Positions 1 to 64,000 of a DNA stretch of 64,000 nucleotides are shown here, one piece after another. Both the position numbers and the translations under genes were made by a program. The DNA is taken from positions 76,200,001 to 76,264,000 of the forward strand of contig OZ076409.1 in NCBI GenBank assembly GCA_964187785.1, in the 5' to 3' direction. The notes under the pieces were generated by a model. The model did not search any database, was not told where the DNA came from, and saw only the letters and a program-made list of their open reading frames with translations. This DNA is from Amphiscolops sp. MND2022 (lineage: Eukaryota). Numbering within the stretch: position 1 is the first letter of the stretch; each line of letters opens with the position of its first letter.

Positions 1-800
1 ATGGGGCTTCCGCCTCCTTTTTTTACTGCTAAAACAGTAAAATGGGCATTGAGGGGTAAATATCTCGTGAACGCGTGGAGCAATCGTGTCCATCACTACT
101 ACAAGGTTTCATACCCATGATATGGTGCCTTCAGGGGGGCAAACAGATTTCCGCTATCTATCACCGTTACCGACTTGGCCCCCCAGCCTAACCGCTATGT
201 GACCGGAAATGTCACTTTTTGAGCCCAAAGGGTCGGTCCCAGCCGGGGAACGTTAGGTAAATTATTGTAGTACTCAATGAGACGAGTTGGGGGATATAGT
301 TTCAGTCACCCCCCGTTACCCCTTGGGACCGGAAATGACCGTTATGTGGGTAAAATTGCAATTTTTATACTTTTTCAAGTGTATTTAGGTGCGGAAGGAG
401 TGGTAATAGGTGCTTGGACACTATATGAGGCAAGGGAGGACGTGAGGCGAGCATTCGGAAATAACCGTTATGTTGACCCTAAAGTCCCCCTGGTACCGTA
501 AACGACCGGAAATGGTCAAATTTTGTGTCTATTGGGTACAAATGTTTAGTATTTTGTAGATAAAAGTATCTATTAGGTGTTTCGACGGTCTGCAGTAGTG
601 AACATAGTCATGAAACCTTGTGGGGGGTAACGGTATATAGCACCGGAAGTCCAAACCGTTGGTGACAGGATAGGTTTTTTGGTTTTAAAATGTCTTTCGG
701 CGTACCTTTGTCGACTATTAAGGACTATTTTTAAAAATTAAAGATTTTCCATATAGTTTCAGAGACCTCGAAACCTCAACCAACATAACCGTTACCTCAT

Positions 801-844
801 GATAGCCTTTCAAGTTGGCCTGGTGTCAACTTGGAAGGGCTATC
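801..844 (+). other. Long internal hairpin of families A and B (representative copy)
   Basis: GATAGCCTTTCAAGTTGGC-CTGGT-GTCAACTTGGAAGGGCTATC, with G-T pairs and one bulge. The B version is at 10187-10229. Confidence 0.85.
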
Positions 845-1144
845 CTTCAAAAATCGTCAATCAAGTGTGTTTTTGGGTATGTTTGTATCATTTTAGAATC
901 AATTAGAGCTTCAAGAAAAGTTTCCCAACAACAAAAACTATGTCGTGAAGATTCCGTTACTAGAATTATAGTTAGCAAATTGTTGAGAAAATTTTTTTTT
1001 CCAAATTAAATGTGTCCTAAATGCCAGGAAACCTATTTTACTAACAAATGGTATTGATTGGAATGTATGTAACAGATTTATAAAAGTTCAAATTGATTAT
1101 TAGGTTTCATTATGGAAGCTGAAACGTAATATTTTAGTTTAATT

Positions 1145-1260
1145 AACGTCAACGCCACACACTTTACATCAACGCCCACCGTCTGTGGGCATGCCGAGGC
1201 ATGCCCTTCGACGACGTATACCAAATACATACCTAACGACGCCCGTACATCCCGGGCTAG
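1145..1260 (+). other. Conserved 3'-terminal module (representative copy): TCAACGCC direct repeat, 20 bp palindrome, variable tail, GCTAG
   Basis: ACGTCAACGCC..ACATCAACGCC; GGGCATGCCGAGGCATGCCC at 1187-1206, extended by CGTC/GACG. Present in A, B, C2 and C3. Confidence 0.9.
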
Positions 1261-1317
1261 GTGCGGGGGGGAAACCCCATCCCTTATCTTGGAGGATTCG
1301 GGTAGGGTCCTGAATCC
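1261..1317 (+). other. Conserved 5'-terminal module (representative copy): GTG start, GNRA hairpin, TAGGGT-loop hairpin
   Basis: GGGG-GAAA/GTAA-CCCC at 1267-1278 and GGATTCGGG-TAGGGT-CCTGAATCC at 1294-1317. Confidence 0.9.
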
Positions 1318-4300
1318 GATTTTAGTTCGCCCAGCTCTCAGTAGAAATCTGGGAAATTTTTTGCGATCTCGTGATCTAACCATAGGATTTTAAAGTTGGA
1401 GCGGCCCCCACCAGATTTTCCAAAGTTATTCGCCCCCCACCGGGTTCCAGCGTGATTGAAATATTTTGACGGGGTACACGGGCGACCGTTAGGGGTCATT
1501 TTGGGGGTAAAATTTATATCCGGTCGCATAACTTTTTTCCTGTTGGATTAAAACTTTGGGACCCTGCTAAAAGTTTCTTGACCGTGTTGCGGGGGCTCCG
1601 GAGGTCCAAACCAAATTTTTCTATCTTGAAGCTATCTCCAAGTACCCCCCCGCCCAAAACGTTATTTTTCCGGAAACGCAGGTTTTTGACCCGGAAGGAG
1701 TCGTCGGAGCGCGGGGTCGTTAGGTGATGTATTGGGGACGGCCTTGAGACGAAGTGGGGGACATGCAGTTTACCAACCCCAGTTTACCCCCCGGACGGGA
1801 AATGACCGTTATATGAGCGGGAAAAATGCCCCCCTCCACGTTTTACCGCTATTTCCGGTGTGAAGGAGTGGGAGTAGCGCGTCGGGTGCCATATATCAAA
1901 AGTAGGTTTGAACAAGGAACTATCGGAAACATGTGGTTTGGGACCCCCTGGACCAACCCGTTAGCAGGAAATGGGGCTTCCGTCCCGTTTTTTTACGGTT
2001 AAAAACGGAAAATGGGCATTGAGGGGTAAATATCTCGTGAACGCGTGGAGCTACGGTGTCCATCACTACTACAAGGTTTCATACCCATGATATGGTGCCT
2101 TCAGGGGGGCAAACATATTTCCGCTATCTATCACCGTTACCGACTTGGCCCCCCAGCCTAACCGCTATGTGACCGGAAATGTCACTTTTTGAGCCCAAAG
2201 GGTCGGTCCCAGCCGGGGAACGTTAGGTAAATTATTGTAGTACTCAATGAGACGAGTTGGGGGATATAGTTTCAGTCACCCCCCGTTACCCCTTGGGACC
2301 GGAAATGACCGTTATGTGGGTAAAATTGCAATTTATATACTTTTTCAAGTGTATTTAGGTGCGGAAGGAGTGGTAATAGGTGCTTGGACACTATATGAGG
2401 TAAGGGAGGACGTGAGGCGAGCATTCGGAAATAACCGTTATGTTGACCCTAAAGTCCCCCTGGTACCGTAAACGACCGGAAATGGTCAACTTTTGTGTCT
2501 ATTGGGTACAAATGTTTAGTATTTTGTAGATAAAAGTATCTATTAGGTGTTTCGACGGTCTGCAGTAGTGAACATAGTCATGAAACCTTGTGGGGGGTAA
2601 CGGTATATAGCACCGGAAGTCCAAACCGTTGGTGACAGGATAGGTTTTTTGGTTTTAAAATGTCTTTCGGCGTACCTTTGTCGACTATTAAGGACTATTT
2701 TTGAAAATTAAAGATTTTCCATATAGTTTCAGAGACCTCGAAACCTCAACCAACATAACCGTTACCTCATGATAGCCTTTCAAGTTGGCCTGGTGTCAAC
2801 TTGGAAGGGCTATCCTTCAAAAATCGTCAATCAAGTGTGTTTTTGGGTATGTTTGTATCATTTTAGAATCAATTAGAGCTTCAAGAAAAGTTTCCCAACA
2901 ACAAAAACTATGTCGTGAAGATTCCGTTACTAGAATTATAGTTAGCAAATTGTTGAGAAAATTTTTTTCCAAATTAAATGTGTCCTAAATGCCAGGAAAC
3001 CTATTTTACTAACAAATGGTATTGATTGGAATGTATGTAACAGATTTATAAAAGTTCAAATTGATTATTAGGTTTCATTATGGAAGCTGAAACGTAATAT
3101 TTTAGTTTAATTAACGTCAACGCCACACACTTTACATCAACGCCCACCGTCTGTGGGCATGCCGAGGCATGCCCTTCGACGACGTATACCAAATACATAC
3201 CTAACGACGCCCGTACATCCCGGGCTAGGTGCGGGGGGGTAACCCCAACAAAGATATTGGAGGATTCGGGTAGGGTCCTGAATCCGATCTTAGTACCGCC
3301 AGCTATCAGTAGAAAATTTCCCTCAAAAACCGGGATCTCGGGAACTAACCGTAGGATTTGAAAGTTGGAGCGGCCCCCACCAGATTTTCCCAAATAGATC
3401 GCCCCCCACCGGGCTCCATACCCCGGAAAATTTTTTTTTGGCCACACGGGCGACAGTTAGGGGGTCATTTTAGGGGTAAAATTCATATTGGTCCATATAA
3501 CTTTTTTTCTGTTGGTTTAAAAGTTTGGGAACCCTACTAAAGGTTTTTCGACCATGTTGCAAGGGCTCCGGAGGTGCAAACCAAATTTTTCTATCTTGAA
3601 GCTATCTCCAAGTACCCCCCCGCTCAAACCGTTATTTTTCCGGAAACGCAGGTTTTTGACCCGGAAGGAGTCGTCTGAGCGCGGGGTCGTTAGGTGATGT
3701 TTTGGGGACGGCCTTGAGACGAAGTGGGGGACATGTAGTTTGCCAACCTCAGTTTACCCCCCGGACGGGAAATGACCGTTATATCAGCGGGAAAAATGCC
3801 CCCCTCCACGTTTTACCGCTATTTCCGGTGTGAAGGAGTGGGAGTAGCTCGTCGGGTGCCATATATCAAAAGTAGGTTCAGACAAGGACCTATCGGAAAC
3901 ATGTGGTTTGGGACCCCCTGACCCAACCCGTTAGCGGGAAATGGGGCTTCCGCCTCCTTTTTTTACGGTTAAAAACGGAAAATGGGCATTGAGGGATAAA
4001 TATCTCGTGAACGCGTGGAGCTACGGTGTCCTTCACTACTACAAGGTTTCATACCCATGATATGGTGCCTTCAGGGGGGCAAACAGATTTCCGCTATCTA
4101 TCACCGTTACGGACTTGGCCCCCCAGCCTAACCGCTATGTGACCGGAAATGTCACTTTTTGAGCCCAAAGGGTCGGTCCCAGCCAGGGAACGTTAGATAA
4201 CTTATTGTAGTACTCATTGAGACGAGTTGGGGGACATAGTTTCAGTCACCCCCGTTACCCCTTGGGACCGGAAATGACCGTTATGTGGGTAAAATTGGGA

Positions 4301-7300
4301 TTTTTGTACTTTTTGAAGGGCAATTAGGTGCGGAAGGAGTGGTAATAGTTGCTTGGACACTATATGATGGAAGGGAGGACGTGAGGCGAACATTCGGACA
4401 TAACCGTTATGTTGACCCTAAAGTCCCCCTGGTACCGTAAACGACCGGAAATGGTCAAATTTTGTGTCTATTGGGTACAAATGTTTGGTATTTTGTAAAT
4501 AAAAGTATCTATTAGGTGTTTCGACGGTCTGCAGTAGTGAACATAGTCATGAAACCTTGTCGGGGGGTAACGGTATATAGCACCGGAAGTCCAAACCGTT
4601 AGAGACGGGATAGGTTTTTTCGTTTTAAAATGTCTTTCGGCGTACTTTTGTCAACTAATATGGAATATTTTTTAAAATTAAAGTTTTTCCATATAGTTTC
4701 AGAGACTCCCAAACCTCAAACAACATAACCGTTACCTTATGATAGCCTTTCAAGTTGGCCTGGTGTCAACTTGGAAGGGCTATCCTTCAAAAATCGTTGA
4801 TCAAGTGTGTTTTTGGGTATGTTTGAATCTTTTTAGAATCAATTAGAGCTTCAAGAAAAATTTGCCAACGACAAAAACTATGTCGTGATGATTCCGTTAT
4901 TAGAGTAATAGTTAACAAAATGTTGATAAAGTTGATTTTGTACATTTCAAATGTGTCCTTTATGCCAGAAAACCTTTTTACCAAACTAATGATATTGATT
5001 GAATTGTATATAACAGGTAATAAAAGTTCAAATTGAATATTACGTTTCATTTTGTAAGCTGAAACGTGATATTAAAGTTTAATTAACGTCAACGCCACAT
5101 ACTTTACATCAACGCCCACCGTCTGTGGGCATGCCGAGGCATGCCCTTCGACGACGTATACCAAACACCCTCCATATCTACACCCTAACCGCGGTAGCAG
5201 CTAGGTGCGGGGGGGTAACCCCAACAAATATATTGGAGGATTCGGGTAGGGTCCTGAATCCGATTTTAACTCTAATAGCTATCGATAGGAAATCTTGCAA
5301 AAATTTCGGGATCTCGTGATCTAACCATAGGATTTTAAAGTTGGAGCGGCCCCCACCAGATTTTCCAAAATTGATCGCCCCCCACCGGGTTCCATACCCC
5401 GGAAAATTTTTTTCTGGCCACACGGGCGACCGTTAGGGGGTCATTTTAGGGGTAAAATTCATATTGGGCCACATAACTTTTTTTCTGTTGATTTAAAACT
5501 TTGGAACCCTGCTAAAAGTTTCTTGACCGTGTTGCAGGGGCCCCGAAGGTCCAAACCAAATTTTTCTATCTTGAAGCTATCTCCAAGTACCCCCCCGCTC
5601 AAACCGTTATTTTTCCGGAAACGCAGGTTTTTGACCCGGAAGGAGTCGTCTGAGCGCGGGGTCGTTAGGTGATGTATTGGGGACGGCCTTGAGACGAAGT
5701 GGGGGACAAGTAGTTTGCCAACCTCAATTTACCCCCCGGACGGGAAATGACCGTTATATGAGCGTGAAAAATGCCCCCCTCCACGTTTTACCGCTATTTC
5801 CGGTGTGAAGGAGTGGGAGTAGCGCGTCGGGTGTTATATAACAAAAGTAGGTTTAGACAAGGACCTATCGGAAACATGTAGTTTGGGACCCCCTGGACCA
5901 ACCCGTTAGCGGGAAATGGGGCTTCCGCCTCCTTTTTTTAGTGCTAAAACCGTAAAATGGGCATTGAGGGGTAAATATCTCGTGAACGCGTGGAGCAATC
6001 GTGTCCATCACTACTACAAGGTTTCATACCCATGATATGGTGCCTTCAGGGGGGCAAACAGATTTCCGCTATCTATCACCGTTACCGACTTGGCCCCCCA
6101 GCCTAACCGCTATGTGACCGGAAATGTCACTTTTTGAGCCCAAAGGGTCGGTCCCAGCCGGGGAACGTTAGGTAACTTATTGTAGTACTCAATGAGACGA
6201 GTTGGGGGATATAGTTTCAGTCACCCCCCTTTACCCCTTGGGACCGGAAATGACCGTTATGTGGGTAAAATTGCAATTTTTATACTTTTTCAAGTGTATT
6301 TAGGTGCGGAAGGAGTGGTAATAGGTGCTTGGACACTATATGAGGTAAGGGAGGACGTGAGGCGAGCATTCGGAAATAACCGTTATGTTGACCCTAAAGT
6401 CCCCCTGGTACCGTAAACGACCGGAAATGGTCAAATTTTGTGTCTATTGGGTACAAATGTTTTGTATTTTGTAGATAAAAGTATCTATTAGGTGTTTCGA
6501 CGGTCTACAGTAGTGAACATAGTCATGAAACCTTGTGGGGGGTAACGGTATATAGCACCGGAAGTCAAACCGTTGGAGACAGGATAGGTTTTTTGGTTTT
6601 AAAATGTCTTTCGGCGTAATTTTTTCGACTCTTGTGGACTATTTTTAAAAATTAAAGTTTTTCCATATAGTTTCAGAGACTCCGAAACCTCAACCAACAT
6701 AACCGTTACCTTATGATAGCCTTTCAAGTTGGCCTGGTGTCAACTTGGAAGCGCTATCCTTCTGAAATCGTTAATCAAGAGTGTTTTTGGGTAGGTATAT
6801 ATTGCATTAGTACCAATTAGAGCTTCATCAACAGTGTATCAACGACAAAAACTATGCCGTCATGATTCCGTTATTAGAATCATAGTGAGCAAATTGTTGA
6901 AAAAAATGGTTTTTTCCATACAAAATGTGTCCTAAATGCCAGGAAACCTATTTACCTAACAAATGGTATTATTTGGAATGTTTGTAACAGGTTTATAAAA
7001 GTTCAAATTGAATATTACATTTCATTATGGAAGCTGAAACGTCATATTTTAGTTTAATTAACGTCAACGCCACACACTTTACATCAACGCACACCGTCTG
7101 TGGGCATGCCGAGGCATGCCCTTCGACGACGTATGACAAATCCATATCAAACGACGCCCGTACATCCCGGGCTAGGTGCGGGGGGGTAACCCCTACAAAG
7201 ATATTGGAGGATTCGGGTAGGGTCCTGAATCCGAGTTCAGTGCTGCCAGCTATCGTTAGGGATTTTAGAAAATTTTGCCGATCTCGTGATCTAACCGTAG

Positions 7301-9149
7301 GATTTTAAAGTTGGAGCGGCCCCCACCAGATTTTCCAAAGTTATTCGCCCCCCACCGGGTTCCAGCGTGATTGAAATATTTTGTCGGGGTACACGGGCGA
7401 CCGTTAGGGGTCATTTTGGGGGTAAAATTTATATCCGGTCGCATAACTTTTTTCCTGTTGGTTTAAAACTTTGGGACCCTGCTAAAAGTTTCTTGACCGT
7501 GTTGCAGTGGCTCCGGATGTCCAAACCAAATTTTTCTATCTTGAAGCTATCTCCAAGTACCCCCCCGCCCAAACCGTTATTTTTCCGGAAACGCAGGTTT
7601 TTGACCCGGAAGGAGTCGTCTGAGCGCGGGGTCGTTAGGTGATGTATTGGGGACGGCCTTGAGACGAAGCGGGGGACATGTAGCTTGCCGACCCCAGTTT
7701 ACCCCCCGGACGGGAAATGACCGTTATTTGAGCGGGAAAAATGCCCCCCTCCACGTTTTACCGCTATTTCCGGTGTCAAGGAGTGGGAGTAGCGCGTCGG
7801 GTGTTATATAACAAAAGTAGGTTTAGACAAGGACCTATCGGAAACATGTAGTTTGGGACCCTCTGGACCAACCCGTTAGCGGGAAATGGGGCTTCCGCCT
7901 CCTTTTTTTACTGCTAAAACCTTAAAATGGGCATTGAGGGGTAAATATCTCGTGAACACGTGGAGCTACGGTGTCCATCACTACTACAAGGTTTCATACC
8001 CATGATATGGTGCCTTCAGGGGGGCAAACAGATTTCCGCTATCTATCACCGTTACCGACTTGGCCCCCCAGCCTAACCGCTATGTGACCGGAAATGTCAC
8101 TTTTTGAGCCCAAAGGGTCGGTCCCAGCCGGGGAACGTTAGGTAACCTATTGTAGTACTCAATGAGACGAGTTGGGGGATATAGTTTCAGTCACCCCCCG
8201 TTACCCCTTGGGACCGGAAATGACCGTTATGTGGGTAAAATTGCAATTTTTATACTTTTTCAAGTGTATTTAGGTGCGGAAGGAGTGGTAATAGGTGCTT
8301 GGACACTATATGAAGGAAGGGAGGACGTGAGGCGAGCATTCGAAAAAAACCGTTATGTTGACCCCGAAGTCCCCCTGGTACCGGAAGTGACCCGTAATGG
8401 TCAAATTTCGTGTTTTTAGGGTACAAATGTTTGGTGTTTTATGGATAACAGTGCCTTTTAGGTGTTTCGACGGTCTGCAGTCGTAAACATAGTCATGAAA
8501 CCTTGTGGGGGGTAACGGTATATAGCACCGGAAGTCCAAACCGTTGGAGACAGGATAAGTTTTTTGGTTTTAAAATGTCTTTCGTCATACTTTTGTCGAC
8601 TATTATGGACTATTTTTGGAAAATAAAGTTTTTCCATATAGTTTCAGAGACTCCGAAACCTCAACCAACATAACCGTTACCTTATGATAGCCTTTCAAGT
8701 TGGCCTGGTGTCAACTTGGAAGGGCTATCCTTCAAAAATCATTAATCCAGTGTGTTTTTGAGTATGCTTGTTTTACTTTAGAATCAATTAGAGCTTCAAG
8801 AAAAGATTGCCAACGACAAAAACTATGTCGTGATGATTCCGTTATTAGAATAATAGTTACCAAAATGTTGATAAAGTTGATTTTTTACATTTCAAATATG
8901 TCCTAAATGCCAGAAAACCTCTTTACCAAACAAATGGTATTGATTGAATTGTATATAGCAGCTAATAAAAGTTCAAATTGAATATTACGTTTCATTATGG
9001 AAGCTGAAATGTCATATTATAGTTTCATTAACGTCAACGCCACATACTTTACATCAACGCCCACCGTCTGTGGGCATGCCGAGGCATGCCCTTCGACGAC
9101 GTATACCAAATTCCTCCAACACAACACCGCCGAGCGCGGTAGCAGCTAG

Positions 9150-10538
9150 GTGGTTGGGGCGGTCCCCAGAACGCACAAGGAGGCGCGGGGAGGGTCCTGC
9201 GCCGACGTAGAATAATTTCATATAATACTAGTATCCTACATGGGTGTTTTAGAGGCGATTTTGGAATCTAACCGTAGGATTTGGATAATTTTTTGCATGC
9301 GGCCATAACTCGAAATTCTAAGAACTTTTTCCTACTGTCATTTTCCCCGCAAATTGTTGTTTGTTGACTTATGGCCGAAAAACCGGAAATAACGTCCTTT
9401 TTAGACGTTATATCCGAAGTGTCGTCATAACTTTTTTCCAGGGCATGCTAGCGTTCTCCTTCACTTTTACACTTTGTTTTAGCATCTCAAAATACAACTG
9501 GTGGAAAATTTTGGTTGCATTCGGATCACCCCCCACCGAGATAGAAGGGTTCCCCCCTCCAGTTTTACCCCCCAAAATTGAGAAAATACCAATTTTGAGC
9601 ATGAAGCCGTGGATTTAGCGAATCCTCACCCCCCTGATGTTTTGTCGGACATGTTAGGGTCAATCTGGTGACATGTGTGGTTTTCACCCCCAACCCCCCT
9701 GGGACCGGAAATGACACTTTTTTGTGTTTTTTGACAAAAATGAGCCTTTTTGATTAGTAGGGAGTCGTTTTTGGGCCTCCTAGCAGGATATCGAAGTTGA
9801 AATACAACTTGATCACAACCCAGTGACAACATGTTGGCCAGTTGCAGGTACCATCATGACCGGAAGTGGGGTCAAACCCCCCTTTTTGTGACCGCTTTTT
9901 GACCTTGTGCACCAAAATGCCAACAACTTGAGGCCTAATGACGCATTCAAATCTGTACAAAGATAGAACGTTAGACAACGGAAGTCCCGCAAGCTCTTTA
10001 GCATATACCGGACGTCACCCCCCATGACCGGAAGTTGTCCAATATGACCGGAAATGGTCCAAAAATTCATGTAAAATTAACTTTTTCACTTATTGAAGAC
10101 CACTTCGTTGAACATTTTCAATCCCAAAACTAGCGTACTAGCTGGTGGCGTTGAATTTATGGAAATTGAGGAGCTTTATCACCCCCGATAGCCTTCGAAG
10201 TTGACCTTGCGTCAACTTTGGAGGCTATCGATTCTGAAAATGAACAACAAAGTACTTTGTTGCTCTCGTTTTTTTTCCGTTTTTTTCCTCAAATATTGTT
10301 GAGACATACACATGGCCGTTAGTTAAAATCAATATTTTAGCCCATGTTATAGCGTGAGTAGCGAAGCGTTACACAGGCTGGTGTGGTTTTGAACTGTAAT
10401 TATTTTAAAATAAAAAAAGACCCTCTTAGTCAACTCCACACATTCATACCAACGCCCACCGTCTGTGGGCATGCCGAGGCATGCCCTTCGACGACGTATG
10501 ACGAATCCACTCCAACGACACCCGCAGTCCTCAGCTAG
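9150..10538 (+). mobile_element. Family B unit (1389 bp), a divergent relative in the same array
   Basis: Starts GTGGTT right after GCTAG and ends CAGCTAG before GTGCG. The interior is largely different from A but keeps the 5' GAGGGT hairpin, the GATAGCC...GGCTATC hairpin (10187-10229), several GACCGGAAAT/GT motifs and the 3' palindrome module. Confidence 0.8.
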
Positions 10539-13500
10539 GTGCGGGGGGGTAACCCCAACAAAAATTTTGGAGGATTCGGGTAGGGTCCTGAATCCGATCT
10601 TAGTACCGTCAGCTATCAGTAGAAAATTTCCCTCAAAAACCGGGATCTCGGGAACTAACCGTAGGATTTGAAAGTTGGAGCGGCCCCCACCAGATTTTCC
10701 CGAATAGATCGCCCCCCACCGGGCTCCATACCCCGGAAAATTTTTTTTTGGCCACACGGGCGACAGTTAGGGGGTCATTTTAGGGGTAAAATTCATATTG
10801 GTCCATATAACTTTTTTCCTGTTGGTTTAAAAGTTTGGGAACCCTTCTAAAGGTTTTTCGACCATGTTGCAAGGGCTCCGGAGGTGCAAACCAAATTTTT
10901 CTATCTTGAAGCTATCTCCAAGTACCCCCCCGCTCAAACCGTTATTTTTCCGGAAACGCAGGTTTTTGACCCGGAAGGAGTCGTCTGAGCGCGGGGTCGT
11001 TAGGTGATGTTTTGGGGACGGCCTTGAGACAAAGTGGGGGACATGTAGTTTGACAACCTCAGTTTACCCCCCGGACGGGAAATGACCGTTATATCAGCGG
11101 GAAAAATGCCCCCCTCCACGTTTTACCGCTATTTCCGGTGTGAAGGAGTGGGAGTAGCTCGTCGGGTGCCATATATCAAAAGTAGGTTCAGACAAGGACC
11201 TATCGGAAACATGTGGTTTGGGACCCCCTGACCCAACCCGTTAGCGGGAAATGGGGCTTCCGCCTCCTTTTTTTACGGTTAAAAACGGAAAATGGGCATT
11301 GAGGGGTAAATATCTCGTGAACGCGTGGAGCTACGGTGTCCTTCACTACTACAAGGTTTCATACCCATGATATGGTGCCTTCAGGGGGGCAAACAGATTT
11401 CCGCTATCTATCACCGTTACGGACTTGGCCCCCCAGCCTAACCGCTATGTGACCGGAAATGTCACTTTTTGAGCCCAAAGGGTCGGTCCCAGCCAGGGAA
11501 CGTTAGATAACTTTTTGTAGTACTCATTGAGACGAGTTGGGGGCCATAGTTTCAGTCACCCCCCGTTACCCCTTGTGACCGGAAATGACCGTTATGTGGG
11601 TAAAATTGGGATTTTTGTACTTTTTGAAGGGCAATTAGGTGCGGAAGGAGTGGTAATAGGTGCTTGGACACTATATGATGATAGGGAGGAAGTGAGGCGA
11701 GCATTCAAAAATAACCGTTATGTTGACCCCAAAGTCCCCCTGGTACCGGAAGTGACCCGTAACGGTCAAATTTTGTGTTTTTAGGGTACAAATGATTAGA
11801 ATTTTTTGGAAAAAAGTACCTGGTCGGTGTTTCAACGGCTTGCAGTAGTGAACATAGTCATGAAACCTTGTGGGGGGTAACGGTATATAGCACCGGAAGT
11901 CCAAACCGTTGGAGACAGGATAGGTATTTTGGTTTTAAATGCCTATAAGCGTACTTTTGTGGGTTGAATTTTTTCAATATCGACTAATTTGGATATTTTT
12001 TTGACATTGAAGGTTTTTTCAATAGTTTCAGGGACCTCCAATGCTTCAATCAATATAACCGTTACCTTATGATAGCCTTTCAAGTTGGCCTGGTGTCAAC
12101 TTGGAAGGGCTATCCTTCGAAAATCGTAATTCAAGTGTGTTTTTGAGTACGTTTTTATTACTTTAATATCAATTAGAGCCTAATCATTAGTTTGCCAACG
12201 ACAAAAACTATGACGTGATGATACCGTTAGTAGAAGAATAGTTAACAATTTGTTGACAAAATTGATTTTTTGCATTTTAAATGTTTCCTAAATGCCAGGA
12301 AAACAATTTATCTAATGAATGGTACTGATTGAACCCAAGTATCATTTGAAAAAAAGTTAAACATTGTTTTTTCGTTTCATTATGGAAGCTGAAACCTCAC
12401 GTTTTAGGTCACTTAACGTCAACGCCACATACTTTACATCAACGCCCACCGTCTGTGGGCATGCCGAGGCATGCCCTTCGACGACGTATACCAATTACAT
12501 ATATATCTACACCCACCCGCGGTAGCAGCTAGGTGCGGGGGGGTAACCCCAACAAAGATATTGGAGGATTCGGGTAGGGTCCTGAATCCGATCTTAGTAC
12601 CGTCAGCTATCAGTAGAAAATTTCCCTCAAAAACCGGGATCTCGGGAACTAACCGTAGGATTTGAAAGTTGGAGCGGCCCCCACCAGATTTTCCCAAATA
12701 GATCGCCCCCCACCGGGCTCCATACCCCGGAAAATTTTTTTTTGGCCACACGGGCGACTGTTAGGGGGTCATTTTAGGGGTAAAATTCATATTGGTCCAT
12801 ATAACTTTTTTTCTGTTGGTTTAAAAGTTTGGGAACCCTACTAAAGGTTTTTCGACCATGTTGCAAGGGCTCCGGAGGTGCAAACCAAATTTTTCTATCT
12901 TGAAGCTATCTCCAAGTACCCCCCCGCTCAAACCGTTATTTTTCCGGAAACGCAGGTTTTTGACCCGGAAGGAGTCGTCTGAGCGCGGGGTCGTTAGGTG
13001 ATGTTTTGGGGACGGCCTTGAGACGAAGTGGGGGACATGTAGTTTGCCAACCTCAGTTTACCCCCCGGACGGGAAATGACCGTTATATCAGCGGGAAAAA
13101 TGCCCCCCTCCACGTTTTACCGCTATTTCCGGTGTGAAGGAGTGGGAGTAGCTCGTCGGGTGCCATATATCAAAAGTAGGTTCAGACAAGGACCTATCGG
13201 AAACATGTGGTTTGGGACCCCCTGACCCAACCCGTTAGCGGGAAATGGGGCTTCCGCCTCCTTTTTTTACGGTTAAAAACGGAAAACGGGCATTGAGTGA
13301 TAAATATCTCGTGAACGCGTGGAGCTACGGTGTCCTTCACTACTACAAGGTTTCATACCCATGATATGGTGCCTTCAGGGGGGCAAACAGATTTCCGCTA
13401 TCTATCACCGTTACGGACTTGGCCCCCCAGCCTAACCGCTATGTTACCGGAAATGTCACTTTTTGAGCCCAAAGGGTCGGTCCCAGCCAGGGAACGTTAG

Positions 13501-16500
13501 ATAACTTATTGTAGTACTCATTGAGACGAGTTGGGGGACATAGTTTCAGTCACCCCCGTTACCCCTTGGGACCGGAAATGACCGTTATGTGGGTAAAATT
13601 GGGATTTTTGTACTTTTTGAAGGGCAATTAGGTGCGGAAGGAGTGGTAATAGTTGCTTGGACACTATATGATGAAAGGGAGGACGTGAGGCGAACATTCG
13701 GACATAACCGTTATGTTGACCCTAAAGTCCCCCTGGTACCGTCAACGACCGGAAATGGTCAAATTTTGTGTCTATTGGGTACAAATGTTTAATATTTTGT
13801 AAATAAAAGTATCTATTAGGTGTTTCGACGGTCTGCAGTAGTGAACATAGTCATGAAACCTTGTCGGGGGGTAACGGTATATAGCACCGGAAGTCCAAAC
13901 CGTTAGAGACGGGATAGGTTTTTTCGTTTTAAAATGTCTTTCGGCGTACTTTTGTCAACTAATATGGAATATTTTTTAAAATTAAAGTTTTTCCATATAG
14001 TTTCAGAGACTCCCAAACCTCAAACAACATAACCGTTACCTTATGATAGCCTTTCAAGTTGGCCTGGTGTCAACTTGGAAGGGCTATCCTTCAAAAATCG
14101 TTGATCAAGTGTGTTTTTGGGTATGTTTGAATCATTTTAGAATCAATTAGAGCTTCAAGAAAAATTTGCCAACGACAAAAACTATTTCGTGATGATTCCG
14201 TTATTAGAGTAATAGTTAACAAAATGTTGATAAAGTTGATTTTGTACATTTCAAATGTGTCCTTTATGCCAGAAAACCTTTTTACCAAACTAATGATATT
14301 GATTGAATTGTATATAACAGGTAATAAAAGTTCAAATTGAATATTACGTTTCATTTTGTAAGCTGAAACGTGATATTATAGTTTAATTAACGTCAACGCC
14401 ACATACTTTACATCAACGCCCACCGTCTGTGGGCATGCCGAGGCATGCCCTTCGACGACGTATACCAAACACCCTCCATATCTACACCCTAACCGCGGTA
14501 GCAGCTAGGTGCGGGGGGGAAACCCCAACAAAATTTTTGGAGGATTCGGGTAGGGTCCTGAATCCGAGTTCAGTGCTGCCAGCTTTCGTTAAGAAAATTT
14601 GGATAGGATTCGGGATCTCGTGATCTAACCATAGGATTTTAAAGTTGGAGCGGCCCCCACCAGATTTTCCGAAAATTAGCGCCCCCCACCGGGTTCCATA
14701 CCCCGGAAAATTTTTTTCTGGCCACACGGGCGACCGTTAGGGGGTCATTTTAGGGGTAAAATTCATATTGGGCCACATAACTTTTTTTCTGTTGATTTAA
14801 AACTTTGGGACCCTGCTAAAAGTTTCTTGACCGTGTTGCAGGGGCCCCGGAGGTCCAAACCAAATTTTTCTATCTTGAAGCTATCTCCAAGTACCCCCCC
14901 CGCCCAAAACGTTATTTTTCCGGAAACGCAGGTTTTTGACCCGGAAGGAGTCGTCTGAGCGCGGGGTCGTTAGGTGATGTTTTGGGGACGGCCTTGAGAC
15001 GAAGTGGGGGACATGTAGTTTGCCAACCTCAGTTTACCCCCCGCACGGGAAATGACCGTTATATGAGCGGGAAAAATGCCCCCTCCACGTTTTACCGCTA
15101 TTTCCGGTGTGAAGGAGTGGGAAAAGCGCGTCGGGTGTTATATAACAAAAGTAGGTTTAGACAAGGACCTATCGGAAACATGTAGTTTGGGACCCCCTGG
15201 ACCAACCCGTTAGCGGGAAATGGGGCTTCCGCCTCCTTTTTTTACTGCTAAAACCGTAAAATGGGCATTGAGGGGTAAATATCTCGTGAACGCGTGGAGC
15301 AATCGTGTCCATCACTACTACAAGGTTTCATACCCATGATATGGTGCCTTCAGGGGGGCAAACAGATTTCCGCTATCTATCACCGTTACCGACTTGGCCC
15401 CCCAGCCTAACCGCTATGTGACCGGAAATGTCACTTTTTGAGCCCAAAGGGTCGGTCCTAGCCGGGGAACGTTAGGTAACTTATTGTAGTACTCAATGAG
15501 ACGAGTTGGGGGATATAGTTTCAGTCACCCCCCCTTACCCCTTGGGACCGGAAATGACCGTTATGTGGGTAAATTTGCAATTTTTGAACTTTTTGAAGGG
15601 CATTTAGATGCGGAAGGAGTGGTAATAGGTGCTTGGACACTAAATGAAGGAAGGGAGGACGTGAGGCGAGCATTCGGAAATAACCGTTATGTTGACCCTA
15701 AAGTCCCCCTGGTACCGGAAGTGACCCGTAATGGTCAAATTTTGTGTTCAAAGGGTACAAATGTTTGGTATTTTGTAGATAAAAGTATCTATTAGGTGTT
15801 TCGACGGTCTGCAGTCGTGAACATAGTCATGAAACCTTGTGGGGGGTAACGGTATATAGCACCGGAAGTCCAAACCTTTGGAGACAGGATAAGTTTTTTG
15901 GTTTTAAAATGTCTTTCGGCCTACTTTTGTCGACTATTATGGTCTATTTTTGAAAAATAAAGTTTTTCCATATAGTTTCAGAGACTCCGAAACCTCAACC
16001 AACATAACCGTTACCTTATGATAGCCTTTCAAGTTGGCCTGGTGTCAACTTGGAAGGGCTATCCTTCAAAAATCATTAATCAAGTGTGTTTTTGAGTTTG
16101 TTTGTATTACTTTAGAATCAATTAGAGCTTCAAGAAAAGTTTGCCAACGACAAAAACTATGTCGTGATGATTCCGTTATTAGAATTATAGTTAACAAAAT
16201 ATTGATAAAGTTGATTTTTTACATTTTAAATGTGTCCTAAATGCCAGAAAACCTCTTTACCAAACAAATGGAATTGATTGAATTGTATATAGAAGCTAAT
16301 AAAAGTTCAAATTGAATATTACATTTCATTATGCAAGCTGAAACGTCAAATTATAGTTTAATTAACGTCAACGCCACATACTTTACATCAACGCCCACCG
16401 TCCGTAGGCATGCCGAGGCATGCCTTTCGACGACGTATACCAAATTCCACCCACACAACACCCCCGAGCGCGGTAGCAGCTAGGTGCGGGGGGGAAACCC

Positions 16501-19500
16501 CTTCCTTTATCTTGGAGGATTCGGGTAGGGTCCTGAATCCGATTTTAGTTCGCCCAGCTCTCAGTAGAAATCTGGGAAATTTTTTGCGATCTCGTGATCT
16601 AACCATAGGATTTTAAAGTTGGAGCGGCCCCCACCAGATTTTCCAAAGTTATTCGCCCCCCACCGGGTTCCAGCGTGATTGAAATATTCTGACGGGGTAC
16701 ACGGGCGACCGTTAGGGGTCATTTTAGGGGTAAAATTTATATCCGGTCGCATAACTTTTTTCCTGTTGGTTTAAAACTTTGGGACCCTGCTAAAAGTTTC
16801 TTGACCGTGTTGCAGTGGCTCCGGATGTCCAAACCAAATTTTTCTATCTTGAAGCTATCTCCAAGTACCCCCCCGCCCAAACCGTTATTTTTCCGGAAAC
16901 GCAGGTTTTTGACCCGGAAGGAGTCGTCTGAGCGCGGGGTCGTTAGGTGATGTATTGGGGACGGCCTTGAGACGAAGCGGGGGACATGTAGTTTGCCGAC
17001 CCCAGTTTACCCCCCGGACGGGAAATGACCGTTATTTGAGCGGGAAAAATGCCCCCCTCCACGTTTTACCGCTATTTCCGGTGTGAAGGAGTGGGAGTAG
17101 CGCGTCGGGTGTTATATAACAAAAGTAGGTTTAGACAAGGACCTGTCGGAAACATGTGGTTTGGGACCCCCTGGTCCAACCCGTTAGCAGGAAATGGGGC
17201 TTCCGCCTCCTTTTATTACTGCTAAAACCGTAAAATGGGCATTGAGGGGTAAATATCTCGTGAACGCGTGGAGCTACGGTGTCCATCACTACTACAAGGT
17301 TTCATACCCACGATATGGTGCCTTCAGGGGGGCAAACAGATTTCCGCTATCTATCACCGTTACCGACTTGGCCCCCCAGCCTAACCGCTATGTGACCGGA
17401 AATGTCACTTTTTGAGCCCAAAGGGTCGGTCCCATCCAGGGAACGTTAGGTAACTTATTGTAGTACTCAATGAGGCGAGTTGGGGGACATAGTTTCAGTC
17501 ACCCCCCGTTACCCCTTGGGACCGGAAATGACCGTTATGTGGGAAAAATTGCAATATATGTACTTTTTAAAGGACTTTTAGATGCGGAAGGAGTGGTAAT
17601 AGGTGCTTGGACACTATATGATGATAGGGAGGACGTGAGGCGAGCATTCGGAAATAACCGTTATGTTGACCCTAAAGTCCCCCTGGTACCGGAAGTGACC
17701 CGTAATGGTCAAATTTTGTGTTTAAAGGGTACAAATGTTTGGTATTTTATGGAATAAAGTACATGGAAGGTGTTTCAAAGGCATCCAGAAATGAACATAG
17801 TCATGAAACCTTGAGGGGGGTAACGGTATATAACACCGGAAGTTCAAGCCGTTGGACACAGTATAGGTTTTTTGGTTTTAAAATGCTTATGAACGTACAT
17901 TTGTGGGTTGAATTGTTCTAATATTGACTTTTTTCGATATTTTTTGACATTAAAGGTTTTTCCAATAGTTTCAGGGACCTCCAAAGCTTCAATCAACATA
18001 ACCTTTACATTGTGATAGCCTTTCAAGTTGGCCTGGTGTCAACTTGGAAGGGCTATCCTTCACAAATCGTATATCAAGTGTGATTTTGAGTATGTTTTTA
18101 TCACTTTAGTATCAATTAGAGCTTAATCATTAGTTTGCCAACGACAAAAACCATGTCGTGATGATTCCGTTAGTAGAAGAATAAATAACAACTTGTTGAC
18201 AAAGTTGATTTTTTGCATTTAAAATGTTTCCTAAATGCCAGGAAAACGATTTACGTTATAAATGGTACTGATTGACCCAAATAACAGTTAAATAAAGTTA
18301 AACATTATTTTTTCGTTTCATTATAGAAGCTGAAACCTCACGTTTTAACTTAATAAACGTCAACGCCACATACTTTACATCAACGCCCACCGTCTGTGGG
18401 CATGCCGAGGCATGCCCTTCGACGACGTATACCAAAATCCAATATATCTACACCCACCCGCGGTAGCAGCTAGGTGCGGGGGGGGAAACCCCATCCCTTA
18501 TCTTGGAGGATTCGGGTAGGGTCCTGAATCCGAGTTCAGTGCCGCCAGCTCTCAGTAGAAATCTGGGAATTTTTTTGCGATCTCGTGATCTAACCATAGG
18601 ATTTTAAAGTTGGAGCGGCCCCCACCAGATTTTCCAAAGTTATTCGCCCCCCACCGGGTTCCAGCGTGATTGAAATATTTTGACGGGGTACACGGGCGAC
18701 CGTTAGGGGTCATTTTGGGGGTAAAATTTATAAAAGTTCGCATAACTTTTTTCCTGTTGGTTTAAAACTTTAGGACCCTGCTAAAAGTTTCTTGACCATG
18801 TTGCAGGGGCCCCGGAGGTCCAAACCAAATTTTTCTATCTTGAAGCTATCTCCAAGTACCCCCTCGCCCAAACCGTTATTTTTCCGGAAACGCCGGTTTT
18901 TGACCCGGAAGGAGTCGTCTGAGCGTGGGGTCGTTAGGTGATGTATTGGGGACGGCCTTTAGACGAAGCGGGGGATATATAGTTTGCCGACCCCAGTTTA
19001 CCCCCCGCACGGGAAATGACCGTTATATGAGCGGGAAAAATGCCCCCCTCCACGTTTTACCGCTATTTCCGGTGTGGAGGAGTGGGAGTAGCGCGTCGGG
19101 TGTTATATAACAAAAGTAGGTTTAGACAAGGACCTATCGGAAACATGTAGTTTGGGACCCCCTGGTCCAACCCGTTAGCGGGAAATGGGGCTTCCGCCTC
19201 CTTTTTTTACTGCTAAAACCGTAAAATGGGCATTGAGGGGTAAATATCTCGTGAACGCGTGGAGCAATCGTGTCCATCACTACTACAAGGTTTCATACCC
19301 ATGATATGGTGCCTTCAGGGGGGCAAACAGATTTCCGCTATCTATCACCGTTACCGACTTGGCCCCCCAGCCTAACCGCTATGTGACCGGAAATGTCACT
19401 TTTTGAGCCCAAAGGGTCGGTCCCAGCCGGGGAACGTTAGGTAACTTATTGTAGTACTCAATGAGACGAGTTGGGGGATATAGTTTCAGTCACCCCCCGT

Positions 19501-22500
19501 TACCCCTTGGGACCGGAAATGACCGTTATGTGGGTAAAATTGCCATTTTTGTCCTATTTGGAGGGCATTTAGATGCGGAAGGAGTGGTAATAGGTGCTTG
19601 GACACTATATGATGTAAAAGAGGACGTGATGCGAGCATTCGAAATCAACCGTTATGTTGACCCCTAAGTCCCCCTGGTACCGTAAATGACCGGAAATGGT
19701 CTAATTTTGTGTTTATTGGGTACAAATGTTTGGTATTTTATGAATTAAAGTACATGGAAGGTGTTTCAAAGGCCTCCAGAAGTGAACATCGTCATGAAAC
19801 CTTGTGGGGGGTAACGGTATATAACACCGGAAGTCCAAACCGTTGGTCACAGAATAGGTTTTTTGGTTTCAAAATGTCTTTAGGCGTAGTTTTATGGGTT
19901 GAATCGTCATAATATCAACTATTACGGACATTTTTCGGAAAAAACTTTTTTCACATTAGTTTCAGAGACCTCCAATGCTTCAGTCAACATAACCGTTACA
20001 TTTTGATAGCCTTTCAAGTTGGCCTGGCGTCAACTTGGAAGGGCTATCCTTCTAAAATCGTTAATCAAGAGTGTTTTTGGGTAGGTATATGTTGCATTAG
20101 TACCAATTAGAGCTTCATCAACAGTTTGCCAACGGCAAAAACGATGTCGTGATAATTCCGTTATAAGAACATTAATTAAAAAATTGTTTACAAAGTTGAT
20201 TTTTTTCATTTAAAATGTGTCCTAATGCCACCAAATTGAATAAAATAATTAATGGTATTGACTAAAACTAAATAACATTGAAAAAGAAGATCAACATTTT
20301 TATTAGGTCTCATTATGGAAGCTGAAACCTCACGTTTTAGTTTAATTAACGTCAACGCCACATACTTTACATCAACGCCCACCGTCTGTGGGCATGCCGA
20401 GGCATGCCCTTCGACGACGTATACCAAACAACCTCCATATCTACACCCGATTGCGGTAGCAGCTAGGTGCGGGGGGGTAACCCCTACAAAGATATTGGAG
20501 GATTCGGGTAGGGTCCTGAATCCGATCTTAGTACCGCCAGCTATCAGTAGAAAATTTCCCTCAAAAACCGGGATCTCGGGAACTAACCGTAGGATTTGAA
20601 AGTTGGAGCGGCCCCCACCAGATTTTCCCGAATAGATCGCCCCCCACCGGGCTCCATACCCCGGAAAATTTTTTTTTGGCCACACGGGCGACAGTTAGGG
20701 GGTCATTTTAGGGGTAAAATTCATATTTGTCCATATAACTTTTTTCCTGTTGGTTTAAAAGTTTGGGAACCCTGCTAAAGGTTTTTCGACCATGTTGCAA
20801 GGGCTCCGGAGGTGCAAACCAAATTTTTCTATCTTGAAGCTATCTCCAAGTACCCCCCCGCTCAAACCGTTATTTTTCCGGAAACGCAGGTTTTTGACCC
20901 GGAAGGAGTCGTCTGAGCGCGGGGTCGTTAGGTGATGTTTTGGGGACGGCCTTGAGACAAAGTGGGGGACAAGTAGTTTACCAACCTCAATTTACCCCCC
21001 GGACGGGAAATGACCGTTATATGAGCGTGAAAAATACCCCCCTCCACGTTTTACCGCTATTTCCGGTGTGAAGGTGTGGGAGTAGCGCGTCGGGTGCCAT
21101 ATATCAAAAGTAGGTTTAGACAAGGATCTATCAAAAACATGTAGTTTGGGACCCCCTGACCCAACCCGTTAGCGGGAAATGGGGCTTCCGCCTCCTTTTT
21201 TTACGGTTAAAAACGGAAAATGGGCATTGAGGGGTAAATATCTCGTGAACGCGTGGAGCTACGGTGTCCTTCACTACTACAAGGTTTCATACCCATGATA
21301 TGGTGCCTTCAGGGGGGCAAACAGATTTCCGCTATCTATCACCGTTACGGACTTGGCCCCCCAGCCTAACCGCTAAGTGACCGGAAATGTCACTTTTTGA
21401 GCCCAAAGGGTCGGTCCCAGCCAGGGAACGTTAGATAACTTTTTGTAGTACTCATTGAGACGAGTTGGGGGACACAGTTTCAGTCACCCCCCGTTACCCC
21501 TTGTGACCGGAAATGACCGTTATGTGGGTAAAATTGGGATTTTTGTACTTTTTGAAGGGCAATTAGGTGCGGAAGGAGTGGTAATAGGTGCTTGGACACT
21601 ATATGATGGAATGGAGGACGTGAGGCGAACATTCAGACATAACCGTTATGTTGACCCTAAAGTCCCCCTGGTACCGTAAACGACCGGAAATGGTCAAATT
21701 TTGTGTCTATTGGGTACAAATGTTTGGTATTTTGTAAATAAAAGTATCTATTAGGTGTTTCGACGGTCTGCAGTAGTGAACATAGTCATGAAACCTTGTG
21801 GGGGGTAACGGTATATAGCACCGGAAGCCCAAAACGTTAGAGACGGGATAGGTTTTTCCGTTTTAAAATGTCTTTCGGCGTACTTTTGTCAACTAATATG
21901 GAATATTTTTTAAAATTAAAGTTTTTCCATATAGTTTCAGAGACTCCCAAACCTCAAACAACATAACCGTTACCTTATGATAGCCTTTCAAGTTGGCCTG
22001 GTGTCAACTTGGAAGGGCTATCCTTCAAAAATCGTTGATCAAGTGTGTTTTTGGGTATGTTTGAATCATTTTAGAATCAATTAGAGCTTCAAGAAATGTT
22101 TGCCAACGACAAAAACTATGTCGTGATGATTCCGTTATTAGAGTAATAGTTAACAAAATATTGATTTAGTTGATTTTTTACATTTCAAAAGTGTCCTAAA
22201 AGCCAGAAAACCTCTTTACCAAACAAATGGTATTGATTGGATTGTATATAACAGGTAATAAAAGTTCAAATTGATTATTACGTTTTATTATGTAAGCTGA
22301 AACGTCATATTATAGTTTAATTAACGTCAACGCCACATACTTTACACCAACGCCCACCGTCTGTGGGCATGCCGAGGCATGCCCTTCGACGACGTATACC
22401 AAATACATTTCATATCTACACCCACCCGCGGTAGCAGCTAGGTGCGGGGGGGTAACCCCAACAAATATATTGGAGGATTCGGGTAGGGTCCTGAATCCGA

Positions 22501-25500
22501 TTTTAACTCTAATAGCTATCGATAGGAAATCTTGCAAAAATTTCGGGATCTCGTGATCTAACCATAGGATTTTAAAGTTGGAGCGGCCCCCACCAGATTT
22601 TCCGAAAATTAGCGCCCCCCACCGGGTTCCATACCCCGGAAAATTTTTTTCTGGCCACACGGGCGACCGTTAGGGGGTCATTTTAGGGGTAAAATTCATA
22701 TTGGGCCACATAACTTTTTTTCTGTTGATTTAAAACTTTGGGACCCTGCTAAAAGTTTCTTGACCGTGTTGCAGGGGCCCCGGAGGTCCAAACCAAATTT
22801 TTCTATCTTGAAGCTATCTCCAAGTACCCCCCCGCTCAAACCGTTATTTTCCCGGAAACGCAGGTTTTTGACCCGGAAGGAGTCGTCTGAGCGCGGGGTC
22901 GTTAGGTAATGTTTTGGGGACGGCCTTGAGACGAAGTGGGGGACATGTAGTTTGCCAACCTCAGTTTACCCCCCGGACGGGAAATGACCGTTATATGACC
23001 GGGAAAAATGCCCCCCTCCACGTTTTACCGCTATTTCCGGTGTGAAGGAGTGGGAGTAGCGCGTCGGTTCCCATATATCAAAAGTAGGTTTAAACAAGGA
23101 CCTATCGGAAACATGTGGTTTGGGACCCCCTGGACCAACCCGTAAGCAGGAAATGGGGCTTCCGGCCCGTTTTTTTACGGTTAAAAACGGAAAATGGGCA
23201 TTGAGGGGTAAATATCTCGTGAACGCGTGGAGCTACGGTGTCCTTCACTACTACAAGGTTTCATACCCATGATATGGTGCCTTCAGGGGGGCAAACAGAT
23301 TTCCGCTATCTATCACCGTTACCGACTTGGCCCCCCAGCCTAACCGCTATTTGACCGGAAATGTCAGTTTTTGAGCCCTAAGGGTCGGTCCGAGCGTGGC
23401 ATCGTTAGGTAACTTATTGTAGTACTCAATGAGACTAGTTGGGGGATATAGTTTCAGTCACGCCCCGTTACCCCTTGGGACCGGAAATGACCGTTATGTG
23501 GGTAAAATTGCAATTTTTGTACTTTTTGAAGGGCAATTAGGTGCGGAAGGAGTGGTAATAGGTGCTTGGACACTATTTGAGGTAAGGGAGGACGTGAGGC
23601 GAGCATTCAGAAATAACCGTTATGTTGACCCCAAAGTCCCCCTGGTACCGTAAACGACCGGAAATGGTCAAATTTTGTGTCTATTGAGTACAAATGTTTG
23701 GTGTTTTATGAATAAAAGTACCTATTAGGTGTTTCGACGGTCTGCAGTAGTGAACATAGTCATGAAACCTTACGGGGGGTAACGGTATATAGCACCGGAA
23801 GTCCAAACCGTTGGAGACAGGATAGGTTTTTTGGTTTTAAAATGTCTTTCGGCGTACTTTTGTTGACTATTATGGACTATTTTTAAAAATTAAAGTTTTT
23901 CCATATAGTTTCAGAGACACCGAAACCTCAACCAACATAACCGTTACCTTATGATAGCCTTTCAAGTTGGCCTGGTGTCAACTTGGAGGGGCTATCCTTC
24001 AAAAATCGTTAATCAAGTGTGTTTTTGGGTATGTTTGTATCAATTTAGAATCAATTAGAGCTTCAAGAAAAGTTTGCCAACGACAAAAACTATGTCGTGA
24101 TGATTCCGTTATTAGAATAGTAGTTAACAAACTGTTGATAAAATTGATTTATTACATTTCAAATGTGTCCTAAAAGCCAGAAAACCTCTTTACCAAACAA
24201 ATGGTATTGATTGAATAGTATATAACAGGTAATAAAAGTTCAAATTGGTTATTACGTTTCATTATTGAAGCTAAAACTTCATAACAAAGTTTAGTTAACG
24301 TCCACGCCACATACTTTACATCAACGCCCACCGTCTGTGGGCATGCCGAGGCATGCCCTTCGACGACGTATACCAAATACATACCTAACGACGCCCGTAC
24401 ATCCCGGGCTAGGTGCGGGGGGGAAACCCCAACAAAATTTTTGGAGGATTCGGGTAGGGTCCTGAATCCGAGTTCAGTGCTGCCAGCTTTCGTTAAGAAA
24501 ATTTGGATAGGATTCGGGATCTCGTGATCTAACCATAGGATTTTAAAGTTGGAGCGGCCCCCACCAGATTTTCCGAAAATTAGCGCCCCCCACCGGGTTC
24601 CATACCCCGGAAAATTTTTTTCTGGCCACACGGGCGACCGTTAGGGGGTCATTTTAGGGGTAAAATTCATATTGGGCCACATAACTTTTTTTCTGTTGAT
24701 TTAAAACTTTGGGACCCTGCTAAAAGTTTCTTGACCGTGTTGCAAGGGCTCCGGAGGTCCAAACCAAATTTTTCTAGCTTGAAGCTATCTCCAAGTACCC
24801 CCCCGCCCAAAACGTTATTTTTCCGGAAACGCAGGTTTTTGACCCGGAAGGAGTCGTCTGAGCGCGGGGTCGTTAGGTGATGTTTTGGGGACGGCCTTGA
24901 GATGAAGTGGGGGACATGTAGTTTGCCAACCTCAGTTTACCCCCCGGACGGGAAATGACCGTTATATGAGCGGCAAAAATGTCCCCCTCCACGTTTTACC
25001 GCTATTTCCGGTGTGAAGGAGTGGGAGTAGCGCGTCGGGTGCCATATATCAAAAGTAGGTTCAGACAAGGACCTATCGGAAACATGTGGTTTGGGACCCC
25101 CTGGCCCAACCCGTTAGCGGGAAATGGGGCTTCCGCCTCCTTTTTTTACTGCTAAAACCGTAAAATGGGCATTGAGGGGTAAATATCTCGTGAACGCGTG
25201 GAGCAATCGTGTCCATCACTACTACAAGGTTTCATACCCATGATATGGTGCCTTCAGGGGGGCAAACCGATTTCCGCTATCTATCACCGTTACCGACTTG
25301 GCCCCCCAGCCTAACCGCTATGTGACCGGAAATGTCACTTTTTGAGCCCAAAGGGTCGGTCCCAGCCGGGGAACGTTACGTAACTTATTGTAGTACTCAA
25401 TGAGACGAGTTGGGGGATATAGTTTCAGTCACCCCCCGTTTCCGCTTGGGACCGGAAATGACCGTTATGTGGGTAAAATTGCAATTTTTATACTTTTTCA

Positions 25501-28360
25501 AGTGTATTTAGGTGCGGAAGGAGTGGTAATAGGTGCTTGGACACTATATGAGGTAAGGGACGACGTGAGGCGAGCATTCGGAAATAACCGTTATGTTGAC
25601 CCTAAAGTCCCCCTGGTACCGTAAACGACCGGAAATGGTCAAATTTTGTGTCTATTGGTTACAAATGTTTAGTATTTTGTAGATAAAAGTATCTATTAGG
25701 TGTTTCGACGGTCTGCAATAGTGAACATAGTCATGAAACCTTGTGGGGGGTAACGGTATATAGCACCGGAAGTCCAAACCGTTGGAGACAGGATGAGTTT
25801 TTTGGTTTTAAAATGTCTTTCGGTGTTCCTTTGTCGACTATTAAGGACTATTTTTAAAAATTAAAGTTTTTCCATATAGTTTCAGAGACTCCGAAACCTC
25901 AACCAACATAACCGTTACATTTTGATAGCCTTTCAAGTTGGCCTGGTGTCAACTTGGAAGCGCTATCCTTCTGAAATCGTTAATCAAGAGTGTTTTTGGG
26001 TAGGTATATATTGCATTAGTACCAATTAGAGCTTCATCAACAGTGTATCAACGACAAAAACTATGCCGTCATGATTCCGTTATTAGAATCATAGTGAGCA
26101 AATTGTTGAAAAAAATGGTTTTTTCCATACAAAATGTGTCCTAAATGCCAGGAAACCTATTTACCTAACAAATGGTATTAATTGGAATGTATGTAACAGA
26201 TTTATAAAAGTTCAAATTGAATATTACATTTCATTATGGAAGCTGAAACGTCATATTTTAGTTTAATTAACGTCAACGCCACACACTTTACATCAACGCA
26301 CACCGTCTGTGGGCATGCCGAGGCATGCCCTTCGACGACGTATACCAAATACATACCCAAACGACGCCCGTACATCCCGGGCTAGGTGCGGGGGGGTAAC
26401 CCCAACAAAGATATTGGAGGATTCGGGTAGGGTCCTGAATCCGATCTTAGTACCGCCAGCTATCAGTAGAAAATTTCCCTCAAAAACCGGGATCTCGGGA
26501 ACTAACCGTAGGATTTGAAAGTTGGAGCAGCCCCCACCAGATTTTCCCGAATAGATCGCCCCCCACCGGGCTCCATACCCCGGAAAATTTTTTTTTGGCC
26601 ACACGGGCGACAGTTAGGGGGTCATTTTAGGGGTAAAATTCATATTGGTCCATATAACTTTTTTCCTGTTGGTTTAAAAGTTTGGGAACCCTTCTAAAGG
26701 TTTTTCGACCATGTTGCAAGGGCTCCGGAGGTGCAAACCAAATTTTTCTATCTTGAAGCTATCTCCAAGTACCCCCCCGCTCAAACCGTTATTTTTCCGG
26801 AAACGCAGGTTTTTGACCCGGAAGGAGTCGTCTGAGCGCGGGGTCGTTAGGTGATGTTTTGGGGACGGCCTTGAGACAAAGTGGGGGACAAGTAGTTTGC
26901 CAACCTCAATTTACCCCCCGGACGGGAAATGACCGTTATATGAGCGTGAAAAATGCCCCCCTCCACGTTTTACCGCTATTTCCGGTGTGAAGGTGTGGGA
27001 GTAGCGCGTCGGGTGCCATATATCAAAAGTAGGTTTAGACAAGGATCTATCAAAAACATGTAGTTTGGGACCCCCTGACCCAACCCGTTAGCGGGAAATG
27101 GGGCTTCCGCCTCCTTTTTTTTCGGTTAAAAACGGAAAATGGGCATTGAGGGGTAAATATCTCGTGAACGCGTGGAGCTACGGTGTCCTTCACTACTACA
27201 AGGTTTCATACCCATGATATGGTGCCTTCAGGGGGGCAAACAGTTTTCCGCTATCTATCACCGTTACGGACTTGGCCCCCCAGCCTATCCGCTATGTGAC
27301 CGGAAATGTCACTTTTTGAGCCCAAAGGGTCGGTCCCAGCCAGGGAACGTTAGATAACCTATTGTAGTACTCATTGAGACGAGTTGGGGGACATAGTTTC
27401 AGTCACCCCCCGTTACCCCTTGTGACCGGAAATGACCGTTATGTGGGTAAAATTGGGATTTTTGTACTTTTTGAAGGGCAAATAGGTGCGGAAGGAGTGG
27501 TAATAGGTGCTTGGACACTATATGATGGAATGGAGGACGTGAGGCGAACATTCAGACATAACCGTTATGTTGACCCTAAAGTCCCCCTGGTACCGTAAAC
27601 GACCGGAAATGGTCAAATTTTGTGTCTATTGGGTACAAATGTTTGGTATTTTGTAAATAAAAGTATCTATTAGGTGTTTCGACGGTCTGCAGTAGTGAAC
27701 ATAGTCATGAAACCTTGTGGGGGGTAACGGTATATAGCACCGGAAGCCCAAAACTTTAGAGACGGGATAGGTTTTTCCGTTTTAAAATGTCTTTCGGCGT
27801 ACTTTTGTCAACTAATATGGAATATTTTTTAAAATTAAAGTTTTTCCATATAGTTTCAGAGACTCCCAAACCTCAAACAACATAACCGTTACCTTATGAT
27901 AGCCTTTCAAGTTGGCCTGGTGTCAACTTGGAAGGGCTATCCTTCAAAAATCGTTGATCAAGTGTGTTTTTGGGTATGTTTGAATCATTTTAGAATCAAT
28001 TAGAGCTTCAAGAAATGTTTGCCAACGACAAAAACTATGTCGTGATGATTCCGTTATTAGAGTAATAGTTAACAAAATATTGATTTAGTTGATTTTTTAC
28101 ATTTCAAAAGTGTCCTAAAAGCCAGAAAACCTCTTTACCAAACAAATGGTATTGATTGGATTGTATATAACAGGTAATAAAAGTTCAAATTGATTATTAC
28201 GTTTTATTATGTAAGCTGAAACGTCATATTATAGTTTAATTAACGTCAACGCCACATACTTTACACCAACGCCCACCGTCTGTGGGCATGCCGAGGCATG
28301 CCCTTCGACGACGTATACCAAATACATTTCATATCTACACCCACCCGCGGTAGCAGCTAG
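10539..28360 (+). mobile_element. Nine family A units starting at 10539, 12533, 14509, 16484, 18474, 20467, 22442, 24413, 26386
   Basis: A GCTAG|GTGCG junction sits at each start, and lengths are 1971-1994 bp. Confidence 0.75.
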
Positions 28361-30345
28361 GTGCGGGGGGGTAACCCCAACTTTTTTCTTGGAGGATTCG
28401 GGTAGGGTCCTGAATCCGATCTTAGTGCCGCCAGCTATCGTTAAAAACCCATACCTTTTAAACCCGATCTCGGGAACTAACCACGCCCCTTCTTTAATTT
28501 TTTGGCCCCCACTCACTTTTTGATAGTAGATCGCCCCCCACTGGGTTCCAAGTTGGGCAAAAATGGAGGTCATGGGTAACGGGGACCGTTAAGGGGTAAC
28601 TCAGGGGGTAAAATTTATTTTTTGCGTCATATCTTTTCCCCCCGTGGATTTAGCGCTTCCGGTCAGCAGACAAAACCTCATGTACGTGATACGGGGCCTC
28701 CGTAGGTCCAAACAAAATTTTTCTATCATGCACCGTTACGGACTTGCCCCCCCGGCCCAACCGTTATTTTACCGGAAATTGCACTTTTTGACCGGGAAGG
28801 AGTCGTCTGAGCACGGAGTCGTTTGGTAATGTTTTGTAGTGCATCTGGAGACGTGTTGGGGGACATGTAGTTTGCCGGCCCCAGTTTACCCCCCGGACGG
28901 GAAATGACCGTTATGTCAGTTTTAAAATTACCCCCCTTCAATTTTCCCCGTTATTTCCGGTGTGAAGGAGTGGGAGTAGCGCGTCGGGTACCATATATCA
29001 AAAGTAGGTTTAGACAAGGACCAACCGGAAACATGTGGTTTGGGACCCCCTGACCCAACCCGTTAGCCGTTATAAGGGTGATCGCCTCCTTTTTTTACAC
29101 TCAAAACAGGAAAACGGGCATTGAGGGGTAAATATCTCGTGAACGCGTGGAGCAATCGTGTCCATCACTACTACAAGGTTTCATACCCATGATATGGTGC
29201 CTTCAGGGGGGCAAACAGATTACCGCTATCTATCACCGTTACCGACTTGGCCCCCCAGCCCAACCGCTATGTGACCGGAAATTGCACTTTTTGAGCCCAA
29301 AGGGTCGATCCTAGCCGGGCAACGTTAGGTAACATATTGTGGTACTCATTGAGACGAGTTGGGGGACATAGTTTCAGTCACCCCCCGTTACCCCTTAGGA
29401 CCGGAAATGACCGTTATGTGAGTAGAATTGCAATTTTTATACCTTTTGAAGGGCATTTAGGTGCGGAAGGAATGGTAATAGGTGCTTGGACACTATATGA
29501 TGTAATGGAGGTCGTGAGGCGAGCATTCGGAAATAACCGTTATGTTGACCCCAAAGTCCCCCTGGTACCGTAAATGACCGGAAATGGTCAAATTTTGTGT
29601 TTCTAGGGCACAAATGTTTGGTTTTTTAAGCATTAAAGTACAGGTTAGGTGTTTCGACGTTCTGCAGTAGTGAACATAGTCATGAAACCTTGTGGGGGGT
29701 AACGGTATACAGCACCGGAAGTCCAAACCGTTGGTCATAGAATAGGTTTTTGGTTACAAAATGTCTTCAGGCGTAGTTTTGTTGGTTGAATTGTCATAAT
29801 ATCAACTATTATGGACTTGTAATGAAAGTAAAATTTTTTCACATTAGTTTCAGGGACCTCCAATGTTTCAGTCAACATAACCGTTACATTTTGATAGCCT
29901 GTCAAGTTGGCCTGGTGTCAACTTGGAAGGGCTATCCTTCTAAAATTGGTAATCACGAATGTTTTTGGGTAGGTATATACTGCATTAGTACCAATTAGAG
30001 CTTCATCAACAGTTTACCAACGACAAAAACTATGTCCTGATGATTCCGTTATTAGAATAAAAGTTAACAAATTTTTGAAAAAGTTGACTTTTTACATTTC
30101 AAATGTGTCCTAAATGCGAGGAAACCTATTTAAATAACAAAAGGAATTGATTGAAACTAAATATTAGGTTAAAAAAGTTACTTCGTTCCGTTATGGAAGC
30201 TGAAACGTTATATAATAGTGTAATTAACGTCAACGCCACATACTTTACATCAACGCCCACCGTCCGTAGGCATGCCGAGGCATGCCTTTCGACGACGTAT
30301 ACCAAATTCCACCCACACAACACCCCCGAGCGCGGTAGCAGCTAG
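28361..30345 (+). mobile_element. Divergent family A subfamily unit (1985 bp)
   Basis: Same termini and colinear with A, but about 28480-29100 carries many more substitutions than other A copies. Confidence 0.75.
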
Positions 30346-33300
30346 GTGCGGGGGGGAAACCCCATCCCTTATCTTGGAGGATTCGGGTAGGGTCCTGAAT
30401 CCGATCTTAGTTCGCCCAGCTCTCAGTAGAAATCTGGGAAATTTTTTGCGATCTCGTGATCTAACCATAGGATTTTAAAGTTGGAGCGGCCCCCACCAGA
30501 TTTTCCAAAGTTATTCGCCCCCCACCGGGTTCCAGCGTGATTGAAATATTTTGACGGGGTACACGGGCGACCGTTAGGGGTCATTTTGGGGGTAAAATTT
30601 ATATCCGGTCGCATAACTTTTTTCCTGTTGGATTAAAACTTTGGGACCCTACTAAAAGTTTCTTGACCGTGTTGCGGGGGCTCCGGAGGTCCAAACCAAA
30701 TTTTTCTATCTTGAAGCTATCTCCAAGTACCCCCCCGCCCAAAACGTTATTTTTCCGGAAACGCAGGTTTTTGACCCGGAAGGAGTCGTCGGAGCGCGGG
30801 GTCGTTAGGTGATGTATTGGGGACGGCCTTAAGACGAAGTGGGGGACATGCAGTTTGCCAACCCCAGTTTACCCCCCGGACGGGAAATGACCGTTATATG
30901 AGCGGGAAAAATGCCCCCCTCCACGTTTTACCGCTATTTCCGGTGTGAAGGAGTGGGAGTAGCGCGTCGGGTGCCATATATCAAAAGTAGGTTTGAACAA
31001 GGAACTATCGGAAACATGTGGTTTGGGACCCCCTGGACCAACCCGTTAGCGGGAAATGGGGCTTCCGCCTCCTTTTTTTACTGCTAAAACAGTAAAATGG
31101 GCATTGAGGGGTAAATATCTCGTGAACGCGTGGAGCAATCGTGTCCATCACTACTACAAGGTTTCATACCCATGATATGGTGCCTTCAGGGGGGCAAACA
31201 GATTTCCGCTATCTATCACCGTTACCGACTTGGCCCCCCAGCCTAACCGCTATGTGACCGGAAATGTCACTTTTTGAGCCCAAAGGGTCGGTCCCAGCCG
31301 GGGAACGTTAGGTAAATTATTGTAGTACTCAATGAGACGAGTTGGGGGATATAGTTTCAGTCACCCCCCGTTACCCCTTGGGACCGGAAATGACCGTTAT
31401 GTGGGTAAAATTGCAATTTTTATACTTTTTCAAGTGTATTTAGGTGCGGAAGGAGTGGTAATAGGTGCTTGGACACTATATGAGGCAAGGGAGGACGTGA
31501 GGCGAGCATTCGGAAATAACCGTTATGTTGACCCTAAAGTCCCCCTGGTACCGTAAACGACCGGAAATGGTCAAATTTTGTGTCTATTGGGTACAAATGT
31601 TTAGTATTTTGTAGATAAAAGTATCTATTAGGTGTTTCGACGGTCTGCAGTAGTGAACATAGTCATGAAACCTTGTGGGGGGTAACGGTATATAGCACCG
31701 GAAGTCCAAACCGTTGGTGACAGGATAGGTTTTTTGGTTTTAAAATGTCTTTCGGCGTACCTTTGTCGACTATTAAGGACTATTTTTAAAAATTAAAGAT
31801 TTTCCATATAGTTTCAGAGACCTCGAAACCTCAACCAACATAACCGTTACCTCATGATAGCCTTTCAAGTTGGCCTGGTGTCAACTTGGAAGGGCTATCC
31901 TTCAAAAATCGTCAATCAAGTGTGTTTTTGGGTATGTTTGTATCATTTTAGAATCAATTAGAGCTTCAAGAAAAGTTTCCCAACAACAAAAACTATGTCG
32001 TGAAGATTCCGTTACTAGAATTATAGTTAGCAAATTGTTGAGAAAATTTTTTTTTCCAAATTAAATGTGTCCTAAATGCCAGGAAACCTATTTTACTAAC
32101 AAATGGTATTGATTGGAATGTATGTAACAGATTTATAAAAGTTCAAATTGATTATTAGGTTTCATTATGGAAGCTGAAACGTAATATTTTAGTTTAATTA
32201 ACGTCAACGCCACACACTTTACATCAACGCCCACCGTCTGTGGGCATGCCGAGGCATGCCCTTCGACGACGTATACCAAATACATACCTAACGACGCCCG
32301 TACATCCCGGGCTAGGTGCGGGGGGGTAACCCCAACAAAATTTTTGGAGGATTCGGGTAGGGTCCTGAATCCGATTTCAACTCTAATAGCTATCGATAGG
32401 AAATCTTGCAAAAATTTCGGGATCTCGTGATCTAACCATAGGATTTTAAAGTTGGAGCGGCCCCCACCAGATTTTCCAAAGTTATTCGCCCCCCACCGGG
32501 TTCCAGCGTGATTGAAATATTTTGACGGGGTACATGGGCGACCGTTAGGGGTCATTTTGGGGGTAAAATTTATATCCGGTCGCATAACTTTTTTCCTGTT
32601 GGTTTAAAACTTTGGGACCCTGCTAAAAGTTTCTTGACCGTGTTGCGGTGGCTCCGGAGGTCCAAACAAAATTTTTCTATCTTGAAGCTATCTCCAAGTA
32701 CCCCCCCGCCCAAACCGTTATTTTTCCGGAAACGCAGGTTTTTGACCCGGAAGGAGTCGTCTGAGCGCGGGGTCGTTAGGTGATGTATTGGGGACGGCCT
32801 TGAGACGAAGCGGGGGACATGTAGTTTGCCAACCTCACTTTACCCCCCGGACGGGAAATGACCGTTATATGAGCGGGAAAAATGCCCCCCTCCACGTTTT
32901 ACCGCTATTTCCGGTGTGAAGGAGTGGGAGTAGCGCGTCGGGTGTTATATAACAAAAGTAGGTTTAGACAAGGACCTAACGGAAACATGTAGTTTGGGAC
33001 CCTCTGGACCAACCCGTTAGCGGGAAATGGCGCTTCCGCTTCCTTTTTTTACTGCTAAAACCGTAAAATGGGCATTGAGGGGTAAATATCTCGTGAACGC
33101 GTGGAGCAATCGTGTCCATCACTACTACAAGGTTTCATACCCATGATATGGTGCCTTCAGGGGGGCAAACAGATTTCCGCTATCTATCACCGTTACGGAC
33201 TTGGCCCCCCAGCCTAACCGCTATGTGACCGGAAATGTCACTTTTTGAGCCCAAAGGGTCGGTCCCAGCTAGGGAACGTTAGGTAACTTATTGTAGTACT

Positions 33301-34290
33301 CAATGAGACGAGTTGGGGGACATAGTTTCAGTCACCCCCCGTTACCCCTTGGGACCGGAAATGACCGTTATGTGGGTAAATTTGCATTTTTTATACTCTT
33401 TGAAGTGCATTTATGTGCGGAAGGAGTGGTAATAGGTGCTTGGACACTATATGAGGTAAGGGAGGACGTGAGGCGAACATTCGGAAATAACCGTTATGTT
33501 GACCCTAAAGTCCCCCTGGTACCGGAAGTGACCCGTAATGGTCAAATTTTGTGTTCAAAGGGTACAAATGTTTGGTGTTTTATGGATAACAGTGCCTATT
33601 AGGTGTTTCGACGGTCTGCAGTCGTGAACATAGTCATGAAACCTTGTGGGGGGTAACGGTATATAGCACCGGAAGTCCAAACCTTTGGAGAAAGGATAAG
33701 TTTTTTGGTTTTAAAATGTCTTTCGGCCTACTTTTGTCGACTATTATGGTCTATTTTTGAAAAATAAAGTTTTTCCATATAGTTTCAGAGACTCCGAAAC
33801 CTCAACCAACATAACCGTTACGTTATGATAGCCTTTCAAGTTGGCCTGGTGTCAACTTGGAAGGGCTATCCTTCAAAAATCATTAATCAAGTGTGCTTTT
33901 GAGTATGTTTGTATTACTTTAGAATCAATTAGAGCTTCAAGACAAGTTTGCCAACGACAAAAACTATGTCGTGATGATTCCGTTATTAGAATAATGGTTA
34001 AGAAAATGTTGATAAATTTGATTTTTTACATTTCAAATGTGTCCTAAATGCCAGGAAACCTCTTTACCAAACAAATGGTATTGAGTGAATTGTATATAAC
34101 AGCTAATAAAAGTTCAAATTGAATATTACGTTTCATTTTGGAAGCTGAAACGTCATATTGTAGTTTAATTAACGTCAACGCCACATACTTTACATCAACG
34201 CCCACCGTCCGTAGGCATGCCGAGGCATGCCTTTCGACGACGTATACCAGATTCCACCCACACAACACCCCCGAGCGCGGTAGCAGCTAG
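30346..34290 (+). mobile_element. Two family A units (30346-32315, 32316-34290)
   Basis: GCTAG|GTGCG junctions; lengths 1970 and 1975 bp. Confidence 0.75.
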
Positions 34291-34354
34291 GTGCGGGGGG
34301 GAAACCCCTTCCTTTATCTTGGAGGATTCGGGTAGGGTCCTGAATCCGATTTTA

Positions 34355-34389
34355 GTTCGCCCAGCTCTCAGTAGAAATCTGGGAAATTT
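34355..34389 (+). repeat. 35 bp direct repeat, left copy (candidate target-site duplication)
   Basis: GTTCGCCCAGCTCTCAGTAGAAATCTGGGAAATTT, identical to 36364-36398 and directly abutting the nested unit. Confidence 0.85.
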
Positions 34390-36363
34390 GTGCGGGGGGG
34401 TAACCCCAACAAATATATTGGAGGATTCGGGTAGGGTCCTGAATCCGATTTTAACTCTAATAGCTATCGATAGGAAATCTTGCAAAAATTTCGGGATCTC
34501 GTGATCTAACCATAGGATTTTAAAGTTGGAGCGGCCCCCACCAGATTTTCCGAAAATTAGCGCCCCCCACCGGGTTCCAGCGTGATTGAAATATTTTGAC
34601 GGGGTACACGGGCGACCGTTAGGGGTCATTTTGGGGGTAAAATTTATATCCGGTCGCATAACTTTTTTTCTGTTGATTTAAAACTTTGGAACCCTGCTAA
34701 AAGTTTCTTGACCGTGTTGCAGGGGCCCCGAAGGTCCAAACCAAATTTTTCTATCTTGAAGCTATCTCCAAGTACCCCCCCGCTCAAACCGTTATTTTTC
34801 CGGAAACGCCGGTTTTTGACCCGGAAGGAGTCGTCTGAGCGCGGGGTCGTTAGGTGATGTATTGGGGACGGCCTTGAGACGAAGTGGGGGACAAGTAGTT
34901 TGCCAACCTCAGTTTACCCCCCGGACGGAAAATGACCGTTATATGAGCGTGAAAAATGCCCCCCTCCACGTTTTACCGCTATTTCCGGTGTGAAGGAGTG
35001 GGAGTAGCGCGTCGGGTGCCATATATCAAAAGTAGGTTTAGACAAGGATCTATCGGAAACATGTGGTTTGGGACCCCCTGGACCAACCCGTTAGCAGGAA
35101 ATGGGGCTTCCGGCCCGTTTTTTTACGGTTAAAAACGGAAAATGGTCATTGAGGGGTAAATATCTCGTGAACGCGTGGAGCAATCGTGTCCTTCACTACT
35201 ACAAGGTTTCATACCCATGATATGGTGCCTTCAGGGGGGCAAACAGATTACCGCTATCTATCACCGTTACCGACTTGGCCCCCCAGCCTAACCGCTAAGT
35301 GACCGGAAATGTCATATTTTGAGCCCTAAGGGTCGGTCAGAGCGTGGCATCGTTAGGTAACTTATTGTAGTACTCATTGAGACGAGTTGGGGGATATAGT
35401 TTCAGTCACCCCCCGTTACCCCTTAGGACCGGAAATGACCGTTATGTGGGTAAATTTGCAATTTTTGAACTTTTTGAAGGGCATTTAGATGCGGAAGGAG
35501 TGGTAATAGGTGCTTGGACACTATATGAAGGAAGGGAGGACGTGAGGCGAGCATTCGAAAATAACCGTTATGTTGACCCCGAAGTCCCCCTGGTACCGGA
35601 AGTGACCCGTAATGGTCAAATTTCGTGTTTTTAGGGTACAAATATTTGGTGTTTTATGGATAACAGTGCCTATTAGGTGTTTCGACGGTCTGCAGTCGTG
35701 AACATAGTTTTGAAACCTTGTGGGGGGTAACGGTATATAGCACCGGAAGTCCAAACCGTTGGACACAGGATAAGTTTTTTGGTTTTAAAATGTCTTTCAG
35801 CCTACTTTTGTCGACTATTATGGACTATTTTTGAAAAATAAAGTTTTTCCATATAGTTTCAGAGACTCCGAAACCTCAGCCAACATAACCGTTACCTTAT
35901 GATAGCCTTTCAAGTTGGCCTGGTGTCAACTTGGAAGGGCTATCCTTCAAAAATCATTAATCAAGCGTGTTTTTGAGTATGTTTGTATTACTTTAGAATC
36001 AATTAGAGCTTCAAGAAAAGTTTGCCAACGACAAAAACTATGTCGTGATGATTCCATTATTGGAATATTAGTTAACAAAATGTTGATAAAGTTGATTTTT
36101 TACATTTCAAAAGTGTCCCAAATGCCAGAAAACCTCTTTACCAAACAAATGGTTTTGATTGGATTGTATATAACAGCTAATAAAAGTTCAAATTGAATAT
36201 TACGTTTATTATGCAAGCTGAAACGTCAAATTATAGTTTAATTAACGTCAACGCCACATACTTTACATCAACACCCACCGTCCGTAGGCATGCCGAGGCA
36301 TGCCTTTCGACGACGTATACCAAATTCCACCCACACAACACCCTCGAGCGCGGTAGCAGCTAG
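34390..36363 (+). mobile_element. Complete family A unit (1974 bp) nested inside another A unit
   Basis: Begins exactly at GTGCGGGGGGGTAACCCC after ...CTGGGAAATTT with no preceding CTAG. Ends GCAGCTAG followed by GTTCGCCC rather than GTGCG. Confidence 0.85.
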
Positions 36364-36398
36364 GTTCGCCCAGCTCTCAGTAGAAATCTGGGAAATTT
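36364..36398 (+). repeat. 35 bp direct repeat, right copy (candidate target-site duplication)
   Basis: Identical to 34355-34389 and directly follows the nested unit's terminal CTAG. Confidence 0.85.
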
Positions 36399-38292
36399 TT
36401 TGCGATCTCGTGATCTAACCATAGGATTTTAAAGTTGGAGCGGCCCCCACCAGATTTTCCAAAGTTATTCGCCCCCCACCGGGTTCCAGCGTGATTGAAA
36501 TATTTTGACGGGGTACACGGGCGACCGTTAGGGGTCATTTTGGGGGTAAAATTTATATCCGGTCGCATAACTTTTTTCCTGTTGGATTAAAACTTTGGGA
36601 CCCTGCTAAAAGTTTCTTGACCGTGTTGCGGGGGCTCCGGAGGTCCAAACCAAATTTTTCTATCTTGAAGCTATCTCCAAGTACCCCCCCGCCCAAAACG
36701 TTATTTTTCCGGAAACGCAGGTTTTTGACCCGGAAGGAGTCGTCGGAGCGCGGGGTCGTTAGGTGATGTATTGGGGACGGCCTTGAGACGAAGTGGGGGA
36801 CATGCAGTTTGCCAACCCCAGTTTACCCCCCGGACGGGAAATGACCGTTATATGAGCGGGAAAAATGCCCCCCTCCACGTTTTACCGCTATTTCCGGTGT
36901 GAAGGAGTGGGAGTAGCGCGTCGGGTGCCATATATCAAAAGTAGGTTTGAACAAGGAACTATCGGAAACATGTGGTTTGGGACCCCCTGGACCAACCCGT
37001 TAGCGGGAAATGGGGCTTCCGCCTCCTTTTTTTACTGCTAAAACCGTAAAATGGGCATTGAGGGGTAAATATCTCGTGAACGCGTGGAGCAATCGTGTCC
37101 ATCACTACTACAAGGTTTCATACCCATGATATGGTGCCTTCAGGGGGGCAAACAGATTTCCGCTATCTATCACCGTTACCGACTTGGCCCCCCAGCCTAA
37201 CCGCTATGTGACCGGAAATGTCACTTTTTGAGCCCAAAGGGTCGGTCCCAGCCGGGGAACGTTAGGTAAATTATTGTAGTACTCAATGAGACGAGTTGGG
37301 GGATATAGTTTCAGTCACCCCCCGTTACCCCTTGGGACCGGAAATGACCGTTATGTGGGTAAAATTGCAATTTTTATACTTTTTCAAGTGTATTTAGGTG
37401 CGGAAGGAGTGGTAATAGGTGCTTGGACACTATATGAGGTAAGGGAGGACGTGAGGCGAGCATTCGGAAATAACCGTTATGTTGACCCTAAAGTCCCCCT
37501 GGTACCGTAAACGACCGAAAATGGCCAAATTTTGTGTCTATTGGGTACAAATGGTTGGTATTTTATGGATAAAAGTACCTGGAAGGTGTTTTAAAGGCCT
37601 CCAGAAGTGAACATAGTCATGAAACCTTGTGGGGGGTAACGGTATATAGCACCGGAAGTCCAAACCGTTGGTCACAGAATAGGTTTTTTGGTTTCAAAAT
37701 GTCTTTAGGCATAGTTTTGTGGGTTGAATCGTCATAATATTAACTAATACGGACTTTTTTCGGAAATAAAATTTTTTCACATTAGTTTCAGGGACCTCCA
37801 ATGCTTCAGTCAACATAACCGTTACATTTTGATAGCCTTTCAAGTTGACCTGGTGTCAACTTGGAAGGGCTATCCTTCTAAAATCGTTAATCAAGAGTGT
37901 TTTTGGGTAGGTATATGTTGCATTAGTACCAATTAGAGCTTCATCAACAGTTTGCCAACGGCAAAAACGATGTCGTGATAATTCCGTTATAAAAATATTA
38001 GTTAACAAATTGCTTTCAAAGTTGATTTTTCCCATTAAAAATGTGTCCTAATGCCACCAAATTGAATAAAATAATAAATGGTATTGACTAAAACTAAATA
38101 ACAATGAAAAAGAAGATCAACATTTTCATTAGGTCTCATTATGGAAGCTGAAACCTCACGTTTTAGTCTAATTAACGTCAACGCCACATACTTTACATCA
38201 ACGCCCACCGTCTGTGGGCATGCCGAGGCATGCCCTTCGACGACGTATACCAAACAACCTCCATATCTACACCCACCCGCGGTAGCAGCTAG

Positions 38293-41200
38293 GTGCGGGG
38301 GGGAAACCCCATCCCTTATCTTGGAGGATTCGGGTAGGGTCCTGAATCCGATTTTAGTTCGCCCAGCTCTCAGTAGAAATCTGGGAAATTTTTTGCGATC
38401 TCGTGATCTAACCATAGGATTTTAAAGTTGGAGCGGCCCCCACCAGATTTTCCAAAGTTATTCGCCCCCCACCGGGTTCCAGCGTGATTGAAATATTTTG
38501 TCGGGGTACACGGGCGACCGTTAGGGGTCATTTTAGGGGTAAAATTTATATCCGGTCGCATAACTTTTTTCCTGTTGGTTTAAAACTTTAGGACCCTGCT
38601 AAAAGTTTCTTGACCATGTTGCAGGGGCCCCGGAGGTCCAAACCAAATTTTTCTATCTTGAAGCTATCTCCAAGTACCCCCCCGCCCAAACCGTTATTTT
38701 TCCGGAAACGCAGGTTTTTGACCCGGAAAGAGTCGTCTGAGCGCGGGGTCGTTAGGTGATGTTTTGGGGACGGCCTCGAGACGAAGCGGGGGATATATAG
38801 TTTGCCGACCCCAGTTTACCCCCCGCACGGGAAATGACCGTTATATGAGCGGAAAAAATGCCCCCCTCCACGTTTTACCGCTATTTCCGGTGTGAAGGAG
38901 TGGGAGTAGCGCGTCGGGTGTTATATATCAAAAGTAGGTTTAGACAAGGACCTATCGGAAACATGTAGTTTGGGACCCCCTGGACCAACCCGTTAGCAGG
39001 AAATGGGGCTTCCGCCTCCTTTTTTTACTGCTAAAACCGTAAAATGGGCATTGAGGGGTAAATATCTCGTGAACGCGTGGAGCAATCGTGTCCATCACTA
39101 CTACAAGGTTTCATACCCATGATATGGTGCCTTCAGGGGGGCAAACAGATTTCCGCTATCTATCACCGTTACCGACTTGGCCCCCCAGCCTAACCGCTAT
39201 GTGACCGGAAATGTCACTTTTTGAGCCCAAAGGGTCGGTCCCAGCCGGGGAACGTTAGGTAACTTATTGTAGTACTCAATGAGACGAGTTGGGGGATATA
39301 GTTTCAGTCACCCCCGTTACCCCTTAAGACCGGAAATGACCGTTATGTGAGTAAATTTGCCGTTTTTGTCCTATTTGAAGGGCATTTAGATGCGGAAGGA
39401 GTGGTAATAGGTGCTTGGACACTATATGAGGTAAGGGAGGATATGAGGCGAGCATTCGGAAATAACCGTTATGTTGACCCCAAAGTCCCCCTGGTACCGT
39501 AAACGACCGGAAATGGTCAAATTTTCTGTTTATAGGGTACAAATGTTTGGTATTTTGTAGATAAAAGTATCTATTAGGTGTTTCAAAGGCCTCCAGAAGT
39601 GAACATCGTCATGAAACCTTGTGGGGGGTAACGGTATATAACACCGGAAGTCCAAACCGTTGGTCACAGAATAGGTTTTTTGGTTTCAAAATGTCTTTAG
39701 GCGTAGTTTTATGGGTTGAATCGTCATAATATCAACTATTACGGACATTTTTCGGAAAAAAAATTTTTTCACATTAGTTTCAGAGACCTCCAATGCTTCA
39801 GTCAACATAACCGTTACATTTTGATAGCCTTTCAAGTTGGCCTGGCGTCAACTTGGAAGGGCTATCCTTCTAAAATCGTTAATCAAGAGTGTTTTTGGGT
39901 AGGTATATGTTGCATTAGTACCAATTAGAGCTTCATCAACAGTTTGCCAACGGCAAAAACGATGTCGTGATAATTCCGTTATAAGAATATTATTTAAAAA
40001 ATTGTTTACAAAGTTGATTTTTTTCATTTAAAATGTGTCCTAATGCCACCAAATTGAATAAAATAATAAATGGTATTGACTAAAACTAAATAACATTGAA
40101 AAAGAAGATCAACATTTTTATTAGGTCTCATTATGGAAGCTGAAACCTCACGTTTTAACTTGATTAACGTCAACGCCACATACTTTACATCAACGCCACC
40201 GTCTGTGGGCATGCCGAGGCATGCCCTTCGACGACGTATACCAAACAACCTCCATATCTACACCCGATTGCGGTAGCAGCTAGGTGCGGGGGGGTAACCC
40301 CAACAAAGATATTGGAGGATTCGGGTAGGGTCCTGAATCCGATCTTAGTACCGTCAGCTATCAGTAGAAAATTTCCCTCAAAAACCGGGATCTCGGGAAC
40401 TAACCGTAGGATTTGGAAGTTGGAGCGGCCCCCACCAGATTTTCCCGAATAGATCGCCCCCCACCGGGCTCCATACCCCGGAAAATTTTTTTTTGGCCAC
40501 ACGGGCGACAGTTAGGGGGTCATTTTAGGGGTAAAATTCATATTGGTCCATATAACTTTTTTCCTGTTGGTTTAAAAGTTTGGGAACCCTTCTAAAGGTT
40601 TTTCGACCATGTTGCAAGGGCTCCGGAGGTGCAAACCAAATTTTTCTATCTTGAAGCTATCTCCAAGTACCCCCCCGCTCAAACCGTTATTTTTCCGGAA
40701 ACGCAGGTTTTTGACCCGGAAGGAGTCGTCTGAGCGCGGGGTCGTTAGGTGATGTTTTGGGGACGGCCTTGAGACAAAGTGGGGGACAAGTAGTTTGCCA
40801 ACCTCAATTTACCCCCCGGACGGGAAATGACCGTTATATGAGCGTGAAAAATGCCCCCTCCACGTTTTACCGCTATTTCCGGTGTGAAGGTGTGGGAGTA
40901 GCGCGTCGGGTGCCATATATCAAAAGTAGGTTTAGACAAGGATCTATCAAAAACATGTGGTTTGGGACCCCCTGACCCAACCCGTTAGCGGGAAATGGGG
41001 CTTCCGCCTCCTTTTTTTTCGGTTAAAAACGGAAAATGGGCATTGAGGGGTAAATATCTCGTGAACGCGTGGAGCTACGGTGTCCTTCACTACTACAAGG
41101 TTTCATACCCATGATATGGTGCCTTCAGGGGGGCAAACAGATTTCCGCTATCTATCACCGTTACGGACTTGGCCCCCCAGCCTAACCGCTATGTGACCGG

Positions 41201-44200
41201 AAATGTCACTTTTTGAGCCCAAAGTGTCGGTCCCAGCCAGGGAACGTTAGATAACTTTTTGTAGTACTCATTGAGACGAGTTGGGGGACATAGTTTCAGT
41301 CACCCCCCCGTTACCCCTTGTGACCGGAAATGACCGTTATGTGGGTAAAATTGGGATTTTTGTACTTTTTGAAGGGCAATTAGGTGCGGAAGGAGTGGTA
41401 ATAGGTGCTTGGACACTATATGATGGAATGGAGGACGTGAGGCGAACATTCAGACATAACCGTTATGTTGACCCTAAAGTCCCCCTGGTACCGTAAACGA
41501 CCGGAAATGGTCAAATTTTGTGTCTATTGGGTACAAATGTTTGGTATTTTGTAAATAAAAGTATCTATTAGGTGTTTCGACGGTCTGCAGTAGTGAACAT
41601 AGTCATGAAACCTTGTGGGGGGTAACGGTATATAGCACCGGAAGTCCAAAACGTTAGAGACGGGATAGGTTTTTCCGTTTTAAAATGTCTTTCGGCGTAC
41701 TTTTGTCAACTAATATGGAATATTTTTTAAAATTAAAGTTTTTCCATATAGTTTCAGAGACTCCCAAACCTCAAACAACATAACCGTTACCTTATGATAG
41801 CCTTTCAAGTTGGCCTGGTGTCAACTTGGAAGGGCTATCCTTCAAAAATCGTTGATCAAGTGTGTTTTTGGGTATGTTTGAATCATTTTAGAATCAATTA
41901 GAGCTTCAAGAAATGTTTGCCAACGACAAAAACTATGTCGTGATGATTCCGTTATTAGAGTGATAGTTAACAAAATATTGATTAAGTTGATTTTTTACAT
42001 TTCAAAAGTGTCCTAAAAGCCGGAAAACCTCTTTACCAAACAAATGGTATTGATTGGATTGTATATAACAGGTAATAAAAGTTCAAATTGATTATTACGT
42101 TTTATTATGTAAGCTGAAACGTCATATTATAGTTTAATTAACGTCAACGCCACATACTTTACACCAACGCCCACCGTCTGTGGGCATGCCGAGGCATGCC
42201 CTTCGACGACGTATACCAAATACATTTCATATCTACACCCACCCGCGGTAGCAGCTAGGTGCGGGGGGGTAACCCCAACAAATATATTGGAGGATTCGGG
42301 TAGGGTCCTGAATCCGATTTTAACTCTAATAGCTATCGATAGGAAATCTTGCAAAAATTTCGGGATCTCGTGATCTAACCATAGGATTTTAAAGTTGGAG
42401 CGGCCCCCACCAGATTTTCCAAAATTGATCGCCCCCCACCGGGTTCCATACCCCGGAAAATTTTTTTCTGGCCACACGGGCGACCGTTAGGGGGTCATTT
42501 TAGGGGTAAAATTCATATTGGGCCACATAACTTTTTTTCTGTTGATTTAAAACTTTGGAACCCTGCTAAAAGTTTCTTGACCGTGTTGCAGGGGCCCCGA
42601 AGGTCCAAACCAAATTTTTCTATCTTGAAGCTATCTCCAAGTACCCCCACGCTCAAACCGTTATTTTTCCGGAAACGCAGGTTTTTGACCCGGAAGGAGT
42701 CGTCTGAGCGCGGGGTCGTTAGGTGATGTATTGGGGACGGCCTTGAGACGAAGTGGGGGACAAGTAGTTTGCCAACCTCAATTTACCCCCCGGACGGGAA
42801 ATGACCGTTATATGAGCGTGAAAAATGCCCCCCTCCACGTTTTACCGCTATTTCCTGTGTGAAGGAGTGGGAGTAGCGCGTCGGGTGTTATATAACAAAA
42901 GTAGGTTTAGACAAGGACCTATCGGAAACATGTAGTTTGGGACCCCCTGGACCAACCCGTTAGCGGGAAATGGGGCTTCCGCCTCCTTTTTTTAGTGCTA
43001 AAACCGTAAAATGGGCATTGAGGGGTAAATATCTCGTGAACGCGTGGAGCAATCGTGTCCATCACTACTACAAGGTTTCATACCCATGATATGGTGCCTT
43101 CAGGGGGGCAAACAGATTTCCGCTATCTATCACCGTTACCGACTTGGCCCCCCAGCCTAACCGCTATGTGACCGGAAATGTCACTTTTTGAGCCCAAAGG
43201 GTCGGTCCCAGCCGGGGAACGTTAGGTAACTTATTGTAGTACTCAATGAGACGAGTTGGGGGATATAGTTTCAGTCACCCCCCGTTACCCCTTGGGACCG
43301 GAAATGACCGTTATGTGGGTAAAATTCCAATTTTTATACTTTTTCAAGTGTATTTAGGTGCGGAAGGAGTGGTAATAGGTGCTTGGACACTATATGAGGT
43401 AAGGGAGGACGTGAGGCGAGCATTCGGAAATAACCGTTATGTTGACCCTAAAGTCCCCCTGGTACCGTAAACGACCGGAAATGGTCAAATTTTGTGTCTA
43501 TTGGGTACAAATGTTTTGTATTTTGTAGATAAAAGTATCTATTAGGTGTTTCGACGGTCTACAGTAGTGAACATAGTCATGAAACCTTGTGGGGGGTAAC
43601 GGTATATAGCACCGGAAGTCAAACCGTTGGAGACAGGATAGGTTTTTTGGTTTTAAATTGTCTTTCGGCGTAATTTTTTCGACTCTTGTGGAGTATTTTT
43701 AAAAATTAAAGTTTTTCCATATAGTTTCAGAGACTCCGAAACCTCAACCAACATAACCGTTACTTTATGATAGCCTTTCAAGTTGGCCTGGTGTCAACTT
43801 GGAAGCGCTATCCTTCTGAAATCGTTAATCAAGAGTGTTTTTGGGTAGGTATATATTGCATTAGTACCAATTAGAGCTTCATCAACAGTGTATCAACGAC
43901 AAAAACTATGCCGTCATGATTCCGTTATTAGAATCATAGTGAGCAAATTGTTGAAAAAAATGGTTTTTACCATACAAAATGTGTCCTAAATGCCAGGAAA
44001 CCTATTTACCTAACAAATGGTATTAATTGGAATGTTTGTAACAGATTTATAAAAGTTCAAATTGAATATTACATTTCATTATGGAAGCTGAAACGTCATA
44101 TTTTAGTTTAATTAACGTCAACGCCACACACTTTACATCAACGCCCACCGTCTGTGGGCATGCCGAGGCATGCCCTTCGACGACGTATGACAAATCCATA

Positions 44201-46198
44201 TCAAACGACGCCCGTACATCCCGGGCTAGGTGCGGGGGGGAAACCCCAACAAAGATATTGGAGGATTCGGGTAGGGTCCTGAATCCGATTTTAACTCTAA
44301 TAGCTATCGATAGGAAATCTTGCAAAAATTTCGGGATCTCGTGATCTAACCATAGGATTTTAAAGTTGGAGCGGCCCCCACCAGATTTTCCGAAAATTAG
44401 CGCCCCCCACCGGGTTCCATACCCCGGAAAATTTTTTTCTGGCCACACGGGCGACCGTTAGGGGGTCATTTTAGGGGTAAAATTCATATTGGGCCACATA
44501 ACTTTTTTTCTGTTGATTTAAAACTTTGGAACCCTGCTAAAAGTTTCTTGACCGTGTTGCAGGGGCCCCGAAGGTCCAAACCAAATTTTTCTATCTTGAA
44601 GCTATCTCCAAGTACCCCCCCGCTCAAACCGTTATTTTTCCGGAAACGCAGGTTTTTGACCCGGAAGGAGTCGTCTGAGCGAGGGGTCGTTAGGTGATGT
44701 ATTGGGGACGGCCTTGAGACGAAGTGGGGGACAAGTAGTTTGCCAACCTCAATTTACCCCCCGGACGGGAAATGACCGTTATATGAGCGTGAAAAATGCC
44801 CCCCTCCACGTTTTACCGCTATTTCCGGTGTGAAGGAGTGGGAGTAGCGCGTCGGGTGTTATTTAACAAAAGTAGGTTTAGACAAGGACCTATCGGAAAC
44901 ATGTAGTTTGGGACCCCCTGGACCAACCCGTTAGCGGGAAATGGGGCTTCCGCCTCCTTTTTTTAGTGCTAAAACCGTAAAATGGGCATTGAGGGGTAAA
45001 TATCTCGTGAACGCGTGGAGCAATCGTGTCCATCACTACTACAAGGTTTCATACCCATGATATGGTGCCTTCAGGGGGGCAAACAGATTTCCGCTATCTA
45101 TCACCGTTACCGACTTGGCCCCCCAGCCTAACCGCTATGTGACCGGAAATGTCACTTTTTGAGCCCAAAGGGTCGGTCCCAGCCGGGGAACGTTAGGTAA
45201 CTTATTGTAGTACTCAGTGAGACGAGTTGGGGGATATAGTTTCAGTCACCCCCCGTTACCCCTTGGGACCGGAAATGACCGTTATGTGGGTAAAATTGCA
45301 ATTTTTATACTTTTTCAAGTGTATTTAGGTGCGGAAGGAGTGGTAATAGGTGCTTGGACACTATATGAGGTAAGGGAGGACGTGAGGCGAGCATTCGGAA
45401 ATAACCGTTATGTTGACCCTAAAGTCCCCCTGGTACCGTAAACGACCGGAAATGGTCAAATTTTGTGTCTATTGGGTACAAATGTTTTGTATTTTGTAGA
45501 TAAAGTATCTATTAGGTGTTTCGACGGTCTACAGTAGTGAACATAGTCATGAAACTTTGTGGGGGGTACCGTATATAGCACCGGAAATCCAAACCGTTGG
45601 AGACAGGATAGGTTTTTTGGTTTTAAAATGTCTTTCGGCGTACTATTGTCGACTATTATGGACTATTTTTAAAAAATAAAGTTTTTCCATATAGTTTCAG
45701 AGACTCCGAAACCTCAACCAACATAACCGTTACCTTATGATAGCCTTTCAAGTTGGCCTGGTGTCAACTTGGAAGGGCTATCCTTCAAAAATCGTTAATC
45801 AAGTGTGTTTTTGGGTATGTTTGTATCATTTTAGAATCAATAAGAGCTTCAAGAAAAGTTTGCCAACGACAAAAACTATGTCGTGATAATTCCGTTACTA
45901 GAATGATGGTTAACAAAATGTTGATAAAGTTGATTTTTTACATTTCAAATGTGTCCTAAAAGCCAGAAAACCTCTTTACCAAACAAATGGTATTGATTGA
46001 ATTGTATATAACAGGTAATAAAAGTTCAAATTGATTATTACGTTTCATTATTCAAGCTAAAAATTCATAACATAGTTTAATTAACGTCAACGCCACACAC
46101 TTTACATCAACGCCCACGGTCTGTGGGCATGCCGAGGCATGCCCTTCGACGACGTATGACAAATCCATATAAAACGACGCCCGTACATCCCGGGCTAG
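38293..46198 (+). mobile_element. Four family A units starting at 38293, 40284, 42259, 44230
   Basis: GCTAG|GTGCG junctions; lengths 1969-1991 bp. Confidence 0.75.
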
Positions 46199-47469
46199 GT
46201 GGTCTGTCCCGGTTAGGACATTAAAATAGGGCGAGGCCGGGGAGGGTCCCGTGCCGAGTTTTGGGTAGCGCGGAGCAGGGTTCAACATCTTACGTACCCC
46301 CGACCAAAAAACGACGATCTCGAATCCCACCCGTACGATTCGGCTGAAATTTGGCATGCGGCTTCCTCTAGCGATTCTAAGAACTTTTCCCTACTACCAT
46401 TTTGCCCAGAAATTATTTTTTGTTGACTTTTAGACTATTTTAGGGTCAGGAAGGAGCGTTTTTTCAAAAAATTTTTTTTCAAGAGCCCATATCTCGCTCC
46501 CACGTGCTCGGAGCGGGTCGCATGTGGACGTTGATATTGCTGGGCACTTCGTAAGGAGTCCGTAGACAAATTTTCGTCCAGATCGGATAAAAATTGACTG
46601 AGTAATAGCCGCAAATCGGACGATTTTTCTCGAAAATTTTGGTACATCTAGTCTATCTCTGCCGTTTTTTGCCCAGATTTTTTTCCAAGACCTCTCCTAA
46701 AGACCTCCCCTGGCCAGTTTACCTCCCAAAAAAACCATTTGGCCCTTTTGCCGCAGTTTCAGCGTTCCAGGATTCCCCGGGTAAAAGATAAATGACTTAG
46801 AATTTTTTCAAAAAATTTTCAAAATTTTTTTTTTAAACTTCAGGCCTCCCAAAGTCAAACAACTTCCACACAACTAGTATTGCAAGTGGATGCATGTGGG
46901 AAGTGCTCGAATAGACGAGAAAAATGAGCTATTATAAACTTCTGTAGCTTGACCTGACGTTGACTTATGACAATTTTAGTGTGAGCTTGCTATGTGAGAA
47001 AAAAATTCAAAAATTGAAAATCGAAGCTAAGTTTCATCTAAAACTCATCGGAATCCGTTGAATCCATTCTAAAGCGGTTCAATTCCAGCTGTTTAGTGCA
47101 GCAATACCATTCAAGGTCGTTTGACTCATTTTCATAAGTTTTGACACCGTCTTATCCATCCGAAAATTCGAAACAGTTGAGTACATTCCATCTCCCCTCC
47201 GTGGGAGATGGTAATGTACTCGAAAAAAGCCAAAGTCCTACCGCCCCATTCTACCCGGAGTGGTGCTAGCTATGCAGTAGCGTGAGCTCCAGGTTGTTTG
47301 CAGTAGCCTTTACGTATGTTGTGACTATGTATTACAATTATATCTCTTTAACTAAACATGAAAAAATTGTTTCAATCCCAAAATTTTTTTTTCAACTTTA
47401 GTATGTATATACATATACAACATTATACAGTGTCGCCCTACTTGCCATCACAGTCATTGCCTGCACTGG
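46199..47469 (+). mobile_element. Family C unit C1 (1271 bp) with an alternative 3' end
   Basis: Starts GTGGTC after GCTAG and is homologous to C2/C3 internally. Ends GCACTGG before GTGGCCGG, the same start as C3, and lacks the GGGCATGCC palindrome. Confidence 0.75.
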
Positions 47470-48740
47470 GTGGCCGGGAACTTTTTTTCCTGCATTTTTC
47501 TGTCCAATTGGGGGAGGGGCCCCAAGTGGCTGTTATCCGGTTTTACTACCTACCCTAAACACGCTCAAAAAATGACGATCTCGAAAACCACCCCTTAGAT
47601 TTTCCTGAAACTTTGCATACAGGCTTAGAATCAAATCCTAAGAACTATTTCCTACTGGCGTTTTTCTGAATTTTTTCAAAAAGTTGGTCAAAAATGCAAC
47701 AAAAGTTGCCAATGGACATAAAAAACGCAACTTTTCGACTTTGAGGGCTCATAACTTTTTCCAGAGTGCCCGGAGCAATTCGCACAGTGAGAAAAATATT
47801 GCTCAGCATTGTTGGAGGAGTGCGTGGACAAATTTGGGGTTGAATTGGATGAAAATTGACTGAGAAATAAACGAAAATTTTGGTGCATTTGTTGCAAATA
47901 CCAGTTTATCTCTGCCATTTTCGCCCAAAATTTTTCCCAGAGCCTTTACAGGAGGCAACCCCTGCCCAAATTTCTGCCGAGCAAACCCATTTGGCCCTAA
48001 ATACGAGGTTTCAGCGTTCTAGCATTTCCTGGCAAAAAGTTGTGGGACTCAGAAAAATTTCAAAAAACGCAAAAATTGTAAAAATTAACTTCTGGCGTCC
48101 CAAAGTCAAAAAACTTTCACACAACTAGTATTGCAAGTGAATGCATGTGGAAAGTACTTGCATAGACGAGAAAAATGAGCTATAGAACGACTCTGTAGCT
48201 TAATCTGACGTTGACTTATGACATTTTGAGTGTGAGCTTCCTATAGGATTTTAATGTCAAAAATGAGATTTTGTAAGTCATGTCTAATCAAAAACTCATC
48301 GGAATACGTTCAATCATCCCCATAGCTGTTCAATTACAGTGGCTCAGTAGAGCAACGCCATTTAATGTCCTTGGACCCATTTTGAAAATTTTCCTTACCG
48401 TCTTATTCGTCCGATATCACGAAACAGTTGAGTACATTCCATCTCCCCCCTTGTGGGGGAGATGAGAATGTACTCGCCAAACACCTGACACAATGGCCCA
48501 TATTGGTTTTTATTTGACCATTCTCACAATATTGCACACGGATAGTTGTGTTTGGTAAAAGTTTTCCATTGCACCATGTCTCCAGAGGGTAAACCACTTC
48601 TTTACCTTACTACTACTCAAACATGACTAACGTCAACGCCACATACTCGCATCAACGCCCACCGTCCGTGGGCATGCCGAGGCATGCCCTTCGACGACGT
48701 ATGCCAAATAGTGCCACCTGGCGCCCCCAATTTCCGCTAG
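47470..48740 (+). mobile_element. Family C unit C2 (1271 bp)
   Basis: Starts GTGGCCGGGAA and ends with the shared 3' module and CCGCTAG before GTGCG. Confidence 0.8.
48430..48475 (+). other. Long internal hairpin of family C (also at 47179-47221 and 51654-51699)
   Basis: GAGTACATTCCATCTCCCCC...GGGGGAGATGAGAATGTACTC, about 20 bp of stem with one bulged base. Confidence 0.85.
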
Positions 48741-50695
48741 GTGCGGGGGGGAAACCCCTACAAAGATATTGGAGGATTCGGGTAGGGTCCTGAATCCGAG
48801 TTCAGTGCTGCCAGCTATCGTTAGGGATTTTAGAAAATTTTGCCGATCTCGTGATCTAACCGTAGGATTTTAAAGTTGGAGCGGCCCCCACCAGATTTTC
48901 CAAAGTTATTCGCCCCCCACCGGGTTCCAGCGTGATTGAAATATTTTGACGGGGTACACGGGCGACCGTTAGGGGTCATTTTGGGGGTAAAATTTATATC
49001 CGGTCGCATAACTTTTTTCCTGTTGGTTTAAAACTTTGGGACCCTGCTAAAAGTTTCTTGACCGTGTTGCAGTGGCTCCGGAGGTCCAAACCAAATTTTT
49101 CTATCTTGAAGCTATCTCCAAGTACCCCCCCGCCCAAACCGTTATTTTTCCGGAAATGCAGGTTTTTGACCCGGAAGGAGTCGTCTGAGCGCGGGGTCGT
49201 TAGGTGATGTATTGGGAACGGCCTTGAGACGAAGCGGGGGATATATAGTTTGCCGACCCCAGTTTACCCCCCGGACGAGAAATGACCGTTATATGAGCGG
49301 GAAAAATGCCCCCCTCCACGTTTTACCGCTATTTCCGGTGTGAAGGAGTGGGAGTAGCGCGTCGGGTGTTATATAACAAAAGTAGGTTTAGACAAGGACC
49401 TATCGGAAACATGTGGTTTGGGACCCCCTGGACCAACCCGTTAGCGGGAAATGGGGCTTCCGCCTCCTTTTTTTACTGCTAAAACCGTAAAATGGGCATT
49501 GAGGGGTAAATATCTCGTGAACGCGTGGAGCAATCGTGTCCATCACTACTACAAGGTTTCATACCCATGATATGGTGCCTTCAGGGGGGCAAACAGATTT
49601 CCGCTATCTATCACCGTTAACGACTTGGCCCCCCAGCCCAACCGCTATGTGACCGGAAATGTCACTTTTTGAGCCCAAAGGGTCGGTCCCAGCCGGGGAA
49701 CGTTAGGTAACTTATTGTAGTACTCAATGAGACGAGTTGGGGGATATAGTTTCAGTCACCCCCCGTTACCCCTTGGGACCGGAAATGACCGTTATGTGGG
49801 TAAAATTGCAATTTTTATACTTTTTCAAGTGTATTTAGGTGCGGAAGGCGTGGTAATAGGTGCTTGGACACTATATGAGGTAAGGGAGGACGTGAGGCGA
49901 GCATTCGGAAATAACCGTTATGTTGACCCTAAAGTCCCCCTGGTACCGGAAGTGACCCGTAATGGTCAAATTTTGTGTTCAAAGGGTACAAATGTTTGGT
50001 ATTTTGTAGATAAAAGTATCTATTAGGTGTTTCGACGGTCTGCAGTCGTGAACATAGTCATGAAACCTTGTGGGGGGTAACGGTATATAGCACCGGAAGT
50101 CCAAGCCTTTGGAGACAGGATAAGTTTTTTGGTTTTAAAATGTCTTTCGGCCTACTTTTGTCGACTATTATGGTCTATTTTTGAAAAATAAAGATTTTCC
50201 ATATAGTTTCAGAGACTCCGAAACCTCAACCAACAAAACCGTTACCTTATGATAGCCTTTCAAGTTGGCCTGGTGTCAACTTGGAAGGGCTATCCTTCAA
50301 AAATCAATAATCAAGTGTGTTTTTGAGTATGTTTGTATTACTTTAGAATCAATTAGAGCTTCAAGAAAAGTTTGCCAACGACAAAAACTATGTCGTGATG
50401 ATTCCGTTATTAGAATAATAGTTAAGAAAATGTTGATAAAATTGATTTTTTACATTTCAAATGTGTCCTAAATGCCAGAAAACCTCTTTACCAAACAAAT
50501 GGTATTGATTGAATTGTATATAACAGCTAATAAAAGTTCAAATTGAATATTACGTTTCATTTAATTAGTTTAATTAACGTCAACGCCACATACTTTACAT
50601 CAACGCCCACCGTCCGTAGGCATGCCGAGGCATGCCTTTCGACGACGTATACCAGATTCCACCCACACAACACCCCCGAGCGCGGTAGCAGCTAG
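48741..50695 (+). mobile_element. Family A unit (1955 bp) with a ~20 bp deletion near 50560
   Basis: Standard termini, but the ATGGAAGCTGAAACGTCA segment is missing. Confidence 0.75.
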
Positions 50696-51966
50696 GTGGC
50701 CGGAAATTTTTTTTTCATCAAAATCTTTGCCATTGGGGGAGGGGCCCCGGATGGCCAGTAGTACGGGATAGCTTCCTACCAAATCCAGATGGAAAAAACG
50801 TGATTTTGGAAACTAGCCGTCAGAATTTGCTCAAATTTTGCATACGGCTTCCTATAACAATCCTAAGAACTAATCCCTACTGGCATTTTGCCCAAAAAAC
50901 GCAAAAAGTTGGTCAAAATCTTAGTTTTTTGGTCAAAAAATGGCGTTTTTTCGAAAAAAAATTTTTTCAGAGACAATTACTCGTAACTGGTTCACCCAGC
51001 GCAAAAACGCCTAGCTGATTTATTGTTGGGCACTTCATGAGGAGTGCGTATACAAATTTTCGTCCAAATCGGATAAAAGTTGATTGAGAAATAACTGAAA
51101 ATTTGAGGCATTTTTTTGGAAAATTTTGAAATCCCAGTCTATCTCTGCCGTTTTTTGCCCAGATTTTTTTCCAGACACTCTCCCAAAGACCTCCCCTGGC
51201 CGGTTTACCTCCCAGCAAAACCATTTGGCCCTAAATACGGAGTTTCAGCATTCCAGCAAACCCCGGGTAAAAGATAAATGACTTAGAATTTTTTCGAAAA
51301 ATTTTCAAAATTTTTTTTTTCAAATTCAGGCCTCCTAAAGTAAAGAAACTTCCACACAACTAGGATTGCAAGTGATAGCATGTGGAAAGTGCTTGAATAG
51401 ACGAGAAAAATGAGCTATTATACGACTCTGTAGCTTAACCTGACGTTGACTTATGATAATTTTAGTGTGAGCTTCGTATGTGCTGAAAAAATCAAAGAAA
51501 CCTAAAAGTCTTTTTAAGGTAATCAGGATACGTCCAATCAACCCCAGAGCTGTTATATTGCCGTTGTGTAGTAGAGCAACACCATTTAGAGTGTTTTGAC
51601 CCTTTTTGACAAGTTTTGATACAGTCTTGTTCATCCAATAGCTTAAAACAGTTGAGTACATTCCATCTCCCCCCTTGTGGGGGAGATGAGAATGTACTCG
51701 CTAAAAGTCAGGTACTATAGCGCCCATTTTGTTTTATTCGACGCTAGTGATGCTATTGCAGACGAATACAATAGTTTTGTCAAATCATGTTTGACATGAT
51801 GAATCTTACTTTACCTTTAGTTTACGTTTACCTACTACTACAACATCGCATCCCTGACGTCAACGCCACATACTCGCATCAACGCCCACCGTCCGTGGGC
51901 ATGCCGAGGCATGCCCTTCGACGACGTATGCCAAATAGCGCCACAGGGCGCAAACTTGTCCGCTAG
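50696..51966 (+). mobile_element. Family C unit C3 (1271 bp)
   Basis: Starts GTGGCCGGAAA after GCTAG. Ends with the shared 3' module, a GCGCCACAGGGCGC hairpin, an 11 nt spacer and CTAG. Confidence 0.8.
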
Positions 51967-54900
51967 GTGCGGGGGGGTAACCCCAACAAATATATTGGAG
52001 GATTCGGGTAGGGTCCTGAATCCGATTTTAACTCTAATAGCTATCGATAGGAAATCTTGCAAAAATTTCGGGATCTCGTGATCTAACCATAGGATTTTAA
52101 AGTTGGAGCGGCCCCCACCAGATTTTCCGAAAATTAGCGCCCCCCACCGGGTTCCATACCCCGGAAAATTTTTTTCTGGCCACACGGGCGACCGTTAGGG
52201 GGTCATTTTAGGGGTAAAATTCATATTGGGCCACATAACTTTTTTTCTGTTGATTTAAAACTTTGGAACCCTGCTAAAAGTTTCTTGACCGTGTTGCAGG
52301 GGCCCCGAAGGTCCAAACCAAATTTTTCTATCTTGAAGCTATCTCCAAGTACCCCCCCGCTCAAACCGTTATTTTTCCGGAAACGCAGGTTTTTGACCCG
52401 GAAGGAGTCGTCTGAGCGCGGGGTCGTTAGGTGATGTATTGGGGACGGCCTTGAGACGAAGTGGGGGACAAGTAGTTTGCCAACCTCAATTTACCCCCCG
52501 GACGGGAAATGACCGTTATATGAGCGTGAAAAATGCCCCCCTCCACGTTTTACCGCTTTTTCCGGTGTGAAGGAGTGGGAGTAGCGCGTCGGGTGTTATA
52601 TAACAAAAGTAGGTTTAGACAAGGACCTATCGGAAACATGTAGTTTGGGACCCCCTGGACCAACCCGTTAGCGGGAAATGGGGCTTCCGCCTCCTTTTTC
52701 TAGTGCTAAAACCGTGAAATGGGCATTGAGGGGTAAATATCTCGTGAACGCGTGGAGCAATCGTGTCCATCACTACTACAAGGTTTCATACCCATGATAT
52801 GGTGCCTTCAGGGGGGCAAACAGATTTCCGCTATCTATCACCGTTACCGACTTGGCCCCCCAGCCTAACCTCTATGTGACCGGAAATGTCACTTTTTGAG
52901 CCCAAAGGGTCGGTCCCAGCCGGGGAACGTTAGGTAACTTATTGTAGTACTCAATGAGACGAGTTGGGGGATATAGTTTCAGTCACCCCCCGTTACCCCT
53001 TGGGACCGGAAATGACCGTTATGTGGGTAAAATTGCAATTTTTATACTTTTTCAAGTGTATTTAGGTGCGGAAGGAGTGGTAATAGGTGCTTGGACACTA
53101 TATGAGGTAAGGGAGGACGTGAGGCGAGCATTCGGAAATAACCGTTATGTTGACCCTAAAGTCCCCCTGGTACCGTAAGCGACCGGAAATGGTCAAATTT
53201 TATGTCTATTGGGTACAAATGTTTTGTATTTTGTAGATAAAAGTATCTATTAGGTGTTTCGACGGTCTACAGTAGTGAACATAGTCATGAAACCTTGTGG
53301 GGGGTAACGGTATATAGCACCGGAAGTCAAACCGTTGGAGACAGGATAGGTTTTTTGGTTTTAAAATGTCTTTCGGCGTAATTTTTTCGACTCTTGTGGA
53401 CTATTTTTAAAAATTAAAGTTTTTCCATATAGTTTCAGAGACTCCGAAACCTCAACCAACATAACCGTTACCTTATGATAGCCTTTCAAGTTGGCCTGGT
53501 GTCAACTTGGAAGCGCTATCCTTCTGAAATCGTTAATCAAGAGTGTTTTTGGGTAGGTATATATTGCATTAGTACCAATTAGAGCTTCATCAACAGTGTA
53601 TCAACGACAAAAACTATGCCGTCATGATTCCGTTATTAGAATCATAGTGAGCAAATTGTTGAAAAAAATGGTTTTTTCCATACAAAATGTGTCCTAAATG
53701 CCAGGAAACCTATTTACCTAACAAATGGTATTAATTGGAATGTATGTAACAGATTTATAAAAGTTCAAATTGATTATTACATTTCATTATGGAAGCTGAA
53801 ACGTCATACTTTAGTTTAATTAACGTCAACGCCACACACTTTACATCAACGCCCACCGTCTGTGGGCATGCCGAGGCATGCCCTTCGACGACGTATGACA
53901 ATTCCATATCAAACGACGCCCGTACATCCCGGGCTAGGTGCGGGGGGGAAACCCCATCCCTTATCTTGGAGGATTCGGGTAGGGTCCTGAATCCGAGTTC
54001 AGTGCCGCCAGCTCTCAGTAGAAATCTGGGCATTTTTTTGCGATCTCGTGATCTAACCATAGGATTTTAAAGTTGGAGCGGCCCCCACCAGATTTTCCAA
54101 AGTTATTCGCCCCCCACCGGGTTCCAGCGTGATTGAAATATTCTGACGGGGTACACGGGCGACCGTTAGGGGTCATTTTAGGGGTAAAATTTATATCCGG
54201 TCGCATAACTTTTTTCCTGTTGGATTAAAACTTTTGGACCCTGCTAAAAGTTTCTTGACCGTGTTGCGGGGGCTCCGGAGGTCCAAACCAAATTTTTCTA
54301 TCTTGAAGCTATCTCCAAGTACCCCCCCGCCCAAACCGTTATTTTTCCGGAAACGCCGGTTTTTGACCCGGAAGGAGTCGTCTGAGCGCGGGGTTGTTAG
54401 GTGATGTTTTGGGGACGGCCTTGAGACGAAGCGGGGGATATATAGTTTGCCGACCCCAGTTTACCCCCCGGACGGGAAATGACCGTTATATGAGCGGGAA
54501 AAATGCCCCCCTCCACGTTTTACCGCTATTTCCGGTGTGAAGGAGTGGGAGTAGCGCGTCGGGTGTTATATATCAAAAGTAGGTTTAGACAAGGACCTAT
54601 CGGAAACATGTAGTTTGGGACCCCCTGGTCCAACCCGTTAGCGAGAAATGGGGCTTCCGCCTCCTTTTTTTACTGCTAAAACCGTAAAATGGGCATTGAG
54701 GGGTAAAAATCTCGTGAACGCGTGGAGCAATCGTGTCCATCACTACTACAAGGTTTCATACCCATGATATGGTGCCTTCAGGGGGGCAAACAGATTTCCG
54801 CTATCTATCACCGTTACCGACTTGGCCCCCCAGCCTAACCGCTATATGACCGGAAATGTCACTTTTTGAGCCCAAAGGGTCGGTCCCAGCCGGGGAACGT

Positions 54901-57900
54901 TAGGTAACTTATTGTAGTACTCAATGAGACGAGTTGGGGGATATAGTTTCAGTCACCCCCCGTTACCCCTTGGGACCGGAAATGACCGTTATGTGGGTAA
55001 AATTGCAATTTTTATACTTTTTCAAGTGTATTTAGGTGCGGAAGGAGTGGTAATAGGTGCTTGGACACTATATGAGGTAAGGGAGGACGTGAGGCGAGCA
55101 TTCGGAAATAACCGTTATGTTGACCCTAAAGTCCCCCTGGTACCGTAAACGACCGGAAATGGTCAAATTTTGTGTCTATTGGGTACAAATGTTTAGTATT
55201 TTGTAGATAAAAGTATCTATTAGGTGTTTCGACGGTCTGCAATAGTGAACATAGTCATGAAACCTTGTGGGGGGTAACGGGGTATATAGCACCGGAAGTC
55301 CAAACCGTTGGACACAGGATAGGTTTTTGGTTTGAAAATGTCTTTCGGCGTACTTTTGTCGACTATTATGGACTATTATTAAAAATTAAAGTTTTTCCAT
55401 ATAGTTTCAGAGACTCCGAAACCTCAACCAACATAACCGTTACATTTTGATAGCCTTTCAAGTTGGCCTGGTGTCAACTTGGAAGCGCTATCCTTCTGAA
55501 ATCGTAAATCAAGAGTGTTTTTGGGTAGGTATATATTGCATTAGTACCAATTAGAGCTTCATCAACAGTGTATCAACGACAAAAACTATGCCGTCAGGAT
55601 TCCGTTATTAGAATCATAGTGAGCAAATTGTTGAAAAAAAAGGTTTTTTCCATACAAAATGTGTCCTAAATGCCAGGAAACCTATTTACCTAACAAATGG
55701 TATTAATTGGAATGTATGTAACAGATTTATAAAAGTTCAAATTGAATATTACATTTCATTATGGAAGCTGAAACGTTATATTTTAGTTTGATTAACGTCC
55801 ACGCCACATACTTTACATCAACGCCCACCGTCTGTGGGCATGCCGAGGCATGCCCTTCGTCGACATATACCAAATACATACCTAACGACGCCCGTACATC
55901 CCGGGCTAGGTGCGGGGGGGAAACCCCATCCCTTATCTTGGAGGATTCGGGTAGGGTCCTGAATCCGATCTTAGTTCGCCCAGCTCTCAGTAGAAATCTG
56001 GGAAATTTTTTGCGATCTCGTGATCTAACCATAGGATTTTAAAGTTGGAGCGGCCCCCACCAGATTTTCCAAAGTTATTCGCCCCCCACCGGGTTCCAGC
56101 GTGATTGAAATATTCTGACGGGGTACACGGGCGACCGTTAGGGGTCATTTTAGGGGTAAAATTTATATAATGTCGCTTAACTTTTTTCCTGTTGGATTAA
56201 AACTTTGGGACCCTGCTAAAAGTTTCTTGACCGTGTTGCAGGGGCCCCGGAGGTCCAAACCAAATTTTTCTATCTTGAAGCTATCTCCAAGTACCCCCCC
56301 GCCCAAACCGTTATTTTTCTGGATACGCCGGTTTTTGACCCGGAAGGAGTCGTCTGAGCGCGGGGTCGTTAGGTGATGTTTTGGGGACGGCCTCGAGACG
56401 AAGCGGGGGATATATAGTTTGCCGACCCCAGTTTACCCCCCGCACGGGAAATGACCGTTATATGAGCGGGAAAAATGCCCCCCTCCACGTTTTACCGCTA
56501 TTTCCGGTGTGAAGGAGTGGGAGTAGCGCGTCGGGTGTTATATAACAAAAGTAGGTTTAGACAAGGACCTATCGGAAACATGTGGTTTGGGACCCCCTGA
56601 CCCAACCCGTTAGCGGGAAATGGGGCTTCCGCCTCCTTTTTTTATTGCTAAAACCGTAAAATGGGCATTGAGGGGTAAATATCTCGTGAACGCGTGGAGC
56701 AATCGTGTCCATCACTACTACAAGGTTTCATACCCATGATATGGTGCCTTCAGGGGGGCAAACAGATTTCCGCTATCTATCACCGTTACGGACTTGGCCC
56801 CCCAGCCTAACCGCTATGTGACCGGAAATGTCACTTTTTGAGCCCAAAGGGTCGGTCCCAGCCAGGGAACGTTAGGAAACTTATTGTAGTACTCAATGAG
56901 ACGAGTTGGGGGACAAAGTTTCAGTCACCCCCCGTTACCCCTTGGGACCGGAAATGACCGTTATGTGGGTAAATTTGCAAGTTTTATACTTTTTCAAGTG
57001 TATTTAGGTGCGGAAGGAGTGGTAATAGGTGCTTGGACACTATATGAAGGAAGGGAGGACGTGAGGCGAGCATTCGGAAATAACCGTTATGTTGACCCTA
57101 AAGTCCCCCTGGTACCGGAAGTGACCCGTAATGGTCAAATTTTGTGTTCAAAGGGTACAAATGTTTGGTGTTTTTTGGATAACAGTACCTATTAGGTGTT
57201 TTGACGGTCTGCAGTCGTGAACATAGTCATGAAACCTTGTGGGGGGTAACGGTATATAGCACCGGAAGTCCAAACCGTTGGAGAAAGGATAAGTTTTTTG
57301 GTTTTAAAATGTCTTTCGGCCTACTTTTGTTGACTATTATGGACTATTTTTGAAAAATACAGTTTTTCCATATAGTTTCAGAGACTCCGAAACCTCAACC
57401 AACATAACCGTTACGTTATGATAGCCTTTCAAGTTGGCCTGGTGTCAACTTGGAAGGGCTATCCTTCAAAAATCATTAATCAAGTGTGTTTTTGAGTATG
57501 TTTGTATTACTTTAGAATCAATTAGAGCTTCAAGAAAAGTTTGCCAACGACAAAAACTATGTCGTGATGATTCCGTTATTAGAATAATGGTTAAGAAAAT
57601 GTTGATAAATTTGATTTTTTACATTTCAAATGTGTCGTAAATGCCAGAAAACCTTTTTACCAAACAAATGGTATTGATTGAATTGTATATAACAGGTAAT
57701 AAAAGTTCAAATTGATTATTACGTTTCATTATTCAAGCTAAAAATTCATAACATAGTTTAATTAACGTCAACGTCACATACTTTTTATCAACGCCCACCG
57801 TCTGTGGGCATGCCGAGGCATGCCCTTCGACGACGTATACCAAATACATACCTAACGACGCCCGTACATGCCGGGCTAGGTGCGGGGGGGAAACCCCAAC

Positions 57901-60900
57901 AAAATTTTTGGAGGATTCGGGTAGGGTCCTGAATCCGAGTTCAGTGCTGCCAGCTTTCGTTAAGAAAATTTGGATAGGATTCGGGATCTCGTGATCTAAC
58001 CATAGGATTTTAAAGTTGGAGCGGCCCCCACCAGATTTTCCGAAAATTAGCGCCCCCCACCGGGTTCCATACCCCGGAAAATTTTTTTCTGGCCACACGG
58101 GCGACCGTTAGGGGGTCATTTTAGGGGTAAATTTCATATTGGGCCACATAACTTTTTTTCTGTTGATTTAAAACTTTGGGACCCTGCTAAAAGTTTCTTG
58201 ACCGTGTTGCAAGGGCTCCGGAGGTCCAAACCAAATTTTTCTATCTTGAAGCTATCTCCAAGTACCCCCCCGCCCAAAACGTTATTTTTCCGGAAACGCA
58301 GGTTTTTGACCCGGAAGGAGTCGTCGGAGCGCGGGGTCGTTAGGTGATGTATTGGGGACGGCCTTGAGACGAAGTGGGGGACATGCAGTTTGCCAACCCC
58401 AGTTTACCCCCGGACGGGAAATGACCGTTATATGAGCGGCAAAAATGTCTCCCTCCACGTTTTACCGCTATTTCCGGTGTGAAGGAATGGGAGTAGCGCG
58501 TCGGGTGCCATATATCAAAAGTAGGTTTAGACAAGGACCTATCGGAAACATGTGGTTTGGGACCCCCTGGACCAACCCGTTAGCGGGAAATGGGGCTTCC
58601 GCCTCCTTTTTTTACTGCTAAAACAGTAAAATGGGCATTGAGGGGTAAATATCTCGTGAACGCGTGGAGCTACGGTGTCCATCACTACTACAAGGTTTCA
58701 TACCCATGATATGGTGCCTTCAGGGGGGCAAACAGATTTCCGCTATCTATCACCGTTACTGACTTGGCCCCCCAGCCTAACCGCTATGTGACCGGAAATG
58801 TCACTTTTTGAGCCCAAAGGGTCGATCCTAGCCGGGCAACGTTAGGTAACAAATTGTAGTACTCATTGAGACGAGTTGGGGGATCTAGTTTCAGTCACCC
58901 CCCGTTACCCCTTGAGACCGGAAATGACCGTTATGTGAGTAGAATTGCAATTTTTATACCTTTTGAAGGGCATTTAGGTGCGGAAGGAATGGTAATAGGT
59001 GCTTGGACACTATATGATGTAATGGAGGTCGTGAGGAGAGCATTCGGAAGTAACCGTTACGTTGACCCCAAAGTCCCCCTGGTACCGTTAACAACCGGAA
59101 ATGGCCAAATTTTGTGTTTATAGGGTACAAATGTTTGGTATTTTATGGATAAAAGTACCTGGAAGGTGTTTTAAAGGCCTCCAGAAGTGAACATAGTCAT
59201 GAAACTTTGTGGGGGTAACGGTATATAGCACCGGAAGTCCAAACCGTTAGTTACAGGATAGGTTTTTTGGTTTCAAAAGGTCTTTAGGCGTACTTTTGTT
59301 GGTTGAATCGTCATAATATCAACTAATACGGACTTTTTTCGGAAATAAAATTTTTTCACATTAGTTTCAGGGACCTCCAATGTTTCAGTCAACATAACCG
59401 TTACATTTTGATAGCCTTTCAAGTTGGCCTGGTGTCAACTTGGAAGGGCTATCCTTCTAAAATCGTTAATCAAGAGTGTTTTTGGGTAGGTATATGTTGC
59501 ATTAGTACCAATTAGAGCTTCATCAACAGTTTGCCAACGGCAAAAACGATGTCGTGATAATTCCGTTATAAGAATATTAATTAACAAATTGTTTCCAAAG
59601 TTGATTTTTTCCATTCGAAATGTGTCCCAATGCCACCAAATTGAATAAAATAATAAATGGTATTGACTAAAACTAAATAACATTGAAAAAGAAGCTCAAC
59701 ATTTTTAATAGGTCTCATTATGGAAGCTGAAACCTCACGTTTTAACTTAATTAACGTCAACGCCACATACTTTACATCAACGCCCACCGTCTGTGGGCAT
59801 GCCGAGGCATGCCCTTCGACGACGTATACCAATTACATATATATCTACACCCACCCGCGGTAGCAGCTAGGTGCGGGGGGGTAACCCCAACAAAATTTTT
59901 GGAGGATTCGGGTAGGGTCCTGAATCCGAGTTCAGTGCTGCCAGCTTTCGTTAAGAAAATTTGGATAGGATTCGGGATCTCGTGATCTAACCATAGGATT
60001 TTAAAGTTGGAGCGGCCCCCACCAGATTTTCCGAAAATTAGCGCCCCCCACCGGGTTCCATACCCCGGAAAATTTTTTTCTGGCCACACGGGCGACCGTT
60101 AGGGGTCATTTTAGGGGTAAAATTCATATTGGGCCACATAACTTTTTTTCTGTTGATTTAAAACTTTAGGACCCTGCTAAAAGTTTCTTGACCATGTTGC
60201 AGGGGCCCCGGAGGTCCAAACCAAATTTTTCTATCTTGAAGCTATCTCCAAGTACCCCCCCGCCCAAACCGTTATTTTTCCGGAAACGCAGGTTTTTGAC
60301 CCGGAAGGAGTCGTCTGAGCGCGGGGTCGTTAGGTGATGTTTTGGGGACGGCCTCGAGACGAAGCGGGGGATATATAGTTTGCCGACCCCAGTTTACCCC
60401 CCGGACGGGAAATGACCGTTATATGAGCGGGAAGATTGCCCCCCTCCACGTTTAACCGCTATTTCCGGTGTGAAGGAGTGGGAGTAGCGCGTCGGGTGTC
60501 ATATATCAAAAGTAGGTTTAGACAAGGACCTATCGGAAACATGTAGTTTGGGACCCCCTGGACCAACCTGTTAGCGGGAAATGGCGCTTCCGCCTCCTTT
60601 TTTTTACTTCTAAAACCGTAAAATGGGCATTGAGGGGTAAATATCTCGTGAACGCGTGGAGCTACGGTGTCATTCACTACTGCAAGGTTTCATACCCATG
60701 ATATGGTGCCTTCAGGGGGGCAAACAGATTTCCGCTATCTATCACCGTTACCGACTTGGCCCCCCAGCCTAACCGCTATGTGACCGGAAATGTCACTTTT
60801 TGAGCCCAAAGGGTCGGTCCCAGCCGGGGAACGTTAGGTAACTTATTGTAGTACTCAATGAGACGAGTTGGGGGATATAGTTTCAGTCACCCCCGTTACC

Positions 60901-63900
60901 CCTTGGGACCGGAAATGACCGTTATGTGGGTAAAATTGCAATTTTTATACTTTTTCAAGTGTATTTAGGTGCGGAAGGAGTGGTAATAGGTGCTTGGACA
61001 CTATATGAGGTAAGGGAGGACGTGAGGCGAGCATTCGGAAATAACCGTTATGTTGACCCTAAAGTCCCCCTGGTACCGTAAACGACCGGAAATGGTCAAA
61101 TTTTGTGTCTATTGGGTACAAATGTTTAGTATTTTGTAGATAAAAGTATCTATTAGGTGTTTCGACGGTCTGCAATAGTGAACATAGTCATGAAACCTTG
61201 TGGGGGGTAACGGGGTATATAGCACCGGAAGTCCAAACCGTTGGACACAGGATAGGCTTTTGGTTTGAAAATGTCTTTCGGCGTACTTTTGTCGACTATT
61301 ATGGACTATTATTAAAAATTAAAGTTTTTCCATATAGTTTCAGAGACTCCGAAACCTCAACCAACATAACCGTTACATTTTGATAGCCTTTCAAGTTGGC
61401 CTGGTGTCAACTTGGAAGCGCTATCCTTCTGAAATCGTTAATCAAGAGTGTTTTTGGGTAGGTATATATTGCATTAGTACCAATTAGAGCTTCATCAACA
61501 GTGTATCAACGACAAAAACTATGCCGTCAGGATTCCGTTATTAGAATCATAGTGAGCAAATTGTTGAAAAAAATGGTTTTTTCCAAATAAAAATGTGTCC
61601 TAAATGCCAGGAAACCTATTTACCTAACAAATGGTATTAATTGGAATGTATGTAACAGATTTATAAAAGTTCAAATTGAATATTACATTTCATTATGGAA
61701 GCTGAAACGTAATTTTTTAGTTTAATTAACGTCAACGCCACACACTTTACATCAACGCCCACCGTCTGTGGGCATGCCGAGGCATGCCCTTCGACGACGT
61801 ATACCAAATACATACCCAAACGACGCCCGTACATCCCGGGCTAGGTGCGGGGGGGAAACCCCTTCCTTTATCTTGGAGGATTCGGGTAGGGTCCTGAATC
61901 CGAGTTCAGTGCCGCCAGCTCTCAGTAGAAATCTGGGAAATTTTTTGCGATCTCGTGATCTAACCATAGGATTTTAAAGTTGGAGCGGCCCCCACCAGAT
62001 TTTCCAAAGTTATTCGCCCCCCACCGGGTTCCAGCGTGATTGAAATATTTTGACGGGGTACACGGGCGACCGTTAGGGGTCATTTTGGGGGTAAAATTCA
62101 TATTGGGCCACATAACTTTTTTTCTGTTGATTTAAAACTTTGGGACCCTGCTAAAAGTTTCTTGACCATGTTGCAGGGGCCCCGGAGGTCCAAACCAAAT
62201 TTTTCTATCTTGAAGCTATCTCCAAGTACCCCCCCGCCCAAACCGTTATTTTTCCGGAAACGCCGGTTTTTGACCCGGAAGGAGTCGTCTGAGCGCGGGG
62301 TCGTTAGGTGATGTATTGGGGACGGCCTTGAGACGAAGCGGGGGATATATAGTTTGCCGACCCCAGTTTACCCCCCGCACGGGAAATGACCGTTATATGA
62401 GCGGGAAAAATGCCCCCCTCCACGTTTTACCGCTATTTCCGGTGTGAAGGAGTGGGAGTAGCGCGTCGGGTGTTATATATCAAAAGTAGGTTTAGACAAG
62501 GATCTATCAGGAACATGTAGTTTGGGACCCCCTGGACCAACCCGCTAGCGGGAAATGGCGCTTCCGCCTCCTTTTTTTACTGCTAAAACCGTAAAATGGG
62601 CATTGAGGGGTAAATATCTCGTGAACGCGTGGAGCTACGATGTCCTTCACTACTACAAGGTTTCATACCCATGATATGGTGCCTTTAGGGGGGCAAACAG
62701 ATTTCCGCTATCTATCACCGTTACCGACTTGGCCCCTCAGCCTAACCGCTATGTGACCGGAAATGTCACTTTTTGAGCCCAAAGGGTCGGTCCCAGCCGG
62801 GGAACGTTAGGTAACTTATTGTAGTACTCAATGAGACGAGTTGGGGGATATAGTTTCAGTCACCCCCCGTTACCCCTTGGGACCGGAAATGACCGTTATG
62901 TGGGTAAAATTGCAATTTTTATACTTTTTCAAGTGTATTTAGGTGCGGAAGGAGTGGTAATAGGTGCTTGGACACTATATGAGGTAAGGGAGGACGTGAG
63001 GCGAGCATTCGGAAATGACCGTTATGTTGACCCTAAAATCCCCCTGGTACCGTAAACGACCGGAAATGGTCAAATTTTGTGTCTATTGGGTACAAATGTT
63101 TAGTATTTTGTAGATAAAAGTATCTATTAGGTGTTTCGACGGTCTGCAATAGTGAACATAGTCATGAAACCTTGTGGGGGGTAGCGGGGTATATAGCACC
63201 GGAAGTCCAAACCGTTGGACACAGGATAGGTTTTTGGTTTGAAAATGTCTTTCGGCGTACTTTTGTCGACTATTATGGACTATTATTAAAAATTAAAGTT
63301 TTTCCATATAGTTTCAGAGACTCCGAAACCTCAACCAACATAACCGTTACATTTTGATAGCCTTTCAAGTTGGCCTGGTGTCAACTTGGAAGCGCTATCC
63401 TTCTGAAATCGTTAATCAAGAGTGTTTTTGGGTAGGTATATATTGCATTAGTACCAATTAGAGCTTCATCAACAGTGTTTCAACGACAAAAACTATGCCG
63501 TCAGGATTCCGTTATTAGAATCATAGTGAGCAAATTGTTGAAAAAAATGGTTTTTTCCATACAAAATGTGTCCTAAATGCCAGGAAACCTATTTACCTAA
63601 CAAATGGTATTAATTGGAATGTATGTAACAGATTTATAAAAGTTCAAGTTGAATATTACATTTCATTATGGAAGCTGAAACCTCACGTTTTAGGTCACTT
63701 AGCGTCAACGCCACATACTTTACATCAACGCCCACTGTCTGTGGGCATGCCGAGGCATGCCCTTCGACGACGTATACCAATTACATATATATCTACACCC
63801 ACCCGCGGTAGCAGCTAGGTGCGGGGGGGAAACCCCATCCCTTATCTTGGAGGATTCGGGTAGGGTCCTGAATCCGAGTTCAGTGCCGCCAGCTCTCAGT

Positions 63901-64000
63901 AGAAATCTGGGCATTTTTTTGCGATCTCGTGATCTAACCATAGGATTTTAAAGTTGGAGCGGCCCCCACCAGATTTTCCAAAGTTATTCGCCCCCCACCG
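51967..64000 (+). mobile_element. Six complete family A units starting at 51967, 53938, 55910, 57880, 59871, 61845, plus a partial unit from 63819
   Basis: GCTAG|GTGCG junctions; lengths 1970-1991 bp. Confidence 0.75.

Follow-up and report, generated by a model that had tools for sequence, protein, structure and literature searches.

The window, which is the whole 64,000-nt stretch analysed here, covers OZ076409.1:76,200,001-76,264,000 (forward strand) of Amphiscolops sp. MND2022. It belongs to a long array whose units are non-coding cassettes, of many different kinds, from a divergent Helitron group. It holds 29 A-type segments (about 1.93-2.07 kb, mean pairwise identity 90%), one B cassette and three C cassettes, the last being 70-77% identical to one another despite an equal length of exactly 1,271 bp. 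The window lacks a long ORF (the longest stop-to-stop frame is 162 aa), and a tRNA search of it found none. An Rfam search of 7000-12600, which spans A and B units, gave nothing near threshold, and a known ribozyme or structured RNA in these units was rejected on that result. In the layout below, a slash marks a joint between cassettes and a caret an insertion point.

1..1260, + strand: 3' portion of an A cassette, with a CTAG end (junction and unit mapping)
1146..1220, + strand: example copy of the shared 3' module, with a hairpin at 1187-1206 (covarying outer pair)
1257..1263, + strand: example junction CTAG/GTG, the end of one cassette and start of the next; fits CTNG^DT
1294..1317, + strand: predicted 5' (head) hairpin of A, loop TAGGGT
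1261..9149, + strand: four A cassettes, 1,968-1,976 bp
9150..10538, + strand: B cassette, 1,389 bp
10539..34290, + strand: twelve A cassettes, subfamilies shuffled
34291..38292, + strand: exception, a full A (34390-36363) embedded in another A's head
38293..46198, + strand: four A cassettes
46199..47469, + strand: C1 cassette, 1,271 bp, CTGG end, without the 3' module
47470..48740, + strand: C2 cassette, 1,271 bp
48741..50695, + strand: A cassette
50696..51966, + strand: C3 cassette, 1,271 bp
51967..64000, + strand: six A cassettes, then the first part of a seventh; the array continues beyond the window

The preliminary description had all units docking at one invariant CTRG/GTG junction. On the + strand of the window CT[AG]GGTG occurs 33 times (32 CTAG, 1 CTGG), every time at a unit border, against about 7 occurrences expected from base composition; the - strand has one. 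The individual junctions named were exact, with GCTAG/GTG after 9149, 10538, 46198, 48740, 50695 and 51966 and ACTGG/GTG after 47469. The rule holds at these 33 borders but is not invariant, for it is broken in the compound unit at 34291-38292, which consists of A bases 1-99, the full A cassette, and A again from base 65 onward; a 35-bp stretch is exactly duplicated (34355-34389 = 36364-36398), and the junctions are ATTT/GTG and CTAG/GTT. Similarly, A, B and C do differ in length and sequence, as had been claimed for three different families, but they are not unrelated, having modules in common. The A, B, C2 and C3 units have a 3' module of about 75 bp in common (87-94% identity between the A, B and C types); bases ~105-220 are common to B and C, and an internal hairpin to A and B. 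Of the window copies, 28 have G-C and 5 have A-T as the outer pair of the 3'-module hairpin, with no mismatches. This covarying hairpin, about 55-70 bases upstream of the 3' end, is found in A, B, C2 and C3 and is absent from the C1 cassette.

The same pattern is found well outside the window. About 48 head families with this end grammar occur in 985 kb of sampled genome, and CTNG precedes 400 of 404 heads; these junctions were found by searches with known units and are not a random sample, and the grammar is documented for this one genome. A stem of varying sequence is predicted under a KAGGGN loop in 42 of the 43 head families having that loop. Cassette order is shuffled at the scale of single cassettes: the C1 cassette is present in eight copies (98.7-100% identity) on four chromosomes, with eight different neighbour pairs. 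The B-type tail is kept in 33/33 full B copies sampled, whatever their neighbours. Orientation is uniform in each contiguous array read. Large blocks lie on chromosome C1 (70.45-76.49 Mb), at the end of C2 and at the start of C3; the arrays elsewhere are small. A general centromeric satellite was rejected, as the blocks are not one per chromosome among the chromosomes viewed.

Solo copies, whose flanks the preliminary description had singled out for inspection, together with one empty site give the target as CTNG^DT, without duplication. Host 5' flanks carry CTNG in 19 of 21 cases (a search pattern that favours pyrimidine at -2 supplied 3 of the 21), and T stands at +2 in 22/22 free 3' flanks and in 4/4 further ones. 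Comparison of an empty paralogous site with the filled one showed precise insertion at CTAG^AT with no target duplication. Solo copies too start GTG, and the array junction CTRG/GTG itself fits the target. Imprecise events are the 35-bp duplication in the window, the two non-CTNG host flanks and two C10 cassettes lying 16 bp apart.

An autonomous partner had been predicted, and one with a HUH rolling-circle transposase was found. Cassettes with the same GTG...CTRG ends, some also carrying the window's 3' module, encode an intact protein of about 2,400 aa with a HUH(Y2) Rep, a PIF1 helicase and a C-terminal GIY-YIG domain. Nine such cassettes, delimited by junctions at both ends, measure 12.2-25.8 kb; the first three read have 31-37% mutual identity. 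The nearest lies 17.4 kb to the right of the window (G000:C1:76281437-76295586; 14,150 bp, ORF of 2,386 codons). Half of the Rep matches in the genome (70/140) fall within open frames of 2,000+ codons, and 28 of these 70 lie in chromosome C1:70.4-76.6 Mb, all on the array strand. At 10 further autonomous loci, for which 20 kb was fetched, four were without a head and a fifth had the 3' junction only.

The non-coding cassettes resemble these elements to differing extents. Bases 111-782 of the C1 cassette match the 5' part of a 14.2-kb autonomous cassette at 89% identity. Against a 17-kb autonomous cassette on chromosome C5, the C2 cassette is 68% identical over bases 1-770 and 92% over the last 95, and the C3 cassette, which has the same head type, 71% over bases 1-779 and 94% over the 3'-terminal 90 bp. 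A has only the 3' module and 65-145 bp of internal sequence in common with autonomous cassettes, and no A-type or B-type head was found on an autonomous element.

In the Rep, the HUH residues (E, H, H) and both tyrosines are invariant among 71 aligned sequences. Pfam placed Helitron_like_N (a partial match) and, behind the Rep, the PIF1-like helicase PF05970 above cut-off. Sequence identity to Helraiser is 13-15% and phmmer gave no hit; the structure model (pLDDT 80) has Helraiser 7lcc as its best match (Foldseek E 9e-7; by VIA, Z 16.5 with an rmsd of 4.2 across 269 aligned residues), the next match having Z 5.2. In quick trees, the second of which left out 9 of the clade's rows, the Rep forms a branch separate from sampled HLE1/HLE2-like Reps (SH-aLRT 99-100), the HLE1 side being two HLE1-like rows labelled by Pfam score and the HLE2 side a named Helentron (P0032) with six same-genome relatives, so that published HLE2 subgroups lie outside the sample. 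An RT acting on a structured RNA, the other enzyme that had been proposed, did not find support, as Pfam scans of 7 and 10 cassette proteins detected no RT domain. The same scans detected neither an AP endonuclease nor DUF6570. GIY-YIG is present clade-wide in this group, and an OTU domain is carried by some relatives. No relatives were found in viral or prokaryote contigs, and a metagenome scan gave one 1-kb contig. Relatives elsewhere include Perkinsus olseni KAF4651874.1, although the Perkinsus records may be contamination from a host.

The system is a Helitron variant and not a new class, and as a divergent Helitron it is less new than the undescribed mobile system first suggested. Canonical Helitrons (HLE1) start with 5' TC and insert between A and T. 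Like HLE1 and Helraiser, the present elements have HUH and two tyrosines fused to PIF1, the Rep fold, a CTRR 3' end after a hairpin and no target duplication; circles joined head to tail are described for Helitrons in the available part of PMC4778049. Unlike them, they have heads beginning GTG, a CTNG^DT target, a 5' hairpin with conserved loop, the C-terminal GIY-YIG, copies that are nearly all in mixed arrays, and a Rep on its own branch with the low identity given above. HLE2 elements (Helitron2/Helentron) have a 5' T, T^T insertion, asymmetric terminal inverted repeats, and an AP endonuclease or DUF6570. Hairpins at both ends and OTU in some relatives are points of likeness; the present elements differ in having no 5' T, no T^T target and no AP endonuclease or DUF6570 hit, and in a Rep apart from those of the named Helentron and the same-genome HLE2-like elements. 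In the available part of the source, Chlamydomonas Helitron2 is described as inserting behind TTTT, sometimes with variable duplications (PMC3627910). GIY-YIG is described, again from part of the source, as captured by one Sphagnum HLE2 family (PMC11417382), whereas here it marks the whole clade.

Target resemblance to an element's own end has been described in Paramecium, where, from the available part of the preprint, a third Helitron clade outside HLE1/HLE2 has strict orientation, many ORF-less derivatives and a telomere-repeat target resembling its own CCAA 3' end (bioRxiv 10.1101/2025.11.06.686955). Compared by description, that clade shares with ours the position outside HLE1/HLE2, the strict orientation, the many ORF-less derivatives and a repeated specific target resembling the 3' end. 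It differs in its telomere-repeat target, its CCAA ends and copies that are separated by telomere repeats and filled with satellite; neither telomere repeats nor CCAA ends occur in the flanks and ends read here. For IS91, the accessible portion of one source gives a CTTG target at the origin end, CTCG at the terminator, no duplication and joined-end circles (bioRxiv 10.1101/2025.01.24.634351), which is matched here by CTNG in front of the head and CTRG closing the tail, again with no duplication. IS91 is, in the partly available source, bacterial, small and without a fused helicase (PMC10288648); PIF1 is fused here, the Rep has no relative in the prokaryote contigs, and such arrays do not figure in the available description of IS91. 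Replitrons, in the part of that same source (PMC10288648) bearing on them, are HUH copy-and-paste elements inserting 3' of a short target, occasionally with variable duplications; they have one tyrosine, no helicase and terminal direct repeats, none of which applies here.

The arrangement of neighbours bears on how the arrays grew. With one tail pattern searched genome-wide, GTG came next in 356 cases and a non-G base in 3; in a full census of another tail, 30/36 copies adjoined another cassette and 5/36 were solo. Heads inside another unit number 3/404, against about 10 CTNG-DT sites per 2 kb from background density. Neighbouring A units are no more alike than A units in general (90.4% vs 90.2% for all pairs, P 0.33), with no decay of identity with distance. 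Adjacent pairs are at least 99% identical in 4/210 cases and at least 97% in 13/210, and near-identical pairs have the next head in common in 23/308. Since neighbours are not clonal and near-identical copies are differently flanked, cassettes were likely inserted singly at resident junctions, and the whole-cassette insertion originally proposed is the best reading of these statistics.

It is likely, in our judgement, that the cassettes, which share their ends with the divergent-Helitron Rep-helicase-GIY-YIG elements, were placed one at a time by that enzyme at resident CTRG/GTG joints; the targeting of junctions and the activity of the enzyme are what we infer. The same enzyme might instead have extended the arrays mainly by rolling-circle concatemers and 3' read-through that moves multi-cassette blocks, with junction targeting rare. 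Tandem Helitron concatemers are described for plant centromeres (Xiong 2016, as cited in the available part of PMC11934779), end bypass is described for Helraiser (PMC4778049), and the arrays do contain short near-identical runs (e.g. 99.9 and 99.4%) and clustered families. We nonetheless regard this course as unlikely, given the scarcity of near-identical adjacent pairs, the few shared next heads and the eight neighbour settings of the eight C1 copies, and because concatemers are unable to create heterologous joints. If insertion were random over CTNG^DT sites, and copies persisted only in gene-poor arrays through local hopping and purifying selection, the solo copies of the census, the closely spaced C10 cassettes and the clustering of like ends would be accommodated. 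This is very unlikely, however, given that internal CTNG-DT sites would outnumber junctions about tenfold and yet so few heads are internal, and that orientation is uniform in each array.

Excised circles might instead re-enter the arrays through the host's homologous recombination, using the common 3' module, and not through the transposase. This would draw on the high identity of the module between the types, and exchange within a family, being invisible, may have contributed to the A run. A module crossover would, however, swap the last 40-45 bases, and the own tail is kept in 33/33 B and 8/8 C1 copies; the C1 cassette is without the module, and the sequence shared at the joint is CTRGGTG only. 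The tail data refute this route for heterologous joints, and overall we hold it highly improbable. Taken alone, the window, a ~2-kb tandem repeat without ORFs in which A subfamilies appear mosaic in head and tail type, might suggest a passive satellite made of remnants of dead Helitrons, with unequal crossover and gene conversion as the forces that shaped it. Against it stand the lack of decay with distance, dozens of families joined at one base, the 70 intact frames and the precise solo insertion with its empty site, and we consider it extremely improbable.

Returning to single insertion at resident joints, unlike neighbours have more similar ends than in within-array shuffles (0/2,000 shuffles as high). 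Same-family neighbours are in excess (73 vs 44 +/- 4), an excess equally expected from local amplification or local hopping. One-end-only growth, first hinted at by free 3' ends, was rejected: the censused family displayed no polarity, its array edges being three 3' and two 5'. Pairing of tail with head as a guide to the target was also rejected, as neither own pairs nor observed neighbours fold better than shuffled ones (P 0.38-0.77). In 42 families the terminal 18 bases and the initial 12, a span that excludes repeats 20-30 bases from the 3' end, paired no better than shuffled partners.

By analogy with Helraiser and IS91, the Rep would nick at CTNG^GTG, before the head hairpin, the helicase would peel off a single strand as far as the CTRG end, the ends would be joined into a circle with the joint CTRG/GTG, and the strand would then be joined into a target. 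Insertion would leave CTNG/GT on the left and CTRG/DT on the right, so that two targets are regenerated. The tetranucleotide alone, with about 5.5 million such sites, is insufficient to account for the arrays, and the enzyme probably recognises resident terminal hairpins; it probably prefers resident ends resembling its own. That GIY-YIG might nick the structured target is a guess. To a broader reading we give roughly even weight: a separate and widespread Helitron clade whose own circle joint is the preferred integration site, with dozens of families stacking cassettes of 1-26 kb, at a 7-bp joint that regenerates itself, into single-orientation arrays of megabase size.

The two main Helitron groups have common dinucleotides as targets, and to our knowledge Helitron target choice is poorly understood. 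With a target made up of a defined tetranucleotide and, very likely, the element's own ends, the choice is testable on a short synthetic junction. Should that preference prove real, the enzyme would be a candidate tool for placing large DNA at a landing site without scars, in a fixed orientation and repeatedly; if the reading is true, the system is a eukaryotic counterpart of integron-style cassette stacking, with a natural site-specific integrase for large cargo. It also offers a possible route to megabase "satellite" blocks as ordered records of single insertions, blocks that would escape tools built to look for TC...CTRR or terminal inverted repeats.

A literature search that took in few subscription papers found no published account of this end grammar or of mixed Helitron arrays. 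Centromeric or subtelomeric Helitron arrays are described, in the portions of the sources available, for plants (Xiong 2016, as cited), Hydractinia (PMC11934779) and Meloidogyne (PMC13404089). Those arrays are likewise long tandem Helitron-derived blocks, and in Meloidogyne autonomous copies are interspersed. As described there, they are HLE1-type concatemers or satellite carriers, whereas here dozens of families alternate at a base-exact joint and neighbours are non-clonal.

The window is a continuous head-to-tail array on the + strand, made up of the following non-coding cassettes:

A units, + strand, ~1,975 bp, mean identity 90%
B unit, + strand, 1,389 bp, one unit in the window
C units (C1, 46199-47469; C2, 47470-48740; C3, 50696-51966), + strand, three of 1,271 bp each, mutual identity only 70-77%

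The preliminary description held that even unlike units are joined exactly, at one invariant junction. Exactness was borne out, as every one of the 33 CT[AG]G|GTG junctions in the window lies at a unit border, including all seven between unlike units. Invariance held for these 33 and failed at one place, where a full A unit begins 99 bases into another A; an exact 35-bp duplication accompanies this insertion. A terminal 3' module with a hairpin is common to A, B, C2 and C3 units. The hairpin covaries, its outer pair being G-C 28 times and A-T five times among the window copies, and G-C 228, A-T 31 and mismatched three times over all loci. The length of 1,271 bp is exact in all three C units despite their divergence, and most families belong to a small number of size classes (about 1.05, 1.28, 1.39 and 1.98 kb), which suggests that mobilisation is subject to a length limit, or that chromatin phasing is at work. 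Internally, a long hairpin, GATAGCC...GGCTATC (window 744-803 and 10188-10231; locus L069), is common to A, B and a 4.9-kb family; the C units have another, near 47180-47222, 48429-48477 and 51654-51700. Each A unit also carries an old direct repeat of ~185 bp at 69% identity (1646-1829 and 2149-2329).

The window occupies G000:C1:76,200,001-76,264,000, and its array apparently spans contig C1 from 76,132,617, where the host joint is CTTG|GTG, to 76,487,313; 144 kb of contiguous sequence was inspected. A larger block on this contig starts at 70,454,838 and may run to an array end at 76,005,438. Between these two plus-strand blocks lie minus-strand A units (G000:C1:76,043,545-76,079,990; L011-L013), which are an inverted or separately seeded array. 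A second case of nesting is at G000:C1:71,099,374 (L232), where an A head lies 93 bases inside a different A head, at an internal CTTG, and the remainder of the host unit is absent behind the inserted A. In the source assembly, 1.07 Gb and eukaryotic, the exact A-head pattern occurs 812 times behind CTRG. From 985 kb of fetched DNA on 11 contigs, a non-random sample whose loci were picked by searches with known units, 396 junction heads were grouped into 49 clusters, of which one or more are spurious; unit lengths were about 1.0-1.1, 1.3, 1.4, 2.0, 3.1, 4.9 and 12-26 kb. A head search unconditioned on the preceding bases gave 417 matches, 13 of which were one-base duplicates in a G run, and CTNG directly precedes 400 of the remaining 404 heads. 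Beneath a KAGGGN loop, 42 of the 43 families with that loop have a GC-rich stem of varying sequence (mean z -1.8; below -2 in 22 of 43); the loop belonged to the head detection rule and the stems did not.

Inspection of the flanks of solo copies and array ends, proposed in the preliminary description, showed CTNG as the host sequence directly ahead of 19 of 21 solo or array-leading heads (9 CTTG, 8 CTAG, 1 CTCG and 1 CTGG), the other two flanks being GTCC and TTTA. Behind free tails, T occupies the second position in all 22 cases found with a pattern restricting the first base to non-G, and in 4 of 4 free tails whose flank begins with G. Further, a 1,977-bp solo copy on contig C2 has an empty paralogue on contig C1 that is continuous through CTAG^AT, with zero bases gained or lost. 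These flanks give the target consensus CTNG^DT, to which the array joint CTAG^GT conforms fully. Two cassette ends lie inside copies of one repeat (L168, C2:16.31 Mb; L158, C8:15.96 Mb; C1:98,095,989), which may be tRNA-derived. Upstream of a decayed free tail at L167 (C2:3,621,300-3,631,299) is an 815-aa frame whose motif resembles that of a Polinton-like protein-primed DNA polymerase B. In target choice the cassettes follow the logic of IS91, which has target CTTG and terminus CTCG (bioRxiv 10.1101/2025.01.24.634351).

Some 5.5 million CTNG-DT sites would be expected in the whole genome, but behind one tail pattern GTG stands 356 times and a non-G base three times, free ends starting with G being uncounted. 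In a full census of another tail (n=36), 25 were internal, three at 3' edges, two at 5' edges, five solo and one unassigned. Heads lie inside other units in only 3 of 404 cases, though internal sites should exceed junctions about tenfold. Arrays might instead arise from concatemers and unequal crossover, which predicts clonal neighbours. However, neighbouring A units resemble each other no more than randomly paired ones do, 99% identity is reached by only 4 of 210 neighbouring pairs, and unit pairs with 98% identity or more share the next head in just 23 of 308 cases. Eight C1-type copies, 98.7-100% identical, have eight different neighbour pairs, and the B tail is retained in 33 of 33 B copies; together these confine the exchange point to the 7-bp joint. 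The statistics of ends and neighbours lead us to infer that the enzyme is recruited to resident cassette ends. Families cluster (73 same-family neighbours observed versus 44 expected), the ends of unlike neighbours are more similar than expected, and the upstream tail is of the own type in 21 of 27 cases for the censused family, compared with 71 of 372 in the sample. These three observations fit lineage-specific end recognition, but local hopping as well. Tail-head base pairing was tested and rejected.

Longer elements with the same ends and a Rep/helicase gene, which had been predicted, were found by walking outward from C1-type copies, for example:

G000:C4:77,151,376-77,165,457, autonomous cassette of 14,082 bp, starting GTGG, with the window's 3' module, ending CTGG and encoding 2,526 aa

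Both ends were delimited for nine such cassettes. Among ten more Rep loci, bounds were found on both sides for five and on the 3' side only for one; at the other four no head was found within 20 kb. One autonomous cassette is found 17.4 kb to the right of the window, its head and tail of the type found in the adjoining 1,253-bp non-coding family, and C units are 67-89% identical to the 5' 770 bp of autonomous cassettes. Searching the genome for Rep yielded 140 matches, of which 70 lie in frames that reach 2,000 codons or more; 28 of these 70 lie inside the contig C1 block, every one on the array strand. The proteins combine a partial Helitron_like_N match, PIF1 and a C-terminal GIY-YIG domain, with the HUH residues and both tyrosines invariant in 71 sequences. 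The Rep model (pLDDT 80) has Helraiser (7lcc) as its best structural match, far above all others, while phmmer found no sequence match between the two. The GIY-YIG domain matched a UPF0213 protein and SLX1 weakly in the PDB. In some transposases the N-terminus carries an OTU domain. Behind the transposase lies another ORF, about 250-600 aa long and free of Pfam matches where it was scanned (L095, L099, L129, L203-L220), and some cassettes carry GDSL/SGNH-like ORFs, the GDSL-like matches being below the Pfam cut-off. In the autonomous cassette at G000:C10:36,406,491-36,419,943, ~530 bp close to the 5' end are duplicated (bases 258-786 and 822-1325).

The ends, target, enzyme anatomy and single-cassette order are observed. 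By analogy with IS91 and with Helraiser (PMC4778049), a nick at CTNG^GTG would be followed by strand displacement, formation of a circle, and integration.

The system is real and large, apparently recently active, and belongs to the Helitron superfamily; its cassettes differ from HLE1 (canonical Helitrons) and HLE2 (Helitron2/Helentron) in both ends and target. One protein search gave 30 proteins with E-values no higher than 1e-78, followed next only by one named Helentron at 5e-4, and a second gave 54. Two ENA matches have exact counterparts among the proteins of this genome, and many may be from the same or close species. Other relatives came from JGI assemblies, Logan assemblies and Perkinsus olseni, the last (33% identity over 1,809 aa) from a record that is possibly contamination. 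We found no description of the system in the literature searched; Repbase, Dfam or preprint supplements may hold one. The unclassified elements that HELIANO reports in 19 genomes (PMC11417382) may include this group. In quick maximum-likelihood Rep-core trees, unrooted, with long branches and without bootstrap, the group formed one side of a branch (SH-aLRT 99-100) against six, then 11 other Reps, drawn from HLE1-like and HLE2-like elements of the same genome plus the named Helentron. Two RepHel proteins on unplaced contigs, L192 (C1762) and L193 (C1384), sit on long branches apart from all three groups, the HLE1-like, the HLE2-like and the new one.

Follow-up and report, generated by a model that had tools for sequence, protein, structure and literature searches.

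A complete array unit nested in another unit and flanked by a 35-bp duplication in Amphiscolops sp. MND2022

The array and its unit families

The window analysed here, a 64,000-bp stretch of contig OZ076409.1 from Amphiscolops sp. MND2022 (GCA_964187785.1, positions 76,200,001 to 76,264,000), is occupied by 28 intact main-family units, one further main-family host unit that we rebuilt from its two parts, four units from other families and, at the edges, two incomplete ones (Table 1). Main-family units are 1955-1994 bp long and 80-99% identical, and no inverted match longer than 60 bp was found within the window. All 33 complete units start with GTG, and they end with CTAG (32 units) or CTGG (one unit). 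Every start is exact, no truncated copy occurs among the 33, 5'-truncated copies included, and no poly(A) or simple-repeat tail was found on the units.

The other families can be aligned to the main family over 42-52% only. The three third-family units are 62-70% identical to one another, with 45-64 gap positions on each side, and each is exactly 1271 bp long; indels of random sign would spread their lengths by about 24 bp, and the identical lengths suggest a length constraint. The first of them (46199-47469) ends CACTGG, yet it meets both neighbours at exact unit boundaries. Within the main family, a 20-bp indel at alignment column 1432 divides the units into classes of about 1974 and about 1991 bp. 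The unit at 28361-30345 is just 80-83% identical to every other main unit, and the unit at 48741-50695 carries a 19-bp deletion immediately before its 3' module. An old internal duplication is visible at main unit positions 386-556 and 890-1059 (34775-34945 and 35279-35448 in the window), its copies being 70% identical and 504 bp apart.

Table 1. Features of the array, of the nested unit and of its host (window coordinates)
Feature	Position	Strand	Remark
Head-to-tail array, one orientation, entire window	1-64000	+	33 complete and two partial units
Second-family unit	9150-10538	+	1389 bp, GTG...CTAG; shares the 5' hairpins, the long hairpin and the 3' module
Interrupted host unit, 5' stub	34291-34389	+	Host unit positions 1-99
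Duplication, left copy	34355-34389	+	Host unit positions 65-99
Inserted complete main-family unit, non-coding	34390-36363	+	1974 bp, GTGCG...CTAG
5' hairpin 1 of the insert (G-run/C-run)	34395-34407	+	
5' hairpin 2, loop KAGGGK	34423-34446	+	Invariant in 29 of 29 main units
Long internal hairpin	35901-35944	+	Every family has a counterpart 258-425 nt before its 3' end
Conserved 3' module, about 72 bp	36247-36318	+	A 34-nt hairpin (36279-36312) preceded by two short direct repeats
Variable tail, about 45 nt, CTAG-ended	36319-36363	+	Travels with its own unit
Duplication, right copy	36364-36398	+	First GT could be read-through from the insert
Host unit remainder	36364-38292	+	Position 65 to CTAG end
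Third-family unit	46199-47469	+	1271 bp, GTG start, CTGG end; without 3' module
Third-family unit	47470-48740	+	1271 bp, GTG...CTAG; 3' module present
Third-family unit	50696-51966	+	1271 bp, GTG...CTAG; 3' module present

Ten of the longest stop-to-stop frames, drawn from across the families, gave no Pfam match, and a tRNA search found none. Rfam gave no match in the window or in L001, a metagenome contig described below, and none up to an E value of 1 over 32316-52000, a search by which divergent ribozymes could be missed. CpG was not depleted in the three units measured. The hexamers CCGTTA (10 copies against 1.6 expected) and CCGGAA (9 against 1.7) are enriched, mostly on one strand, in the unit at 34390-36363 and in other main units, and both hexamers are absent from the 1271-bp family; we take the first to resemble Myb sites and the second ETS sites. 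An A-tract periodicity of 10-11 bp was unsupported in five of six units and appeared in the 1389-bp unit only (2 of 100 shuffles).

Hairpin 2 recurs in all four other-family units and in L001 with its stem altered on both sides, and the A of AGGG in its loop lies 42-46 nt from the 5' end in every family. The 3' module is common to 32 of the 33 complete units and to L001 and ends 43-51 nt before the 3' end, while the hairpins of the tail vary (-1.2 to -8.8 kcal/mol). Where the conserved hairpins contain mismatches, these read G.T on the + strand, an indication that this strand is the single-stranded form, RNA or DNA; G.T wobble suits single-stranded DNA as well as RNA. Folding is more stable on the + strand than on the - strand for each of the 14 variants listed, with a difference below 0.5 kcal/mol in two of them.

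A YRCC motif that could pair with G/GTG (the slash marks a junction) is located 17-27 nt before the junction at 33 of 34 3' ends and in seven of eight tail types, against 25-42% per shuffled tail. As a pairing guide it is a weak lead, the search window having been picked post hoc and the tails being related. At 36285-36306, and in every copy of the 3' module, its hairpin can also be read as a pair of abutting decamers typical of a p53-family response element. Such a match was reached in 0-2 of 200 shuffles per unit, a result for which the palindrome alone could account; the hairpin might serve as a promoter for the downstream unit.

The nested unit and its target site

The unit at 34390-36363 lies inside another unit, and its length is within the range of the 29 main-family units. 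As the initial annotation had claimed, it is an exact unit between identical 35-mers, which can be extended on neither side. GT is common to the right join and to the normal continuation, so the size of the duplication is 33-35 bp. When the insert and one copy of the 35-mer are excised, 34291-34389 and 36399-38292 together form a normal unit of 1993 bp, which is 100% identical to the unit at 16484 over the first 200 alignment columns. The same 35-mer stands uninterrupted at unit position 65 in five other units (at 1325, 16548, 30410, 38357 and 55974), and paralogous empty sites thus exist in these five. The earlier proposal of an off-target event with a target duplication is supported.

The insert had further been said to differ from the unit directly upstream (32316), and it does, at 94.5% identity; yet of the 28 other main units none is closer to the insert, the second-closest reaching 93.8%. 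Isolated private substitutions number only eight in the insert and five in this neighbour, so that the insert is a distinct mosaic haplotype and not a decayed local copy. The host is itself mosaic to a degree that lies within that of the array: its stub carries two letters typical of the unit at 16484, and its body tracks the units at 1261 and 30346. In a public sequencing run with related sequence (share 0.10), none of the 10 contigs was at least 99% alike, and among those listed none crosses either nested junction; no RNA run with related sequence was among the runs listed.

All 33 ordinary junctions are seamless, with AG or GG before GTG, and the left join of the nested unit reads TT/GTG. 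The duplication, once put forward as the best clue to the mechanism, is not the normal footprint of insertion, given that none of these 33 junctions carries one. A 35-bp duplication hidden at the ordinary junctions was considered and rejected: no stub precedes the four other-family units, and the first 35 nt differ from those of the downstream unit at 4.3 positions against 4.5 by chance (p 0.38 over 23 pairs, which exclude the insert and a unit with an additional G).

As for the choice of target, a near-cognate GT site had been proposed, and the sequence 3' of the right join does match four of the five letters of the unit start. The match is not distinctive, however, since it is equalled or bettered at 13 of the 1993 host positions; a perfect TAG/GTGCGG at host position 1099 and four further internal RG/GTG sites were left unused. 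The nested site lies 64 bp downstream of the true junction. Local sequence helps, and nearness to the true junction was probably needed as well.

Units as monomers in the array and their relatives elsewhere

Units that lie side by side resemble each other no more than randomly paired ones do (90.1% identity in both cases). Linkage between neighbouring 400-column blocks is strong within units (rho 0.42-0.76) and is lost across the 24 junctions compared (rho -0.0003, permutation p 0.46), which argues that units were mostly added as monomers. Of the eight pairs that are nearly identical (at least 98.8%), seven differ in their comparable neighbours; upstream, two pairs are bordered by an other-family unit and one by the window edge. 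A tract of about 3 kb (about 19874-22871 against 39700-42700), with 98.8% identity and 35 differences in 3000 columns, crosses two junctions and is the sole sign of multi-unit duplication or conversion; array recombination or insertion of multimers therefore occurs as well. The same unit boundary emerges from the family switches, from the loss of linkage and from the nested insert, a concurrence that bears out the earlier statement that the insertion defines the ends of the element. From its sequence, the array looks to have been assembled by repeated seamless insertion of monomers, belonging to several families, at their own junction.

How mobile elements become long satellite-like arrays is an open question. 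Each of the usual routes leaves its mark: identical neighbours after rolling-circle copying, a target duplication separating the copies after double insertion, and linkage across junctions after unequal crossing-over. The first two signatures occur nowhere in the window, and the third in one tract only. As a natural mis-insertion, the nested copy fixes both ends of the unit, suggests that the machinery can cut the two strands 33-35 bp apart, and supplies exact substrates with which the enzyme could be sought and tested.

Isolated private substitutions are strand-asymmetric, 45 arising from G and 19 from C (p 0.006, the unit at 28361 being left out), and C>T is not in excess on the + strand (12 against 24 G>A). 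This G bias could stem from chromosomal replication, transcription or assembly error.

Searches with patterns of the 3' module gave no match in viral contigs, none in genome contigs and one in metagenome contigs, namely L001. This unrelated contig of 1172 bp has the same 3' module, the same 5' hairpin and a CGAG/GTG junction. At L001:770-950 the junction anatomy is as in the window, and the pair of 12-bp direct repeats in the module is clearer there. In run X1, one contig starts exactly at the unit start and the tail of another ends GCTAG; these matches and L001 place the family outside the window assembly. A pattern combining junction and hairpin hit nine viral loci, none of them BLAST-similar to the window, and these hits were treated as chance. 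Phage and plasmid searches gave no match. No description of this array-unit family appeared among the papers listed by the literature searches; it may already be catalogued in a repeat library such as Repbase or Dfam.

Candidate mechanisms and likenesses to known elements

For a flanking duplication to form, either two nicks must be staggered or a nicked end must be extended before it is joined. We propose, at a rough probability of 0.45 and hence tentatively, that the nested unit was placed by target-primed reverse transcription, with an enzyme supplied in trans that normally inserts units seamlessly at unit junctions. This reading fits best, rolling-circle transposition by an HUH enzyme being its main rival. 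It is favoured by the 3' module common to families that align so incompletely with the main family, by G.U-type hairpins of the + strand far from the ends, by mosaics confined to units and G-biased mutations without a C>T excess, and by the precedent of R2. A 3' module shared across divergent families resembles the common 3' ends of non-autonomous retroelements. For R2, the cited parts of the literature describe full-length copies that mostly join opposite the first nick and duplications of more than 20 bp that also arise (PMC2718515, PMC3414825).

We infer every enzymatic step of such a route from the sequence. The + strand would be the single-stranded intermediate, probably RNA, whose 5' hairpins would set the unit start at G and whose common 3' module would be the feature recognised by the enzyme. 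A few read-through bases (GUG) may pair with the nicked target, so that unit starts would be preferred, and at an on-target insertion the pair of nicks would be flush. In the nested event, the first cut would have fallen 64 bp downstream of the true junction, at the similar GTTCG, and the second nick 33-35 bp further on, with gap filling producing the duplication.

Several observations count against reverse transcription. None of the 33 units is truncated, and neither a poly(A) or simple-repeat tail nor a ribozyme or RNA-family match was found; R1/R2 copies include truncated ones in the cited account (PMC2718515). All 33 CTRG ends fit the CTRR of Helitrons, one array unit is without the 3' module, the perfect internal TAG/GTGCGG is unused, the 3-kb tract runs over two junctions, and the window gave no match to an enzyme. 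The duplication is seen at one event only.

The HUH rival, of Helitron or Replitron type, is in our view rather unlikely. A monomer circle would be nicked at RG/GTG, and its unit strand-transferred into nick sites already present; at the nested event, either a cryptic nick would have been used and the host 3' end extended by about 35 nt before joining the 5' end of the element, or a second nuclease would have cut the other strand. The duplication had at first been held against a rolling circle, yet it is compatible with one, since target duplications of variable length or occurrence are made by Helitrons of Chlamydomonas and by Replitron-1 in the parts of the reports cited (PMC10288648; PMC9977147). 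The fit to CTRR extends even to the unit with an unrelated 3' end, and full-length copies, 33 ordinary junctions without duplication, hairpins at both ends and direct repeats next to the hairpin of the 3' module agree with this route, while a fixed length of 1271 bp would suit a size-selected circle. On the other side stand the 5' end, GTG rather than TC, and a target that is not A/T, as the cited Helitron descriptions would have it (PMC5876387, PMC13085455), the CGAG end of L001 and, possibly, a conserved hairpin that stops 43-51 nt short of the end. Concatemers should moreover give identical neighbours, whereas neighbours here are no closer than random pairs, and the C>T excess expected of a long-lived + single-stranded DNA is lacking on the + strand.

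Conservative recombination yields no 35-bp duplication, and this is one reason why we regard a tyrosine or serine recombinase as improbable. Circles would be integrated at a short core around G/GTG, which agrees with the addition of several families at a single core, seamlessly, at full length and in one orientation, and the nested event would be an aborted recombination repaired by the host. The left join TT/GTG is without that core, and strand-specific hairpins far from the ends would not be needed. A satellite-like array without dedicated integration seems just as improbable; a staggered break would there have taken up a linear monomer, or breaks made independently in two units of the same subtype would by chance overlap by 35 bp. 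This reading would accommodate the mosaic units, the 3-kb tract over junctions, the slight difference between host stub and host body in their closest relatives, and the fact that the nearest relative of the insert lies directly upstream. Yet the family-switch boundary coincides exactly with both ends of the insert, linkage is lost at the junctions, and across the 29 aligned main units no internal break was found but the shared 20-bp indel and two short deletions. By rough arithmetic, two independent breaks would give the nested pattern about once in 10,000 cases (adjacency and order about 1/33, same subtype about 6/29, overlap within 35 of about 1975 bp about 0.02). Least probable of all, and very much so, is an assembly artefact that joined reads from different array copies. 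The repeat array is long and the nested junctions are known from the assembly alone; even so, the haplotype of the insert is unique, with no other unit more than 94.5% identical to it, and there is no reason why a mis-join should coincide with both ends of the element and create an exact duplication of the target.

By analogy, the units would work like a site-specific non-autonomous retroelement or a Helitron derivative that targets its own junction, and in each family tested (HLE1, R1/R2 SIDEs, Penelope-like elements, Replitron, group II introns and the T. borreli repeats) a defining feature fails. R2, the R2/R1 SIDEs and the tandem R1 arrays of Drosophila are likewise protein-less, site-specific units in tandem arrays in the parts of the work cited (PMC3414825, PMC2718515), and they share a structured 5' end, a common 3' end and a fixed 3' join; full-length R2 copies are mostly joined with no duplication and at times with one of more than 20 bp. 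The R1/R2 target, however, is 28S rDNA, whereas here it is the unit junction, in a window without an Rfam match. Tandem R1, as described there, keeps a duplication between copies, and this array has none. The SIDEs also have an HDV-like 5' ribozyme, with no Rfam counterpart here (divergent ribozymes could be missed), and variable 5' junctions and truncated copies, in contrast to the exact, full-length starts of all 33 units.

Non-autonomous Helitrons (HLE1) and head-to-tail Helitron arrays similarly have asymmetric ends, hairpins, seamless ordinary junctions and families with common termini in the cited sections (PMC5876387, PMC13085455). The 3' CTRR is found in all 33 units and differs in L001 (CGAG), while the 5' TC is replaced by GTG throughout. 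Helitrons insert at A/T without duplication, whereas G/G junctions and, at the nested event, a 33-35 bp duplication are found here; and neighbours in the window, unlike those in Helitron arrays, are not clones. Replitron-1 and its non-autonomous member N1 of Chlamydomonas reinhardtii are copied and pasted with variable target duplications, according to the part of the description cited (PMC10288648). In the same source Replitron-1's left end follows RG, which is true of the 33 ordinary junctions and not of the nested left join. Replitrons are described with short direct repeats at both termini, whereas the GTG and CTRG ends here have no common repeat; our units show no fuzzy end beyond 0-2 nt, and self-stacking was not found described for Replitron-1 in the text cited.

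Penelope-like elements such as MRC1 resemble the units in their multicopy head-to-tail arrangement, common 3' ends and an end feature of 30-40 bp, as far as the cited descriptions go (PMC8557442, PMC11167929, PMC3846280). Their 30-40 bp tail is, in those accounts, derived from the element, whereas the 35-mer here corresponds to host positions 65-99 on both sides. They form pLTR partial tandems, 5'-truncated and inverted copies, in contrast to the full-length, same-strand units of the array. The hammerhead ribozyme of most clades has no match here; Naiad and most Chlamys are also described as being without it (PMC8557442). Double-insertion tandems of transposons arise by repeated insertion at one site, giving satellite-like arrays, and retain the host target duplication between copies in the cited part of that study, whereas the junctions here are without host sequence (10.1101/158386).

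It is conceivable, although we hold it to be unlikely, that the units represent a so far undescribed class of mobile elements that are protein-less and target themselves, in which the joined ends would be the integration target and perhaps a processing signal, several size-constrained families would behave like cassettes, and the nested copy would expose the stagger of the integrating enzyme. The processing signal would possibly be a self-cleaving RNA or nick origin spanning G/GUG, with YRCC in the tail as its guide.

Some further candidates were set aside. The kinetoplast minicircle-like ScaI repeats of T. borreli are more than 99% homogeneous in the portion of the report cited, and the units here are 80-99% identical and fall into several families (PMC9679448). 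A group II intron (GUGYG, AY, domain V) was rejected because GTGCG is found only in the main family, the ends are RG and Rfam gave no match. A spliceosomal intron (GT...AG) was likewise rejected, one unit ending in GG and no conserved donor consensus, pyrimidine tract or branch motif being seen across families. The units may bear some further likenesses, in CSB3 to kinetoplast minicircle repeats, and to IS91 and IS607.
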